From: Neoconidiobolus thromboides FSU 785
Lineage: Eukaryota; Fungi; Entomophthoromycota
DNA length: 64,000 nt
Reading direction: 5' to 3'
Assembly (NCBI GenBank): GCA_025603075.1
Contig: MU626321.1
Span: 1 to 64,000 of the forward strand
In this document: positions 1 to 64,000 of the stretch, piece by piece
Numbering within the stretch: position 1 is the stretch's first letter
Layout: every line of letters starts with the position of its first letter
The notes under the pieces: generated by a model
What the model was told of the DNA's origin: nothing
The model's input: only the letters and a program-made list of their open reading frames with translations
The model's database searches: none
Program-made: the position numbers and the translations under genes

Positions 1-2815
1 AAGAAAAATAAGGAAAATAAACTAAGGGAGCTCAATAAAAAGTTAGCAAATGCAATTAGAGAAAGAGCTAATAAGGAAAAAGAAATTTTGAAAGCAAACC
101 ACGAAAAAGCTGATAGAATATTAAAGAAACACAAAAAAGAACGTGAAGAATTACAAAATAGACACAAAAAAGAACTTAAGAGCTATGGCAATAAAGATAA
201 CAAACAATTGAAGGAAAAACATGAGAAAGAAGCTAAACAACTTGAAGAAACTCAAGATAAAGAAAGCAAATCTATCCTTGAAAGTGAAGAAAAGGAGTCA
301 ATCAAACTAGCAGAAAAAGATAGCGAAATAAAGGATATAGAGAAAGAAATTGCAGAAACAAAAAAAAGTCTTGATGGGGTTCTCGTAACAATAACCATAC
401 TTGAATCTAAAAAAGGTGAAAGCAGTAATAAGGGTTACGCTAAGGTTGCAGAAACAGCTAAAGACAACTATATGAATCTTGTTACGATAGGCTCAGGCAT
501 AAAGCTTGATGCTAAAGCTCTAGATGTAACTAAAGGTACCTATGTGAATCCTAATACTATCGGTGCTAATGGCTCTAATGGTGCCAATAGTGCTAACATG
601 AATCCTGGTGCTAATGGTGCCAATGGTGCTAGCATGACTCNNNNNNNNNNNNNNNNNNNNNNNNNNNNNNNNNNNNNNNNNNNNNNNNNNNNNNNNNNNN
701 NNNNNNNNNNNNNNNNNNNNNNNNNNNNNNNNNNNNNNNNNNNNNNNNNNNNNNNNNNNNNNNNNNNNNNNNNNNNNNNNNNNNNNNNNNNNNNNNNNNN
801 NNNNNNNNNNNNNNNNNNNNNNNNNNNNNNNNNNNNNNNNNNNNNNNNNNNNNNNNNNNNNNNNNNNNNNNNNNNNNNNNNNNNNNNNNNNNNNNNNNNN
901 NNNNNNNNNNNNNNNNNNNNNNNNNNNNNNNNNNNNNNNNNNNNNNNNNNNNNNNNNNNNNNNNNNNNNNNNNNNNNNNNNNNNNNNNNNNNNNNNNNNN
1001 NNNNNNNNNNNNNNNNNNNNNNNNNNNNNNNNNNNNNNNNNNNNNNNNNNNNNNNNNNNNNNNNNNNNNNNNNNNNNNNNNNNNNNNNNNNNNNNNNNNN
1101 NNNNNNNNNNNNNNNNNNNNNNNNNNNNNNNNNNNNNNNNNNNNNNNNNNNNNNNNNNNNNNNNNNNNNNNNNNNNNNNNNNNNNNNNNNNNNNNNNNNN
1201 NNNNNNNNNNNNNNNNNNNNNNNNNNNNNNNNNNNNNNNNNNNNNNNNNNNNNNNNNNNNNNNNNNNNNNNNNNNNNNNNNNNNNNNNNNNNNNNNNNNN
1301 NNNNNNNNNNNNNNNNNNNNNNNNNNNNNNNNNNNNNNNNNNNNNNNNNNNNNNNNNNNNNNNNNNNNNNNNNNNNNNNNNNNNNNNNNNNNNNNNNNNN
1401 NNNNNNNNNNNNNNNNNNNNNNNNNNNNNNNNNNNNNNNNNNNNNNNNNNNNNNNNNNNNNNNNNNNNNNNNNNNNNNNNNNNNNNNNNNNNNNNNNNNN
1501 NNNNNNNNNNNNNNNNNNNNNNNNTAATGGTGCTAATGGTGCTAACATGACTCCTGGTGTTAATGGCGCTAATGGTAATAGCATGAATTCTGGTGTTAAT
1601 GGTGCTAATGGTGCTAGCATGACTCCTGGTGCTAATGGTGCTAATGGTGCTAACATGAATCCTGGTGCTAATGTTGCCAATGGCGCTAACATGAATCCTG
1701 GTGCCAATGGTGCTAGCATGACTCCTGGTGCCAATGGTGCTAATGGTGCTAACATGACTCCTGGTGTTAATGGCGCTAATGGTAATAGCATGAATTCTGG
1801 TGTTAATGGTGCTAATGGTGCTAACATGACTCCTGGTGCTAATGGTGCTAATGGTNNNNNNNNNNNNNNNNNNNNNNNNNNNNNNNNNNNNNNNNNNNNN
1901 NNNNNNNNNNNNNNNNNNNNNNNNNNNNNNNNNNNNNNNNNNNNNNNNNNNNNNNNNNNNNNNNNNNNNNNNNNNNNNNNNNNNNNNNNNNNNNNNNNNN
2001 NNNNNNNNNNNNNNNNNNNNNNNNNNNNNNNNNNNNNNNNNNNNNNNNNNNNNNNNNNNNNNNNNNNNNNNNNNNNNNNNNNNNNNNNNNNNNNNNNNNN
2101 NNNNNNNNNNNNNNNNNNNNNNNNNNNNNNNNNNNNNNNNNNNNNNNNNNNNNNNNNNNNNNNNNNNNNNNNNNNNNNNNNNNNNNNNNNNNNNNNNNNN
2201 NNNNNNNNNNNNNNNNNNNNNNNNNNNNNNNNNNNNNNNNNNNNNNNNNNNNNNNNNNNNNNNNNNNNNNNNNNNNNNNNNNNNNNNNNNNNNNNNNNNN
2301 NNNNNNNNNNNNNNNNNNNNNNNNNNNNNNNNNNNNNNNNNNNNNNTGGTGCTAATGGTGCTGATGGTGCTAGCATGACTCCTGGTGCTAATGGTGTTAA
2401 TGGTGCTAATGGTGCTAACATGAATCCTGGCGCTAATGGTGCTTCAAGTACTGTTGGTAACAATATAAACTCAGGTACCACTGGTAATAATATGAATATT
2501 GGTGCTAAAGCTTCAGAAGGAGCTTTAGGTAACGAATACAAACCATATACTAAAGGTATGGATGTGAAAATTGATGGTAAAGGTATTGAAGGAGTCAAAG
2601 GAATTGATATGAGACCAGATATTAAAACTGGTGATAAAGTATTGAATTCTGGAGCAATTACTCCAACTGAAAGTAAATTTGATAAATTTGGAATCGTGAA
2701 TGAGGCACCTAAGACTAACGGAAGCGTTAATAGTCAAGTGAATGTGGGTGGGGCTGGTCTTCCTAAACTTGATGTAAAAGAAACTGTGAAACCGTTTGGG
2801 TTTCAAGCCAGATGA
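1..2815 (+). CDS. 5'-truncated low-complexity protein: charged coiled-coil-like N-terminus, long Gly-Ala-Asn/Met-x-Pro repeat region (two assembly gaps), unique C-terminus
   Basis: Frame +1 is open from base 1 to the first gap. The same MTPGANGANGAN repeat resumes after both gaps and runs to TGA at 2813-2815. The frame shift across the gaps is attributable to estimated gap size. Confidence 0.75.
568..2440 (+). repeat. 36-bp coding tandem repeat (ATGACTCCTGGTGCTAATGGTGCTAATGGTGCTAAC-like), largely collapsed into N gaps
   Basis: Units are visible at 568-639, 1525-1855 and 2347-2440. A higher-order doublet MTPGVNGANGNS-MNSGVNGANGA occurs at 1547 and 1754. Confidence 0.9.
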
Positions 2816-3364
2816 AGTGATAAATTGATAGTTTCCAATTGTATCATTGGATGTTGACTATTGAAATTGTTAAAAATATTGATTAAAGTTTTGTTTTCTC
2901 TAATAATTTTTTATTTTGAGCTTTGAAATTCAATCAATTCATAATAGTTTTTTATTGATATATTATTTGTAATTGATTAAAGTGAAGGTCAGTATAGCCA
3001 ATCTTTAAATTTTTGGCTTTGAAATTAATTCATTTAAGATATATTGATACACCTTTTATTATCAAGTCAACTGGTAGTTCATTGTATTTCATAATTTCAA
3101 AAAGGAACACTGAATTGAAAAAATATAATGAATGGAAAACAGTTTAAAGGTTTTACAAATTATTTAAGTATATATATTTGATAGTTAATATAAATAAAAT
3201 AATATAGATATATAATTATTTGAATAAAATAGGGTTTATGATTTATATTGAGTAGCTTAAACTATTTGTAAAAGTTATTTTTAAAAAAATATGAAATAGA
3301 ACTCATCAATATATCCCTTTAAAATCACAGGAAAATTCCTTTTTAGACATATTAAATGTAATAA

Positions 3365-3471
3365 TATATGGGAGTGTTTTTTTACATTTCATTACTCCTC
3401 CGTTTTTTAAGCACTATTTGAATGGAAAATTTACTGCTAAAATTCTTAAACACAAAAATACATCCCTATAT
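3365..3471 (-). mobile_element. ~105-bp mini-TIR (MITE-like) element, copy 1
   Basis: TATATGGGAGTG...GCACTATTTGAATGGAAAA...ACATCCCTATAT matches the family consensus in reverse. Confidence 0.8.
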
Positions 3472-3860
3472 GTTATTATGATTATTATCACAAAAACTTT
3501 TACTATAAAAGTTGATCTTAATCCTTTTTTGCATTAGGGTACTTAGATAGTATTTAAAATATTGATCAAATGTAAAATAAAGTGAAAGTTACCAAGTATT
3601 TTAATTAGTATAAAAGCACTGATTTAAAGTTCAGTAAATGAGTTTATCTAATTAAAATCCTAATTCTCCTCTATTCAATAAAAAAAGTATAATATTCAAT
3701 GTAATATTTCTATTTGATACTAATCTTTTATAACTCAAATGGATAAATTAAAGCTTATTTTCGAAAATAGAACAATTTGCAATTAATTTTTCATTTAATT
3801 TCCACATAAATACGTAGAGTAAATATAACATTAAAAAAATTCAAATTATCTCTTTCAGAA

Positions 3861-5159
3861 ATGTCTGCCTCATCCAAAAGTTTTCGATTAGCTCATGATA
3901 TTATTGTCAATTTTTTGAAGTTAAATGGGTACGAAGAAACGTTAGAAACTTTCTACAAAGAAGGAGGTGATTTTTGCTCCTTAACTAAAGATACGGCTAT
4001 TACTGGATTTGAAGATAGACCTTTATTGGATATTATTACAGATTATTATTTAAAAGAAAAATTCCCTCAAGGCTTAGAAGTTAAAAAGTAAATTTGTTTC
4101 ATATCAACTTATTCTGAAATTCATGAGATTTTTTTTAGGAGACTGGATGTGCCTGTATTAAGTGATAAAGAGATTATTATAGATAATGTTATGGCTTTAG
4201 AGCCAATAGATAATATTCATTATTCAAACATACTATCCATTGTAACAACTACAATTTTAGACTCAAATTCAGGAAAACCAGTATTGATCTCATCTTCAAC
4301 TGATAAAAGTATAAAGTTAAGTGACTTAGAAACAGGTAAATTTATAGATTCGATAATTGATCCTAATTTAGGAGGAGCGGTTTTAAGTTTAGACATTCAT
4401 CCAAAACATAAAAATATATTACTTTCCTCATCCATGGATTTTACAGTAACTTTAACTGATATAACTAAGAATGAATTAATAAAGCGATGGAGCCATCATA
4501 AAAAATTTGTAAACATTGCCAAATTTTCGCCAGATGGTCAAGCCTTATTCTCAGCAAGTTATGATTATAACTTAGTTATTTATAAATCAAATCAAGGATC
4601 AATGGAAGACAATCAATATCCTAATTTTAAATATACAAAAGTTATCAATTTTGAAGGTAGAATTGAAACTGCAGCCTGGACTCCAGATAGTAAATATATT
4701 GTTGTTGCTGTTAGAGAAGATAATTATCTTTATTATATTAATGTTGAAGATTACGAAATATTAAAATATAATTTAAATAATAATGGGGATAACTTTGTAT
4801 CATTTAATATAATGGATATAAAAATATCACCTAATAAAAAACATGTATTATGTGCAACAGATCATAGATCTGGAAGATTGATTTTACTTTCTTTATTTTC
4901 TTCAACTCAATATAGAAATTACTATGGTGTTAAACAAGACGAATTATCTAATCCTAAGATTCAATTCCATCCATCTGGTAAATACTTTTTTGTTAATGAT
5001 GATGAATTTAATATTAATATTTTTGATATTAATAATGAAACTCCAATTGGTAAACTTAAAGGACATACTGGTATTATACGCTCATTAGATTTTAATGCTG
5101 ATGAAAATTTATTAATCTCTGGTTCTTATGATAAAACTATTAGGAAATGGAAGTTTTAA
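3861..5159 (+). CDS. LisH-motif plus WD40-repeat protein, 2 exons (3861-4087, 4139-5159), ~415 aa
   Basis: Exon 1 has a LisH-like motif (IIVNFLKLNGYEETLETFYKE). A GTAAAT...TTTTAG intron at 4088-4138 joins it in frame to WD40 repeats (e.g. GHTGIIRSLDF...SGSYDKTIRKW). Confidence 0.85.
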
Positions 5160-5354
5160 TAATGAGCTATTATACTGGTTTTAGGTTTATGATATTAATA
5201 AACTATGGTTACAAATAAATAAAATAAGAAGCCATAATTGAAGATATAGTATTAATCTTTATAAGTAATATTTTTCAACATTTAATTTTAAAAGAAAAAC
5301 ATAAAATACCATTTAGTGATATAACAATTTAACTAATTTTAATTTAATAATTAA

Positions 5355-5456
5355 ATATGTGGGATGTATTTTTGTGATTAAGAATTTCACTAACAAATTT
5401 TCCACTCAAATAGCGCTTAAAAAACGGAAAAATAATGAAACGTTCATACATACCAT
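5355..5456 (+). mobile_element. mini-TIR element, copy 2 (right end degraded)
   Basis: ATATGTGGGATGTATTTTTGTG...CCACTCAAATAGCGCTTAAAAAACGGAAAAATAATGAAA. Confidence 0.75.
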
Positions 5457-8078
5457 CAATATTTAATTCTATAAATTATTTTTCTAATAGTGTTTCAAAA
5501 GGTAAATATGTGATAATAGCCTAAAATTATGATATATAAGTTTAGGAATTAAGTTATAACTACTTACCTTTAAATAGATAATCTTTTATAATAAAAATTT
5601 ACTCTTATTTATTTGCCTTGTTTAAAGCCTAACTCTTAACATTAACGTTTATACCAAAAATTTATTTTAAAATATATGGTTAAATACCTCACATTAAGCT
5701 TAAACATTGCAGCCACATATTTTATAAAATTTAACCCCGATTTTTTAAATTTTAGGTAGCATAGAAAATGAACAAAACGTTGAATTAGAAGCCATTTTTA
5801 TATTAATAAATAGTTTAAAATACTAAAATGTTATAAAACATTGTCTATCTTAAGTGTACTTTCCTAAAAATACAATAAATTAAAAGATACCAAAACAAGC
5901 GTAAATGTAAATAAATCAAATAAAAAGGTTACTTTCGACTTTTCGAAAATTTAAACTACTTAAAAGTGATCAAAAAAATTAAAATACTTGAACAAAAAGT
6001 GCATTTATATTAAATCTCAAGCATCTAGTTAATATATTTAAAAAAATTAATGAACATTATAATGTTTGTAATTTAAGTAGCTCAATTCTCTGTTTGTTGA
6101 TAACATTTGACATTCAAACATATTTCCTAAGAATCTTATATTATCTTTTAAAGTACAGTATACGCTATTCAATTATAACAGATTTATTCGGATACTGCAA
6201 TCATTTAAGAATTTGACATTTTTTAATGTAATAGTGGAGTATGTATAAAATATTTAATAAAAAACAAACATAATTTTATTCTGGGATTTAGTTTGCATCA
6301 TTTTAATAAATATTCAGAAAAATCTAATTTAAACCTTCATCAAATGAAATTCAAAAAATTTCGTTTGGTAGCAGACTCTAGTAGTAACAAAAGCCTTGAT
6401 TTAAGGACTATTAGTAAAAATAACATTATCTATCCGATACCAAATGGGGCGATATTTTAGACAGACTGTTTACTTGAGTTTAAAACTATCAATTTAAACT
6501 AAACGTGATTAAACAACTTCTTAGCTTGTACTTTTTTCTCATTATAATTTAAATCATTAATATTTTCAATCCAATTAAAACCCTTAAATGAAATCAATGT
6601 CAAGTTAAAAAGTTTTCTCCGTTTAGTTTGAGAGTCAATAGAATAGTAAACCTAATATATTTTGATTTAATTTAAACATAATATGGGCATTTTTATTTTG
6701 TACTTGATAGGATTTGTCAATCAAGGTTTATTTGTTTTTATATTTGGCAAATACATGATTAAATTCCCAAGCCATGTTTAAATTGGATCATTAGATCAAC
6801 TAGCCTACTGTAAATACTAACAATTTATATAATAGGTTTAAAATTGACTTCAACTTAAAATGATTTAATTATGAATAATGATTAGATCAATTTCATTGAA
6901 GCGAATCATTGACATCATTGAGACATCATGCTTACAGCCATTTCATTCTTGAATTTATTGAATTGTTCTTAACAAGTTCTTAAATGCTGTATTTGACCAC
7001 CGAACTGAAGAAAGGTTGCATGATAACTGAGTAGCTTATAGCGAGTTAAATTAATTAACTAATAGATAAAATCCACTCAACTAATTTCAAGTTTAAATCC
7101 TAAATAGCTGTTACTAAACTTCAGGTTGAACGCTGAATTTTTGAATAAACACATCTTTTTTACATTATCCCTGTTGTTAATAAATTTAAATACAAGCCAT
7201 CAATCAATTAATTTATTATATAATAAATAAAAGAATTTCGATGATATAGCTTTGTGACAGTCTAGTTTTCATATATGAAAATTGAATTCATTATTGATTT
7301 ATTTCTTGATCAAATGATGTCGATTTGGGGGTTTGAAAAGGGTTATTCTTGGGGATACTTTCAACAGGAAGTTTCAACAAATTTATGTTTTCTTATAGAT
7401 TTAAGCTTATCAAGGTTTGTTTGATCAATAAATAAAGTTGACAAGACTTATAGTCTCAAAATAATCTGTATTAAGATAATAAACTATTCATTTTGTAATA
7501 TTAATGTACTCATTTTGAGATAAGAAAATGTCAAATTTTGCTCATTTATCAATTTCGTTCTCGAAATCAGTTGAGCATTAATTGTAAAATAGAACATTGA
7601 AAAATTTAGAAACTGTAGTTAGTTTTTTATTTGTTTATAAGATGGGCAAATTCAGTTCAAAAGAACAGGAATAGCTATTTTGATAATAGCTACTAACTAT
7701 TAAAAAGTAAAAGCAACAAAATTGTATTGTTCTTTATATATTAAAACATTATTTATATTTGAATTTTTTCAAGAAATGGTTATTAAAACTATATTAATAT
7801 TATTTCATATCTTCTTTATCAAATTAAATGTATAAGAATTCATTTATACCTTCAAAATCATTTTTCCATATTAGGCAATTTGCCTCAAAATTTAGAAATG
7901 AAGTAATCTTGTTTATTTTTAAGATGCATTATTCAAATAATATAAATAAAAAGTAACTAGAAAGTATTTCAGTTTTAAACAATTTGTTAGCTTTGTAGTT
8001 TGTAACTTTTTTGAATCTTTTCCTCTTTATAATATTTACAATACAATCAATTGATTTATTTGATACATTTTACTAACT

Positions 8079-11000
8079 ATGAAGCTTAATTTCTTAAAGC
8101 TTCTTCCAAGTTTACTTATACTTAATAGCGTATATAGTATCCCTGCTTTTAATACAATTAATGATTTCGATTTGGATGGAAATGTTTGTCCACGACACAA
8201 AGTTTCAGATTTAAAATGTAATATCCTATGTGTTAAAGATTTATCTCAATGTCCAGAAGGTGTGAAATTAGAATGTGCCGATGGCCAAGTGCCATGTGGT
8301 GATGGAGCTTGTCATAGCTCTTGTGATGGTATAAAGAATATATGTTCATGTTTAGACGACTCTACAGATCATGTTCCATGTTCCTCGAAACCAGTTATGG
8401 TAGATATTGATGCATTTGATCCTAGCATTAAAAATAAAATGCTAGCTAATAATTGCGGAGATAAATTAAATACAGCTACTGATCTCAATAACTGGTCTTC
8501 TGGAATTAATGATGAAAAATACTGGGCCGCTTGTCCACCAGCTCCAAGTCCTCAATTTACCTTTACAGAACCTATGTGGATTTCTGTTTTCTCTATACTT
8601 GGTTCAGAAATTTTATTAATCTTAATTTGGGCCGCTTATAAAAGAATAAGAGAAGGCAAGGTTCAACACATGTATGCTGTTGATACCTCACCAATTGAAG
8701 CAGATGAGAAAAAGGGAGCTGAAAACAATTCTGAGCTTGAAGATGAACCTTTCCCAATCAAAGGCTTTGTCAACGATTTTTTTGGTACTTTTATGTTATA
8801 CTCCTTTTTATTTATCAGTGTTGGATGGATTGTTTATCTCGCCGTTATTACTGCCGATTACTATGGTGCTATCAATGGAAAGCTTTATGGTATAGCCCAC
8901 GAAAATTACGATCTTTCTTCATCCATGTTTATTGGGATTTGGATTTTCGCTACTACTTGGTTTGTAGTGCTTAATGTCTTCCGTTTTCGCTTAAGAAACT
9001 TTTTCCGCATTCAAGTTAAGCCTCTTCAAGCTCAATACATTCAAATTGAACAGCCACAGATCCCTACAATCTTGTTGGACGATGGCTCTCAAATACTTGC
9101 TAAATTACGTCAAGTAGAACAAGGCTTAAAAGTAGCTTTAGGCGCTAATTATAGAATTACATCCACACAACTTTTAAGAACCTCCAATGGCTTATTATAT
9201 TTTAATTATCAATGCCGTCGTTATGTTTATAATGATAGTTCAACACACTTCCAACCCTTTGATTTTGATTTAGGAACTCATTCATCTCATTTCCTTAAGT
9301 TGAGTTCTGGTCTTTCAACCACAGAAGCTAATCGTCGTCTCGAACTCAAAGGTCCTAACTTTATTGAAGTTTATGTGCCATCTTTCGTCGTTGCTTTCCT
9401 TCAAGAATTCACTTCCTTTTTCTATCTTTATCAACTTATGATTATGTGGCTCTTTTATTATCTTGCCTACTATAAGATCGGTTTAGTAGATACCGCAGTT
9501 ATCTTTATATCAGCCCTTATTAAGGTAGTGGTAAGACTTAAGGCTGAAAGAAGAGTTAAAAAGATGGCAGAACATCAGGATCATGTCAAAATATTAAGAG
9601 ATGGTGAATGGAGTGATAAATCTACTGCCGACCTTGTACCAGGAGATATTTTCCAAGTTGAAAATAACAAAGTGGTCCCTTGCGATGCTATATTGATTAG
9701 TGGTAATATTGTTGCTGATGAATCCTCATTAACTGGAGAACCTTTACCCATCCGTAAATTCCCAGTAAAGGATGAAGAAACTGTTTATGATCGATTAGGT
9801 GCATCAAAAATTAATTCTTTGTTCTCTGGTACAACTGTCGTGCAAACTACACCTTCTAATGATGAACAAACAGTCACAGCCTTAGTTTACCAAACTTCTA
9901 CTTCTACTGATAAAGGTCAATTGGTTTATAAAATCTTATTCCCCAACCCAATTTCATTTATTTTTGATGAACAACTTAAAGTAGTTATTATTATTTTAGC
10001 TATTTGGGGTGTAGTTCTTTTCTGTTTATCATTATGGCTTCAACAAAAGGGTGGTACAGCCTCTTGGTTTTATGGTATGTTCTGTTTATCTCAAATCTTG
10101 TCCCCTATTTTGCCCGCTGCCTTGGTTGTAGGTCAATCTGTTGCTTCCAATGAATTAAGAAAAAAGAAAATTTTCTGTGTTGATTTGCCCAGAATCATGA
10201 TAGCTGGTAAAGTCCAAATTTTCTGCTTTGATAAAACTGGCACCTTAACGAAAGAAGGCCTAGAGTTTTATGGTGGGCAAATAGTTGGACCAGAAAAGAG
10301 ATTTGGCGAACTTAGATATGAACAAGAGGAATTTGATGAGCTTTTCCAACTTGGTTTAGCTTCATGTCATTCTGTAACTCAAGTGAATGGTACTTTAATT
10401 GGTAACCCAGTAGATATTGAAATGTTTACCTCAACCAAATGGAAATTACTTCAACCACCGTCCCCAGACTACGTTGATACCATGCAATCTCCAGATGAGA
10501 AACCATGGGAGGCACATATTGTAAAGCGATTCGAATTCGTTCATGCTAGAGCTTCTATGTCTGTTGCCGTTTTGGATTCAAATACTGGTCACGTTCACAT
10601 TTTTGTCAAAGGGTCTTTTGAGAAACTTAAAGATTTATCAAACCCAGCTTCAATTCCTAATGATTATGATAATGTCACTAATAACCTGGCTAAAGAAGGT
10701 TGTTATGTATTAGCATTAGCTCATCGTGACCTTGGTAAAATTGACATTGGCGCTTTAAAAGATATGAGCCGTGAAGAACTCGAAAAGGACATTAATTTAT
10801 TAGGTTTAATTGTATTCAAGAATCTCCTTAAAGAAGATACTGAGGAATCGATCCGCGAGTTAAAGGAGGGTAATACTCGTACTGTTATGATTACTGGTGA
10901 TACTGCTTTAACTGGTGTGTATATTGCTAAGGCTTGTAGCATGATGCCTAATACTTCTCAAGTCTATTTAGCTGAAACTGATGAAAATAAACAAGTTTAT

Positions 11001-12218
11001 TGGGTGGATGTAGATGAATATTCAAACCCCAATCGTACCTTACTTGATACTGACTCAATCCTTTCAATGTTCCCTAAAGATGGCTTGGGTACTACCTTAG
11101 AATTAGCTATGACAGGTAAAGCTTTTAATGAACTTTGTAGAAATGAGTCAATCATCAGAGAGCTTGTATTAAATACCCGTGTTTTTGCTCGTATGACGCC
11201 TCAGGATAAAGTAGACTGTATTAATTTACATATGGAACGTGGTGTTACTGCTATGTGTGGAGATGGTGGTAATGATTGCGGTGCTTTACGTGCAGCACAT
11301 GTTGGTATTGCTTTGTCTGAAGCTGAAGCCTCAATTGTATCACCATTTTCATCATCTTTTCGTTCCGTTGCATCGTGTGTTGAGCTTTTGCGTCAAGGTC
11401 GTGCTGCACTTGCTACTTCATTTGCTGGCTATAAATATCTTATTATGTATGGTGAAATTATGGCCTGGCTTAAGATCCCATCGTTTTACTTCTCAGTTTC
11501 TGTATCTGAAAATATTTGGATTGCTGTAGATGCTTTTATTGCTATTGGTATGACTTTAGCTATATCACAATCTAAGGCTGCTATAAAACTTTCACCCTAT
11601 AGGCCAACTGCTCGTTTATTGGGACCAGAAACATTATGTTCAACCATTGGTCAAGTACTAATTAATACTGTTTTCTTAATAGGAGCCTATGGATTATTGT
11701 ATAAACAACCTTTCTTTAAATGTAAGGAATTTGATGGTAACTACGTTGATCTTACCAAATGGTATTTATTAGGAGATAACTTTGAAGGTCAGACATTAGG
11801 TTTTGTTACTTTATTCCAATTTGTAAATGCAGGTTTTATTTATAACTTTGGGTATAAATTCCGTCGTGCTTTCTTTAGGAACTACAGCTTAATGCTTTTA
11901 TGGGCCACTTTCTTAACCATGTTAATTTATATGTTGCTTGCAGATCCCAACCGCCTTGGCTGTTTAATGAGATTGAATTGTGGCGACGAAAAGGGATTAA
12001 GTGATGAGAAATACCCAGCACCTGACTTTGAAATTCCAAAATACAACACTCCTATTGGACATAATATATACCCGCATTATTTTAGGTATGTTATGCTTGG
12101 ACTATGTTTAGGAAATATGGCATGTTCTTTAATTTGGGAAGCAGTGTTTGTCCTAGGTCCAGTTCGAAGCTATTTAAGGCAAGTTAGACCACTTGATCGT
12201 TTGAAACTTAAACTTTAA
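8079..12218 (+). CDS. P5-type (ATP13A/Ypk9-like) P-type ATPase with N-terminal signal peptide and cysteine-rich extension, intronless, 1379 aa
   Basis: Contains DKTGTLT phosphorylation site, LTGEP actuator motif, MITGD and CGDGGNDCGAL hinge motifs, M4 SPILP (PPxLP-like), and multiple TM helices. Confidence 0.93.
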   Translation: MKLNFLKLLPSLLILNSVYSIPAFNTINDFDLDGNVCPRHKVSDLKCNILCVKDLSQCPEGVKLECADGQVPCGDGACHSSCDGIKNICSCLDDSTDHVPCSSKPVMVDIDAFDPSIKNKMLANNCGDKLNTATDLNNWSSGINDEKYWAACPPAPSPQFTFTEPMWISVFSILGSEILLILIWAAYKRIREGKVQHMYAVDTSPIEADEKKGAENNSELEDEPFPIKGFVNDFFGTFMLYSFLFISVGWIVYLAVITADYYGAINGKLYGIAHENYDLSSSMFIGIWIFATTWFVVLNVFRFRLRNFFRIQVKPLQAQYIQIEQPQIPTILLDDGSQILAKLRQVEQGLKVALGANYRITSTQLLRTSNGLLYFNYQCRRYVYNDSSTHFQPFDFDLGTHSSHFLKLSSGLSTTEANRRLELKGPNFIEVYVPSFVVAFLQEFTSFFYLYQLMIMWLFYYLAYYKIGLVDTAVIFISALIKVVVRLKAERRVKKMAEHQDHVKILRDGEWSDKSTADLVPGDIFQVENNKVVPCDAILISGNIVADESSLTGEPLPIRKFPVKDEETVYDRLGASKINSLFSGTTVVQTTPSNDEQTVTALVYQTSTSTDKGQLVYKILFPNPISFIFDEQLKVVIIILAIWGVVLFCLSLWLQQKGGTASWFYGMFCLSQILSPILPAALVVGQSVASNELRKKKIFCVDLPRIMIAGKVQIFCFDKTGTLTKEGLEFYGGQIVGPEKRFGELRYEQEEFDELFQLGLASCHSVTQVNGTLIGNPVDIEMFTSTKWKLLQPPSPDYVDTMQSPDEKPWEAHIVKRFEFVHARASMSVAVLDSNTGHVHIFVKGSFEKLKDLSNPASIPNDYDNVTNNLAKEGCYVLALAHRDLGKIDIGALKDMSREELEKDINLLGLIVFKNLLKEDTEESIRELKEGNTRTVMITGDTALTGVYIAKACSMMPNTSQVYLAETDENKQVYWVDVDEYSNPNRTLLDTDSILSMFPKDGLGTTLELAMTGKAFNELCRNESIIRELVLNTRVFARMTPQDKVDCINLHMERGVTAMCGDGGNDCGALRAAHVGIALSEAEASIVSPFSSSFRSVASCVELLRQGRAALATSFAGYKYLIMYGEIMAWLKIPSFYFSVSVSENIWIAVDAFIAIGMTLAISQSKAAIKLSPYRPTARLLGPETLCSTIGQVLINTVFLIGAYGLLYKQPFFKCKEFDGNYVDLTKWYLLGDNFEGQTLGFVTLFQFVNAGFIYNFGYKFRRAFFRNYSLMLLWATFLTMLIYMLLADPNRLGCLMRLNCGDEKGLSDEKYPAPDFEIPKYNTPIGHNIYPHYFRYVMLGLCLGNMACSLIWEAVFVLGPVRSYLRQVRPLDRLKLKL

Positions 12219-12367
12219 TTTTTTTACTTTTTGATAATAATAATAATAAAGCTATAATTTTTACAAGACATAGAGTTTATAATCTCATAATTAAAATTTT
12301 AATAAATTAAGAGCAAAATGAAAAATGGAAAATAAAATAAAAAGACAGAATCGCATTATTTAAATTA

Positions 12368-13602
12368 TTAAGAAAAAAGATTGATCCCTGCTAACTCCTT
12401 AACTACATAATCATGGGCCAACATCTTAGGATATTTCTCTGAATTAAACGAATCATACTCTTTAAGCTGAGAAATAGGCTCCATAAATTTATCCGATTGA
12501 ATGTGATTAAACAAAGTAGAAGAAACTCTCCATAAAGACCTCTTTTCGTCTTTAGCCTTCTGAATCGCTTGAATAGTTCCGTCATTGACAATCACCTCAT
12601 GATAACCTGCCTTAATGACACCCCCAGTGACCCATTCAAATTGTTTACCAGCTTGTACTAACAAATAACCATCTGGTACCTTAACTGGTACTTTCTCAAA
12701 GTTATTTCTTGCCCAAATATTTAAGCCTGGGAAGCGTGATTTTCCATGGATCGTTAAAAAGCAAAGGTCGTAATGAAATCCAGCTAAAATAGTGTCTTTT
12801 TTATTATGTTCATTAAGGTTTGAGCCAGTTGGTGAGAGAAGATGAGCACCGTCCCTAATAAGGTCATAGAAAGTATTCATAGGTAGCTCGAAGCCAAGTG
12901 CAGCTAACTGCGAGATGCTAGCTACGGCTTGATGCATCAAATTACCCCATTCATCCATTACCTTTTCCCAAGTTGGAAAGCCTAGTAATTTTTTAAAAAA
13001 TATTAATTATTAATCTCCGCTTTATTTATTTTACCTTTTGGCACTACTTGCTCCGACTTCAACAGCTTGAGCTCTTCATTCTTATTTGAGTTGCCGATTC
13101 TCCAGGCATAACGCCATTTTGGGTCTGGCCCACTGCTTGTCAATGGTCGACTCTCTATAGGTAACTAATAACCAAGATTAGTTTTCTCATTTCTTATCTC
13201 TAAAAACATATTTTAATTACTTTCTCAATGATCTCTTGACAAGCTGCATCTGTTTTACATCTTGGGTCTTCAGTAGAGGGTGGGGTAACGCCAACCTGAT
13301 ATCCTACCTCTGGCCTTGCGTCCTCCATCACTTTTTCAGTACCTTGATCATAGTAGCTTTCCACTAAGTTTAAAAACTCCTGGTTTTTAAATTCGCTAAC
13401 ACGAGGATCTTTTACTACTAAACAACCATAGTTTATAAGGGCTTCTTTAACCTAGAAACGTGAGTTGGACTGTTTTAAATTTTAGTTATATTTAAACTAC
13501 CTTTTTAGCCTCTTGAATACTATCTGGACTATTTGGATCATTTAAAAATGCGTCCAAGTTAATGATAGGCAGTGTTGATAACATACTATTCGCTGGCGAC
13601 AT
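12368..13602 (-). CDS. 2-oxoglutarate/Fe(II) dioxygenase (isopenicillin N synthase-like), 4 exons (13602-13501, 13451-13221, 13164-13035, 12981-12368), ~358 aa
   Basis: Manual splicing gives MSPANSMLSTLPIINLDAFL...; HYD and a distal H (GYHEV) iron ligands; RVS 2OG-binding motif. All three GT-AG introns keep the frame. Confidence 0.88.
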
Positions 13603-14131
13603 GATTGTATTTGAAATTAAAATTAAAATGAAAAGGAAAGAAAGATTTATTGGAATTTTATTTAAAAGAATAAATCGAAAAATGAGTTTGATGTATTCTT
13701 TAAAATATAACTTATTAAATGATATTTGCTATGTTTTAAAATTCAAAACCTGCTTACTCCGAGATTTAAGTTTACCTTATTTAGTATATTTGCTTAAAAA
13801 TTGCAATTTTTATTTTTTGACAAGATCCTAAAATGGGTTACTTAGGAAATAACTCTATCAAAGTCCACTGTTTTTACATTGATTTAAATATAGTAACCTT
13901 ATAATATAATTAAACTATTTACAATTTGCTATGCTATATATTAAAAGAAGAAAAGAACAAACTTTCAAACCTAGTTTTGATAATTATTTATTATAACGTA
14001 GTGTTCAGTAGCTTGTATAAAGTGCCCAGACACTTAGAATTTGACTATTGTAAAATTGGATTAGTTTTAGATTAGCTATTATAAATTTCCAACATAATGC
14101 CAAATCAAGTGAAAAAAGTATTTTAAACCCC

Positions 14132-14236
14132 AAAGGGGGATATGTTTCTTGTTTAAGAATTTTATTACAATCTTTCACTTAAATAGCACCTAAAAAATGG
14201 AAAAATAATGAAACCAAAAAAAAACAACCCCAAATA
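14132..14236 (+). mobile_element. mini-TIR element, copy 3
   Basis: GGGGGATATG...TTTAAGAATTTTATTAC...CACTTAAATAGCACCTAAAAAATGGAAAAATAATGAAACC...ACCCCAAATA. Confidence 0.8.
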
Positions 14237-14733
14237 TTAAATTATAAAAGGATAAGTCTATAGCACCTAAAAAAACATTGTACTAATTCCACAAACGACT
14301 GTTTGTTTTTGGATATACTTATAAGAAGTATTATCTTGATCACGGGAAGATTGCTTATAGTCAATTAAGTGGAAGAAATATGTTTAATAAAATATATTTA
14401 CATTTAAGGTTAGAAGGCAAAGCTTTTTAGCCTATCTTTAAAGAACGAAGTGGAAGCTGCTTAATGTAGTACTATCTTCACTGTCAATAGGCTTTATACT
14501 CAAGATTTAATTTTTGTTTAATATAAATAATCTAACACTTACTCTTTTAGATTAGAACTTATCGCTCTATTATTTTTTAAATAGTAGTTTGAATATTAAA
14601 CCTCGTAATATATTTAAAACAAATAATATTACATGTATTTATTTTTAGATAGAAAAGTACTCTGAAGTTATTTGTGATCGATCTTAAGGAAGTCTTTGGA
14701 ACATTTTAAAGTATAGATTACTATTTTTCAACA

Positions 14734-14835
14734 ATATGGGGATGTGTTTTTTTTAAGGATTTTACTAACAACGTTTTCACTCAGATAGCGCTCAAAAAAT
14801 CGAAAAGTAATGAAATCAAAAAAACATCCCCATAT
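14734..14835 (+). mobile_element. mini-TIR element, copy 4 (perfect 12-bp TIR)
   Basis: ATATGGGGATGT at 14734 and ACATCCCCATAT ending at 14835 are exact inverted repeats. Confidence 0.85.
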
Positions 14836-15657
14836 GTTATTAGATATCTTATTGAAAAATTGAAGAATTAAATGATTCAAATATATTTTGAGAAGAACGT
14901 TTAATTTAAAGTTATTAACTTCAAGTACTTTCCATATATTTGAATTAATGATCTTTTAATTTGACAAGTTGTATTCTACTAATTCACAAGCTTAATCGAA
15001 TAAATAATGATGATAATCATTATCAAAATCAAAGTTGGTTTTATACTTTGGCTTAAACAATCCACCTTTGAAATACTACGTATTTACTATCAAAGTGAAA
15101 TCCTTTTTATTTTAACATTAAACATTAAATACATTCCCATTGACAATTCCGTAACAGTTATACAGTCATAGTATTTAAGCTTTTTGTACTCAAAGCATCA
15201 ACATTAGAATTTTTTATAATAATTTCCAGATTTGGATAAATAATTTTATTTTTTTATCGAAATGAAACTGATGTGATTTAATTTGTATTTTTAATCAATA
15301 GTACTCGTAATAATAAATGATTTATTTTTATATAGAGATCAAGATTATTTTATGAAGATCTCTAAAAAATAAACGAGTTATCATTTAATCCTCTGAAGAT
15401 AACAAGAAAAATTTAAAGATGATGTGAAGGATTTACTGCAAATAACATTAAGCTCAGCAGAAATTTGTTATTAACATCTATCCTAAAACTTAACCTTGAT
15501 CAAAGTTAAGGTAAAGCATAAAAGCAGAATAAAAAAGGCATTTGTATAAAAAAAAATATAAGCTAAATAGTGAGCTGTGAAAAAAGATAAAAGACAAAAG
15601 AAATAATAGAAGTAGGAGAGCATTAAATATTACCAATATTAAAACCCAACCTCAAAA

Positions 15658-17014
15658 ATGCTATTTAACAACCTACCCGCCTATTCAGGCCCATATAAAG
15701 TAAGCTGTAGGGATATTGAGTACAACTTAAACATAACACGAAATATTGACCAAGATGGCAGTGTGCTATTGAGAATTTGTTATCCTTCTGAATCCAACAA
15801 ACTATACAATCAATTAATGAATTGGGCTCCTTATCCTAGTAATATGTATATGAGAAGTAACGTTTTAAAATAACTGTTTACCGCTATGCTAATCTTGCTT
15901 AATAGGCTTTTTAGATTATCTCAAGATACCAACTACAATTAGTGACCCATTGGTCAATTATTTGTATGGTCATCCTAAGCAGGGAAGTTACGTATCGGAT
16001 GGCAGTGATTTGTTGAAAAGGATTGATCAATTTCCAGTTGCTTTTTTTAGTCACGGATTAGCAGGTGCACGTACACTTTACTCAGGAACCTGCGGTGAGT
16101 TGGCAAGCCACGGTATTGTTGTAGCGGCTATCGAACATCAAGATGGATCAGCAGCCTATTCATATAGGTCTAGTAAACCTCAAGAGCTGAGATATAAGAC
16201 TCCGGATGGGAAGGAAGGTAGTCCAGAAAACTTATTATTCCGGCAAAAACAGATAATATTGAGAAAGAAGGAACTTAAAGATGCATTGAAAGTATTAGAG
16301 TTGTTAAATCAAGGCCAATTGAAAAAGGAAGGATTATATATACCAGATGAAAAGGATAGTGAATGGCAATACTTAAAAGAGTTGAATAAGAATAAAGATG
16401 AAAGAGAATTTTGGTTTGATGGGTTATCTGGGTTTAAAAACAGATTAAATTTCAAAGAAACATATCTTTTAGGCCATTCTTTTGGTGGTAGTACTGTATT
16501 AGAAATACTGAAAGAAAAGGATAATCCCTACAAATTAGGAATTGTATTTGATCCTTGGATGTATCCAGTAACTAATGGTACCATTACTAAACCCAATTTA
16601 GGGATCCTTACGGATGCATTTTCCAAATGGCAGCCAAATTACAATGAAACTTTGAAGTTATTACAAACCAATGATGATAACCAAGTGTTTGTTCTATTAA
16701 ATTCTATGCATTATCATCAGTCTGATGTACCTGCTTTGGTAGAAAATGCACTCCCTTTTTTGCGAAATGTCATGCCTTTGATGGAACATGTGCTCCCATT
16801 GTTGCAAAGTGAGCTCCGTTTAGTTCAAAAACTGTTTCCTTTTTCTAAACTTTTGTCTATATCAGCAAAACAAGCTTTAAAAGATAATGTTAATGCAGCT
16901 CTTAAATTTATTGAATTACACATGGATCCCAACTTAAAGCAAAACTTAAAGTTGAATATAATAGACAACTTAAATGATAACACCAGATTTATTTCAATTA
17001 ATAAGAAAATATAA
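15658..17014 (+). CDS. PAF-acetylhydrolase-like alpha/beta hydrolase, paralog 1 (exons 15658-15856, 15906-17014)
   Basis: FSHGL, GHSFGG nucleophile elbow, DPW and HQSD motifs as in the Lp-PLA2/PAF-AH II family. The phase-1 intron joins the two ORFs in frame. Confidence 0.9.
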
Positions 17015-17204
17015 ATTATCAAAATAAAAACTTGATTCGAATTCACAAGATTCTTAAACTGATTCAATTACTTTCAAATATTTACAAGATTCATCCATCT
17101 TGATTTAAAATTAATGAGGCATAGTTGCAACATTGACTATATTTTTTACAGCTTCTTACATAGCACTTATAATACAAGCTAATTATGAAAAAATATTAAA
17201 TACT

Positions 17205-17235
17205 GTTTTGATTTTGATTTTGATTTTGATTTTTG
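17205..17235. repeat. (ATTTTG)n microsatellite
   Basis: TTTTGATTTTGATTTTGATTTTGATTTTTG. Confidence 0.7.
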
Positions 17236-17529
17236 TCGCTAAAAAAAAGTTCGAAAATGTGTAAAAAGGAAGAAAGAGCTTTAATGTTATATTCATAATT
17301 TGACTTGCTACTAAAGATATAATAAATACATACAAATGCCTTTTTTATCGATTTGTCCATTTCTATAAAGCACCTAATTTTAAGGAAAATCAGCCAAATG
17401 TACAAACATAAAAATATCCTACGATTTCTAAGTTAGACTATTCAGTACTTTATTATAGCAATTCTAAATTCATATAATATTAAAACATGTTTTAAAAATA
17501 GTAGCAATTTACTAAAGAAATTGTAATAA

Positions 17530-17632
17530 TAGTGGGGCTGTTTTTTTTGGTTTCATTATTTTTCCGTTTTTTAAGTGCTATTTGAGTGGAAAATTTGTTA
17601 GTAAAATTCTTAAACACAAAAATACATCCTCA
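17530..17632 (-). mobile_element. mini-TIR element, copy 5
   Basis: TAGTGGGGCTG...TTAAGTGCTATTTGAGTGGAAAATTTGTTAGTAAAATTCTTAAACACAAAAATACATCCTCA. Confidence 0.8.
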
Positions 17633-18128
17633 GTCCTATTTCTAAATCAAAGCTTTTTTATTTTGGATTAAGAGAATCCAGGTTTGCATCACATAGATAA
17701 GCTATAAAAAAGCCCCCCCAACCATACTCTTTAGTTAAGTTGGTATTCCATAGAGCTACAATAAAGATACATTACAACCGTAAACTCTTATATTCACCAA
17801 TTTTTTATAACATAATCATCACCTTTGAAGGATCTTTTAAAATAATTTTCTAAATTTAGAAAATTGGTTTTTCTATATTTTTGTCAAAACGAAACAATAG
17901 AATTTTAATTTAACTTTTCAATTTACAATATTGGTAATAATAAAGGCAAACTAATAGAAAAATGAATTATGTTTTTATCAAAATTAACTTTACAAAAGTA
18001 AAGATCGATAAAAGAGATAAAGGGGTAATCATGTAATTGACATTGAATAATTAGAAATAATTTTGGAGATATAAAAGCTCCCTAAAAAATAAAACAGATT
18101 GAAATAAAATAAAATTTTAGTTATAAGA

Positions 18129-19496
18129 ATGTTATTAAACAACCTACCAGCCTACACAGGTCCTTATAAGGTAAGCTGTAGAGATATTGAGTATAACCTG
18201 AATATAACTCGAATCTCAAAACAAGAAGATAGCGTATTATTAAAAATTTACTATCCTTCAGAATCCAATAAACTATACAATCAATTGGCTGAATGGGCTC
18301 CATACCCTAATAAACGATATATGAGAGGTAACATTCTATCACAGATAATGTCCTTTATATAACAATCCCACTCAATAGGCTATTTGGATCAGACGAAAGT
18401 ACCAAGTATGATCAGTAAATCATTGCTTTATTTTTTAAACGAACAACCTAGGCAGGGAAGTTATATATCAGATGGCAGTGATTTATTAAAAGATGTTGAT
18501 GAATTTCCAATCGCCTTGTTTAGTCATGGAAAACTAGGTTCACGTACTTTGTATTCAGGGACCTGTGGAGAGTTGGCAAGCCACGGTATTGTTGTAGCAG
18601 CTATTGAACATCGAGATGGATCAGCAGCCTATTCATATAGGTCAAGTAACCCTAAAGAAGTGATATATAAGCATTCGAAGGGGAAGTATGGTAGTCCAGA
18701 AAATTTATTATTCCGGCAAAAACAGATGATGTTAAGGAAAAACGAGATTAAAAATGGATTGAAAGTATTGAAAATGTTAAATCAAGGACACTTGAAAAAA
18801 GAAGGAATGTATTTACCAGATAATAAGGATAAAGAATTTATGTTTTTGAGAGATTTAAATAAAGACAAGGAAGGGGAGTTTTGGTTTGATGGGTTGTCTA
18901 GGTTTAAAAACAGATTAAATTTCAAAGAAACATATCTTTTAGGCCATTCTTTTGGTGGTAGTACTGTATTAGAAATACTGAAAGAAAAGGATAATCCCTA
19001 CAAATTAGGAATTACATTTGATCCTTGGATGTATCCAGTTACTAGTGAGATTGTAACTAAACCTACTTTAGGGATCCTTACGGATGCATTTTTTAAATGG
19101 AAGCTGAATTACGATAAAGCACTAAACTTGCTTCAAACCAATGACGATAGTCAAATGTTAATCTTATCAAATGCTACACATTATCATCAAACCGATGTAC
19201 TTGCTCTAGTGGAAAACGTACTCCCTTTATTGGAAAATGCACTCCCTTTAATGGGACAGGGGGCCTCCTTAAATAGACCTTCACCTATATCGGCGAAACA
19301 AGCATTAAAGGATAATGCTAAGGCAGCCCTTAAATTTATTGAATTGCATATGGACCCTGACTTAAAGCAAAATTTAAAATTAGATATAACAGATAATCTA
19401 AATGACAATACTAAATTTACAATAGTACAAAATGGTCTCCCAAGATTTTGTAAACTTGAAACAGTATTTTCAATTGTATGTCTAACGAAGCAATAA
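18129..19496 (+). CDS. PAF-acetylhydrolase-like hydrolase, paralog 2 (exons 18129-18327, 18379-19496)
   Basis: Same exon structure as paralog 1; GHSFGG, DPW and HQTD motifs. Confidence 0.9.
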
Positions 19497-20556
19497 AACG
19501 ATCAAGGGACTTAATAGAGATATATAGGATTTCCAAGTTTACTCAGTTACTTTCAAATATTTACATACCTACCACCTCAATTCAAAGCTATAGAAGCATA
19601 TTCTATACACTCGTCTAAGTTCAATATAAAATATCTAGTAAATCATAATAATTAAAGTATCATTAAACTCCTCTTATGTTTTTAAATTATTTTTCAAAAG
19701 TCTTTAAAATCTATTATTTATTCGACAAATTTATGCATAATTTATTTAACAGTATATTAACTTTATTGAACATCAACTTATTATTATTAAATCAGGATGA
19801 TCGGTTTGATTTTCCACAGAATCTTTTACACTATCATCTTCAAATCTATCTCTGCTCCACTACCTCTTGATGTCCTTTTCCTTGAATGGAAATCCTTCAT
19901 GATAAAAGAAGCTTTCCATGCCTCCACTATTGCACTGAAATTCCCTAGTATTGACTAAAGATATAGACTTATTTTTCAGTTTGGTAATGCTAGATTGAAT
20001 TCCTTGTTTCTCTTCCATTTCTTCTGTAATATCTTTTATACTCCAAAATAAATCCACTGGTTATTCAATTGAATTGATACATTTAGAAAAACAAAACAAT
20101 CTCTTGATTTAATAAATTATTTAATAATAAAGCAATTCTATACCCATATAATTTTGATAGATATTGTAGAAATAATATCAATATAAACACATTCATTTTA
20201 ATTTAATTTAATTTATTATGTTTCATCGTAATAGTCATTATTACGTTAATAGATCGAATCGTATTATTTTTTATTGAATTTAATTAAATAAATCGCAATA
20301 GTGCTTTTTGTTTTTAAAATTATAATGAATTTTACGTTTTAGATTACAACTTCAAGTTTAAAGTCATAGAAACAAGATGATTCTAAAGTCAAATCATACT
20401 AGCTCCGAGATTATCTTTTACTATATGTAACTCTACTATTACTTCTAAAGCTATCAAATACTATACTGACAATAATCTTTCTTTAGATTCAAATATTTAA
20501 TTTTTTTATTTTATCAAGATGAAACAACAAAATTTAATTTAATTTTTCAACTTAAA

Positions 20557-20560
<4 letters not shown>

Positions 20561-20590
<30 letters not shown>
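20561..20590. repeat. (AAT)n microsatellite
   Basis: About 9 AAT units upstream of paralog 3. Confidence 0.75.
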
Positions 20591-20591
<1 letters not shown>

Positions 20592-20778
20592 GATAGATTG
20601 TGTTTCTATTGAGATCAAAATTTTATTTTATGAAGATCAATAAGAGAAGGGCAGTAATTGTATAGTTACTAATAGATAGATATAAAAAGACTTTCAAAAT
20701 ATTTAAAAGCATATAAAATAATTAACTATTATTCGAGAAATATTAAGAAAATCTTTAATAAAAAAAGTCATCACAAAA

Positions 20779-22054
20779 ATGTTAGTTAATAATCTACCTG
20801 CTTATTCAGGCCCATACAAAGTAAGTTGTAGGGACATTGAATATAACTTAAACCTAACTCAAAACATATATCAGCAAGAAGATAGTGTGTTATTAAAAAT
20901 TTATTACCCTTCAGAATCAAATAAGTTATACAATCAATTAACCAAGTGGGCTTCTTATCCTGAAAATCGATATTTGAAAGGTAATATTATTAAAACTTAA
21001 TTATCCTAACTAACATAATAACTTCAATTAAATAGGTGTCTTGGATTATATCAAAGTGCCGAGTATAATTAGTAAGCCATTGATTTATTTCTTAGCTGGT
21101 CAACCCAAAACAGGAAGTTATATATCGGATGGTAGTGATTTGTTAAAAGATATTGATGAATTTCCAGTAGCTTTATTTAGTCATGGATTAGCAGGTACAC
21201 GTACCTTTTATTCAGGGATTTGTGGAGAATTGGCAAGCCATGGGATTATAGTAGCAGCTATTGAACATCGAGATGGTTCTGCTGCTTATTCCTATAGGGG
21301 CGAGAACTCAAAAGGATTGAAATATAAGTTTCCAGAATGGGAAGAAAAAAGTAAAGAGGATTTATTGTTTCGTCAAAATCAACTATTAATGAGAAAGCAA
21401 GAGACTAAAAATGGATTAAAAGTATTGGAAATGTTAAACCAAGGAGAGTTAAAAAGGGAAGCATTATATTTACCAGATAAAAAGGATAAAGAATTTCAAT
21501 ATTTAAAGAAATTGAATGAAAATAAAGAAGAGAAAGAGTTTTGGTTCAATGGATTATCTAAATTCAAAAATAGATTAAATTTGAAAGAAAATTATCTTTT
21601 AGGTCATTCATTTGGCGGTGCAACTGTATTAGAATTATTGAATGAAAAAGATAACCCTTATAAAATTGGAATTACATTTGATCCTTGGATGTATCCAGTT
21701 ACTAGTGATAATATAACAAGACCTACTTTAGGAATCATAACAAATGCTTTTTATATATGGAAAATCAATTTTGATTCAACTCTTAAATTATTTAGAACAA
21801 ATAATAATAACCAAATGTATATTCAATTAAATACCAAACATATTCACCAATCTGATGCTCCCTCTTTATTAGAAAATTTTGTATCAAAATTTAAAAAATT
21901 GAAAATATCACCAAAACAAGCTTTAAGAGACGATGCTAATGCGGCCCTTAGTTTTATTGATTTATATATGGATACTGACTTGAAAAGAAAGTTAAAATAT
22001 AATATAAAGGGTAATTTAAAAGATTCTACTAAGTTTACTTCAGTAGCTATATAA
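20779..22054 (+). CDS. PAF-acetylhydrolase-like hydrolase, paralog 3 (exons 20779-20980, 21036-22054)
   Basis: Same intron position; FSHGLAG, GHSFGG, DPW and HQSD motifs. Confidence 0.9.
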
Positions 22055-22654
22055 TAAGTAAGATAAAAGAATCGATTTAGATTTTTAAAATTTTGAGTGT
22101 AGGATAACTGAGTAGTTAGCGTTAAAAAGTTATCTGCTTTTTTATCTTAGAAAAGTCTATGAAGCGTCTTGTAAAGATTCAACTTGATCCACTAATAACC
22201 CATAGGTTTGATAAGCAGATCTCTTTTAAGATATAGCTTTGATTAATGATAACTTTTAATACTAGTGAAGTATTTACTACTGTTTTAAATATTATAATCA
22301 TCAAATAAACTGTTTTGTGAATAAATCTTTTAAAAGACATAATTTTTCTTCTCAAAAAAAGTATCCTCATAAAGTAGTTGCTCTAAGGTGATAATGAATT
22401 CTCTTATCTTTTTTTCATTATTAATCTATTATTTCTTAATATTTTGGATGTAATTACTTTTAAAAAATGACATAATACCAAATAAATAAGACAAATTATG
22501 TTTTTATTGAGGTCAAGGCTATCAACACGAAGACCACTAAGAAGGGTGGGTGAAGTTATTAATTGTATAATAATTATTAAATAATCAAAACACATAAATA
22601 AAGCAATGAAAGCCAATCAAAGAAAAAAGTCAGAAAAAATAAAATTAATTTTTA

Positions 22655-22761
22655 ATATAGGGATGTATTTTTTTGTTTAAGAATTTTATTAATGACCTTT
22701 CCACTTAAATAGCGCTTAAAAAATGGAAAAACTGATGAAACTAGGAAAAACATTACCGTAT
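22655..22761 (+). mobile_element. mini-TIR element, copy 6 (left arm of palindrome)
   Basis: ATATAGGGATGT...CCACTTAAATAGCGCTTAAAAAATGGAAAAACTGATGAAAC. Confidence 0.85.
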
Positions 22762-22864
22762 GAGGCTGTTTTTTTTAGTTTCATCAGTTTTTCCATTTTT
22801 TAAGCGCTATTTAAGTGGAAAGGTCATTAATAAAATTCTTAAACAAAGAAACATACTTCTATAT
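22759..22864 (-). mobile_element. mini-TIR element, copy 7 (right arm of palindrome)
   Basis: 22776-22847 is the exact reverse complement of 22672-22743. Confidence 0.85.
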
Positions 22865-24100
22865 GCTACTAAACAACTTGTCCACCTACATAAGTCCTTA
22901 TAAGGTAAGCTTTAGAGATATACAATACAACTTAAACATTATATAAACCCCATAAAAAATGATAATCTATTATCAAGGTTTTAATATTCTTCATAATCTA
23001 TCAAACTACATAATTGATTAGTTAATTGGGCGCCCTATCCCGATGATTGATATATGAGAGGTAATATTATGCTATAGATATTGCTTTTTATGTACCGATT
23101 CATCTTAATAGGCTTATTAGACTACTTCAAATCACATACTATGATCAGTAATTCACTGATTCATTTCTTAGTCACTCAATCAAAGATTATTAGTTATATA
23201 TCAGATAGGAGTGATTTATTAAAAGATATTGATAAGTTTCTAACTACTTTATTTAGTCATGGTTTAGTAAATATACGCACTCCTTACTTGAAAATTTGCG
23301 AGGAGATTGGAAACCATGATATAGTTGTTGCCATTGAATATCAAGATGGATTAGCAGTTTTCTCTTATAAAGGTGGTGGATATAAAGTAGTAGAACATAA
23401 GTTTTTCCACTAGGATGAGAATTAGTTCAGAAAATTTATCACTTTATCAGAATCAAATATTGATGAGGAAGAAAGAGACTAAAAATAAATTTAAGTTATT
23501 CGAGTTATTAAACCAAAGTGAGTTAGTAAAATAAGAATTATATTTAATAGATGAGAAAGATAAAGATAAAGATAAAGAGTTTCTATTTTGAAAGATTTAA
23601 ATAAAGGCAAAAAGGAAAATGCGCTTTGTTTTAATTCTTTAGTTAGTTTTAAAAATAGATTAAAGATGGAAGAGACTTATCTATTAGGTCATGTATCATT
23701 CATTTGGCGATGCTACTCTCTTAGAATTACTGAATGAAAAATAAAATCCATATAGGTTAGGAATTGGGTTTGATTCCTAGATGTATCCGGTTACAAATGA
23801 TACTATTACTAAACCCACTCTAAGTATCATTAGCGAATACTTTTATAAATGACAATTAAATTATGACAAAACATTGAAATTATTTAAAGTAAATAATGAA
23901 AATCAATTATTTATTCAATTGAATGCTTATCGTTTTCATCAATCCGATAGACTTTCTTTAATAGAAGATGTAGCCTCTTCTGTTATAACTTTGCCAATAT
24001 CTTCAAAGCAAGCATTGAGGGATGATGGTAATGTAGTTCTTAAATTTATCAAGTTTTATAAATGCATAATCTAAAACGAAAATTGAATTTAAGTATTACG
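22863..24100 (+). pseudogene. PAF-acetylhydrolase-like paralog 4, pseudogene
   Basis: Starts MLLNNLSTYISPYKVSFRDIQYNLNII then TAA. A 7-bp insertion disrupts the GHSF nucleophile motif (ggtcat-gtatcat-tcattt, ~23688). DPW became DS-stop (TAG) and KWQ became K-stop-Q, with further stops and frameshifts. Confidence 0.9.
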
Positions 24101-24172
24101 GATAAGTTATGTGATAAAAGATAAATTTACTAAAATGAATGAATAAGAAAGAAAGAAAGTTGTTTAAACTTA

Positions 24173-24277
24173 TATATGGGAGTGTTTTTTGGCCTCATCG
24201 CTTTTTTCATCTTAAGTGCTATTTGAATGGAAAATTTGTTAGTAAAATTCTTAAACACAAAAATACAGCCCCATATA
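24173..24277 (-). mobile_element. mini-TIR element, copy 8
   Basis: TATATGGGAGTG...TTAAGTGCTATTTGAATGGAAAATTTGTTAGTAAAATTCTTAAAC...AGCCCCATATA. Confidence 0.8.
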
Positions 24278-25001
24278 GTATTTTAGACATAGGATGCCCT
24301 ACTTATAGTGATATAAAAATTAGGTCAACTCATTAATAACCTATAAATCTGATATATACCTTCTCTTTAATTTTTCCGATCATGTATTACTTAAATAATA
24401 TAACATATAATTTCAATCAAAGCTATAAAGTTAAGTTTTTATCATTGGTTTTAAATACTATAGCTGTTAAATATAAGCTACTTCACTAAATTTTTTAGAA
24501 AGTAGTTATTTAATTGAGGATTTAAAAAGTTGATCGAATAGAAATTTTATCAAATCTTGCTATAAAACAAGCTATCTATAATTTTAAAAGCTTGAAAATA
24601 TAATATAAATTTGATTAAGTATAGAAACTATCAGGTATTAAAATTTTAATTTTTTAAATAATTTTATATAAAAATTGAATTAAAATACTAAGAGCTAAGA
24701 GTTCAAATGATATTATAGCATTTACACTAAGAATATCAACTAAAGGTTATCTCACTTACATAGATAAAATCCAAAATATCTAAGAATTAACTTTGCACTT
24801 TGAAAAGAGAATGAAATCATACTTTTTAAATCTACCAATTAATTTCAAATAAATCCAAAATAGACCAATAATCTAAGGATAATTTGTTAAAAAATTCACT
24901 TTCATACTGCGTAACAAAATATAGAAAATTAATAAAAACTCAATAAATAAGTAAAATATTAATGTTTTCAAATTTTAATAAATTGAATTCAATTCTAAAA
25001 A

Positions 25002-27186
25002 ATGGTTAAAAATAAAAAAATCAATACTACAGAAAGAGTGAAGGGGAACATGAAACCTAGTTCTAGTAGGTAAGTTATTTAATATAAAATTAAGATTTTA
25101 CTTAAAGAATAACTAAAAACTAAATTAAATTTATCAATTTAATATTCACTTTTAATTTATTTTTTTAGTTTCGCTGCTGATCTTTTAACAAAAGAAATCG
25201 GGTTTAATACTGGTTTCAGCTTAAATATCAATTTCAATACTTTTACTTCAGAGGATAAAGAGAAAACAAATGCAATGGCTATAGAAAGTGCTAATTTAGA
25301 TCAAGAACTTATAGTGAATTTGAAGAAACTTAGTAAACGTAATAGTGTTACTAAAGTGAAAGCTTTGCAGGATATTTATAATAAAATAGTAACTATCAAG
25401 GAAGAAGAAATGGAAATATTTTTAAATGTTTATGTAAGTTCTTTTTATTAATTTAATTTATCGATTATTTAAGATAATATATTATTTTAATTAATATTAA
25501 ATGGTGATTTATTAGGTACCCCAATTTCAAAAGTTTGTATTTGATTTAGAACGTAAAGTTAGAAGCTTAAATTTATTGATTTTTCAAACTATTGTGGATA
25601 AAATTAATAGAAAAATACGACCTCATTTAAAACAATTGTTACCTTCTTGGTTAGCAGCCTTTTTTGATAATAAAGAACAAGCAGAATTGGCAAAGAAATT
25701 ATTTGAGGTAAATTTTCTTTTAAAGGTTAATAAATTTATATATAAGTAGATGACTGATATTCAATTGATTAGAATTTATTTCCTAGTGAAAAACAAGAAG
25801 ATGTGTTGAAATTTGGTCAAGAAGAAATTTTAGAGTTTGTGACAAATTATTTGATTTATCAATCAAGGGAAAGCATTTGTAAGTAGTTTTTTTAGTTGAA
25901 ATAATAATAAAGTAATAATAGTTAATAAAGTAATAATAATTAATAATTTTGTTCATTTTTAGCTGATAATCGATTTTATTCTAATGAAGAAATGGATCAA
26001 CGATATAGTAAAATAATTAGTGCTTGTTTTAGAATATTAAATTATTTGATGAGTAAGTTTTAGATCATAATATAATAAAAGTAAAGAAAGTTAAATTTTG
26101 TTATTAGATAATTTATCTTTAGAAAAAAGAGCATCAAAAATTGAAAAATACGAAGAAATATTTGATAATGAAAAGTATTTTATGTATTTTAAACACGATG
26201 ATTATTACATTCGTAGAGCAAGTTATGAACTCATTTTGGGTATTTGTTTAAATCAAAAAGGTAAATTTTTGTTTTTATATATTTAATAAGCTATATTAAT
26301 ATTTTATTAATTTAGAATTAATTGAAAAAAGATTAGAAAATTATAGTAAATATTTTTTAACTGTTTGTTTTAATGAAACCGATCATTTCAATCATCAATT
26401 ATTATTTGAAGCTTTAATTGTATTAACTAAAAGTAATCTTTAATTTATTAATATTAATTATTAATTAATTATATTTAATTAGAATTTCCAATAATTTGGT
26501 CTTTACAAAAAAAACCAAGTATTAATAAATTAATACGATTTATTAATGAAGGATGTGGAAATAATACATTAGTAGTATTTAATTACTTAGATTTATTAAT
26601 TAACGAAATGGAATTAATTCAGTTTAATGAAAAAAATATTAAGTTACTAATTCAAGCTATACAAAATGATATTCATTTAATGAAACAAACAATTAAAAAT
26701 CAACAATTAATTATTGTTGAAAGAATTCAATTGACGATTAAAATTTATAATATTTTATTAAAAAAAATAGGATTAAATACTAGTAACAATAGTAATAGTA
26801 ATAATAACAATGAATTATTAAATTTAATTCAACAAAATTGGTACAAATTATTAACTACTGGAGATAAGAATATAAATAATAATAACGATATTGATATTAC
26901 ACCATGTCTGTCAATTTATGCTCAATTTATTAATAATTTAATAATTTATTATAAAAATCAAAATCAATATGATAATTTTGAAAACGTATTTTTAGAATTA
27001 GAAGAAAGATGTCAACAAATAATATTTTACAATCAATTAAATGAAATTAACTTAAATGAATTACAAATTATTATTTTATTAAAAGAATTAATTTATTATA
27101 CTCAAGAAAAAGAGAAATTTATTCAATTAGCTGAACAATTATTTTTAGATGCATTTAATCAATTAGATGATAATAACAATGAAGAA

Positions 27187-27218
<32 letters not shown>

Positions 27219-30200
27219 AACATTAATAGTTTTATTTAATTTTTATTGTAATTGTTATTTGATATTATTTGATCAATTTACAGAAGATACAAAAGAATCA
27301 ATAACTCCAATTAATGAATTAATTTTAAATCAAATGATTTATTATAATGTTGAGTTAGGATTAAATACTTTATTAAATGAAAATAATTCATTTAATAAAC
27401 AAAATAATCAAATTGTAATTAAGTTAATGGAAATTATGAAATTATCAACTGATAAAATCAACTATGGATTTAAAATTCAGCTCCTCAGTTTATTAATTGA
27501 AAAGGTAAATTAATTCATAATATAATTATAATAGAACTAATTTATTAATATTAACATATTAATTTTTTTATTAGATGAAAAAAGGTGAATTTTCAATTGA
27601 AAGTTTTTCTTCTATTGAATTTTGGGTATTAAATTTATTTCAAACAATAATTATAAATCAAGATTTTTATTATATTAACAAAGATAATTTAACTATTAAT
27701 AATGATTTACCAATCAATCAATTATTACAAATTATTTTAATTGCACCAGAAATGGTGTTTAGTAATGAATTTTATAAACAATTATTTAATTGTTTAGGTA
27801 ATTATTGGGATTTATTCTTAGAGAAATTAAGAGTTGATAAGTACGAAAATGAGGAGTTAACTGTAAAAGTAATTGAAGAAGAGATTAATAATAGAAGAGA
27901 GGGAGAGGATAAAGAGGAAGAGAATAAAGAGAACGAGGATAAAGAAGAAGAAAGCGAAAGCGAAGAAGAAGAGAATGAGGAAGAAAAAAACAATTTACAA
28001 AAGAATCAAGATAAAATCCAAAAAATAGAATGGAATAAACAAGAACATGATGAATTATATAGTTATAAATTAATCAGCATTATTAAAATAATAATTAATG
28101 GTATTAAAAAAGTAATGAATGAAAAGGAAAATACAAAATACATCAAAAGAATATTAAATTATAATGAGACAATAATTAGTAAATTAATATTGTTTAAATT
28201 TAAAAAAATGGAATTCAAATTTCAATATCAAAGTTTATTATATAATAATTTATTAATTGAAATTGATGAACTTTATAAAGTAATTATACAAATTTTAAAT
28301 ACAATTGATAATGAAATTGCAATGAATTTAATTAAGAATTTAATTATGGAAATTAATATAGAAATTATTAAAGATTTTAAGAATGAATTAAATAATGATT
28401 TATTAACAAAATTAATTAATCAATTATTAAATTTAATGAAGAAGAATCAATGGAATATTAATCAAATTAATCAAATTATTGAAATTACATTTTTTGATCA
28501 ATATCATTGGAATACAATTAATAATTATATTAAACAATTAGAATTTAATAGTAATTATATCAACAATAATTATCCAATTTGTTTAATATTAGAAAAAAAC
28601 AAAAATAATAATAATATATTAGATAATAATAATGATGATAATTTAATATTAAATGAAATAATATTTAATAAATTATTATTATATTATTTTAATGTTATTA
28701 AAGAAATTGATATAGAATTATTAACTCAATTAAATAATAAACAACAGTTAATTAGTAATTATTTAACAATAAGTTTAATACAATCAATTCAATATTATTT
28801 TAATAAAGAATATGATCGTAATGATTTAAATTATTTTAATCAATTAGAAAATAATGGATTATTTTTAAATATTATAGAATATTTAAATATTAAAGAATGG
28901 GATTTAAAAAACATAATGGAATTATTGCAGAGTTTATTAGAGATTCAAAATGAATTTAATATTGTTTCAATTATTATTGTATGGGAATATTATTTAATTG
29001 AGAATTATAATAAGAATAATATGGTTGATAATATGAAATATTTATTAAATGAAGTTCAAAATGAAATATTAAAGAATATATTACTTCAAGTAATTATAAA
29101 GAATTATTCAATGAATGTTAATTTAAATGAATTTAATTTAAAGTATCAAATAGATTTAATAAATCAATTAATAAGTATTCAAAGTCAACAAATGTATAAT
29201 ATATTAATCAATAATAATAATAATGAAAATGAAAATGAAAAAAAGAATTCAATTCAATTTGAATTATTTTTATTAAATAATTTAAATTTAAATTTATTAC
29301 CAATTAATTACCAAGTTCAATTAGCTAATTGGATATTAAATTTAATTTATTTAATTGATAAAAAAGATATTAATAATAATAATCAATTATTAATTTCAAT
29401 TGGAATATTGTTTAATATATTTGATAAATTAATTAATATTATCTTATTACAACCTATTAATTTAAATTTTATTGATAAAACAATTCAATTAATTATTATA
29501 TTATTAAAAATTAAAGAAGAAGAAGAAATCATATTATTTGTTAAAGAAAAAGGAATATTAATATTAAATACATTCTATTTTAACTTTAAAAATAAAATAT
29601 TAAATCCATCAATCAATCACTTATTAAAGACAAAATTTGATGAATTACAAAATTTAATATTGAAGGTTTATTTAAATGAATGTGAATTAAGTACAATGAT
29701 AAATAATAAGGGCAATGAATTAGAACTATTTAAACGAAATTATTATAATGAATTAAATCAATTAACATTGAATTTAATTGATAAAATTAAAATTAACAAT
29801 GAAAATATAATGAATCGATTATTTAATGTTTATAATAGTAATTATTTGGAATTAATGATTTCATCTACTCAATTAATTGTATTAATTATTGAAAATGAAA
29901 TTGAAAAAAATGAATTAATTATACAAGATGATTCAATCGAAGAAGAAAATAAAGTTGATTTAATAATACCAATTAATCAAAATATAATTAATAATATTCA
30001 ACAAGTTAATTTAAATTCAAATTTAATTGATAATGATTTAATAATATATTCTAAATTATTAAATATTTATTTATTAATTCATTATTTTATTAACTGTAGT
30101 TATAAATTAAAATTACATTATATTGATTTTATAAATAATAATTACCCAATTTTATTAGATAATATATTAAATTTAATAATTAATTTATTGAATATTAATA

Positions 30201-30994
30201 ATCAACAACAAACTTCATTTGATAGTAGTAAATTCCAAATTCAACAAATTTATTTAAATGAAATGAATTTGAATTATAATAGCATTAATATTTTATCTTC
30301 ATATTTATTTTATCAATTATTATTATTATTACCATCAAGTATACGTACATGGTATTTAAGTTTAAATAATCAAAAACAAAGTAAATCTTTAGAAAAATAT
30401 ATAATTCAACAATATTCCAAAAAAATGATTGAATTTAATTTAAATCAAATTGAAGATAAAATTATTGAATTAGAAAAAGAAAATTGTCAAATTAAAAGAA
30501 TAAAAAATGAAATCTTAATTTGTTTTAATATTGATGAACATGAGATTACAATTAGTTTTGTTATGCCAGATAGTTATCCGTTGTTAAATATTGAATTAGT
30601 AGGCAATAGACATCCAGTTATTCAAGAAAAGAAATGGAGAGGTTGGACACTTAATTCAGCAGCTATATTTGTAACTCAGGTAATATTTTTTATTTTTATT
30701 TTTATTTTTATTTTTATTTTTTATTTTTTATTTTTATTTTTATTTTTATTTATTTTATTTATATAGAATGGTACATTAATTGATAGTATTAAACTATTTC
30801 AAAAAAATGTGAATTTACATTTTCAAGGAGTGGAAGATTGTACTATTTGTTATTCAGTTATTGGTGTATTAGATCAATGTTTACCAAATAAACAATGTCG
30901 TACATGTAAAAAGAAATTTCATCCAGCTTGTTTATTTAAATGGTTTAAATCTTCAGCACAATCTACTTGTCCATTATGTAGAAATTTATTTTAA
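25002..30994 (+). CDS. LTN1: E3 ubiquitin ligase listerin (ribosome quality control), about nine introns
   Basis: N-terminus MVKNKKINTTERVKGNMKPSSS/FAADLLTKE and LKKLSKRNSVTKVKAL match the listerin NTD. C-terminus has an RWD-like region (YPLLNI, EKKWRGW) and RING CTICYSV...CRTCKKKFHPACLFKWFKSSAQSTCPLCR. Confidence 0.93.
30684..30760. repeat. (TTTTTA)n-like simple repeat in last LTN1 intron
   Basis: Visible run of TTTTTA/TTTTA units. It explains the spurious FIFIFIF tail of the 27575 ORF. Confidence 0.8.
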
Positions 30995-31390
30995 TTTTGA
31001 AGTGAGAGAATGTAGAAATAAAAAGTAAAATTGAAATTTTTGTCATCTTTTTGTCAATACTTCTATTATAAATTCATGCCTACTTTTCATGACTATTATT
31101 ACAATTTAAATAAAACAAAGAAACATTATTATTGTTATAATTATGTTTTGTATTTTATGTTTTAATCATAATATACATTTCAACTAATAGAAATATATTA
31201 TAAAATTATTATTTGATAAATAAATTAAAATACCTATTTAAACTTATTTGTAGTATTATCTTAAAACTAACACTTTATTTAAAAAAGAAGAGAGAAGACT
31301 AAAGAGTAATAATAACAGAATCATTTGATTATTAATCCTTAACATCATGGAAGTTAACTAGATAAGAGAGGACAAATATATTCTATTTTT

Positions 31391-32665
31391 TTATTCTTTT
31401 ATATTCATTGGAGTAAATTTACTTTTATCATTTAAATCTTCTGGTATATTAAATTTTAATTTTTGTTTTAAAATAGGATCCATATGAACTTCAATGAATT
31501 TAAGAGCTGCATTAGCATTATCTCTTAACGCTTGTTTTGGAAATATTGGTAATGTTTTAAATTTAGTCACCACATTTTCTACTAAAGAAGGTACATCTGA
31601 CTGATGATAATGTAATGTGTTTAATTGAATAAATAATTGATTTTCATTATTAGTTTGAAATATTTTTAACGTTTTATCATAATTCATTTGCCATTTATAA
31701 AATGCTTCAGTAACAATACCTAAACTAGGTTTAGTAATAGTATCATTTGTAACTGGATACATCCAAGGGTCAAAGGTAACTGCTAATTTGTACGGATTTT
31801 CTTTTTCTGTTAATAAATCTAATACAGTAGCTCCACCAAATGAATGGCCTATAAGATAAGTTTCTTCCATCTTCAACTTATTTTTAAACACATTTAATCC
31901 ATTGAACCAAAAGTCCTTTTCTTCTTTATCTTTATTTAAATCCTTTAAATGCAAAAACTCTTTATCATTTTTATCTGGCAAATGTAAACTTTCTTTCTTC
32001 AACTCTCCTTGATTTAACATCTCTAATATTTTCAATCCATCTTTAACTTCCTTTTTCCTCGTTAATATTTGTTTTTGACGAAATTGTAAATTTTCAGAAC
32101 TACCATCTTCACCAGGTGCTCTTTGATATTCCAATTCTCTAGGTTCACTTGATTTATAAGAATAAGCTGCTGAACCATCTCGATGTTCAACAGCAGCCAC
32201 AATGATCCCATGACTTGCAATTTCACCACAAATCCCTGAATAAAAGGTACGTGTACCTGCTAATCCATGACTAAATAAAGCTACTGGAAATTCATCAATA
32301 TCTTTTAACAAATCACTACCATCCGATATATAACTTCCTGTTTTGGGTTGTCCTGCTAACAAATAGATTAAAGTGCTACTAATTAAATGTGGCATTTTAA
32401 TATAATCGAATAAACCTAAGGGGTTGGATTAGTATCTATAGATGATTTAAGTGTGGTATTATAACTTACTTCGAAGATAGCGATGATCCGGAAAACAAGC
32501 CCAATTCATTAATTGATTATACATAGTATTCGATTCCGATGGATAATATAATTTTAACAATACATTATCTTGTTGAGTATTGGAGGATGAATTAAAATTA
32601 TATTCAATATCCCTACAACTTACTTTGTAAGGTCCGGAATAGTTGGCCATATTATTTAATAACAT
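31391..32665 (-). CDS. PAF-acetylhydrolase-like hydrolase, paralog 5 (exons 32665-32470, 32415-31391), inverted relative to the array
   Basis: Exon 1 reads MLLNNMANYSGPYKVSCRDIEY; same phase-1 intron; GHSFGG, DPW and HQSD motifs. Confidence 0.9.
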
Positions 32666-34131
32666 ATTTGCAATTAGTTTCTTGAGTTTAATAATTTTTT
32701 GATAATTTTTTTTCCGATTTTTCCTGAATCTTGATAATTCTTTCATCCTTTTATATATTTTTAAACTCGCTTTTCAATTCCACTAATTTCTAACTTTTTT
32801 CTTTTCTGTGTATTACAAATTCACTATTCTATTTTCATTCAAAATTACACGGTTTATCCACATGTTTCAAAGGGAATATTAGTACAAAAAAAACCCTCCA
32901 AGCTTTGTTTATTAAGCTTAGTAAGAGTTGAAATTAATTACTACTTGTATTTGACAGTCTTTAATGTTTTTAAAACGTTTGTATAATTTATAGCTTCTTG
33001 CTTGTTGATCGCGATGTAAACAATTAAAACTTTATCATCATCTTTCATAATTATTACGACTATTTAATTTTTATCAAATTGAAACAAATTTTCATTTGGA
33101 AAATAGGTTTAATGTTATCTATATTTAGAAATATTAATAGTAATAAAAATTCAAATCATGATAAGTAAGTTTGGAAAGATATTTAATGTGTGTGTAATAC
33201 CTAGTATGCTTTGAAAATGGGTGGTTAGAGTTGATGGAGTAATACCAAATATTTGATCTAAGGGTTTGGAGTTTTGTAACTATTATGATAAAATAGTGAA
33301 TAATGTAATAATATAAAAGAAATTGTATTTGAATTTTTTATATAGTAAACTATAAACTATCCAAAGTTTCAAATACCGGAGATAGTATATAATCGGAGAT
33401 AGAGGAATTCCCGCCTTTAATCAAGTGCTTCTTCACAGAATTCTGATAAAATTAAAAATCCTAATTTTATTTAATAGAAATAAATAAATATTACTTATGC
33501 AATACCTTTATGTATTCAAATAATAAACAGAATCCGATTTTTTAGGCTACAAATTGATTCAAGTTTATCCGAAAAAATTGAAGAATCAAATAGCTTTAGA
33601 GATGTCAAATACTATGAAAGTGAGTGAGCATTATCTTATAGAGTTAAAGTTTATCTTATAAAATTATATTCTTTCATAGTCAATTTTATTAGTGAGAGTT
33701 ATTACCTATTGATATTAATAATTAATAAGAATCTTTAAAGTTAATAAATGTTTCTGATATAAAACAGTACTTTAAAGTTACTTCAATGTAGTTTGCTTTT
33801 TTAATTTGATACTTGATATTTTTAACATTCATCATATAATAATGTAATGTAAAATTAACAAATTTTGATTGTTTAATTTAATTTATTTTAAGTTTAATTT
33901 AATATTTTAGGTAATTAAAATTTTTACATAAGAAAATCCCATCTTACTTAAAAATCTATATTTTACAACTAATTACTATATAAATTGTTAAAATAGTATA
34001 ATATTTAATTTATATTTATAGTAAAATTAGTGAGCTATTCCAAAATAATATAAATTACAGAAAATGAGTGTTTTCTATAAGAAATAAATCATTTTTAAGC
34101 TGTACCCAAAAGTACGATAAAATTAAATATT

Positions 34132-34236
34132 ATATAAGGATGTATTCTTGTGTTTAAGAATTTTACTAATAATTTCTCTACTTAAATAGCACTTAAAAGA
34201 TGGAAAAATGATGAACCCAAAACCCCTTTCCTAATA
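34132..34236 (+). mobile_element. mini-TIR element, copy 9
   Basis: ATATAAGGATGTATTCTTGTGTTTAAGAATTTTACTAAT...AAATAGCACTTAAAAGATGGAAAAATGATGAA. Confidence 0.75.
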
Positions 34237-34939
34237 GTGAGATTAAAATATAAAAAGGGCTTTACATAAGTTATAACTTTTATGTAATTTGATTTTTTTT
34301 TCTTATATTTATTGTATTTATAACTGTTTAAATAAGGTTATAAAGTAGATTCAAAATTTAAATTAAATCATAAAGTGTAAAATATAAAAATGGTGCATGT
34401 TGTTAATATTGAAATTAAAAATGAGTTGAAATTGTAATAAAAAAGATATATTGTTACTGATTTTTTAGAACTGACTTTTTTCTTTATTAGTGATAATTCA
34501 ATGTTGAATAATATATTTTTTGTTGTTTTAGTTAATGACTTTACATTTAAAGCTTACTATTTAAAACTTTTTAAAGTCAATAAATCTCAATTATTAAATT
34601 ACCATTGTTTCACCTTTTACCTTTCCTTGAGTTATCAATTTTACTCAATTCCCATTTTTTTATGTCTTCATCTTATTTTTACTTTACATTTATTAACAAA
34701 ATACTTACATATTTCTCTAATATCAATTTTTTTGAAAAAAATTATTAAATATACTGAATTTGAGTTTTTTTTGAAAATTTATTGCTTTTAAATTTACTGA
34801 AAATTGATTCGAAATTTTTCAAAAGGTGGATCCAATTTTGCAAACTTGAACTTAGAATTGGTATTCAAGCATAAACCCAATTGAACTATCAATTTCGAAT
34901 TTTCATTTTCTCAAAAATTTTATTTCGAAAAATAAGAAA

Positions 34940-37895
34940 ATGAGTCAAAATAAGCGCCAAGCTACTACTGCTCCTAACATCGAGATCAAACAAGAAGATG
35001 TTACCTTTGATGAAGACCTCGCTGCTTTACAAAACGCCGATTCCTCAGAAGGTATTCAAAATAGTAACACATTATTCATTCGTGGTATCCCATTCACTGC
35101 TACTGATGAACAATTTGAAACCTTTTTTCAAGATATTGGACCATTGAAAAGAGCATTTATTGTTAAAGGTAAGTTTATTAGAAGTTAAATAATTGATAAT
35201 GGGTATTAATAATATTAATTATTATAGATAAAGAAAATAAACAAATTAATCGAGGTTTTGGTTTTGTTAGTTAGTAAGTTCATCTTTTAGTTGGATTGTT
35301 TGATAGGATAGAGGATTAATAACTATTTTTTATCTTAGTGCTTTAAGAGCTGATGCAGAGAAAGCTATAACTGAATTATCAACTAAAGAGTTTGAAGGAA
35401 GAAAATTAAAGATGGAATTTGCTAATGAAAAAACAAGTAATTATTAGTGTTTTATAAAATATAGTTTAAAATATTAACCTTTTTAAAAAAAAAATATTTT
35501 AGATGAAGCCGAAGCTAAACCGAGCAAAAAAGCCAAACAAATAAAAGTTTATAATAATCCAAAACCAAAAGATGATCAAGTAGAGTCGGATAGAACTATG
35601 TTTATATCCAATATACCTAAATCAATGGGAAAAGCTAGATTAGTTAAATTTTTACAAGATAACTCAATTAAACCAGTTTCTACTTATTTTGTGACAGGAT
35701 ATGGTAAGTAGTTTTGAATGTTTATTTTTGAGAATAAAGTATTAATTTGATGTTTTTAGCTAGAGCATTATATGAAACGGTGGAATTGGCTCAATTAGCT
35801 TGTTCGAAATTACAAAATAAAATGGCTGATAATAAAATTATTCATGCTACTATATTGACTAATTTGTTGTTGAAGGTGAATTACTACTTAATAGAAAAAT
35901 GAAATTCAATTAATTGTATCTTATTTTAGACTAAAAAATGTCGATTGATTATTCGAAATTTAGCATTTAAAGTAAGTATTTTAGTATAGGTATAATGGAT
36001 GATTTGTTTATTTTTTAATTAGATTCAAGAACGTGAATTAGAAAAAATATTTGAAAAAATAGGACCGGTTATTGAAACAAAAATACCAAAAGATGATAAA
36101 AATAAATTAAAAGGGTTTGCTTTTGTACAGTATCCTGAATTAGTTATGGCTGAAGAAGTATGTTTTTTATTTTTAATAATTTCAATTTGTAGTTTAATTT
36201 TAATATTTAATTTTTATAGGCCATTGAAAAATTAAATGGTACAGAACATAGTGGTCGTAAGATTGCTATTGATTTTTGTGTATCAAAAGCTAGTTTTAAT
36301 GATGATGATGATGATGAAGAAGTTAAAGAAGAGGAAGAAGAAGTTGAAATTAAAGTTAAACAAGAAGAAGAAGAAGAAGAAATTGATGGTGAAATAAAAC
36401 AAGAAAATCAGGATAATGATGATGGCAAACCATTTAAGAGTTCGATGTTTGAAGAAGAAGAAGAAGAAGAAGATTTGTTAGAAAGTTCTGAAGAAGAGGA
36501 TAGTAGTATAGAAAGTTCTGAAGAAGAAGAAGAGAAAGAAGAGGAAGATGAAGAAAAAACCAATAATAAAAAAGATAAAGAACCAAAAAAAATAGTTGTA
36601 CCACCAGAGTGTACTTTATTTATAAGAAATTTATTATTTGAAACTAAAGATGAAGATCTATTTGGAAAGTAAACTTATTTATTCTATATTATTATATAAA
36701 TATATTAAAAATTAAAATAGATTTTCAGAATTTGGTAAATTACGTTATGCACGAGTTGTATTTGATAGAGATACTGGAAGATCTAAAGGTACAGGATTCG
36801 TTAGTTTTATTAACCCAAAAGATGCAATCAATTGTTTAAAGTTATCAAAAACATTAAATTGGGAACACGAACATGCTAATGTAAGTTTAATTTTTTATTG
36901 AGTAAATCGTTAAAATTAATAAATTAATTTTAATATATTAGAATACAAAAGGTATCAAATCGGTATTAGTTTCCGATGCTCCTAATGAAAATAATGAAAA
37001 ATTTACATTACAAGGTCGATTATTATTAGTAACATCAGCAGTTACAAAAGATTCAGCCGCTGAATTAACAAATGAAAAAAAGAATCCTAAAGTAGATAAA
37101 CGAAATTACTATTTATTACGTGAAGGTGTAATCTTTCCTCAAAGTGATGCAGGTAAAAAATTAGAAGAAAAAGAAATCAAACGACGTCAAGAATCATATA
37201 AAGCAAGAAAAGATCAAATGCAATCAAACCCATCTTTATTTATATCTAAAACAAGATTAGCTGTTAGAAATTTACCATTAGAAATAGATGATCGTAAATT
37301 AAAAACAATAGCTCATTCTGCTGTTGATAAATTTAAAGCTCAAGTTCAAAAGAAATTAAGAGATCCTTTATCTAAAGATGAAATGAAAGAAGGTTGGGAT
37401 AAAAAACCAATGGTAACTCAGGTAAAATATAAAATGTTAATAATATAATATAATGATATTTATAATATTGTATTTCATTAGGCAAAAATAGTACGTAGTA
37501 AAGATCGAGTTGACGCAAAAACAAATTTAGCCCGATCAAAAGGATATGGATTTGTTGAATTTACACATCATGCACATGCATTAGCAGCTTTAAGATATTT
37601 AAATTGTAATCCAGCTGTATTTCCAGAAAAAAGTAAATTAGCTAAAGGAAAAAAACATGAAGAAACTATACGTGGACATTTATTGATGGTGGAATTTGCT
37701 ATTGAAAACAAAGTGATACTAAAACGTCGTACGGATCGTAATAATGATAATAAAAAGAGAAAGTTTGTTCATGATAAGGAAGAAAAGGAAAATAAACAAA
37801 ATAAATTTAAGAAAGGGAAAGAAGAAGATAAAGATAAGAAAAAAGTATTTGTTAATAAAAAAAGACAAAAGAAAAAAATGATTAGAAGAAAGTAA
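34940..37895 (+). CDS. NOP4: Nucleolar multi-RRM protein Nop4/RBM28, about ten introns
   Basis: RRMs (TLFIRGIPF, LIIRNLAF, TLFIRNLLF, SKGTGFV, RLAVRNLP, RSKGYGFVEF...HAHALAALR), a central acidic tract, and the RNYYLLREG and VEFAIEN motifs. Confidence 0.88.
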
Positions 37896-38052
37896 AGGAT
37901 AAGATATAAAATGAGTTGAATTGGAATAGAATTTATTAATAATATTTTATTAGTTATAGAAATAAAAAATTAAAGTTGAATTCTTATTGGTTCTTTATAA
38001 ATTTTGTTTTGTTCTAGTTAAATTTATTTTTATTTTTTGATAATTTTTTAAA

Positions 38053-39589
38053 ATGAAACGAGCAATTGTAGTAGTATTAGGAGATTTAGGTCATTCACCA
38101 AGGATAATAAATCAAGCATTATCTATTGCTAATTTGCCAAATTATAAAGTAGATTTAGTTGGTTATAAAGGTAATTAACAAAGTCAAAAAATAAATACTA
38201 CATATATAACATCAACTAAATCATTTAAATTTAATTTTTTAGATTCTAAATTGCCTATCAAAATATTAGAAAAAGAAAATATTAATATTAATTATTTATC
38301 CCAAATACAACCTTTACCACCTAATTTACCAGCCTATCTTTATTTACTTTATGCCCCATTTAAAGCTTTATTTTTATTTTTTTCTTTATTAAGTTGTTTA
38401 TTACAATTACCAACTTCTGATTTTATATTAATACAAGTAAATAGATCTTTCAATAATATTTGAATCTAAAATAATACTAATATTCAATATCATTTCCTAT
38501 AGAACCCACCTGCCATACCAACCTTAATAGTCGTTCAATTAGTCTGCTTTATAAAACAAAGTCAATTGATCATCGATTGGCATAATTTTGGTTATTCAAT
38601 ATTGAGTTTAAAATTGGGTATTTCTCATCCGATAGTCAAATTCGCTTATTTTTATGAAAAATTATTTGCAAAGTGGGCATTTATTCATATTACTGTGACT
38701 GAAGCTATGGCTTCAGAATTAAAAAATGAATGGAAAGTTAGGTAAATATTATTATCATTACTCTATCAGTAATTATAGTTTTAATATTTTTTATAATTCA
38801 AGTGGCAAGATAATAGTAGTGCATGATAAATCAGCGGAAGAGTTCCAACCTATGGAATTAAGTCAAATTCATGAATTTATGTTGCAATTAGAAAACACTC
38901 AATCGGAATTTCAATTATTAAAAAAGCAACTTTATATTGATGATGAAAAAGAGACAAGTTTAATTACAGAAAAAAATCAAGAAGTCAAAATAGAATATAG
39001 AAAAAACAGAGTTAAATTAATTGTTAGTAGTACTAGTTGGACTCCTGATGAAGACTTTTCAATTTTATTAAAAGCAATAGAAATTTATAACACTACTATT
39101 TTGAGTAATTCCAATATTAATCCGACCAAATTAGCTATAATAATCACTGGTAAAGGACCTGAGAAAGAAAATTATGAATTAAAAATTAAACAATTAAATG
39201 ATCAATTAACATATGTTAAAATCATTACCACTTGGCTACCAATTGCATTTTATCCCAAATTATTAGCCTGTGCTGATTTAGGAATATCATTACATTTATC
39301 ATCATCAGGTTTAGATTTACCAATGAAAATTGTAGATATGTTTGGTACTGGATTACCAGTTTGTGCCATGGATTTTATGTGTTTATCTGAATTAGTTCAA
39401 CATAATAAAAATGGTTTAGTATTTTCTTCGGCGGAAGAATTAGCTTTGAATTTAGAATCCTTGTTTTTAAAAAAAGAAAATCGAAGTATAGTTAATATCG
39501 AAGAACTTAAAGAGGGAGCTTTGGAGTTTGGGAAAGTGAAATGGGAACAACATTGGAATGATAAATTAAAAGAGGTTTTTATGGACTAA
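38053..39589 (+). CDS. ALG1: Chitobiosyldiphosphodolichol beta-mannosyltransferase, 4 exons
   Basis: VVVLGDLGHSPR, QNPPAIP, IIDWHNFGYSIL, VSSTSWTPDEDF, ITGKGP and ADLGISLHLSSSGLDLPMKIVDMFG motifs. Introns near 38171, 38437 and 38741. Confidence 0.93.
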
Positions 39590-39949
39590 AAAGTTATATT
39601 AGTTAAAAATAAAAAGTAAGATTTGTTTTATTACGGATTTTATATATGAAAGTGTTTTTACCAATTGTCCTTTGTTATTTTAAAAAAATTAAACTTTACT
39701 GTAATTTTATGTTTTTCTATAAATGCCTTTTATTTCAAGTTTGAATTATTTTCATTAGTTAGTTAATATTCAAAATTTTAAAAAAGCAGTAAAAAAGAAA
39801 AATTAGTAAAAAAAGCATTATTATACATTGTTATTACAATTAAAATCATAAATTCAGCTGTACAGTATAATAATATAATAATACAATAACAGTTTAAAGT
39901 ATATTAGTTAGCATTTTAATATTAGAATATAGATGTAAAACTAGAAATT

Positions 39950-40660
39950 TCAAGCCATTGTAAAATCTGGTACTCAGGGTTTGGAGTCAAGAACAGCTAT
40001 TGCTGGGTTGACTACACTATAAGTCGAAAGGTCTTAGTTCATGTGACTAAGATAGACTTGGATTATGAGGAATAGCACGTAATAGGTTACAAGCTATATA
40101 AGACAAATAGAATAGACAATACTAATGTAAAATCTATGTAAAATACTATTAANNNNNNNNNNNNNNNNNNNNNNNNNNNNNNNNNNNNNNNNNNNNNNNN
40201 NNNNNNNNNNNNNNNNNNNNNNNNNNNNNNNNNNNNNNNNNNNNNNNNNNNNNNNNNNNNNNNNNNNNNNNNNNNNNNNNNNNNNNNNNNNNNNNNNNNN
40301 NNNNNNNNNNNNNNNNNNNNNNNNNNNNNNNNNNNNNNNNNNNNNNNNNNNNNNNNNNNNNNNNNNNNNNNNTTTATACTCTGAAAAGTATAAGTATCAA
40401 AATGAGAAGATAATATTCTTTGGGATGGAGTTAGAAATCCTCATAACAAATCAAACTAAGAACGTGGGATTGGTTTTCTCTGAACTCAAGAATACAACAG
40501 CTTAGGAGATTGTTATGTTATAATTAACCATGGGACTGACAAAGCGATATTTCACACCATAGATGTTTATGAAATTTTATTGGATAACACATAATAAAAT
40601 TTATCAATCTAGAATTGAATCATCTAAAGCTAAAGGATTGATTCTATTAAAACTTTAAAA
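39950..40660 (+). mobile_element. possible decayed non-LTR retrotransposon fragment spanning a gap
   Basis: Stop-interrupted frame after the gap (KYKYQNEKIIFFGMEL...LTMGLTKRYFTP*MFMKFY...IYQSRIES) loosely resembles the region downstream of LINE RT (MG..F.P....Y...R.EY). Weak. Confidence 0.25.
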
Positions 40661-40700
40661 CTATAAATTATATTTTAACATTAGTTTCCTTAAACCCTAC

Positions 40701-40805
40701 ATATGGGGATGTTTTTTTTGGCTTCATTACTTTTTCCATCTTCTAAGCGCTATTTGAGTGGGAAAATTGTTAGTAAAATTCTTAAACATAAAAATATATC
40801 CCCAT
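40701..40805 (-). mobile_element. mini-TIR element, copy 10
   Basis: ATATGGGGATGT...TAAGCGCTATTTGAGTGGGAAAATTGTTAGTAAAATTCTTAAAC...ATATCCCCAT. Confidence 0.85.
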
Positions 40806-41153
40806 GTTTTTAATAATTAATGTTCTTCTTGGCTTAACTCTTTGACCATTTTGGTATTCAAAAACTTTGTTCTTCTACATGCTTTGAGAATTCTAAATTG
40901 AAGTTTAGCTTTCTAATAATAGTATAATTTTACTCCTATGATATACTTTAATCCTTCTTTAAACTCACTATGTGAGCTGTTTTCGTTATATTTTAAGCGC
41001 AGAACATGTATACTATTGTATAGCTTTCTATATCCTTCAAATATCTTTAATACTTTTTGTTTACCAAAGATTTTAAGTATTATTAGACATATAGTAATTT
41101 CTTCTGTTATACAATGCAAGGATACTAAAAATTAAACCTAATATATATAAATT

Positions 41154-41260
41154 ATATGAAAATGTTTTTTTTTGGTTTCATCACTTTTTCCATCTTTAAG
41201 CATTATTTAAGTGGAAAGATTTTTAGTAAAATTTTTTAGTACAAAAATACACCCCCATAT
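41154..41260 (-). mobile_element. mini-TIR element, copy 11
   Basis: GGTTTCATCACTTTTTCCATCTTTAAGCATTATTTAAGTGGAAAG...AATACACCCCCATAT. Confidence 0.75.
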
Positions 41261-41764
41261 ACTTATCTAAAATATTAAATGATTAATAAAAACCCCATAT
41301 TAAAAGCACCTTACTCATTGGTACATCTCATTTATATATTCTTTTACTTCTAATTGAAAATTGGGCTTTAAGTTAAATATTTCACATGACCCAATCAACA
41401 GTATCAAAGATAGGCATTAGTTTAGACACATTAAAAAGAAATAAAGTGATATTTTAATATTGTTTTATAGCTTCAATCTAATTGGTAGTATTTCTTAGCT
41501 AATAAGTTTAAATAGAGGGATGATGTACTTGTTTAAGATCAAATCATCAAACTTAAATCCAATGCTAATCTTAACTAACCTAAACAACTATAGAAAAGAT
41601 ACAAGCTTTTAATACAATACATGATGTAAAAAGTTGCTTCTTTTTTAGATGCTTGGTCTATAGTATTCCTAAGCGTGTTTAAAAATTCTATATCAAAGAT
41701 GGCTTTTAGTATATTAAAATTAAAAAATTAGAAATTGATTAATAGTTAGAAAAAGAATTGAAAA

Positions 41765-41869
41765 ATATGGGGATATATTTTTTTATTTAGGAATTTTCCT
41801 AACAATCTTTTCACTCAAATAGCCCTTGAAAATGAAAAAAGTGATGAAATCAAAAAAATATCCTTATAT
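41765..41869 (+). mobile_element. mini-TIR element, copy 12
   Basis: ATATGGGGATAT...CACTCAAATAGCCCTTGAAAATGAAAAAAGTGATGAAATC...ATCCTTATAT. Confidence 0.8.
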
Positions 41870-42879
41870 AGCATCCTGTGTTAAACATAAAAACTAGTCA
41901 AAGGCCTCAATTACCACATTTGATACATGATAACACTCCTTATTTGGATTGGTCTAAATTATAGCTCTCTTACTTCTCCTCTGTTCTTTTTGGCTTATAT
42001 GATCTTCTAGACTTTCCTCCTAAATACCATATAAACCCTATAATAATAGCAATAATAACAACAATAAATAGACTGGTTATGCTAAAAATTATAAATTATT
42101 TGCTTTTCTTTTTAGATATTAACCAGTATCCAGTTCAGTTCTATCAAGGAATTTTCTGTTTAACAATACCAGATGGTTGTGAATAAAACTAATAGCATCT
42201 GTAAAACTTTTAATCCTTCAAACCTTATATAAAAATGACTATTTAAACTTGATAAAACTTTGATCACTAATCCCTTTGTTATTTTAATGGTAATATTGTG
42301 TCAACTAGATTTCCTTTATTTAAATAATGCTAGTATAATTTTTGACATTATAAACATTTAGATGATATTTTTTACTCTAGTTGAAAATGAATTTCTAATT
42401 TATAACTACAAGAATGATTGATCTACTTGCCATTGGAGTTCTAATTTCAATCCTATTTTAATAACTATGGTGAACATGACAATGCTATTTATACTATTAA
42501 TAACAGTCTTTAATGATAGTATTTAAATAATGCTAATCATTTAAAAACAATCCAAGTGATAAGGATATTTCTGAGAGTTTTTACTTTAGTTCTTTTTGCG
42601 TTGACCTTGTCTTTATTGTAAAAGATATTATAACTTCAACACAAAACTATCTTTGTTACAATAGTATCTTTTTATTATTACACTAACAACTACCTTTATA
42701 ATACTGTATCTTTTGAAAAGTAAAGGAGAACTATTTGAACTTTTAACTTTAATTTTATTAATTTATATAACGCTTGTGGACAACCTTTCTTTAATCATTA
42801 GAAAATGGGTTACATTTAACAGCTACTACTAAAAAATTTAATAAAATGTTTTAAAAGTTATAACACAAACAAAAGGAGC

Positions 42880-42981
42880 TATACTTAGACATTTTTTTGG
42901 TTTCATTACTTTTTGCATTAAGTGCTATTTGAATGGAAAAATTGTTAGTAAAATCCTTGAACAAAAAAATATATTCCTATT
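42880..42981 (-). mobile_element. mini-TIR element, copy 13
   Basis: GGTTTCATTACTTTTTGCATTAAGTGCTATTTGAATGGAAAAATTGTTAGTAAAATCCTTGAAC...ATATTCCTAT. Confidence 0.75.
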
Positions 42982-43410
42982 TGTTTAATATAATAAGACT
43001 GTTTTAAAGTATAAACTTATTCTCACCTTTACTTTTGAATTGACTATTTTACATCAACCAAACTTCTCAGTTTTCATTTATATTGTTTTAAAGTACAATC
43101 AGGTTAATCCCTAAATGTTATTTTAGGATTGTTATTGTATTTAATATGTATTTAATAATTTTGATATTAGCTCTTTTGGATCAAATTTCATGAAAAGAAC
43201 TTATTAGTTGATTAAATTTATTTATAAAAATATACTAACTATTTTGTAAATCTACTCAATACATATTATCAATATAATAATACTAAAAACTGTTAATTGT
43301 AATAGAAATAAATAAAAGTTTTATTATTGATATGTAGATTATAGCAAAAGATTAAGATTAAACTAAAATAGAATGATAAGGTTAAGCCATTCAAGGGTGA
43401 CAATAAAAGT

Positions 43411-45331
43411 TTAATCTGTTTTCTTTTCCTTTCGTTCATCATTCTTATTCTCCACATTTATCTGACTAATATTCTTCTTTTTATCTTCAATGACATCTTT
43501 TAGCGCAACAATATCTGTCTTTTCCAAATTTGAAAGTAAAGTAACATCCGTTTGGAAAGCAAGTCTCATACCCATCCAAGAAAGGGTACGACGATATTCA
43601 TCATTTTCATCATACTTTTTAGCTTCTTTTGATTTTTCATCTAAAAATTGATCCAAATCAGGGTAACTTCTTTTCTTTACATTTGGATTATTACTTTGTA
43701 AATAATTTCGATTCATTTCCCCCAATTTCCATAATTCCGATAATTTTTGACTACCCATAGTATAAGGTGGTAATTTAACTTTAGTTAACATTTTTTCTTT
43801 ATTTTTAGCTCCATTAATTTGATGTTTTTGTTTATCTTTTCTTTCTTTTTCAATAATCTCTCTAGTTTGTTTAGCATCTAATTTTTGTCCATTGGGTTGT
43901 GGATAAGCTGAACATCCTAAATTTTTCCAAGTTGAAAATGCAGGTTCGAATTTAAGTATATCTCGAATAAAACGTGGAAAACGTTCACCACCAAATGGAG
44001 AATCTCTACAAGCATCAAATGCTCTTTCTTTACATCTTATAAGCCATTCTGATTGATCTCTATTCCAATTAAAATTGGCTGGTGGTCTAGCAGCCACAGG
44101 AAAAGTAGTAGAAGAGGTTTGATCAATAGAAGAGAGAAATTGTAATACAATACAAATTTGTACTAATACAGTTCGTTGAAAATCAGGATCATTTAATTGA
44201 TGAGGGAATACTTTTAAATCTGTTAAAAAATGAACTAAAGAATTGGTTGCTATATTTTCTAACTTGGGCCGTTGAACTGCTTTTTTAGCATTTGCTTCAC
44301 GAATAGAGGAGGGTAATCTACTTTGGTTCGTTCGAAACTTTTTCAATGCTTCACGCCTTTCTGTAGACGAAGTTTTAAAGCGATCAAATACCCAATCAAT
44401 GGAAGATTGAAATTCTCTAAATGTATTAATATCAAATAACTGTATTGGATTACAAAGGCAATTAATTAATTTCCAGAAACGTTTATGTTGTCTTTTATCT
44501 TCATCAGAAACATTATAATTGGCATCTTTTTCTTTATCATATCTTGGAATACTATCAAGATTAAAGTCACCACGAGTATTTACTCCAGATCGATCATTTA
44601 GTGGGAGTGATTTAGTTAATAAAACTCGAAGTTCTCCACGATATGTCCCTTCTTTAATATTAACTGCTCTACGTTGTAAATCATTACATATTCTTAAAAA
44701 CACCAAACTTTTTCCTACATTAGGTATCATTTTATCGGTAATCAAGCCAATGCGTTCAGAAAGATAAGTAATAATATAAATTAAATCATTAGAAGTAAGA
44801 GTAGCACAGATTTCTTCAATCAAAATTAATGGAAATGATAAGTCGCAGAATTCTACTCAAAATTAGTTATTAGTTTTAGAAACTTTGATTACGCTACCTT
44901 GGTCAGCACAATAATGGACTAAATCTAGGTAAAGATACAAAGGTTCAAGATCCATCTTTTCGTTGGTCATTGTATTCTAGAAACAGTTAATGCTGTAACT
45001 TCAGATGGAGCGATAATCTTACTTTAATATTCCAATAAAAAAATCTAAAACTTATCTCAAGGGTTGATTTAACAAGTTCAGTATAATCCTTATTCTCTTT
45101 ATAATCTTCTTTATCTTTATTTTCTTTATTAATATTATCCTGAATAGATTTAGCTGCTTCCATTAACTCGTCGATTTTAGGTAGTAAATGGGCTTGATAT
45201 GTTGATTTAATAAACTCCAAGTTGTATCTTGAACCATTTTTTTTATAAAAATCAAATAAATTAATTGAAATAGTGTTAAGTGCCTCGATATATACTTTAT
45301 ACATATTGTCAAATGAAACAGTATCTGTCAT
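43411..45331 (-). CDS. THOC1: THO complex subunit 1 (Hpr1/THOC1), 3 exons (45331-45023, 44976-44898, 44852-43411), ~609 aa
   Basis: LRICNDLQRR, RGELRVLLTKSLPLNDRSGVNTRGDFN and FSTWKNLGC match THOC1 blocks. Both GT-AG introns keep the frame. Confidence 0.85.
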
Positions 45332-45933
45332 CTTTATTAATTTATTATTATCGATACTAGTTTATTGAATGTATGCTGAAATGAATTGAATACAAACAAA
45401 ACTTAAAATTACCCTAGATAACTTTTGTAAAACAAAAAACTTTTCCTCTAATGGCGCTAAACTTGTTGTAATTTGATTGGACTTTGTAAAAGTATTCAAT
45501 TTTAATTAGTGAATTAAAAATAGTGGTAGTAATATCCAAGATTAATTAAGTATGAATAATTCTTTTAAATAGCTTCCTTTAACCTAATATCAGTACTGAT
45601 ATTTTACTATTATTGGGCTAAATTAATGCTATTTGGAACTCATTCCTTCATTTGAACCTGTAATATTAAATAAAAGTAATTTCAACAACTAAAAAGGGTT
45701 CTTTAGAATCTAAAAAATAAACTATAAGCCAATGAAATGAATTGTTATCAAGATAAAATAAATGCTAGAAACTCAAAATTTATTTATTTTTTTTATAACC
45801 TTTAAAAAATCATTAGTTTTGGTAATAACTTTTTAACAATTACTTTATACTTGCATATAACTATGAATAATCATAACCCCTAACTTACTCAATATCAATT
45901 ATCCTCTTACATATATACTATTAGTGCAAAATT

Positions 45934-46695
45934 ATGAGCGGCATGACCACCATCTATGTAAGGGGCTTTAGTCCAACGATTCGAGCAAAAGAGTTAGCTG
46001 TTGAATTTGAAAAATATGGACCAATTATTCGATGTGATATACCAATGGCGCGTACAAAGCATGCGTTCCCATTTGCTTTTGTAGAATATGCGAATCCAAA
46101 GGATGCTGAAGCAGCAATGCAAAACCAAGCTAACTTTAACCTTAATGGTTCAAAAATCTATATTGAATGGGCAAGAACAAAGTTGGATCTTGATAGGCTC
46201 GAAAATGGCCCAAGGCATCGTAGGATGAGCCCTAGAAGACGCTCAAGATCTCCAAGGCCAAAGTATACAGGTCCAGGTCCAGGTCCACGTTCAAGGTCAC
46301 CTAGACCAAGGTATACGGGACCAATTTCAAGATCCCCTTATTTAGGTCGTCGGTATCGATCAAGATCACCTTTATCGTCACGACGTTATCGATCAAGATC
46401 ACCTCATTCATCACATCGATATCGATCAAGATCACCTTATTCAAATCAACGACTACGCTCACGTTCACCATATTCACCACGTAAATCAAGGTCACCAAGA
46501 TATCGTTCAAGGTCCTCAGAAAGAGGTAGGAGCATGAAGAGGAACACTGCTAGTGTATCACCGGAAAGAATTGAAAAAGAAGATAGGTATAGAGGTGAAA
46601 ATAAGGATAATGAGTTTACTGCGGATAACTCAGGGGTTGGCGAAAAGACAAATGGGGAAACTAAAGGGTCTTATGATTTAGTGAATAGTAATTAA
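45934..46695 (+). CDS. SR-family splicing factor (single RRM plus RS domain), S. pombe Srp1-like, intronless
   Basis: IYVRGF...RAKELAVEFEKYGPIIRCDIP...PFAFVEY RRM followed by RSRSP repeats. Confidence 0.88.
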   Translation: MSGMTTIYVRGFSPTIRAKELAVEFEKYGPIIRCDIPMARTKHAFPFAFVEYANPKDAEAAMQNQANFNLNGSKIYIEWARTKLDLDRLENGPRHRRMSPRRRSRSPRPKYTGPGPGPRSRSPRPRYTGPISRSPYLGRRYRSRSPLSSRRYRSRSPHSSHRYRSRSPYSNQRLRSRSPYSPRKSRSPRYRSRSSERGRSMKRNTASVSPERIEKEDRYRGENKDNEFTADNSGVGEKTNGETKGSYDLVNSN

Positions 46696-47315
46696 AAGTT
46701 GCTATGTTTGATTGTATTTAATTTTATGCTTTGGCGTATTATTTGAAATTTAATTATATGATACAAAATAATATTACCCTGATAGTTTGGTTTAGGGTTT
46801 ATTTGTGTTTTAATGCTAATTGTTTAGACACGAATATACTTTTTAATTTGAGTTAACTTCTGATTGTTATTCATTCCATTTTCAAGTTGAATTGGGAGTA
46901 ATTAATACTTTTATTATATCTTGATTAGTATGAAAAAATAAAACTAAACATAAACTGCAAATAAAAGAGATAATCTTTATCATAGTAAATTATTACACTT
47001 TGATTTCCTACATTTTCTTTAGACTTTATATTTATTTTATCTTTAAACAATGTTCAATTGGCAACTTTGATATATTATTATAATTTAATATAATTTATAA
47101 TAAGTAGTTTTATACTGTCGATAATGCATATTTAAAGTTAAACTAACTGGCTATTTTAAATTTTAATACACTATATATCTTAAATCATCACTCATAACTA
47201 CAGTTTAAATCACATTTACGTGCTCAAATACAACGTAGAATAAATCAAAAAATCAAATTTTACTAACAAAAAAAGATCACCCAATTCAACTCGTCATCAC
47301 CCGTATTTACATTTA

Positions 47316-48602
47316 CTAAGGAAAAATACGAATCCCACCCAAACTAGTATACTTTCCATCAGGCTGGAAAGATCCCAACTGACATATTTGAAGATGGGTA
47401 ATTTTAAAGGTGCCTAATGAAAAGGTACCAAATTTCTCTATTATCTCTCTAGCATTAAAGCCTCGAAGTTGAATCGTATTCGTTTCAAGTCCTCTCACTG
47501 ATCGAAATTTCAAAATCGTGGCATGAAGCTAAAAGTTTTGCATTAACATAATTATTAAATAGTTAACTATATTACCGTCAATGGTCGATTATCTTCAATT
47601 AATAAACCAGATGCTCGAAAGCGCTCCAATATGACCTCTATAATAGTTTGAGGGAATTTAACTTAATAAACATGTCTGTTTTAATTACCTATCATTACGT
47701 TTAGTTTTTCTTTATTTTGCTGATATGAGTTATCAATCGAGGCATAAATTACTTTTGAAAGTTCTAAACTTAACCATTAATATAAAGCTAACAAAATACA
47801 AAGCTTAAACTGACCCCCTTTTTTACTTTCTGGGAACGTGTCTAAACCCTCTAATAATAAGCTCAATGCTGTTCTTGCCATTATTTCCTTTAACTTAGTT
47901 CTTAATCCATTTAAAATATTTAATGCTTTCATCTCATCACTTTTAGACTGTAAACATAATAATCCAAGCGTTAGATGGATACTTGGTGGCTTTATTAAAA
48001 AATGATAATGTATATCTTCTCTTCCTAAACCTAGTATTTTTCTTTGTAATTGCTGAACTGAATCTACTACTTCATTCTCCATTATTGGCAAACTTAAGAA
48101 GTGGGTACCCGAAGGCTTTCTTTTTGTTTGTTGCTATAATTGAATTTCAGCTTCCATTTTTTTATTTTTTATTTATAATGAATTACCCTCTTTGTTTCTT
48201 CTGTAGTAACTACGTTAAAATTTTCATCTGAATTCACCATGCGTTCTAGTAAATTAACTTTGTGCTAATAAAATTTAAGTATAATAAAATAACACTTAAT
48301 TTTTCTTACTTCTTCAAGGTCCTTTTTATTCACCGCTATATTACTATCTGGAGAGTCCTCTTCTAATGGCAATATTATACCTCTAATAAATCACTAAAAA
48401 TATTAAACTTACTTAATGGTGAGTCCTTTCTAACTTTCATCCATATTCCTTTTACTTTAATAATTTTAAAATTTTCATTGCCAAATGTTTCATTTTCATC
48501 CAACATTTTATTTAAGTTATACTTTGTTGTAGTATAACTAACTTTAAGTGTCTTTTTAATATTTGCTTTTAAAAAGAGTTGATTTTGTTTAAAAATTGAC
48601 AT
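47316..48602 (-). CDS. ASCC1/AKAP7-like 2H phosphoesterase, paralog A (no KH domain), multi-exon
   Basis: Spliced product contains THFLSLP, IHLTLGLL and LHATILK (two HxT motifs) and the C-terminal FNAREIIEKFGTFSLG...DGKY block. Introns at 48309-48265, 48186-48134, 47814-47764, 47688-47638 and 47575-47529. The first intron (48412-48381, 32 nt) is uncertain. Confidence 0.8.
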
Positions 48603-49059
48603 TTTTCTATCTCAGTTGTGATGTTTTTTTGTGCACGTTTTTTAATTTATTGTTTTTATCCTTTTTTTGTGTAATAAATAAGTTTATTATATTTAGAACT
48701 TAATCTCTTTTTACAAATATAATGATTTAAATCTGGATAGCTCTATGTTATTATTTTTTTAATTTAAGTATGTATACTGTATTATCTATATATTTGGCAC
48801 TATTTATCTGTTTCAAGTAATAGTATAACACGAATAATAATGAGCTAACCCTAACATTAACAAATATTAAGTAAAATATCCCCTTTTAAACTATGAAAAT
48901 CTTAACTTACTTGATTGGCAGAAATAGCCTTTAAATTAAGCTGCAATTTTTATTCAAAAATCAAAAATCAAAGATAATTTATTAACAAAATAGTTAGTCC
49001 AATCAAACCAAACAAGTAAATTTTAAGTGTACTTCAATTTGTTTTTTTAAATTTTTAAC

Positions 49060-51771
49060 ATGAGCATCAACAAAAACTTAAATATTTCTAGGATGCGAGA
49101 ATCAAGTAGGCCCAAGAGGAGTTGTACACTAACAAAAGTACATTATGTTTCCCCACCAATGTCTCCAGCAAGGAACCCTAGGAGGAATAAAGTGATTAAG
49201 AAACCAAAGATGATTATTACTAAAAGATCAAATCTGGTTAGGGAAAGGTACTCCTTACGAAACCGGAAACAAAAAAATTATGCTGAAGAGTATCAGTCTG
49301 AGCTAGAAGAGGATTTTTCAGAAGAAATTGAGGAAGATTTACCCGCTGATAAGGAAGTTTTTGCGTCGAGTAGAACAAGATCTAAAAATGCATCTGGTAT
49401 AACAAGGTCACTAAGAAGTAATAGAAATTTGGATAATTTCGTTGATGACGATCTACAAATAATAAGTGTCAAGAAAGCTCCTTCAAGAACAAACAACTCT
49501 CACAATACCTCTCTAGAGTCAATCGAGACAAACAACGTAAAGGGCAATGAGCATGATGATAAAAGATACAGTTTAAGAGATAGGAAGAAGGTGACGTATA
49601 ATGAAACAGTGTTAATAAATGCGGTTCATTTAAGGCAAAAGCAGGTAATAAATAATCGTCAAAGAGATCGCCAACGTTCTAAAGCTAAGCAAAATAATCA
49701 TGGTTATTACACAAGGGGAAATAGAACCTCATTTAAAAAATACTTTTCTAGTAGTATGTCTAAGATCTACCAAACAAGGAATAGGAATAGGAATGGATAT
49801 AAATCTGAGTCAAAGGCGAGGTCCATGTATAATTTAAGAAATAGAAACGATGGTTCAATAAAATCCATTTATAATTTAAGAAAGAGAGACCAAAACTCAT
49901 TAAATAGGTTGCGTATTTATTCTACTAAAAACTTTACGGTGGATTTAAAAGCAAGTAAATTTGACCCCTTAAAAATTAAAAAATCCAATGCTAGTGAAGA
50001 AGCTGAACCTGAATCTAAAGAACTGCCCAAGAAGTTTACTTATCTTCCACTTAATTTACCAGAAATCATTTCAACACGTGCCCATCTTGACTTCCCAGCC
50101 GAACTAATGCCAGCCCAATCAAAGCTTGCTGCTCAAGGTCCTCAATATATTAGTGGTATTAGCAATCAATTACAAACCATTAAAGAGTCTATTTTGTTGC
50201 CTACACTCTATCCGGAGCTTAATAGAGCCTTTAGCCTTAAACAAAACAAAGGTATCTTATTTTATGGCTCTCCTGGAACCGGAAAGACACTTACAGCAAG
50301 GATGTTAGTTAACGAGTGTAGTCATATACAATCCCCAATAGCTTTCTTTCATTTCAGTGCCAGTGACATCTTATCAAAATGGGTTGGAAAATCAGAATCC
50401 AAAATTAAGCATTTGTTTGAGACTGCTTTGCTATGGCAGCCAAGTGTCATTTTTATTGATGAGATTGATGGACTGACTCCAATCCGTAACTCAACGGATC
50501 GACATGGAGCTTCTTTAGTTGGTACTCTTCTATCTCAGATGGATGGGCTGGCTGACATGGGAAAAGTAGTTGTTATCGGTGCTACAAATCGTGTTCATTC
50601 TATCGACCCAGCACTGCGTCGCTCTGGTCGATTTGAAGCTGAATTACATTTTTCTCCACCTAACTTTAATACAAGATTGGACATTATTACAAATACCACT
50701 ATTAGTTGGCCTTATCCGCCCACTTTATCTATGTTAAAAGATCTTTCTGCGCTCACTACAGGATTTTCTGGGGCCGATTTAGTGTCTTTATGTACTGGAG
50801 CAAGCCAAGCGGCATTGTACCGCCATTACCCAGAGATTGGACAAAGGGATGTACATTTCAATGTTGATTCAGATCAATTGGAAATCAAATGGGAAGATTT
50901 TATGGTTTCATTAAATAATATAAAAGCAACCTTGAATCACCAATTCGATGTTGAACCTAAGCCATTAGCAGAACCATTGTCATTGATATTTGATTCTAAA
51001 GTAACCAATTTACTAAATCGCATTAATTCTATGTATGGCCAAAAAATTGATGCACTTCCTATTCATAAAGTCAGTCTTTTTCTCTTAAAAGGTGATTGTC
51101 CCATTGCTATTCATCATATCTTAGCTTCTATTTTATATCAATTGGATGATGTTCAAGTGTTCAATTTTGCGTTAAATAATATGCCAGGTTTGGATGACGG
51201 TAGTGACCTTAAAGCGTTACAATCATTGTTGAGAAATATGGTTAAGCAAGATAAAAGAAGCTTGCTAATTATAAAAAATATAGATAATTTATTAAGCAGC
51301 TGTAGTGAAGAAGTTATCCTTCATTTGAAGCAGTTTTTACAAGAACCTAAGAGAAATCAACAAATCAGTTTTTTGTTTTGTGCCACACAAATTACCCAAG
51401 ATATTGAATATATACTCGATAATCTGGATGTTAATTTATTAAATGTTGAAGCGCCTAGTCATGAGGAAATGAACCTTTTAGTCCAGAAATATGGTGAAGT
51501 CGTTCAACAAGTGATATCAAACTTTGAGCTTGAGAATGCTTCTGAAAACAGTTCTATTGAAATTGAAGTTGAGATGGAGGAATATGATAAAAATCCCCGC
51601 CCACCTCTGCTCAAATGGGATGATTTATTAAATATGAATTATCAATCTAAATCAGATAGTCCGGAACCTAATGAGACGATGAATGATCTAGCCAACTTAA
51701 TCTTCCCAAAGTCCCCAACCATTACTCCAAACTTTGAGACTTTTCCCTCTGATTTACAATGGCACTATTAG
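49060..51771 (+). CDS. Yta7/ATAD2-like AAA+ ATPase, intronless, lacking recognisable bromodomain, 903 aa
   Basis: LPTLYPE, GILFYGSPGTGKT, KWVG pore loop, IFIDEIDGLTP, LLSQMDGL and IDPALRRSGRF; degenerate second AAA module. Confidence 0.85.
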   Translation: MSINKNLNISRMRESSRPKRSCTLTKVHYVSPPMSPARNPRRNKVIKKPKMIITKRSNLVRERYSLRNRKQKNYAEEYQSELEEDFSEEIEEDLPADKEVFASSRTRSKNASGITRSLRSNRNLDNFVDDDLQIISVKKAPSRTNNSHNTSLESIETNNVKGNEHDDKRYSLRDRKKVTYNETVLINAVHLRQKQVINNRQRDRQRSKAKQNNHGYYTRGNRTSFKKYFSSSMSKIYQTRNRNRNGYKSESKARSMYNLRNRNDGSIKSIYNLRKRDQNSLNRLRIYSTKNFTVDLKASKFDPLKIKKSNASEEAEPESKELPKKFTYLPLNLPEIISTRAHLDFPAELMPAQSKLAAQGPQYISGISNQLQTIKESILLPTLYPELNRAFSLKQNKGILFYGSPGTGKTLTARMLVNECSHIQSPIAFFHFSASDILSKWVGKSESKIKHLFETALLWQPSVIFIDEIDGLTPIRNSTDRHGASLVGTLLSQMDGLADMGKVVVIGATNRVHSIDPALRRSGRFEAELHFSPPNFNTRLDIITNTTISWPYPPTLSMLKDLSALTTGFSGADLVSLCTGASQAALYRHYPEIGQRDVHFNVDSDQLEIKWEDFMVSLNNIKATLNHQFDVEPKPLAEPLSLIFDSKVTNLLNRINSMYGQKIDALPIHKVSLFLLKGDCPIAIHHILASILYQLDDVQVFNFALNNMPGLDDGSDLKALQSLLRNMVKQDKRSLLIIKNIDNLLSSCSEEVILHLKQFLQEPKRNQQISFLFCATQITQDIEYILDNLDVNLLNVEAPSHEEMNLLVQKYGEVVQQVISNFELENASENSSIEIEVEMEEYDKNPRPPLLKWDDLLNMNYQSKSDSPEPNETMNDLANLIFPKSPTITPNFETFPSDLQWHY

Positions 51772-52165
51772 ATATAGCATTAAATTATTAAGCGTTTGAA
51801 ATAAAAACTTATTCCTTGTATGCTTTTTTTGTAATTTACTTTATTAGGTAAGTTATACTTATCAGCATGGAATTAGTTAGTGGAAATCGGCTAAAATTGA
51901 ATTTAATAACATTTTGCTGAATTAAAATTAAAGTGTTTTACCTTTTTGAAAGGATTAAAGAGAGTTGTAAATAGAGACAAAAATTAGCTATTTTATCGTT
52001 AAACAGTTTTCAATGTATTATAAAAGTTTTTAATTTGGTTACTATAGAGTAAAATAAAGTTCCAAGTTGTCTATATAAAATAGCTAATGGATTTGGTAAA
52101 TAAAATGAAAAAGCTCAATATAAATCAAATCTGTTTGAATTAAATGATTTCCTTAAAGAATCCCA

Positions 52166-52263
52166 ATTTGGAGTGTTTTTTGGCTTTTGCTTTTTCCATT
52201 TTTTAAACATTATTTAGTGGAAAAATTGTTAGTAAAATTCTTACACAAAATACATTTCCAATT
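52166..52263 (-). mobile_element. mini-TIR element, copy 14 (degraded)
   Basis: TTTGGAGTG...TTTTTCCATTTTTTAAACATTATTTAGTGGAAAAATTGTTAGTAAAATTCTTAC...TACATTTCCAAT. Confidence 0.7.
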
Positions 52264-52327
52264 ACTGATTGGGAAACAAAGAATATCTTATTAAAATGTC
52301 ACACCTTAAAAAATATCAGTCTAAAAT

Positions 52328-52430
52328 ATATAGGGATGTGTTTTTTTGTTTAGGAATTTTACTACAATCTTTCCACTCAGATAGCGCTTAAAAAATGAAA
52401 AAATAATGAAACTAAAAAACAGCCCCATAT
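52328..52430 (+). mobile_element. mini-TIR element, copy 15
   Basis: ATATAGGGATGT...CCACTCAGATAGCGCTTAAAAAATGAAAAAATAATGAAAC...AGCCCCATAT. Confidence 0.85.
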
Positions 52431-54018
52431 AGTATTTTTTTATTTTAACATGAAGGAACTGGCATTTGAGGTAATTTAGCAGATGTTACTATTTTTTGCT
52501 AGATAATTTATTTGATTTTAATTTTTTAATTTTTGATTTCTTATCTTATATAAAAAAACTTTATTTATAAAACAAAGATTTATTTTGAAAACATAGGGGC
52601 TACTATTTGACACCATTAATTAGTTTATTAAAGAGTTTGTTTTATGACTAAGATCATATCTGTTATAAGGCTAGGGATATAAGAACAAACATTTGACAAT
52701 ATGAGAATGCCCTTTTATTGCTATTTGTCCATAAAAATGGTCATAGTATTAAATAGTTAGTAACCATATGCTGAAACAAAAAGATACTTCTGTTTAATTA
52801 AAAAGACTTTTAATCATATGATTAAACTGTCTCAATTTATAAATAAATGTTAAGCTTTGAGCTCATAGCATTTTTTATTTTGATAATTAGATACAAAGCC
52901 CATTTGTTATTTAATTGATTCTGAAGTTTGTTTTTTCCTTAAAGCTTTTTATTTACTTTGACTAACTTAAAAGTCGAAAATCCTGGTTAGATTTTTAAAC
53001 AGATGAATATATTATATTTTTTTTATTAAATAAATTAAATTAACAATGATAGTCCTAGCCTACCCTAGCCCTTAATATTATATTTAAACATTCGCGGCCG
53101 AAATGATCTTGTATTGTGAATCAAAACAATCTAAACCTTCTTTAACTTGATAAGTAGTCTGGGTAAAAAACAGGCTTTTTATCAAACTAATCAACAAAAC
53201 CATGATATTACAACTATTAAAACTCAATTATGTACTACATAGCTGATTATTTAAGCTCAAAAATTAAGCCAAAGCTGGCTGAAACTCAACTGACAATTTA
53301 ACTTAAAGAGTCTTTTGTCATATTTTGTAAAGACACAGCTAATAAATTGGCTTACTGCTTTTTTTACAAATCCTCTACGATAATTTTAACTAGTAAGTTG
53401 CTTTACACTACCAAATCTAGCGGTAATGAGTAGTTTACCACTAGATTAAAAGGATTGGTCAAATTTGATCAATAGAAATTAAAACTTTGACCTTAACCCT
53501 GATCATTAAAATATAACTTATTTATTTGATAACTTTCAGCCAATCATTTCTACTGTTGGCAAATCATCTTGTCAACTTAACTTGAAAATCAAAAATTCTC
53601 AAAAGCTAGTTTTATTTAAGTTATACAACTAACGTTCTTTATTTTGAAATGTTTTTGATAGATAGATTTTGATATTATCAATACAAAGAAAGGGTGCCAG
53701 GAAAATAACAATCAAAGCTATAATGCACTAGACTATATTTATCTATAAATAACCTTACTTTTAATGTTATAAATTTCGGTGCAAAATAGTGGATTTTTCA
53801 TTTAGCAAATTTTAGAAAAAGCTAGCTAAGCAAACAACAATTACAAAAAAGCTCGCGGATAAATGCACAATTGAAGTTTAACAGTAGTATAAAACCAAAA
53901 TTGGTCAAAGCATGAACTTGATGATAGGCTACAACCTTATAATTTAAAAAATCAGTCAAACTCAAAAAAAATTCTATTTTTTAACAAATTTATTTAATAA
54001 TCTAAAACAAACGCGGGA

Positions 54019-55436
54019 ATGGAGAAAGAAGGTAGTGTAGAGATTAAAGAAATTGATGGAAAACTGAGTAGAAGGGCTTTGAAATATAAGGCTAGAAACG
54101 GTGGAGAATACTCACAGAGAAGTAAGAGTTGGGTGATTATAGTTGAACATTTTAACTAATGCTTTGGTAGAGCATAAAAGTAAAGAGGAACTTGAGGCAG
54201 GTATTGAACGAGCTAGACAGATGGGAGGTATTGTAGAGTATCAATTGCCAACCGGAAAGCTGCAATTTATATTGGGTAATTGCAGCCTTTAAAAGTAGAA
54301 TTTAAGATTAACTTTTCTATAAACATGTTAGGTAAACAAAGTGCTAATTTAAAGGCTATCAAAAAAGCAACAAATGTCAAAATTGATTTGGATGAATCAA
54401 GGGCCCTCAAGTCAACAAGTGAATTTTGCATAGCAGGTTTGTTTAATATTATAACTAGTGAGTTTTCATAATTCATTTTTAATCCAGAAATTTCTGGTTC
54501 ACCATACCAAGTCAAATTGGCTGTGGCCATGTTAGATCATTGTGTAAAAAAGGTAAAATTATTTAGTGGCAATGAAATTATAAAATAATCAACTATACTA
54601 GTAGACTTTGGAATACAACCAAAGTTATACCCACTTTATTTCAATACCAATCATTGATAGTGGGCTTGAGCTTAAGTTTAAACAAATCATTGACGAGATT
54701 AACGAAATGAACTTACCTGATATTAGAGCAAAATATTTGACAGATCATCGAAGACTTCACATTAGCTTAGGGAACTTAAAATTACCAAGGGAAAAGCATA
54801 TAACTGAAGCCGAAAAGTTATTATTATCATTAAAACCAGAGTTAAATAACATTATTGGGTTTTTAGGTTTAAATGTTGAGTTTAAGGGGATTGGTACCTA
54901 TCCCGAAAATGAACCCGGTAAGACATTATTTTTTGACAGTAGTTAAGTTAATCTTTTTTAATTTTTATTAGAAAAAGCTAAATATGTTTATGTTAAAGTG
55001 GATTATGACTCCAATGAAAATTTAGGTAAAAAGTTTAAAGATGCCACAGGTAATTGTTAAGTCATTAATTATTATATATATTAAATTGGATAATTAGACT
55101 TAATAAGAGAAAGATTTTATCAAGCTGGGCTTTCGCTTGACTGTGATTTAATATTTAATGTAAGTGCTTAAATTTATATTTCTGTTAATTTAAAAGCTTA
55201 TTGCTTTCATTTAGGAATATGTCATCATAATAAAACACCAATCTGAGAACTACCACGGTCATGATTTAGCACAGGATGGCAAGTATTACAGCACCTTCAA
55301 TGCTCTACCCATATTAGAGAGATTTTCAGATATTAAATTAGGCAATTTTAAAATCCCTTTGATTCAGGTGTGTATAAGAGACACGTTTAGAGCTAATGGT
55401 AGGTATGGTAGTATCGCAGAGTTGAACCTTTCTTAA
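54019..55436 (+). CDS. ASCC1-like protein, paralog B (KH domain plus 2H phosphoesterase fold), multi-exon
   Basis: Spliced product MEKEGSVEIKEIDGKLSRR...FILGKQSANLKAIKKATNVKID (KH)...EISGSPYQVKLAVAML...THFISIP...LHISLG...FNALPILERFSDIKLG...NGRY. GT-AG introns keep the frame. Confidence 0.82.
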
Positions 55437-56476
55437 CTTTTTTTTACCTTTTTTTATTTGTTAATTCTGTTCATCGGATTTATTCATCCGTTTTTCAGCT
55501 GCATGTTGATTAATGTGTCAATAGCAGTGTACCTACCTTTAACCTTTCTTTTAATAGGCTTAACTTGACCTAGTTAGTTTTAGCTTAATAAATATTGAAT
55601 ATCATAACATTTGAAGTTTTGATTAGCTTTTAGTCAAATTTTGATTTTAAATTACTAAATATTTTGTTTATCAAGACAAATATAGAGATCAAAATCAAGT
55701 CGATATATAGGCATGGATTATCAACTGATAAAGTTTACATGGTTTATTTATCGACAGGCTGTTATTAATAAAGACTACCCTATACAAGTTAAGCATATTG
55801 TAAGTTAAGTACATATTTACTTATCTATTAAGAACTAATAAACTGTAAATATTAGCATTTTAAGAAACAAGATATTAAAGTAATTCAAATGCTTAATTTA
55901 ATATCATTTCGATATTATATAATGTAAAATCAAATAGCTTATGAATCAATATTATTTTAGATAATACTCTCTTTGATAGAGTAATTTTTTATTTGTAAAT
56001 GATTGTTTAAAACTATCTAGAACTATCAAAAAGCTCAAGGAATAAAAAACCATGATTAAACTATTTGTCTAAAAAATTCGATTGCTCAAAAAGAATTTTC
56101 CAACGAATCAAGCTTAAGTATTTTAAATAAATTCATTCCCAATTTAGGGATGTATACATTCTTTATAAAATATTTTTATCATACGATCTGATAGCCCTAA
56201 CCAAAAAAAAAATATATATAAACAAAAAACATTGACTATTAATCAGCTTTTAACAATAATATCAATAGAGTGTATATTGTAGATAGCTAAGTTGTACTAA
56301 TTTTCAAGTTTTTGTTGAATACTTAAGATTTTTTTGATAGAGCCATATATAAAAAGTGCTTAACGATTTCTATATATGAAAATAGTAAATTTAAGAATAA
56401 AATATTCCTTTTAAAATCAGTTAAAAACAAAATAAACAAACAATTTTATTTTCCACATTTAATACAAACCCTAAAA

Positions 56477-57955
56477 ATGGATGGCCGCACAATGTTTGAA
56501 GATTTTGAGATAAAAAAATCTTCAAAAACAAAAGTAACTACACGTTTGGATCATTTAACATGGAGTCGTTGGCACACCAAACTCGTTATAGTTTTAGGCA
56601 TAGGGTGGGCATTTGATGCTTTTGAAATCACGATTATCACTGCCATTTTACCAATCATCAAGCGCTACTTCGATGTAACTTCAGAACAAACTTCTTTAAT
56701 TACCACCTTATGGCTTGTTGGTGCCATTGTTGGAAGTTTGGGATTTGGTTTGATTGCTGATCGATATGGAAGAAAGTTTACCTTCGTCATTACCATGCTT
56801 TTATATTCTTCTATGACCCTTATCACTTGTTTCTCGCCCACTTTTGAGTTTCTGTTAGCATTCCGCTTCTTGACCGCTATCGGTGTAGGTGCTGAATATA
56901 CTGCCATTAATGCAACGATTGTAGAATTTATACCTTATAGATATAGAGGCAGAGCTAATGCTGCTGTGATGGGTTTTTGGTGTTTGGGAGCCTTGATCGC
57001 ACATGGTCTTCAAGTGCCAATTATTAGGTATTTGAATGATTTTTGGGCCTGGAGAGTAGGCTTTTTGATTGGTGCTTGTGCCTCCTTTTTTATTATATTT
57101 ATACGTCGGTTTCTGTTAGAGTCCCCAAGATGGCTGCTATCGCAAGGACAATTTACAAAAGCAGAAGAGATCACTATGAGAATCGAAGAGTTATGCCAGC
57201 AGCAAGACAATTTAATTAACAGTGGCCCAGAAGCAGAAATCATTTTTTATGCTCATCCAAAAAATTCGTTTTTTAGAATTCTAAAGAACTTATTTTTAAA
57301 TTATCCATTTACTGTCTTTTTTGCTGCTATACTCAACGCGTCTCAAGCTTTTGCTGATTATGGTGTCAGTAATTTATTATCGCTCCAAATCTTAGAAGAT
57401 GTGGGTATAACAGGATCTGATAATGCCCTATTTTTCTTATATGGGGTCATATGTACAGTACCAAGCTATATTTATGTAGTCCTTATGATCGATCGAGTAG
57501 GAAGAAAGCCATTGTTAATTTTTCATTTTATTATATGTATTATTGCTGTTGCCTGCTTTATACCCGCAGTTAATAATTCAGATCCAAAAGCAGCCTTAAT
57601 TGGAATCCATTGCTTTTATCAGTTTACTTATAGTGCAGTTATGGCAACGATTTATACAACTATTTCAGAAGCTTTTCCAACTCATCTAAGGGCGACAGGA
57701 ATTGGGTTTTCAGTTGCTATTGGTCGTGTGATCGCTGCTATTGCTCCAAGAATTTTACTGGCCATTTATGAAAATAATACATTAAATTTGGTTATCCCAT
57801 GTGTGGTTATTATATGCTTCTTATCTTCTGGTTTGTTAGTGTCCCTTCTTTGGATGTGGTTTGGTATTGAAGGTAAAAATACGAGGTTAGAGGATATGGG
57901 CTATAAAACTGAAGTGACTACTTACCAAGGTATAGCGCTAGAAACATTATCTTGA
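56477..57955 (+). CDS. MFS transporter (sugar/organic-ion-like, bacterial-type N-terminus), intronless, 492 aa
   Basis: GLIADRYGRK motif A, RFLTAIGVGAEY, ESPRWL, IDRVGRKP, EAFPTHLRATG; about 12 hydrophobic segments. Confidence 0.9.
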   Translation: MDGRTMFEDFEIKKSSKTKVTTRLDHLTWSRWHTKLVIVLGIGWAFDAFEITIITAILPIIKRYFDVTSEQTSLITTLWLVGAIVGSLGFGLIADRYGRKFTFVITMLLYSSMTLITCFSPTFEFLLAFRFLTAIGVGAEYTAINATIVEFIPYRYRGRANAAVMGFWCLGALIAHGLQVPIIRYLNDFWAWRVGFLIGACASFFIIFIRRFLLESPRWLLSQGQFTKAEEITMRIEELCQQQDNLINSGPEAEIIFYAHPKNSFFRILKNLFLNYPFTVFFAAILNASQAFADYGVSNLLSLQILEDVGITGSDNALFFLYGVICTVPSYIYVVLMIDRVGRKPLLIFHFIICIIAVACFIPAVNNSDPKAALIGIHCFYQFTYSAVMATIYTTISEAFPTHLRATGIGFSVAIGRVIAAIAPRILLAIYENNTLNLVIPCVVIICFLSSGLLVSLLWMWFGIEGKNTRLEDMGYKTEVTTYQGIALETLS

Positions 57956-58155
57956 GATAGATCACTTTGATTGAAGAGCCTCTAATTTTATTTATGATTT
58001 CTAATATGAGCTATTATTCCCTGAATTTTAATAATTAAATATATTTATTAAGTAGAAATAAATAGTTGTTTTAATTAAGCAAACGTCTTTAAAGTTTGTA
58101 TTTTATTGTTTTGGAAATAGAAATACAGTGTAAAGCCAACAGTCATTTATCATCT

Positions 58156-58488
58156 CTATTTATCTAAGAAAGTAAGATCTAAGGTTTTACCATCTCGGCC
58201 ACCATCACCTTCAAATAATCTTTTAACTCTTTTGCACTCACTATCTAAAATTTCGATGTCTACTGAAAATCTACCAAGGCATTCTCCAAAATCTTTAGCA
58301 ACACACTCCCATCCATTTTCACGTTTAGTCCAACATGGTGGACATCCAGTTCCTCTACAGCGTGGCCTTTGACCTCTATAATCTTCTTTGTTAATTACTA
58401 TACAATTATCTTCGTCTGGTCTAGGGCATTGGAACTCTTTCCCAAATGCTAAAGTCAATAAACAAGCTATGATAAGACTACGGTTCAT
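58156..58488 (-). CDS. Small secreted cysteine-rich protein, 110 aa
   Basis: Signal-peptide-like MNRSLIIACLLTLAFG; 8 Cys in the mature part; single exon. Confidence 0.75.
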   Translation of the reverse strand: MNRSLIIACLLTLAFGKEFQCPRPDEDNCIVINKEDYRGQRPRCRGTGCPPCWTKRENGWECVAKDFGECLGRFSVDIEILDSECKRVKRLFEGDGGRDGKTLDLTFLDK

Positions 58489-58676
58489 TTTTGGTTTAAT
58501 TTTTTAACTGAGTGTTATTTTTAAAGTCATTATATATCCTACACCTATCGATCTTCTTATTGACCTTAGGCTTAGTTTGATTTGGATTATCAAGTTTTTA
58601 TTATCATTTTAATTTTGTTGCTTATTTCATTAAAATAGTTGATCAGGATAATAGTATACTAAGTAAAATAATAACA

Positions 58677-58771
58677 ATATAGGGATATTTTTTTTGGTTT
58701 CATTACTTTTTCCATTTTTTAAGCGTCATTTGAGCGGAAAAATTGTTAGATAAAAAAATACATCCCCATAT
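58677..58771 (-). mobile_element. mini-TIR element, copy 16 (internal deletion)
   Basis: ATATAGGGATAT...AAGCGTCATTTGAGCGGAAAAATTGTTAG then directly ATAAAAAAATACATCCCCATAT. Confidence 0.8.
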
Positions 58772-59316
58772 TAAAAATTTTAGCAATGGTGTTGGAATAA
58801 CTTTTCAAAAAATATTGACATTGAGTATTATATTTAATGTTATAAATTGAGACGAATTATATCATCAAATAATTTGATATTGTTTGTAAATAATATTAAT
58901 TTAACATTACTTTTTAAATATTAAATATTAGAGTTATATTAAGTTGTTATAACAGTACACTAATGTACTTGGAAACTAACTTTTGACCTTATTGATAAGC
59001 CTATTTGATTTAAATGATTCTTTAATTAAAGATTTGTATTATCGATATTATATTATAAAATTGCTAACATTAAAATTATTATTGTTAAAATCTTAGTCAA
59101 ACTGAAATTTGAAAATCGGGTACTAAAATTATAAACTCAAAACATGGTCATCAGCTAGAACAAATCAATGAGAAATAGAGATAAAAAACTAAATGAAAAA
59201 TTGACTTAAAAAGAAGCCTTCGAAAATAGATCAACAGGCAATAATGTAAAGTAAGAAGTATATAAATAAAATAAAATAAAATAAAATAAAATAACCTTTA
59301 TCAAATAATATAAAAA

Positions 59317-59728
59317 ATGTTTAAAAAAATCTATGTAATAGCCTTATTAGCTCCCTTAGTTTACGGAGCAAGTTTAGGTAATTTTCTTAAAATTTTGATA
59401 AAATAACAAACTAAACCATAAATTAGAAAGACGAAGTGAGGTTCTCACCATTCCAGAAACAAGAGCATCAAAGATTTGTGTAAACCTTGATCGTGACGTT
59501 AGAGTAATTAATTTACCACGTGGTTATAGAGCCAAGGTATATAACGAAAGAGATTGTTATGGGCGTGTTTTGCTTCAAAGTAGCGAAAGAAGAATCACTG
59601 ATATTCCAAGAAGCGCAGAGTCAGTTTATGCGTACAGAGATAATGATGATATCGTCATTAATCTTTCGGATTTTAGTGATAGTCGTGGAAGAAGTTCCTC
59701 TTTTTCAGATAATTTAGTCGATTTTTAA
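59317..59728 (+). CDS. Small secreted protein, beta/gamma-crystallin-like motif, 2 exons (59317-59377, 59427-59728), 120 aa; not in ORF track
   Basis: Spliced: MFKKIYVIALLAPLVYGASL-ERR-SEVLTIPETRASKICVNLDRDVRVINLPRGYRAKVYNERDCYGRVLLQSSERRITDIPRSAESVYAYRD...VDF*. The 49-nt GTAATT...TTAG intron keeps the frame. Confidence 0.8.
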
Positions 59729-60315
59729 ATTTGAAATTGATGATTTTTGTAATGTATATTAAATTTTGAAAATAAACTATTAAATTAATAATACCTTATT
59801 TTAATTTTAATCTCAGCATATTAAATGTCTTAATTTTAGACACATGGGATTAGATAATTTTCTAATGATGTAGGTTGGTATTATACTTGAGTCTAGATAA
59901 TGAAATTTGTTATCAAAAGGTTCTTTGAGCCTCATTTGCATCCAATGACTTTTTGATAGTATATAAAGATTTATTTATTTATCTGAACCTTTCCTTTTTT
60001 AAAATTTTGCGCAGGCTTGCTAATAGTCTTTGAGCCATAAGGTGTATTTGAAATGCTATGAGAGATCATTTTAACGGCGACACCCATCTAGGAAGGATTT
60101 TTACAAAGTATATGTATCTTATAAAAATATTAGCAAACCAAGAAAAGGGCAAAAAACATAAAATATAGCTTAAAATCTAATTTAAGTACTATAAAATAAC
60201 AATATTATAAATAAGCAAATGATACAAGGCTTAATGGGTTTTATAAAGCTACTTAAGCAGCCATAGTTGCAAAAAGAAAGGAGATAATTTAAAGTAGTAC
60301 AACAAATAGTTTATG

Positions 60316-60421
60316 ATATAAGGGTATCTTTTTTGGTTTCATTACTTTCTATCTTTTAAGCGCTATTTGAGTGGAAAAATTATTAGTAGAATTCTCAAAC
60401 CTAAAAATACATCCCCCATAT
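60316..60421 (-). mobile_element. mini-TIR element, copy 17
   Basis: ATATAAGGGTAT...TAAGCGCTATTTGAGTGGAAAAATTATTAGTAGAATTCTCAAAC...ACATCCCCCATAT. Confidence 0.8.
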
Positions 60422-60741
60422 AGAAAAATTTTCATATTTGAGTTTGCTTAAAAATTATAGTACATCAGTGTTAGTACGATTTAAAGTTAAGCAGATTGTT
60501 AGTATACTTTCTGGTAAGAGATACTCAAAATATTGAAGTCATTAAAAAATCGATTTCATCATCGTTTAAGTTGATATATAGAGGACTAATAATTGGGTTA
60601 GTAGAAGGCAGTACGTTTAGTAGGTAATCTTTAATCTACAACTAATGCACATATCAGATTAAATTTAACAAAGCTTAAAAATAAACCATGAAACTAAATA
60701 CAAATATATATTATAAAAAACAACTATGAGTTTGAATTTAG

Positions 60742-60845
60742 ATATAGAGATGGAAGTTTTTTTATCTTATTGCTTACATCTTTTAAGCCCCATTTGAGCG
60801 GAAAAATCGTTAGCAAAATTCTTGAACACAAAAATACATACATAT
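60742..60845 (-). mobile_element. mini-TIR element, copy 18
   Basis: CATCTTTTAAGCCCCATTTGAGCGGAAAAATCGTTAGCAAAATTCTTGAACACAAAAATACATACATAT. Confidence 0.7.
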
Positions 60846-61323
60846 ATTACTTTCCTATCAACTTTTTATTTTTTAAACTACAAAGTGCACGTAAAATTTT
60901 AATATAATAACTTTTTGAATAAAGGTTGTTTTATGTTAGAAGTACCCTGAATATGCTTTAGCTTAAAGGCTAACAAAGCATAATATTTACAATCCTTTTA
61001 ATAAAACTATCAATAAAAGCATTGATAAAGCTAGCATTTTTCCATTTATTTTTATCAAAGTTAGCCATTTAAAGCCATCTATAAAATCTTTTTTGTCCTG
61101 TAACTATCAACTATTTAAATTACTCAAAAAAGTTACTTAATGTTTTAATTTTTATGTTGTTTATTCAATACCTATACTCATCAACTTATTTAAAACAACG
61201 ATTGTATGCTTCCTTTAGTCCTAAGATGAGGGGAGCTAAAGGATATAAACCTAAGTATAGCTCAGACACTTATTTGATCGTTTCATCTCCTAAACAAACT
61301 CTACACTTATATCCTCAAACTAT

Positions 61324-62211
61324 TTATGTTTTTTGCAGAAAAGATTTTACTTCGCCTGCAATTCCACTATGTAATGTAAGTACTAACAATCCATTGAAAA
61401 TCATTCCGAAAACAAATAAAATACTAGCAGTTGAGTTGAGTTCCTTGGCTTGTTTAAAAGAATCATCATATACATACTTGAATGTCGATTCGACAAATAA
61501 ACTGATAAGCGAAACAAGCATACATGTTACGTAGATAGCTAAGATCAAGTATACTTTAAGCGATGCCTTTTTCAAACTTGAGAACGTTTTTCCACTACCT
61601 GCTTCACTACTAGATCCTAGTTCTGCTGACACAATTTCTTTAAATTCACTAATCTCATTAGCTATACAATAGTATGAATATGATAATAATCCAACACCAA
61701 TAAAACAACTTAAAAGAGAATAATGATAAGTGACCGAAGCTAATATATTGTTTCTAACATCTAGTAAACAGCTTAGTTTTGATGATGAAATTGCAAATGA
61801 ATTTGTTGCAGCACAAGTAATTAATAGAAGTGTAAAAATAGTTAAGTTAATTATTACAGGACGATAAGCATATTCGAACAACACTGACTTTTTAATTTTT
61901 CCTAATCTTTCCATCGATAATAAAGCGTTTAAAACAATTTCGTATTGATAAATAAATAATATTATAAAACCATAAAATGAACACCCATATTGATTTTCTA
62001 TTAATTTTTGTCCTTTAATAAAATAATAGATGAGATCAGATAGCACTGCAATCGGTGCAAGAAACTCTAAAAAAGCTAAAGCCATTATCAACTTTACATC
62101 AAATCCTTTACAAGATAATTTGCTTGCAAAATAAATTAAAAATGAATTGACTATTAGACATATTGAAGTTGCGCAAATAGCTGTCAAATAAAAAGGTGTA
62201 AAGATATACAT
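61324..62211 (-). CDS. Seven-transmembrane rhodopsin-like (class A GPCR-like) receptor, intronless, 295 aa
   Basis: Seven hydrophobic segments, TM1 Asn (VNSFL), Cys at start of TM3 (GCSFYG), ER at end of TM3 (SMERL, DRY-like), ECL2 Cys (LSCLL), TM7 Asn (FNGL). Confidence 0.75.
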   Translation of the reverse strand: MYIFTPFYLTAICATSICLIVNSFLIYFASKLSCKGFDVKLIMALAFLEFLAPIAVLSDLIYYFIKGQKLIENQYGCSFYGFIILFIYQYEIVLNALLSMERLGKIKKSVLFEYAYRPVIINLTIFTLLLITCAATNSFAISSSKLSCLLDVRNNILASVTYHYSLLSCFIGVGLLSYSYYCIANEISEFKEIVSAELGSSSEAGSGKTFSSLKKASLKVYLILAIYVTCMLVSLISLFVESTFKYVYDDSFKQAKELNSTASILFVFGMIFNGLLVLTLHSGIAGEVKSFLQKT

Positions 62212-63212
62212 TAAGGCTAGATCAATTAATCAAACAAAAAAGCTTCCCTTTGTTCATATAATAGATTTTTATCTTAAAATCAATTAAAACAGAAAGCTAA
62301 AATGAAACACTACCCTTACTGGAGCAAGGATCATAAAAATAGGTTTTTACTTTTCTTATTGAAAGCTAATTTTAGCGGGTTATTCTTAATCTTATGTTTC
62401 CAATCATGTTCTTTGTAAGTTTATCACTTGTATAATGCTATAGAAATATTTACGATTATTAATTTAAGCTAATATAATCGTACCTTGTGGAAATATTTGA
62501 TAAATATCTAATATTTATTATAAGGAACATAGTAAACAATAGCGCACTTAATATAGACGATCATAAGAGATACAACTAACACAATCTTAAAAAATAAAGT
62601 TGTATTACTTTTAAAAAATAGAATCACCTTCACGAAGTTGGTAAAATTATTAGTCTGAGTGCACAATCGTTTCTTGCTTCTTGCTTTCTATCTTTACAAC
62701 TTATATGAAAATCTTACGTTTATTCCCATGGTAACTTAATTATGCTACTTTATAATCCCTCCCAGTTTTATGTTTTTACAAAATTTAGCTACAATATCCA
62801 AATGTCAATAAACAGAAAAATGACAAAAACCAAAATGCAAAGTATGAAGGTTTCAATAATATTCCCTGATATACCAATACAAATGTTAAAAATATAATTG
62901 TATTATTTATAACTATACTGACTATTGGAATAACTAATAGATTAAATGACATGTTAAGGGTTTTGTAAAGCCAAATAAGTTTTAAGTTTTTTAAATCCCA
63001 AGCTGTTGTGTTGCTTATTATGTAAAGTATTAATCGATTAAATTTATTTAATTTAGAAATTAATGTTACTCTTGAAACAAAAATAACCCTTAATGCTAGA
63101 AATTCAAAAAAGTTGGTATTAAATCATTATTCAAACTTAAGCGCATTATAGCCTCTGCAACTCTGTCACAGCTTAATTAACAGTTTATTTAATAGTAAAA
63201 CTTTGCTAGAAT

Positions 63213-63310
63213 ATATGGATGTACTTTTTTAAGAATTTTACTAACAATTTTTTCGCTCAAATGGGGGCTTAAAAGATGTAAAAAATAAACCCAAAAAAAC
63301 ACCTCCATAT
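63213..63310 (+). mobile_element. mini-TIR element, copy 19
   Basis: ATATGGATGT...TTAAGAATTTTACTAAC...CGCTCAAATGGGGGCTTAAAAGATG...ACACCTCCATAT. Confidence 0.75.
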
Positions 63311-63793
63311 AGCTAAAGGTTAGTGATTGGCCATTAAAAGACTAAAGATATATTAATGGTTCTAAAAATTAGTGCAAACAGGCTGGAATAGAGTTGTAAC
63401 AGCTGTATATCAGCCTGAAACAGACTTGAAGCTGTTTTTAAATAGCTACAATTATAGTAAAATAATTTAAAAGAACAAAAGTATATTGGGATTCTAACTT
63501 GTTTGAATCACTTTTTGATATGATTCATTAAGGGCATTTTAAAATATTGAGATTTATTGTACTTAAACCAAGACATATACTAATATTATTTTATACAACG
63601 TAAAGGCAACTTCTAACCACACTAAATTTAATCTTACATTATTCTATGCTTATTCTAATACAATAAATCTAGATAATATTTGTAATGTTATTTAACAATT
63701 ATTATCCAAATTTGATTTTAAAAATGTGATTTATGATTCATATTCAAATTCAAATTTAGTCATCTTTTCTAACTTTTTTTAACGAAAGCTTTT

Positions 63794-63895
63794 TATGGGG
63801 ATGTATTTTTAGGTTTAAGAATTTTACTACCAAATTTTCCGCTCAAACAGCGCTTAAAGAATAGAAATGATGAAGTCAAAAAAACATCCCCTTAT
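63794..63895 (+). mobile_element. mini-TIR element, copy 20
   Basis: TATGGGGATGTATTTTTAGGTTTAAGAATTTTACTAC...CCGCTCAAACAGCGCTTAAAG...ACATCCCCTTAT. Confidence 0.8.
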
Positions 63896-64000
63896 CTATA
63901 AAAATGTTTTTCTATAGTTAAGATCAATTTAATCTGACATTTTTTTATTAGTCAAATCAAAGCTTATTCACATGAAGAATATTACTTTTTATTAATATTA

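Follow-up and report, generated by a model that had tools for sequence, protein, structure and literature searches.

A 98-bp MITE of Neoconidiobolus thromboides and its probable link to a decayed Sola2-type transposon

The short repeat that recurs throughout the first 64,000 nucleotides of contig MU626321.1 of Neoconidiobolus thromboides FSU 785 (the window) is a genuine 98-bp non-coding MITE, an ordinary sort of element. The explanation we favor, with a probability of about 0.85, is that a DDD transposase of the cut-and-paste type mobilised it in trans and that it is linked to a decayed Sola2-type transposon. In this model, the gene-less 98-99 bp element would have inserted each time into a 4-bp AWWT site, usually ATAT, duplicating the site, and the transposase would have come from a ~2.4-kb family or from a close, now unsampled Sola2 subfamily. 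Both the MITE and the long family may now be largely or wholly inactive.

Copies, ends and target site of the MITE

The terminal motif of the repeat occurs 22 times in the 64-kb window, compared to 0.62 occurrences expected by chance. Using an iterated nhmmer profile, we recovered 20 copies and no more, with E-values from 1e-15 to 1e-26, between positions 3370 and 63891, nine in the orientation of the original prediction's consensus and 11 reversed (Table 1). Both the predicted number, 20 copies in both orientations, and the predicted consensus, which equals that of the profile, were thus borne out.

The predicted dimensions required correction. The unit had been given as ~100-107 bp, with 10-12 bp TIRs ending in (T)ATAT. 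Intact elements are 98-99 bp and the window copies 87-99 bp, with GGGG...CCCC as the borders and ATAT outside the element. Since the flanking (T)ATAT is duplicated target, only 8 bp remain as perfect TIR; in the consensus these read GGGGATGT / ACATCCCC. In the TIR helix, which joins columns 3-10 with 95-102, 78% of cells are paired. The element lacks coding capacity and is too short for a gene-sized ORF.

Table 1. MITE copies in the window, with strand relative to the first consensus, flanking bases and nhmmer E-values
Position	Strand	Description	Flanks	E
3370..3467	-	MITE copy, 98 bp	ATAT / (T)ATAT	8e-20
5360..5455	+	MITE copy, 3' end (consensus orientation) decayed; profile positions 14-96		1e-21
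14136..14231	+	MITE copy, 96 bp	ATTT / CTTT	1e-16
14738..14831	+	MITE copy, 94 bp, perfect 8-bp tips	ATAT / ATAT	3e-20
17534..17631	-	MITE copy, 98 bp, between PAF-AH paralogues 1 and 2; 93% identity to consensus	TAGT / AGTC	5e-25
22659..22757	+	MITE copy, left arm of inverted pair		7e-23
22762..22858	-	MITE copy, right arm of inverted pair		6e-22
24178..24272	-	MITE copy, 95 bp	ATAT / ATAT	2e-23
34136..34226	+	MITE copy, 3' tip (consensus orientation) decayed		2e-20
40705..40803	-	MITE copy, 99 bp; best preserved in window, 94% identity to consensus	ATAT / ATGT	2e-26
41158..41256	-	MITE copy, 99 bp	ATAT / ATAT	2e-19
41769..41863	+	MITE copy, 95 bp		4e-20
42887..42978	-	MITE copy, tips decayed		7e-19
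52169..52259	-	MITE copy, 91 bp; matched non-ATAT duplication	AATT / AATT	9e-15
52332..52426	+	MITE copy, 95 bp	ATAT / ATAT	2e-22
58681..58767	-	MITE copy, 12-bp internal deletion seen in alignments	ATAT / ATAT	5e-18
60322..60416	-	MITE copy, 95 bp		2e-23
60750..60843	-	MITE copy, old, 73% identity to consensus		3e-19
63215..63306	+	MITE copy, 92 bp	ATAT / (T)ATAT	3e-16
63797..63891	+	MITE copy, 95 bp, perfect tips; matched non-ATAT duplication	ATAA / ATAA	1e-21

When the left arm of the inverted pair is reverse-complemented, it is near-identical to the right arm over ~80 bp, and the two have private variants in common. Judged from these sequences, the right arm is a local inverted duplicate of the left.

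An assembly gap at 40153-40372 was ruled out as lying in or adjoining a MITE copy; it falls within an unrelated 465-bp TG...CA solo LTR (window 39958-40556) with CCAT on both sides. The gap flanks are colinear with nine other copies of this LTR. Because eight of the nine place 86 bp between the flanks (88 bp in the other), the 220 N written there are too many and overstate a gap in which ~86 bp are absent. The reading frame is irrelevant at this gap.

Identical 4-bp flanks were present at 31 of 41 MITE copies with good tips (permutation mean 14, maximum 20), while identical 5-bp flanks were present at none. The duplication was ATAT at 21 copies, and the ten matched pairs of other sequence were ATTT (four), AAAT (three), AGCT, ATAA and ATCT. 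Filled and empty sites could also be compared, as MITEs lie within some copies of the long family. The MITE at L036:1506-1596 corresponds to a single ATAT in the paralogous long copies L027, L034 and L038, that at L038:2778-2875 to a single ATAT in L036 and L033, and that at L030:2106-2200 to a single ATAT in L036, L033 and L031. Two further MITE insertions lie in a long-element stretch covering the transposase region (L029:478-1101). The matched non-ATAT flanks, together with the filled and empty paralogous sites, place ATAT outside the MITE. Thus, the target duplication is 4 bp and the GGGG...CCCC boundary, previously considered impossible to fix by eye, is established; a 4-bp AWWT site, mostly ATAT, replaces the TA or AT target first suggested. 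We rejected a Tc1/mariner-type (Stowaway-like) MITE, which would duplicate TA, as the whole of ATAT is duplicated relative to the empty sites. We also rejected a partial match at L005:318-366 as a long-element end: it is a MITE split by a 229-bp repeat, which is itself a homologue of the ~2.4-kb element's 5' end.

Shortness, the lack of coding sequence, TIRs, the target duplication, filled and empty sites, a copy number in the thousands and the lack of a transposase in the window together support the original description of a very small MITE mobilised in trans.

A long family encoding a Sola2-like transposase

A coding family of ~2.4 kb is present elsewhere in the genome. It has GGGGnTGT tips and an ATAT duplication as in the MITE, beginning with ATAT followed by GGGGCTGTCC and ending with CAGACAACCCC followed by ATAT. 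A 687-bp repeat block proved to be the 3' third of this element, and its loci led to the transposase, a protein of ~580 aa. Searching the genome with a clean transposase core (L034:1093-1737) gave at least 135 matches at E<=1e-20. None of the scored long-family copies holds an intact transposase gene, all being broken or partly unread; the longest uninterrupted frames among them are ~415 aa. In one copy, the frame is open both before and after a stretch of 490 unread bases. As originally stated, no partner transposase lies in the window, where tblastn detected no transposase fossil at E<=1. Likewise, none was found in twenty small contigs and contig starts.

The protein has 906 relatives in a representative protein library. 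In 20 of these relatives, D21, D105, H141-G142-K143 and D147 are invariant. An AlphaFold model (pLDDT 86.6) gave retroviral integrase catalytic cores as the best matches among solved structures, and the predicted fold is RNase H-like with a D..D..D triad. Pfam assigned no family to the core or to nine of the ten relatives scanned, and no transposase family to any of the ten; Sola transposases are described as having no Pfam match (PMC5751038). A weak protein-atlas pointer to DUF7869 was unconfirmed by the Pfam scan.

By inspection of printed sequences, without a computed score, six blocks of the transposase (RSTFxK..P, RTDxCxxCxxY, DFK[EQ]N, LNHxS, WxDxxxHF[KR]S and HGKSxxDxHF) match Sola2_DFa-2 and Sola2_PPa-1 (PMC3627910 supplement). 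The three blocks with the acidic residues fall among these six. Duplications made by Sola2 elements are AT-rich, 4 bp long and of the form AWWT, including ATAT, AAAT and ATTT (PMC3627910). The long family therefore appears Sola2-like, in a comparison made by inspection with Sola2 references.

How closely do the two families correspond? Their ends are about 70% identical over 50 bp. Alignment of the 5' ends scored 13 (shuffle mean 4.4, z 4.7) and that of the 3' ends 19 (shuffle mean 6.3). The original prediction had envisaged long elements with the same termini; the ~2.4-kb family is a candidate, but its extreme tips agree with those of the MITE at only 8 of 11 positions. Since this falls below the Repbase rule of thumb, which takes positions 1-11 with one mismatch (PMC4455052), the sampled long family is probably a relative of the MITE's parent rather than the direct parent.

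Agreement at only 8 of 11 positions could also mean that the MITE belongs to one of the other superfamilies whose duplications are AT-rich and 4 bp long, namely Sola1, Sola3, Ginger or Academ; the long family would then be a co-resident with convergent GGGG tips. AWWT duplications are made by Sola1 elements as well and have been termed a hallmark of them (PMC3845634), and our long families were sampled from part of the genome. We nevertheless consider this unlikely, as the likeness is not confined to the tips: the subterminal sequences at either end align colinearly, and the 3' end aligns far better in colinear than in reversed orientation (z 6.4 versus 2.4). Moreover, the duplication is identical in length and sequence in the two families, which also resemble each other in age and in their great abundance, and long copies repeatedly carry MITEs inside them.

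Abundance, decay and the internal stems

A diagnostic 17-mer of the MITE, allowing up to 2 mismatches, had 5,577 matches in the genome (2,796 forward and 2,781 reverse, thus using the strands equally), while a reversed control had 89. Because this 17-mer finds 17 of the 20 window copies (a sensitivity of 85%), we estimate a total of ~6,400 copies. The original prediction had called the element a major architect of intergenic DNA. With about one copy every 3.8 kb genome-wide, its density fits that description, but its share of the AT-rich 24.6-Mb genome is only roughly 2.6%. ORFs of at least 90 aa make up 46% of the window, yet all 20 copies there lie clear of them (P about 4e-6; weighting by ATAT sites gives about 3e-5), in keeping with the claim that the repeat never lies inside a CDS. 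The twenty small contigs and contig starts contained 37 MITE matches. Several small contigs have MITE copies at or adjoining their ends.

Identity to the consensus has a median of 88%, and the oldest copies diverge from it by 27-31%. Decay is neutral and AT-biased, without selection on the stems. The family should be masked when intergenic features of this genome are annotated.

A role as a structured ncRNA or protein-binding site, which the original prediction had kept open, was unsupported. The covariation check was run, and covariation in the stems equaled that of shuffles: 82.8% of cells in the named stems were paired, compared to 82.5% in shuffles, and compensatory changes were no commoner. 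RNAalifold predicted no consensus pairs in 69 copies, and Rfam had no matches for the MITE. As there is no covariation, no RNAalifold fold and no Rfam match, the stems are inherited sequence, not selected structure. It is accordingly highly improbable that the host kept the repeat as a cis element (structured ncRNA, terminator or insulator, or protein-binding site) for its stems and AGCGCT palindrome: the consensus can form the named stems, no part is better kept than the interior block around TAGTAAAATTCTTAAAC, and all copies are intergenic, but pairing is as expected from shuffling, the strands are used equally, insertions carry target duplications with empty paralogous sites, including within dead transposase genes, and decay is AT-biased, extending to 27-31% divergence in the oldest copies.

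We see a slim chance that some of the ~6,400 copies were recruited by the host, with the well-kept interior block and the central AGCGCT as a putative dispersed binding site, or as a transcription boundary where genes are closely packed. If so, a Sola2 burst would have seeded a genome-wide regulatory network in an early-diverging fungus.

Comparison with known elements

The Stowaway and Tourist elements of plants and mimp of Fusarium are short, non-coding and TIR-bounded, reach very high copy numbers, are moved in trans, and lie near genes yet outside coding sequence. These classical MITEs duplicate TA (Tc1/mariner) or TWA (PIF/Harbinger), whereas the fungal MITE described here has a 4-bp duplication.

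The Sola1_NA MITEs of the insects Bombyx mori, Rhodnius prolixus and Heliconius are also miniature non-autonomous Sola elements that insert at AWWT with a 4-bp duplication (PMC3845634). They are 200-700 bp long, their GGACCG... termini span 28-36 bp, and they descend from Sola1 parents and number about 100-260 copies (PMC3845634). The fungal MITE, at 98 bp, is shorter and more numerous (~6,400 copies); its tips are GGGGATGT, and its partner family is Sola2-like.

The long family resembles the dictyostelid Sola2 elements (DFa-2 of Dictyostelium fasciculatum and PPa-1/4/5 of Polysphondylium pallidum) in its 4-bp AT-rich duplications, short imperfect TIRs and six common transposase blocks (PMC3627910). 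Those elements span 10-15 kb, include Fanzor1 genes and number 2-12 copies (PMC3627910). In contrast, the fungal family is ~2.4 kb with a single ~580-aa gene and at least 135 fragments, and its putative 98-bp derivative numbers in the thousands.

In a survey of fungal cut-and-paste transposons, Sola2 was found only once, in Aspergillus flavus, and Sola elements were suggested to have entered fungi by horizontal transfer (PMC5751038). Neither Sola nor MITE is mentioned in the searchable text of the repeat analysis of this genome (PMC11105155). Our results add a probable Sola2 family in Zoopagomycota, consisting of coding relics and a very large MITE burst; the MITE is notable only because Sola2 has hardly been recorded in fungi. 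The nearest named relative of the transposase is PVU96560.1 of Furculomyces boomerangus (Harpellales), a partial, unannotated hypothetical protein with 41% identity to the core (E 1.6e-39). F. boomerangus, like the host of the window, is an early-diverging (zoopagomycote) fungus. The existence of this close relative hints at a possibly greater age of the Sola2 group among such fungi.

Boundaries and target-site duplication

Allowing up to two mismatches, the terminal motif GGGGATGTnTTTTTG matched the window 22 times (0.62 expected), and a repeat scan recovered families on both strands. An nhmmer profile iterated until convergence found exactly 20 copies of the non-coding element (E 1e-15 to 1e-26), confirming the number in the original prediction, and its consensus equals the one proposed there. 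G+C content across the window is 18-37%, and eukaryotic genes are present for a P-type ATPase, an AAA ATPase, a sugar transporter, THO1 and listerin, as well as a PAF-acetylhydrolase (PAF-AH) array.

Oriented copies read ...ATAT-GGGG(A/C)TGT...ACATCCCC-ATAT... To place the boundaries, we combined copies from the window and from elsewhere in the genome and examined the flanks of the 41 with well-kept tips. The 4-bp flanks were identical in 31 of these copies (permutation mean 14.1, maximum 20), while identical 5-bp flanks occurred in 0 of the 41. Ten matched pairs were other than ATAT (ATTT, AAAT, AGCT, ATAA, ATCT); window copies with such flanks are in the table. Moreover, where the element has inserted into a longer repeat, the interrupted copies of that repeat read ATAT-element-ATAT and several uninterrupted copies have one ATAT, which is direct proof of a 4-bp duplication. 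Thus, the element is 98-99 bp long and ATAT is its duplicated target, rather than the unit being ~100-107 bp with a TA or AT target as first proposed. Of the 10-12-bp terminal inverted repeats (TIRs) described earlier, the inverted tips are present, but the real TIR is 8 bp and the remainder is duplicated target. A weak palindromic preference, A-N-Y-[ATAT]-R-N-T, surrounds the insertion site (31 copies, a small and partly non-independent sample).

One ATAT in a transposase gene elsewhere in the genome (codons ...HDSAYAG...) is a recurrent target, filled in four copies of the long element that carries this gene. Since the insertions there lie in both relative orientations, this site was hit independently at least twice. 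Two long-element copies have a second site in common, in one orientation.

Insertions of the element with matched flanks other than ATAT, or at recurrent sites (L numbers are DNA pieces from elsewhere in the same genome, with local coordinates)
Feature	Piece	Coordinates	Flanks
Matched non-ATAT flanks	window	63797-63891	ATAA/ATAA
Matched non-ATAT flanks	window	52169-52259	AATT/AATT
Site at ...HDSAYAG...	L030	1887-1982	ATAT
Site at ...HDSAYAG...	L032	1849-1940	ATAT
Site at ...HDSAYAG...	L036	1506-1596	ATAT
Site at ...HDSAYAG...	L039	1196-1290	ATAT
Second common site	L027	2505-2599	
Second common site	L040	1287-1383	

Abundance, decay and internal stems

We estimated copy number across the 24.6-Mb assembly (799 contigs) with a 17-mer taken from the best-preserved part of the interior, allowing up to two mismatches. 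There were 2,796 forward and 2,781 reverse sites, compared with 40 and 49 for the reversed 17-mer used as control. As the probe detected 17 of the 20 window copies, correction for this sensitivity gives ~6,400 copies genome-wide, one per 3.8 kb, or ~2.6% of the genome. None of the 20 window copies overlaps an ORF of at least 90 aa, although such ORFs make up 46% of the window (P ~4e-6, or ~3e-5 if weighted by ATAT sites), in agreement with the earlier observation that the element is never inside a CDS.

Identity to the consensus had a median of 88% (range 69-95%; 73% to 94% for window copies), and several alignment columns split ~50:50, marking at least two subfamilies. Transitions predominated among substitutions (574 versus 200), strongly from G/C to A/T. 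In an alignment of 69 copies, per-site decay was 18.7% for G to A and 14.3% for C to T, compared with 3.4% for A to G and 5.9% for T to C. This bias is in line with a drift of the genome towards its very low G+C.

The persistence of internal stems had left room for a structured noncoding RNA, and the three proposed helices (TIR, TTTTCCA/TGGAAAA and AGCGCT) are indeed paired in 82.8% of cells. However, shuffled alignments gave 82.5%, no covariation measure in these helices exceeded shuffles, RNAalifold predicted no consensus pairs in the 69 copies, and searching the window against Rfam gave no match. These stems go back to the founder sequence and are decaying without compensation.

Two window copies at 22659-22858 are arranged head to head with 4 bp between them. 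Because they share private variants over ~80 bp, the pair arose by local inverted duplication of a single copy rather than by two insertions; its right arm adjoins the fourth, decayed PAF-AH paralogue. Assembly gaps 641-1524 and 1856-2346 fall inside a Gly/Ala/Asn-rich gene with a 36-bp-period repeat at the left end of the window. The gap at 40153-40372, which touches no copy of the element and no coding frame, is inside a 465-bp TG...CA solo LTR (39958-40556; TGTGAAAT...ATTTCACA) with a 4-bp duplication, CCAT, on both sides. Its flanks are colinear with nine other solo-LTR copies, with 86 bp between the flanks in eight and 88 bp in one. A first look found 661 candidates of this LTR family in the genome at 91-93% identity; one copy, in L022, is placed in the middle of a copy of the element.

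A long coding family and its transposase

Consistent with the original prediction that no partner transposase is present, tblastn of the window found no transposase match at E<=1. Elsewhere in the genome, a coding sequence recurs at loci around other repeats. Searching with a clean catalytic core (L034:1093-1737, minus strand, 215 aa) gave at least 135 genome matches at E<=1e-20. The scored matches were all broken or short, with longest frames of ~415 aa; in the L035 copy, 490 unread bases are flanked by open frame on either side. The long element is ~2.4 kb (for example, L035:589-2951, or L037:2766-284 minus one copy of the short element), starting with GGGGCTGTCCTAATTGGTTTCAGAAT after ATAT and finishing with ...AATAATGAAACTAATTCAGACAACCCC before ATAT. 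In the orientation first reported, the short element is ~70% identical to these ends over 50 bp (z 4.7 and 6.4 versus shuffles), and it aligns to the 3′ end far better than in reversed orientation. A coding family with similar ends, as had been sought, exists, but just 8 of the first 11 bases match. Thus, the sampled long family is probably related to the parent and is not clearly the parent.

A 229-bp repeat (L005:97-325 and many contigs; 1,289 first-look candidates) is 84% identical to the 5′ end of the long element, to which it is homologous, and may be a second non-autonomous derivative. In L005, it splits a copy of the short element at its centre.

Pfam had no match for the transposase. 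A representative protein library contained 906 relatives, 19 at E<=1e-30; among ten clusters examined, only one relative had a name, a hypothetical protein from the fungus Furculomyces boomerangus. When 20 relatives were aligned, D21, K23, D105, G107, H109, F110, H141, G142, K143, D147 and F150 were invariant. In structure, an AlphaFold model (pLDDT 86.6, pTM 0.84) matches the catalytic cores of retroviral integrases, which have an RNase H-like fold. One distant relative of the core (P0139 and its cluster) is 1,136 aa long, carries a C-terminal ubiquitin hydrolase (UCH) domain and may represent a fusion or domesticated form.

Comparison with Sola2 elements

In all respects tested, the element is a MITE, as originally inferred. 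In a survey of fungal cut-and-paste elements, Sola2 was found only once (PMC5751038), and a text search of a repeat analysis of the N. thromboides genome (PMC11105155) found mention of neither Sola nor MITE. The MITE family therefore appears to be undescribed so far, though of a known kind. Sola2 is its best-supported class. Sola2 target duplications are 4-bp and AT-rich (AWWT; ATAT, AAAT, ATTT) (PMC3627910); AWWT is also used by Sola1, and the transposase was compared with Sola2 references only. Compared block by block, by inspection of the printed sequences rather than by computed alignment, the transposase has in common with Sola2_DFa-2 and Sola2_PPa-1 (supplement of Bao and Jurka, 2013; PMC3627910) the RSTFxK..P and RTDxCxxCxxY region, DFK[EQ]N, LNHxS, WxDxxxHF[KR]S and HGKSxxDxHF.
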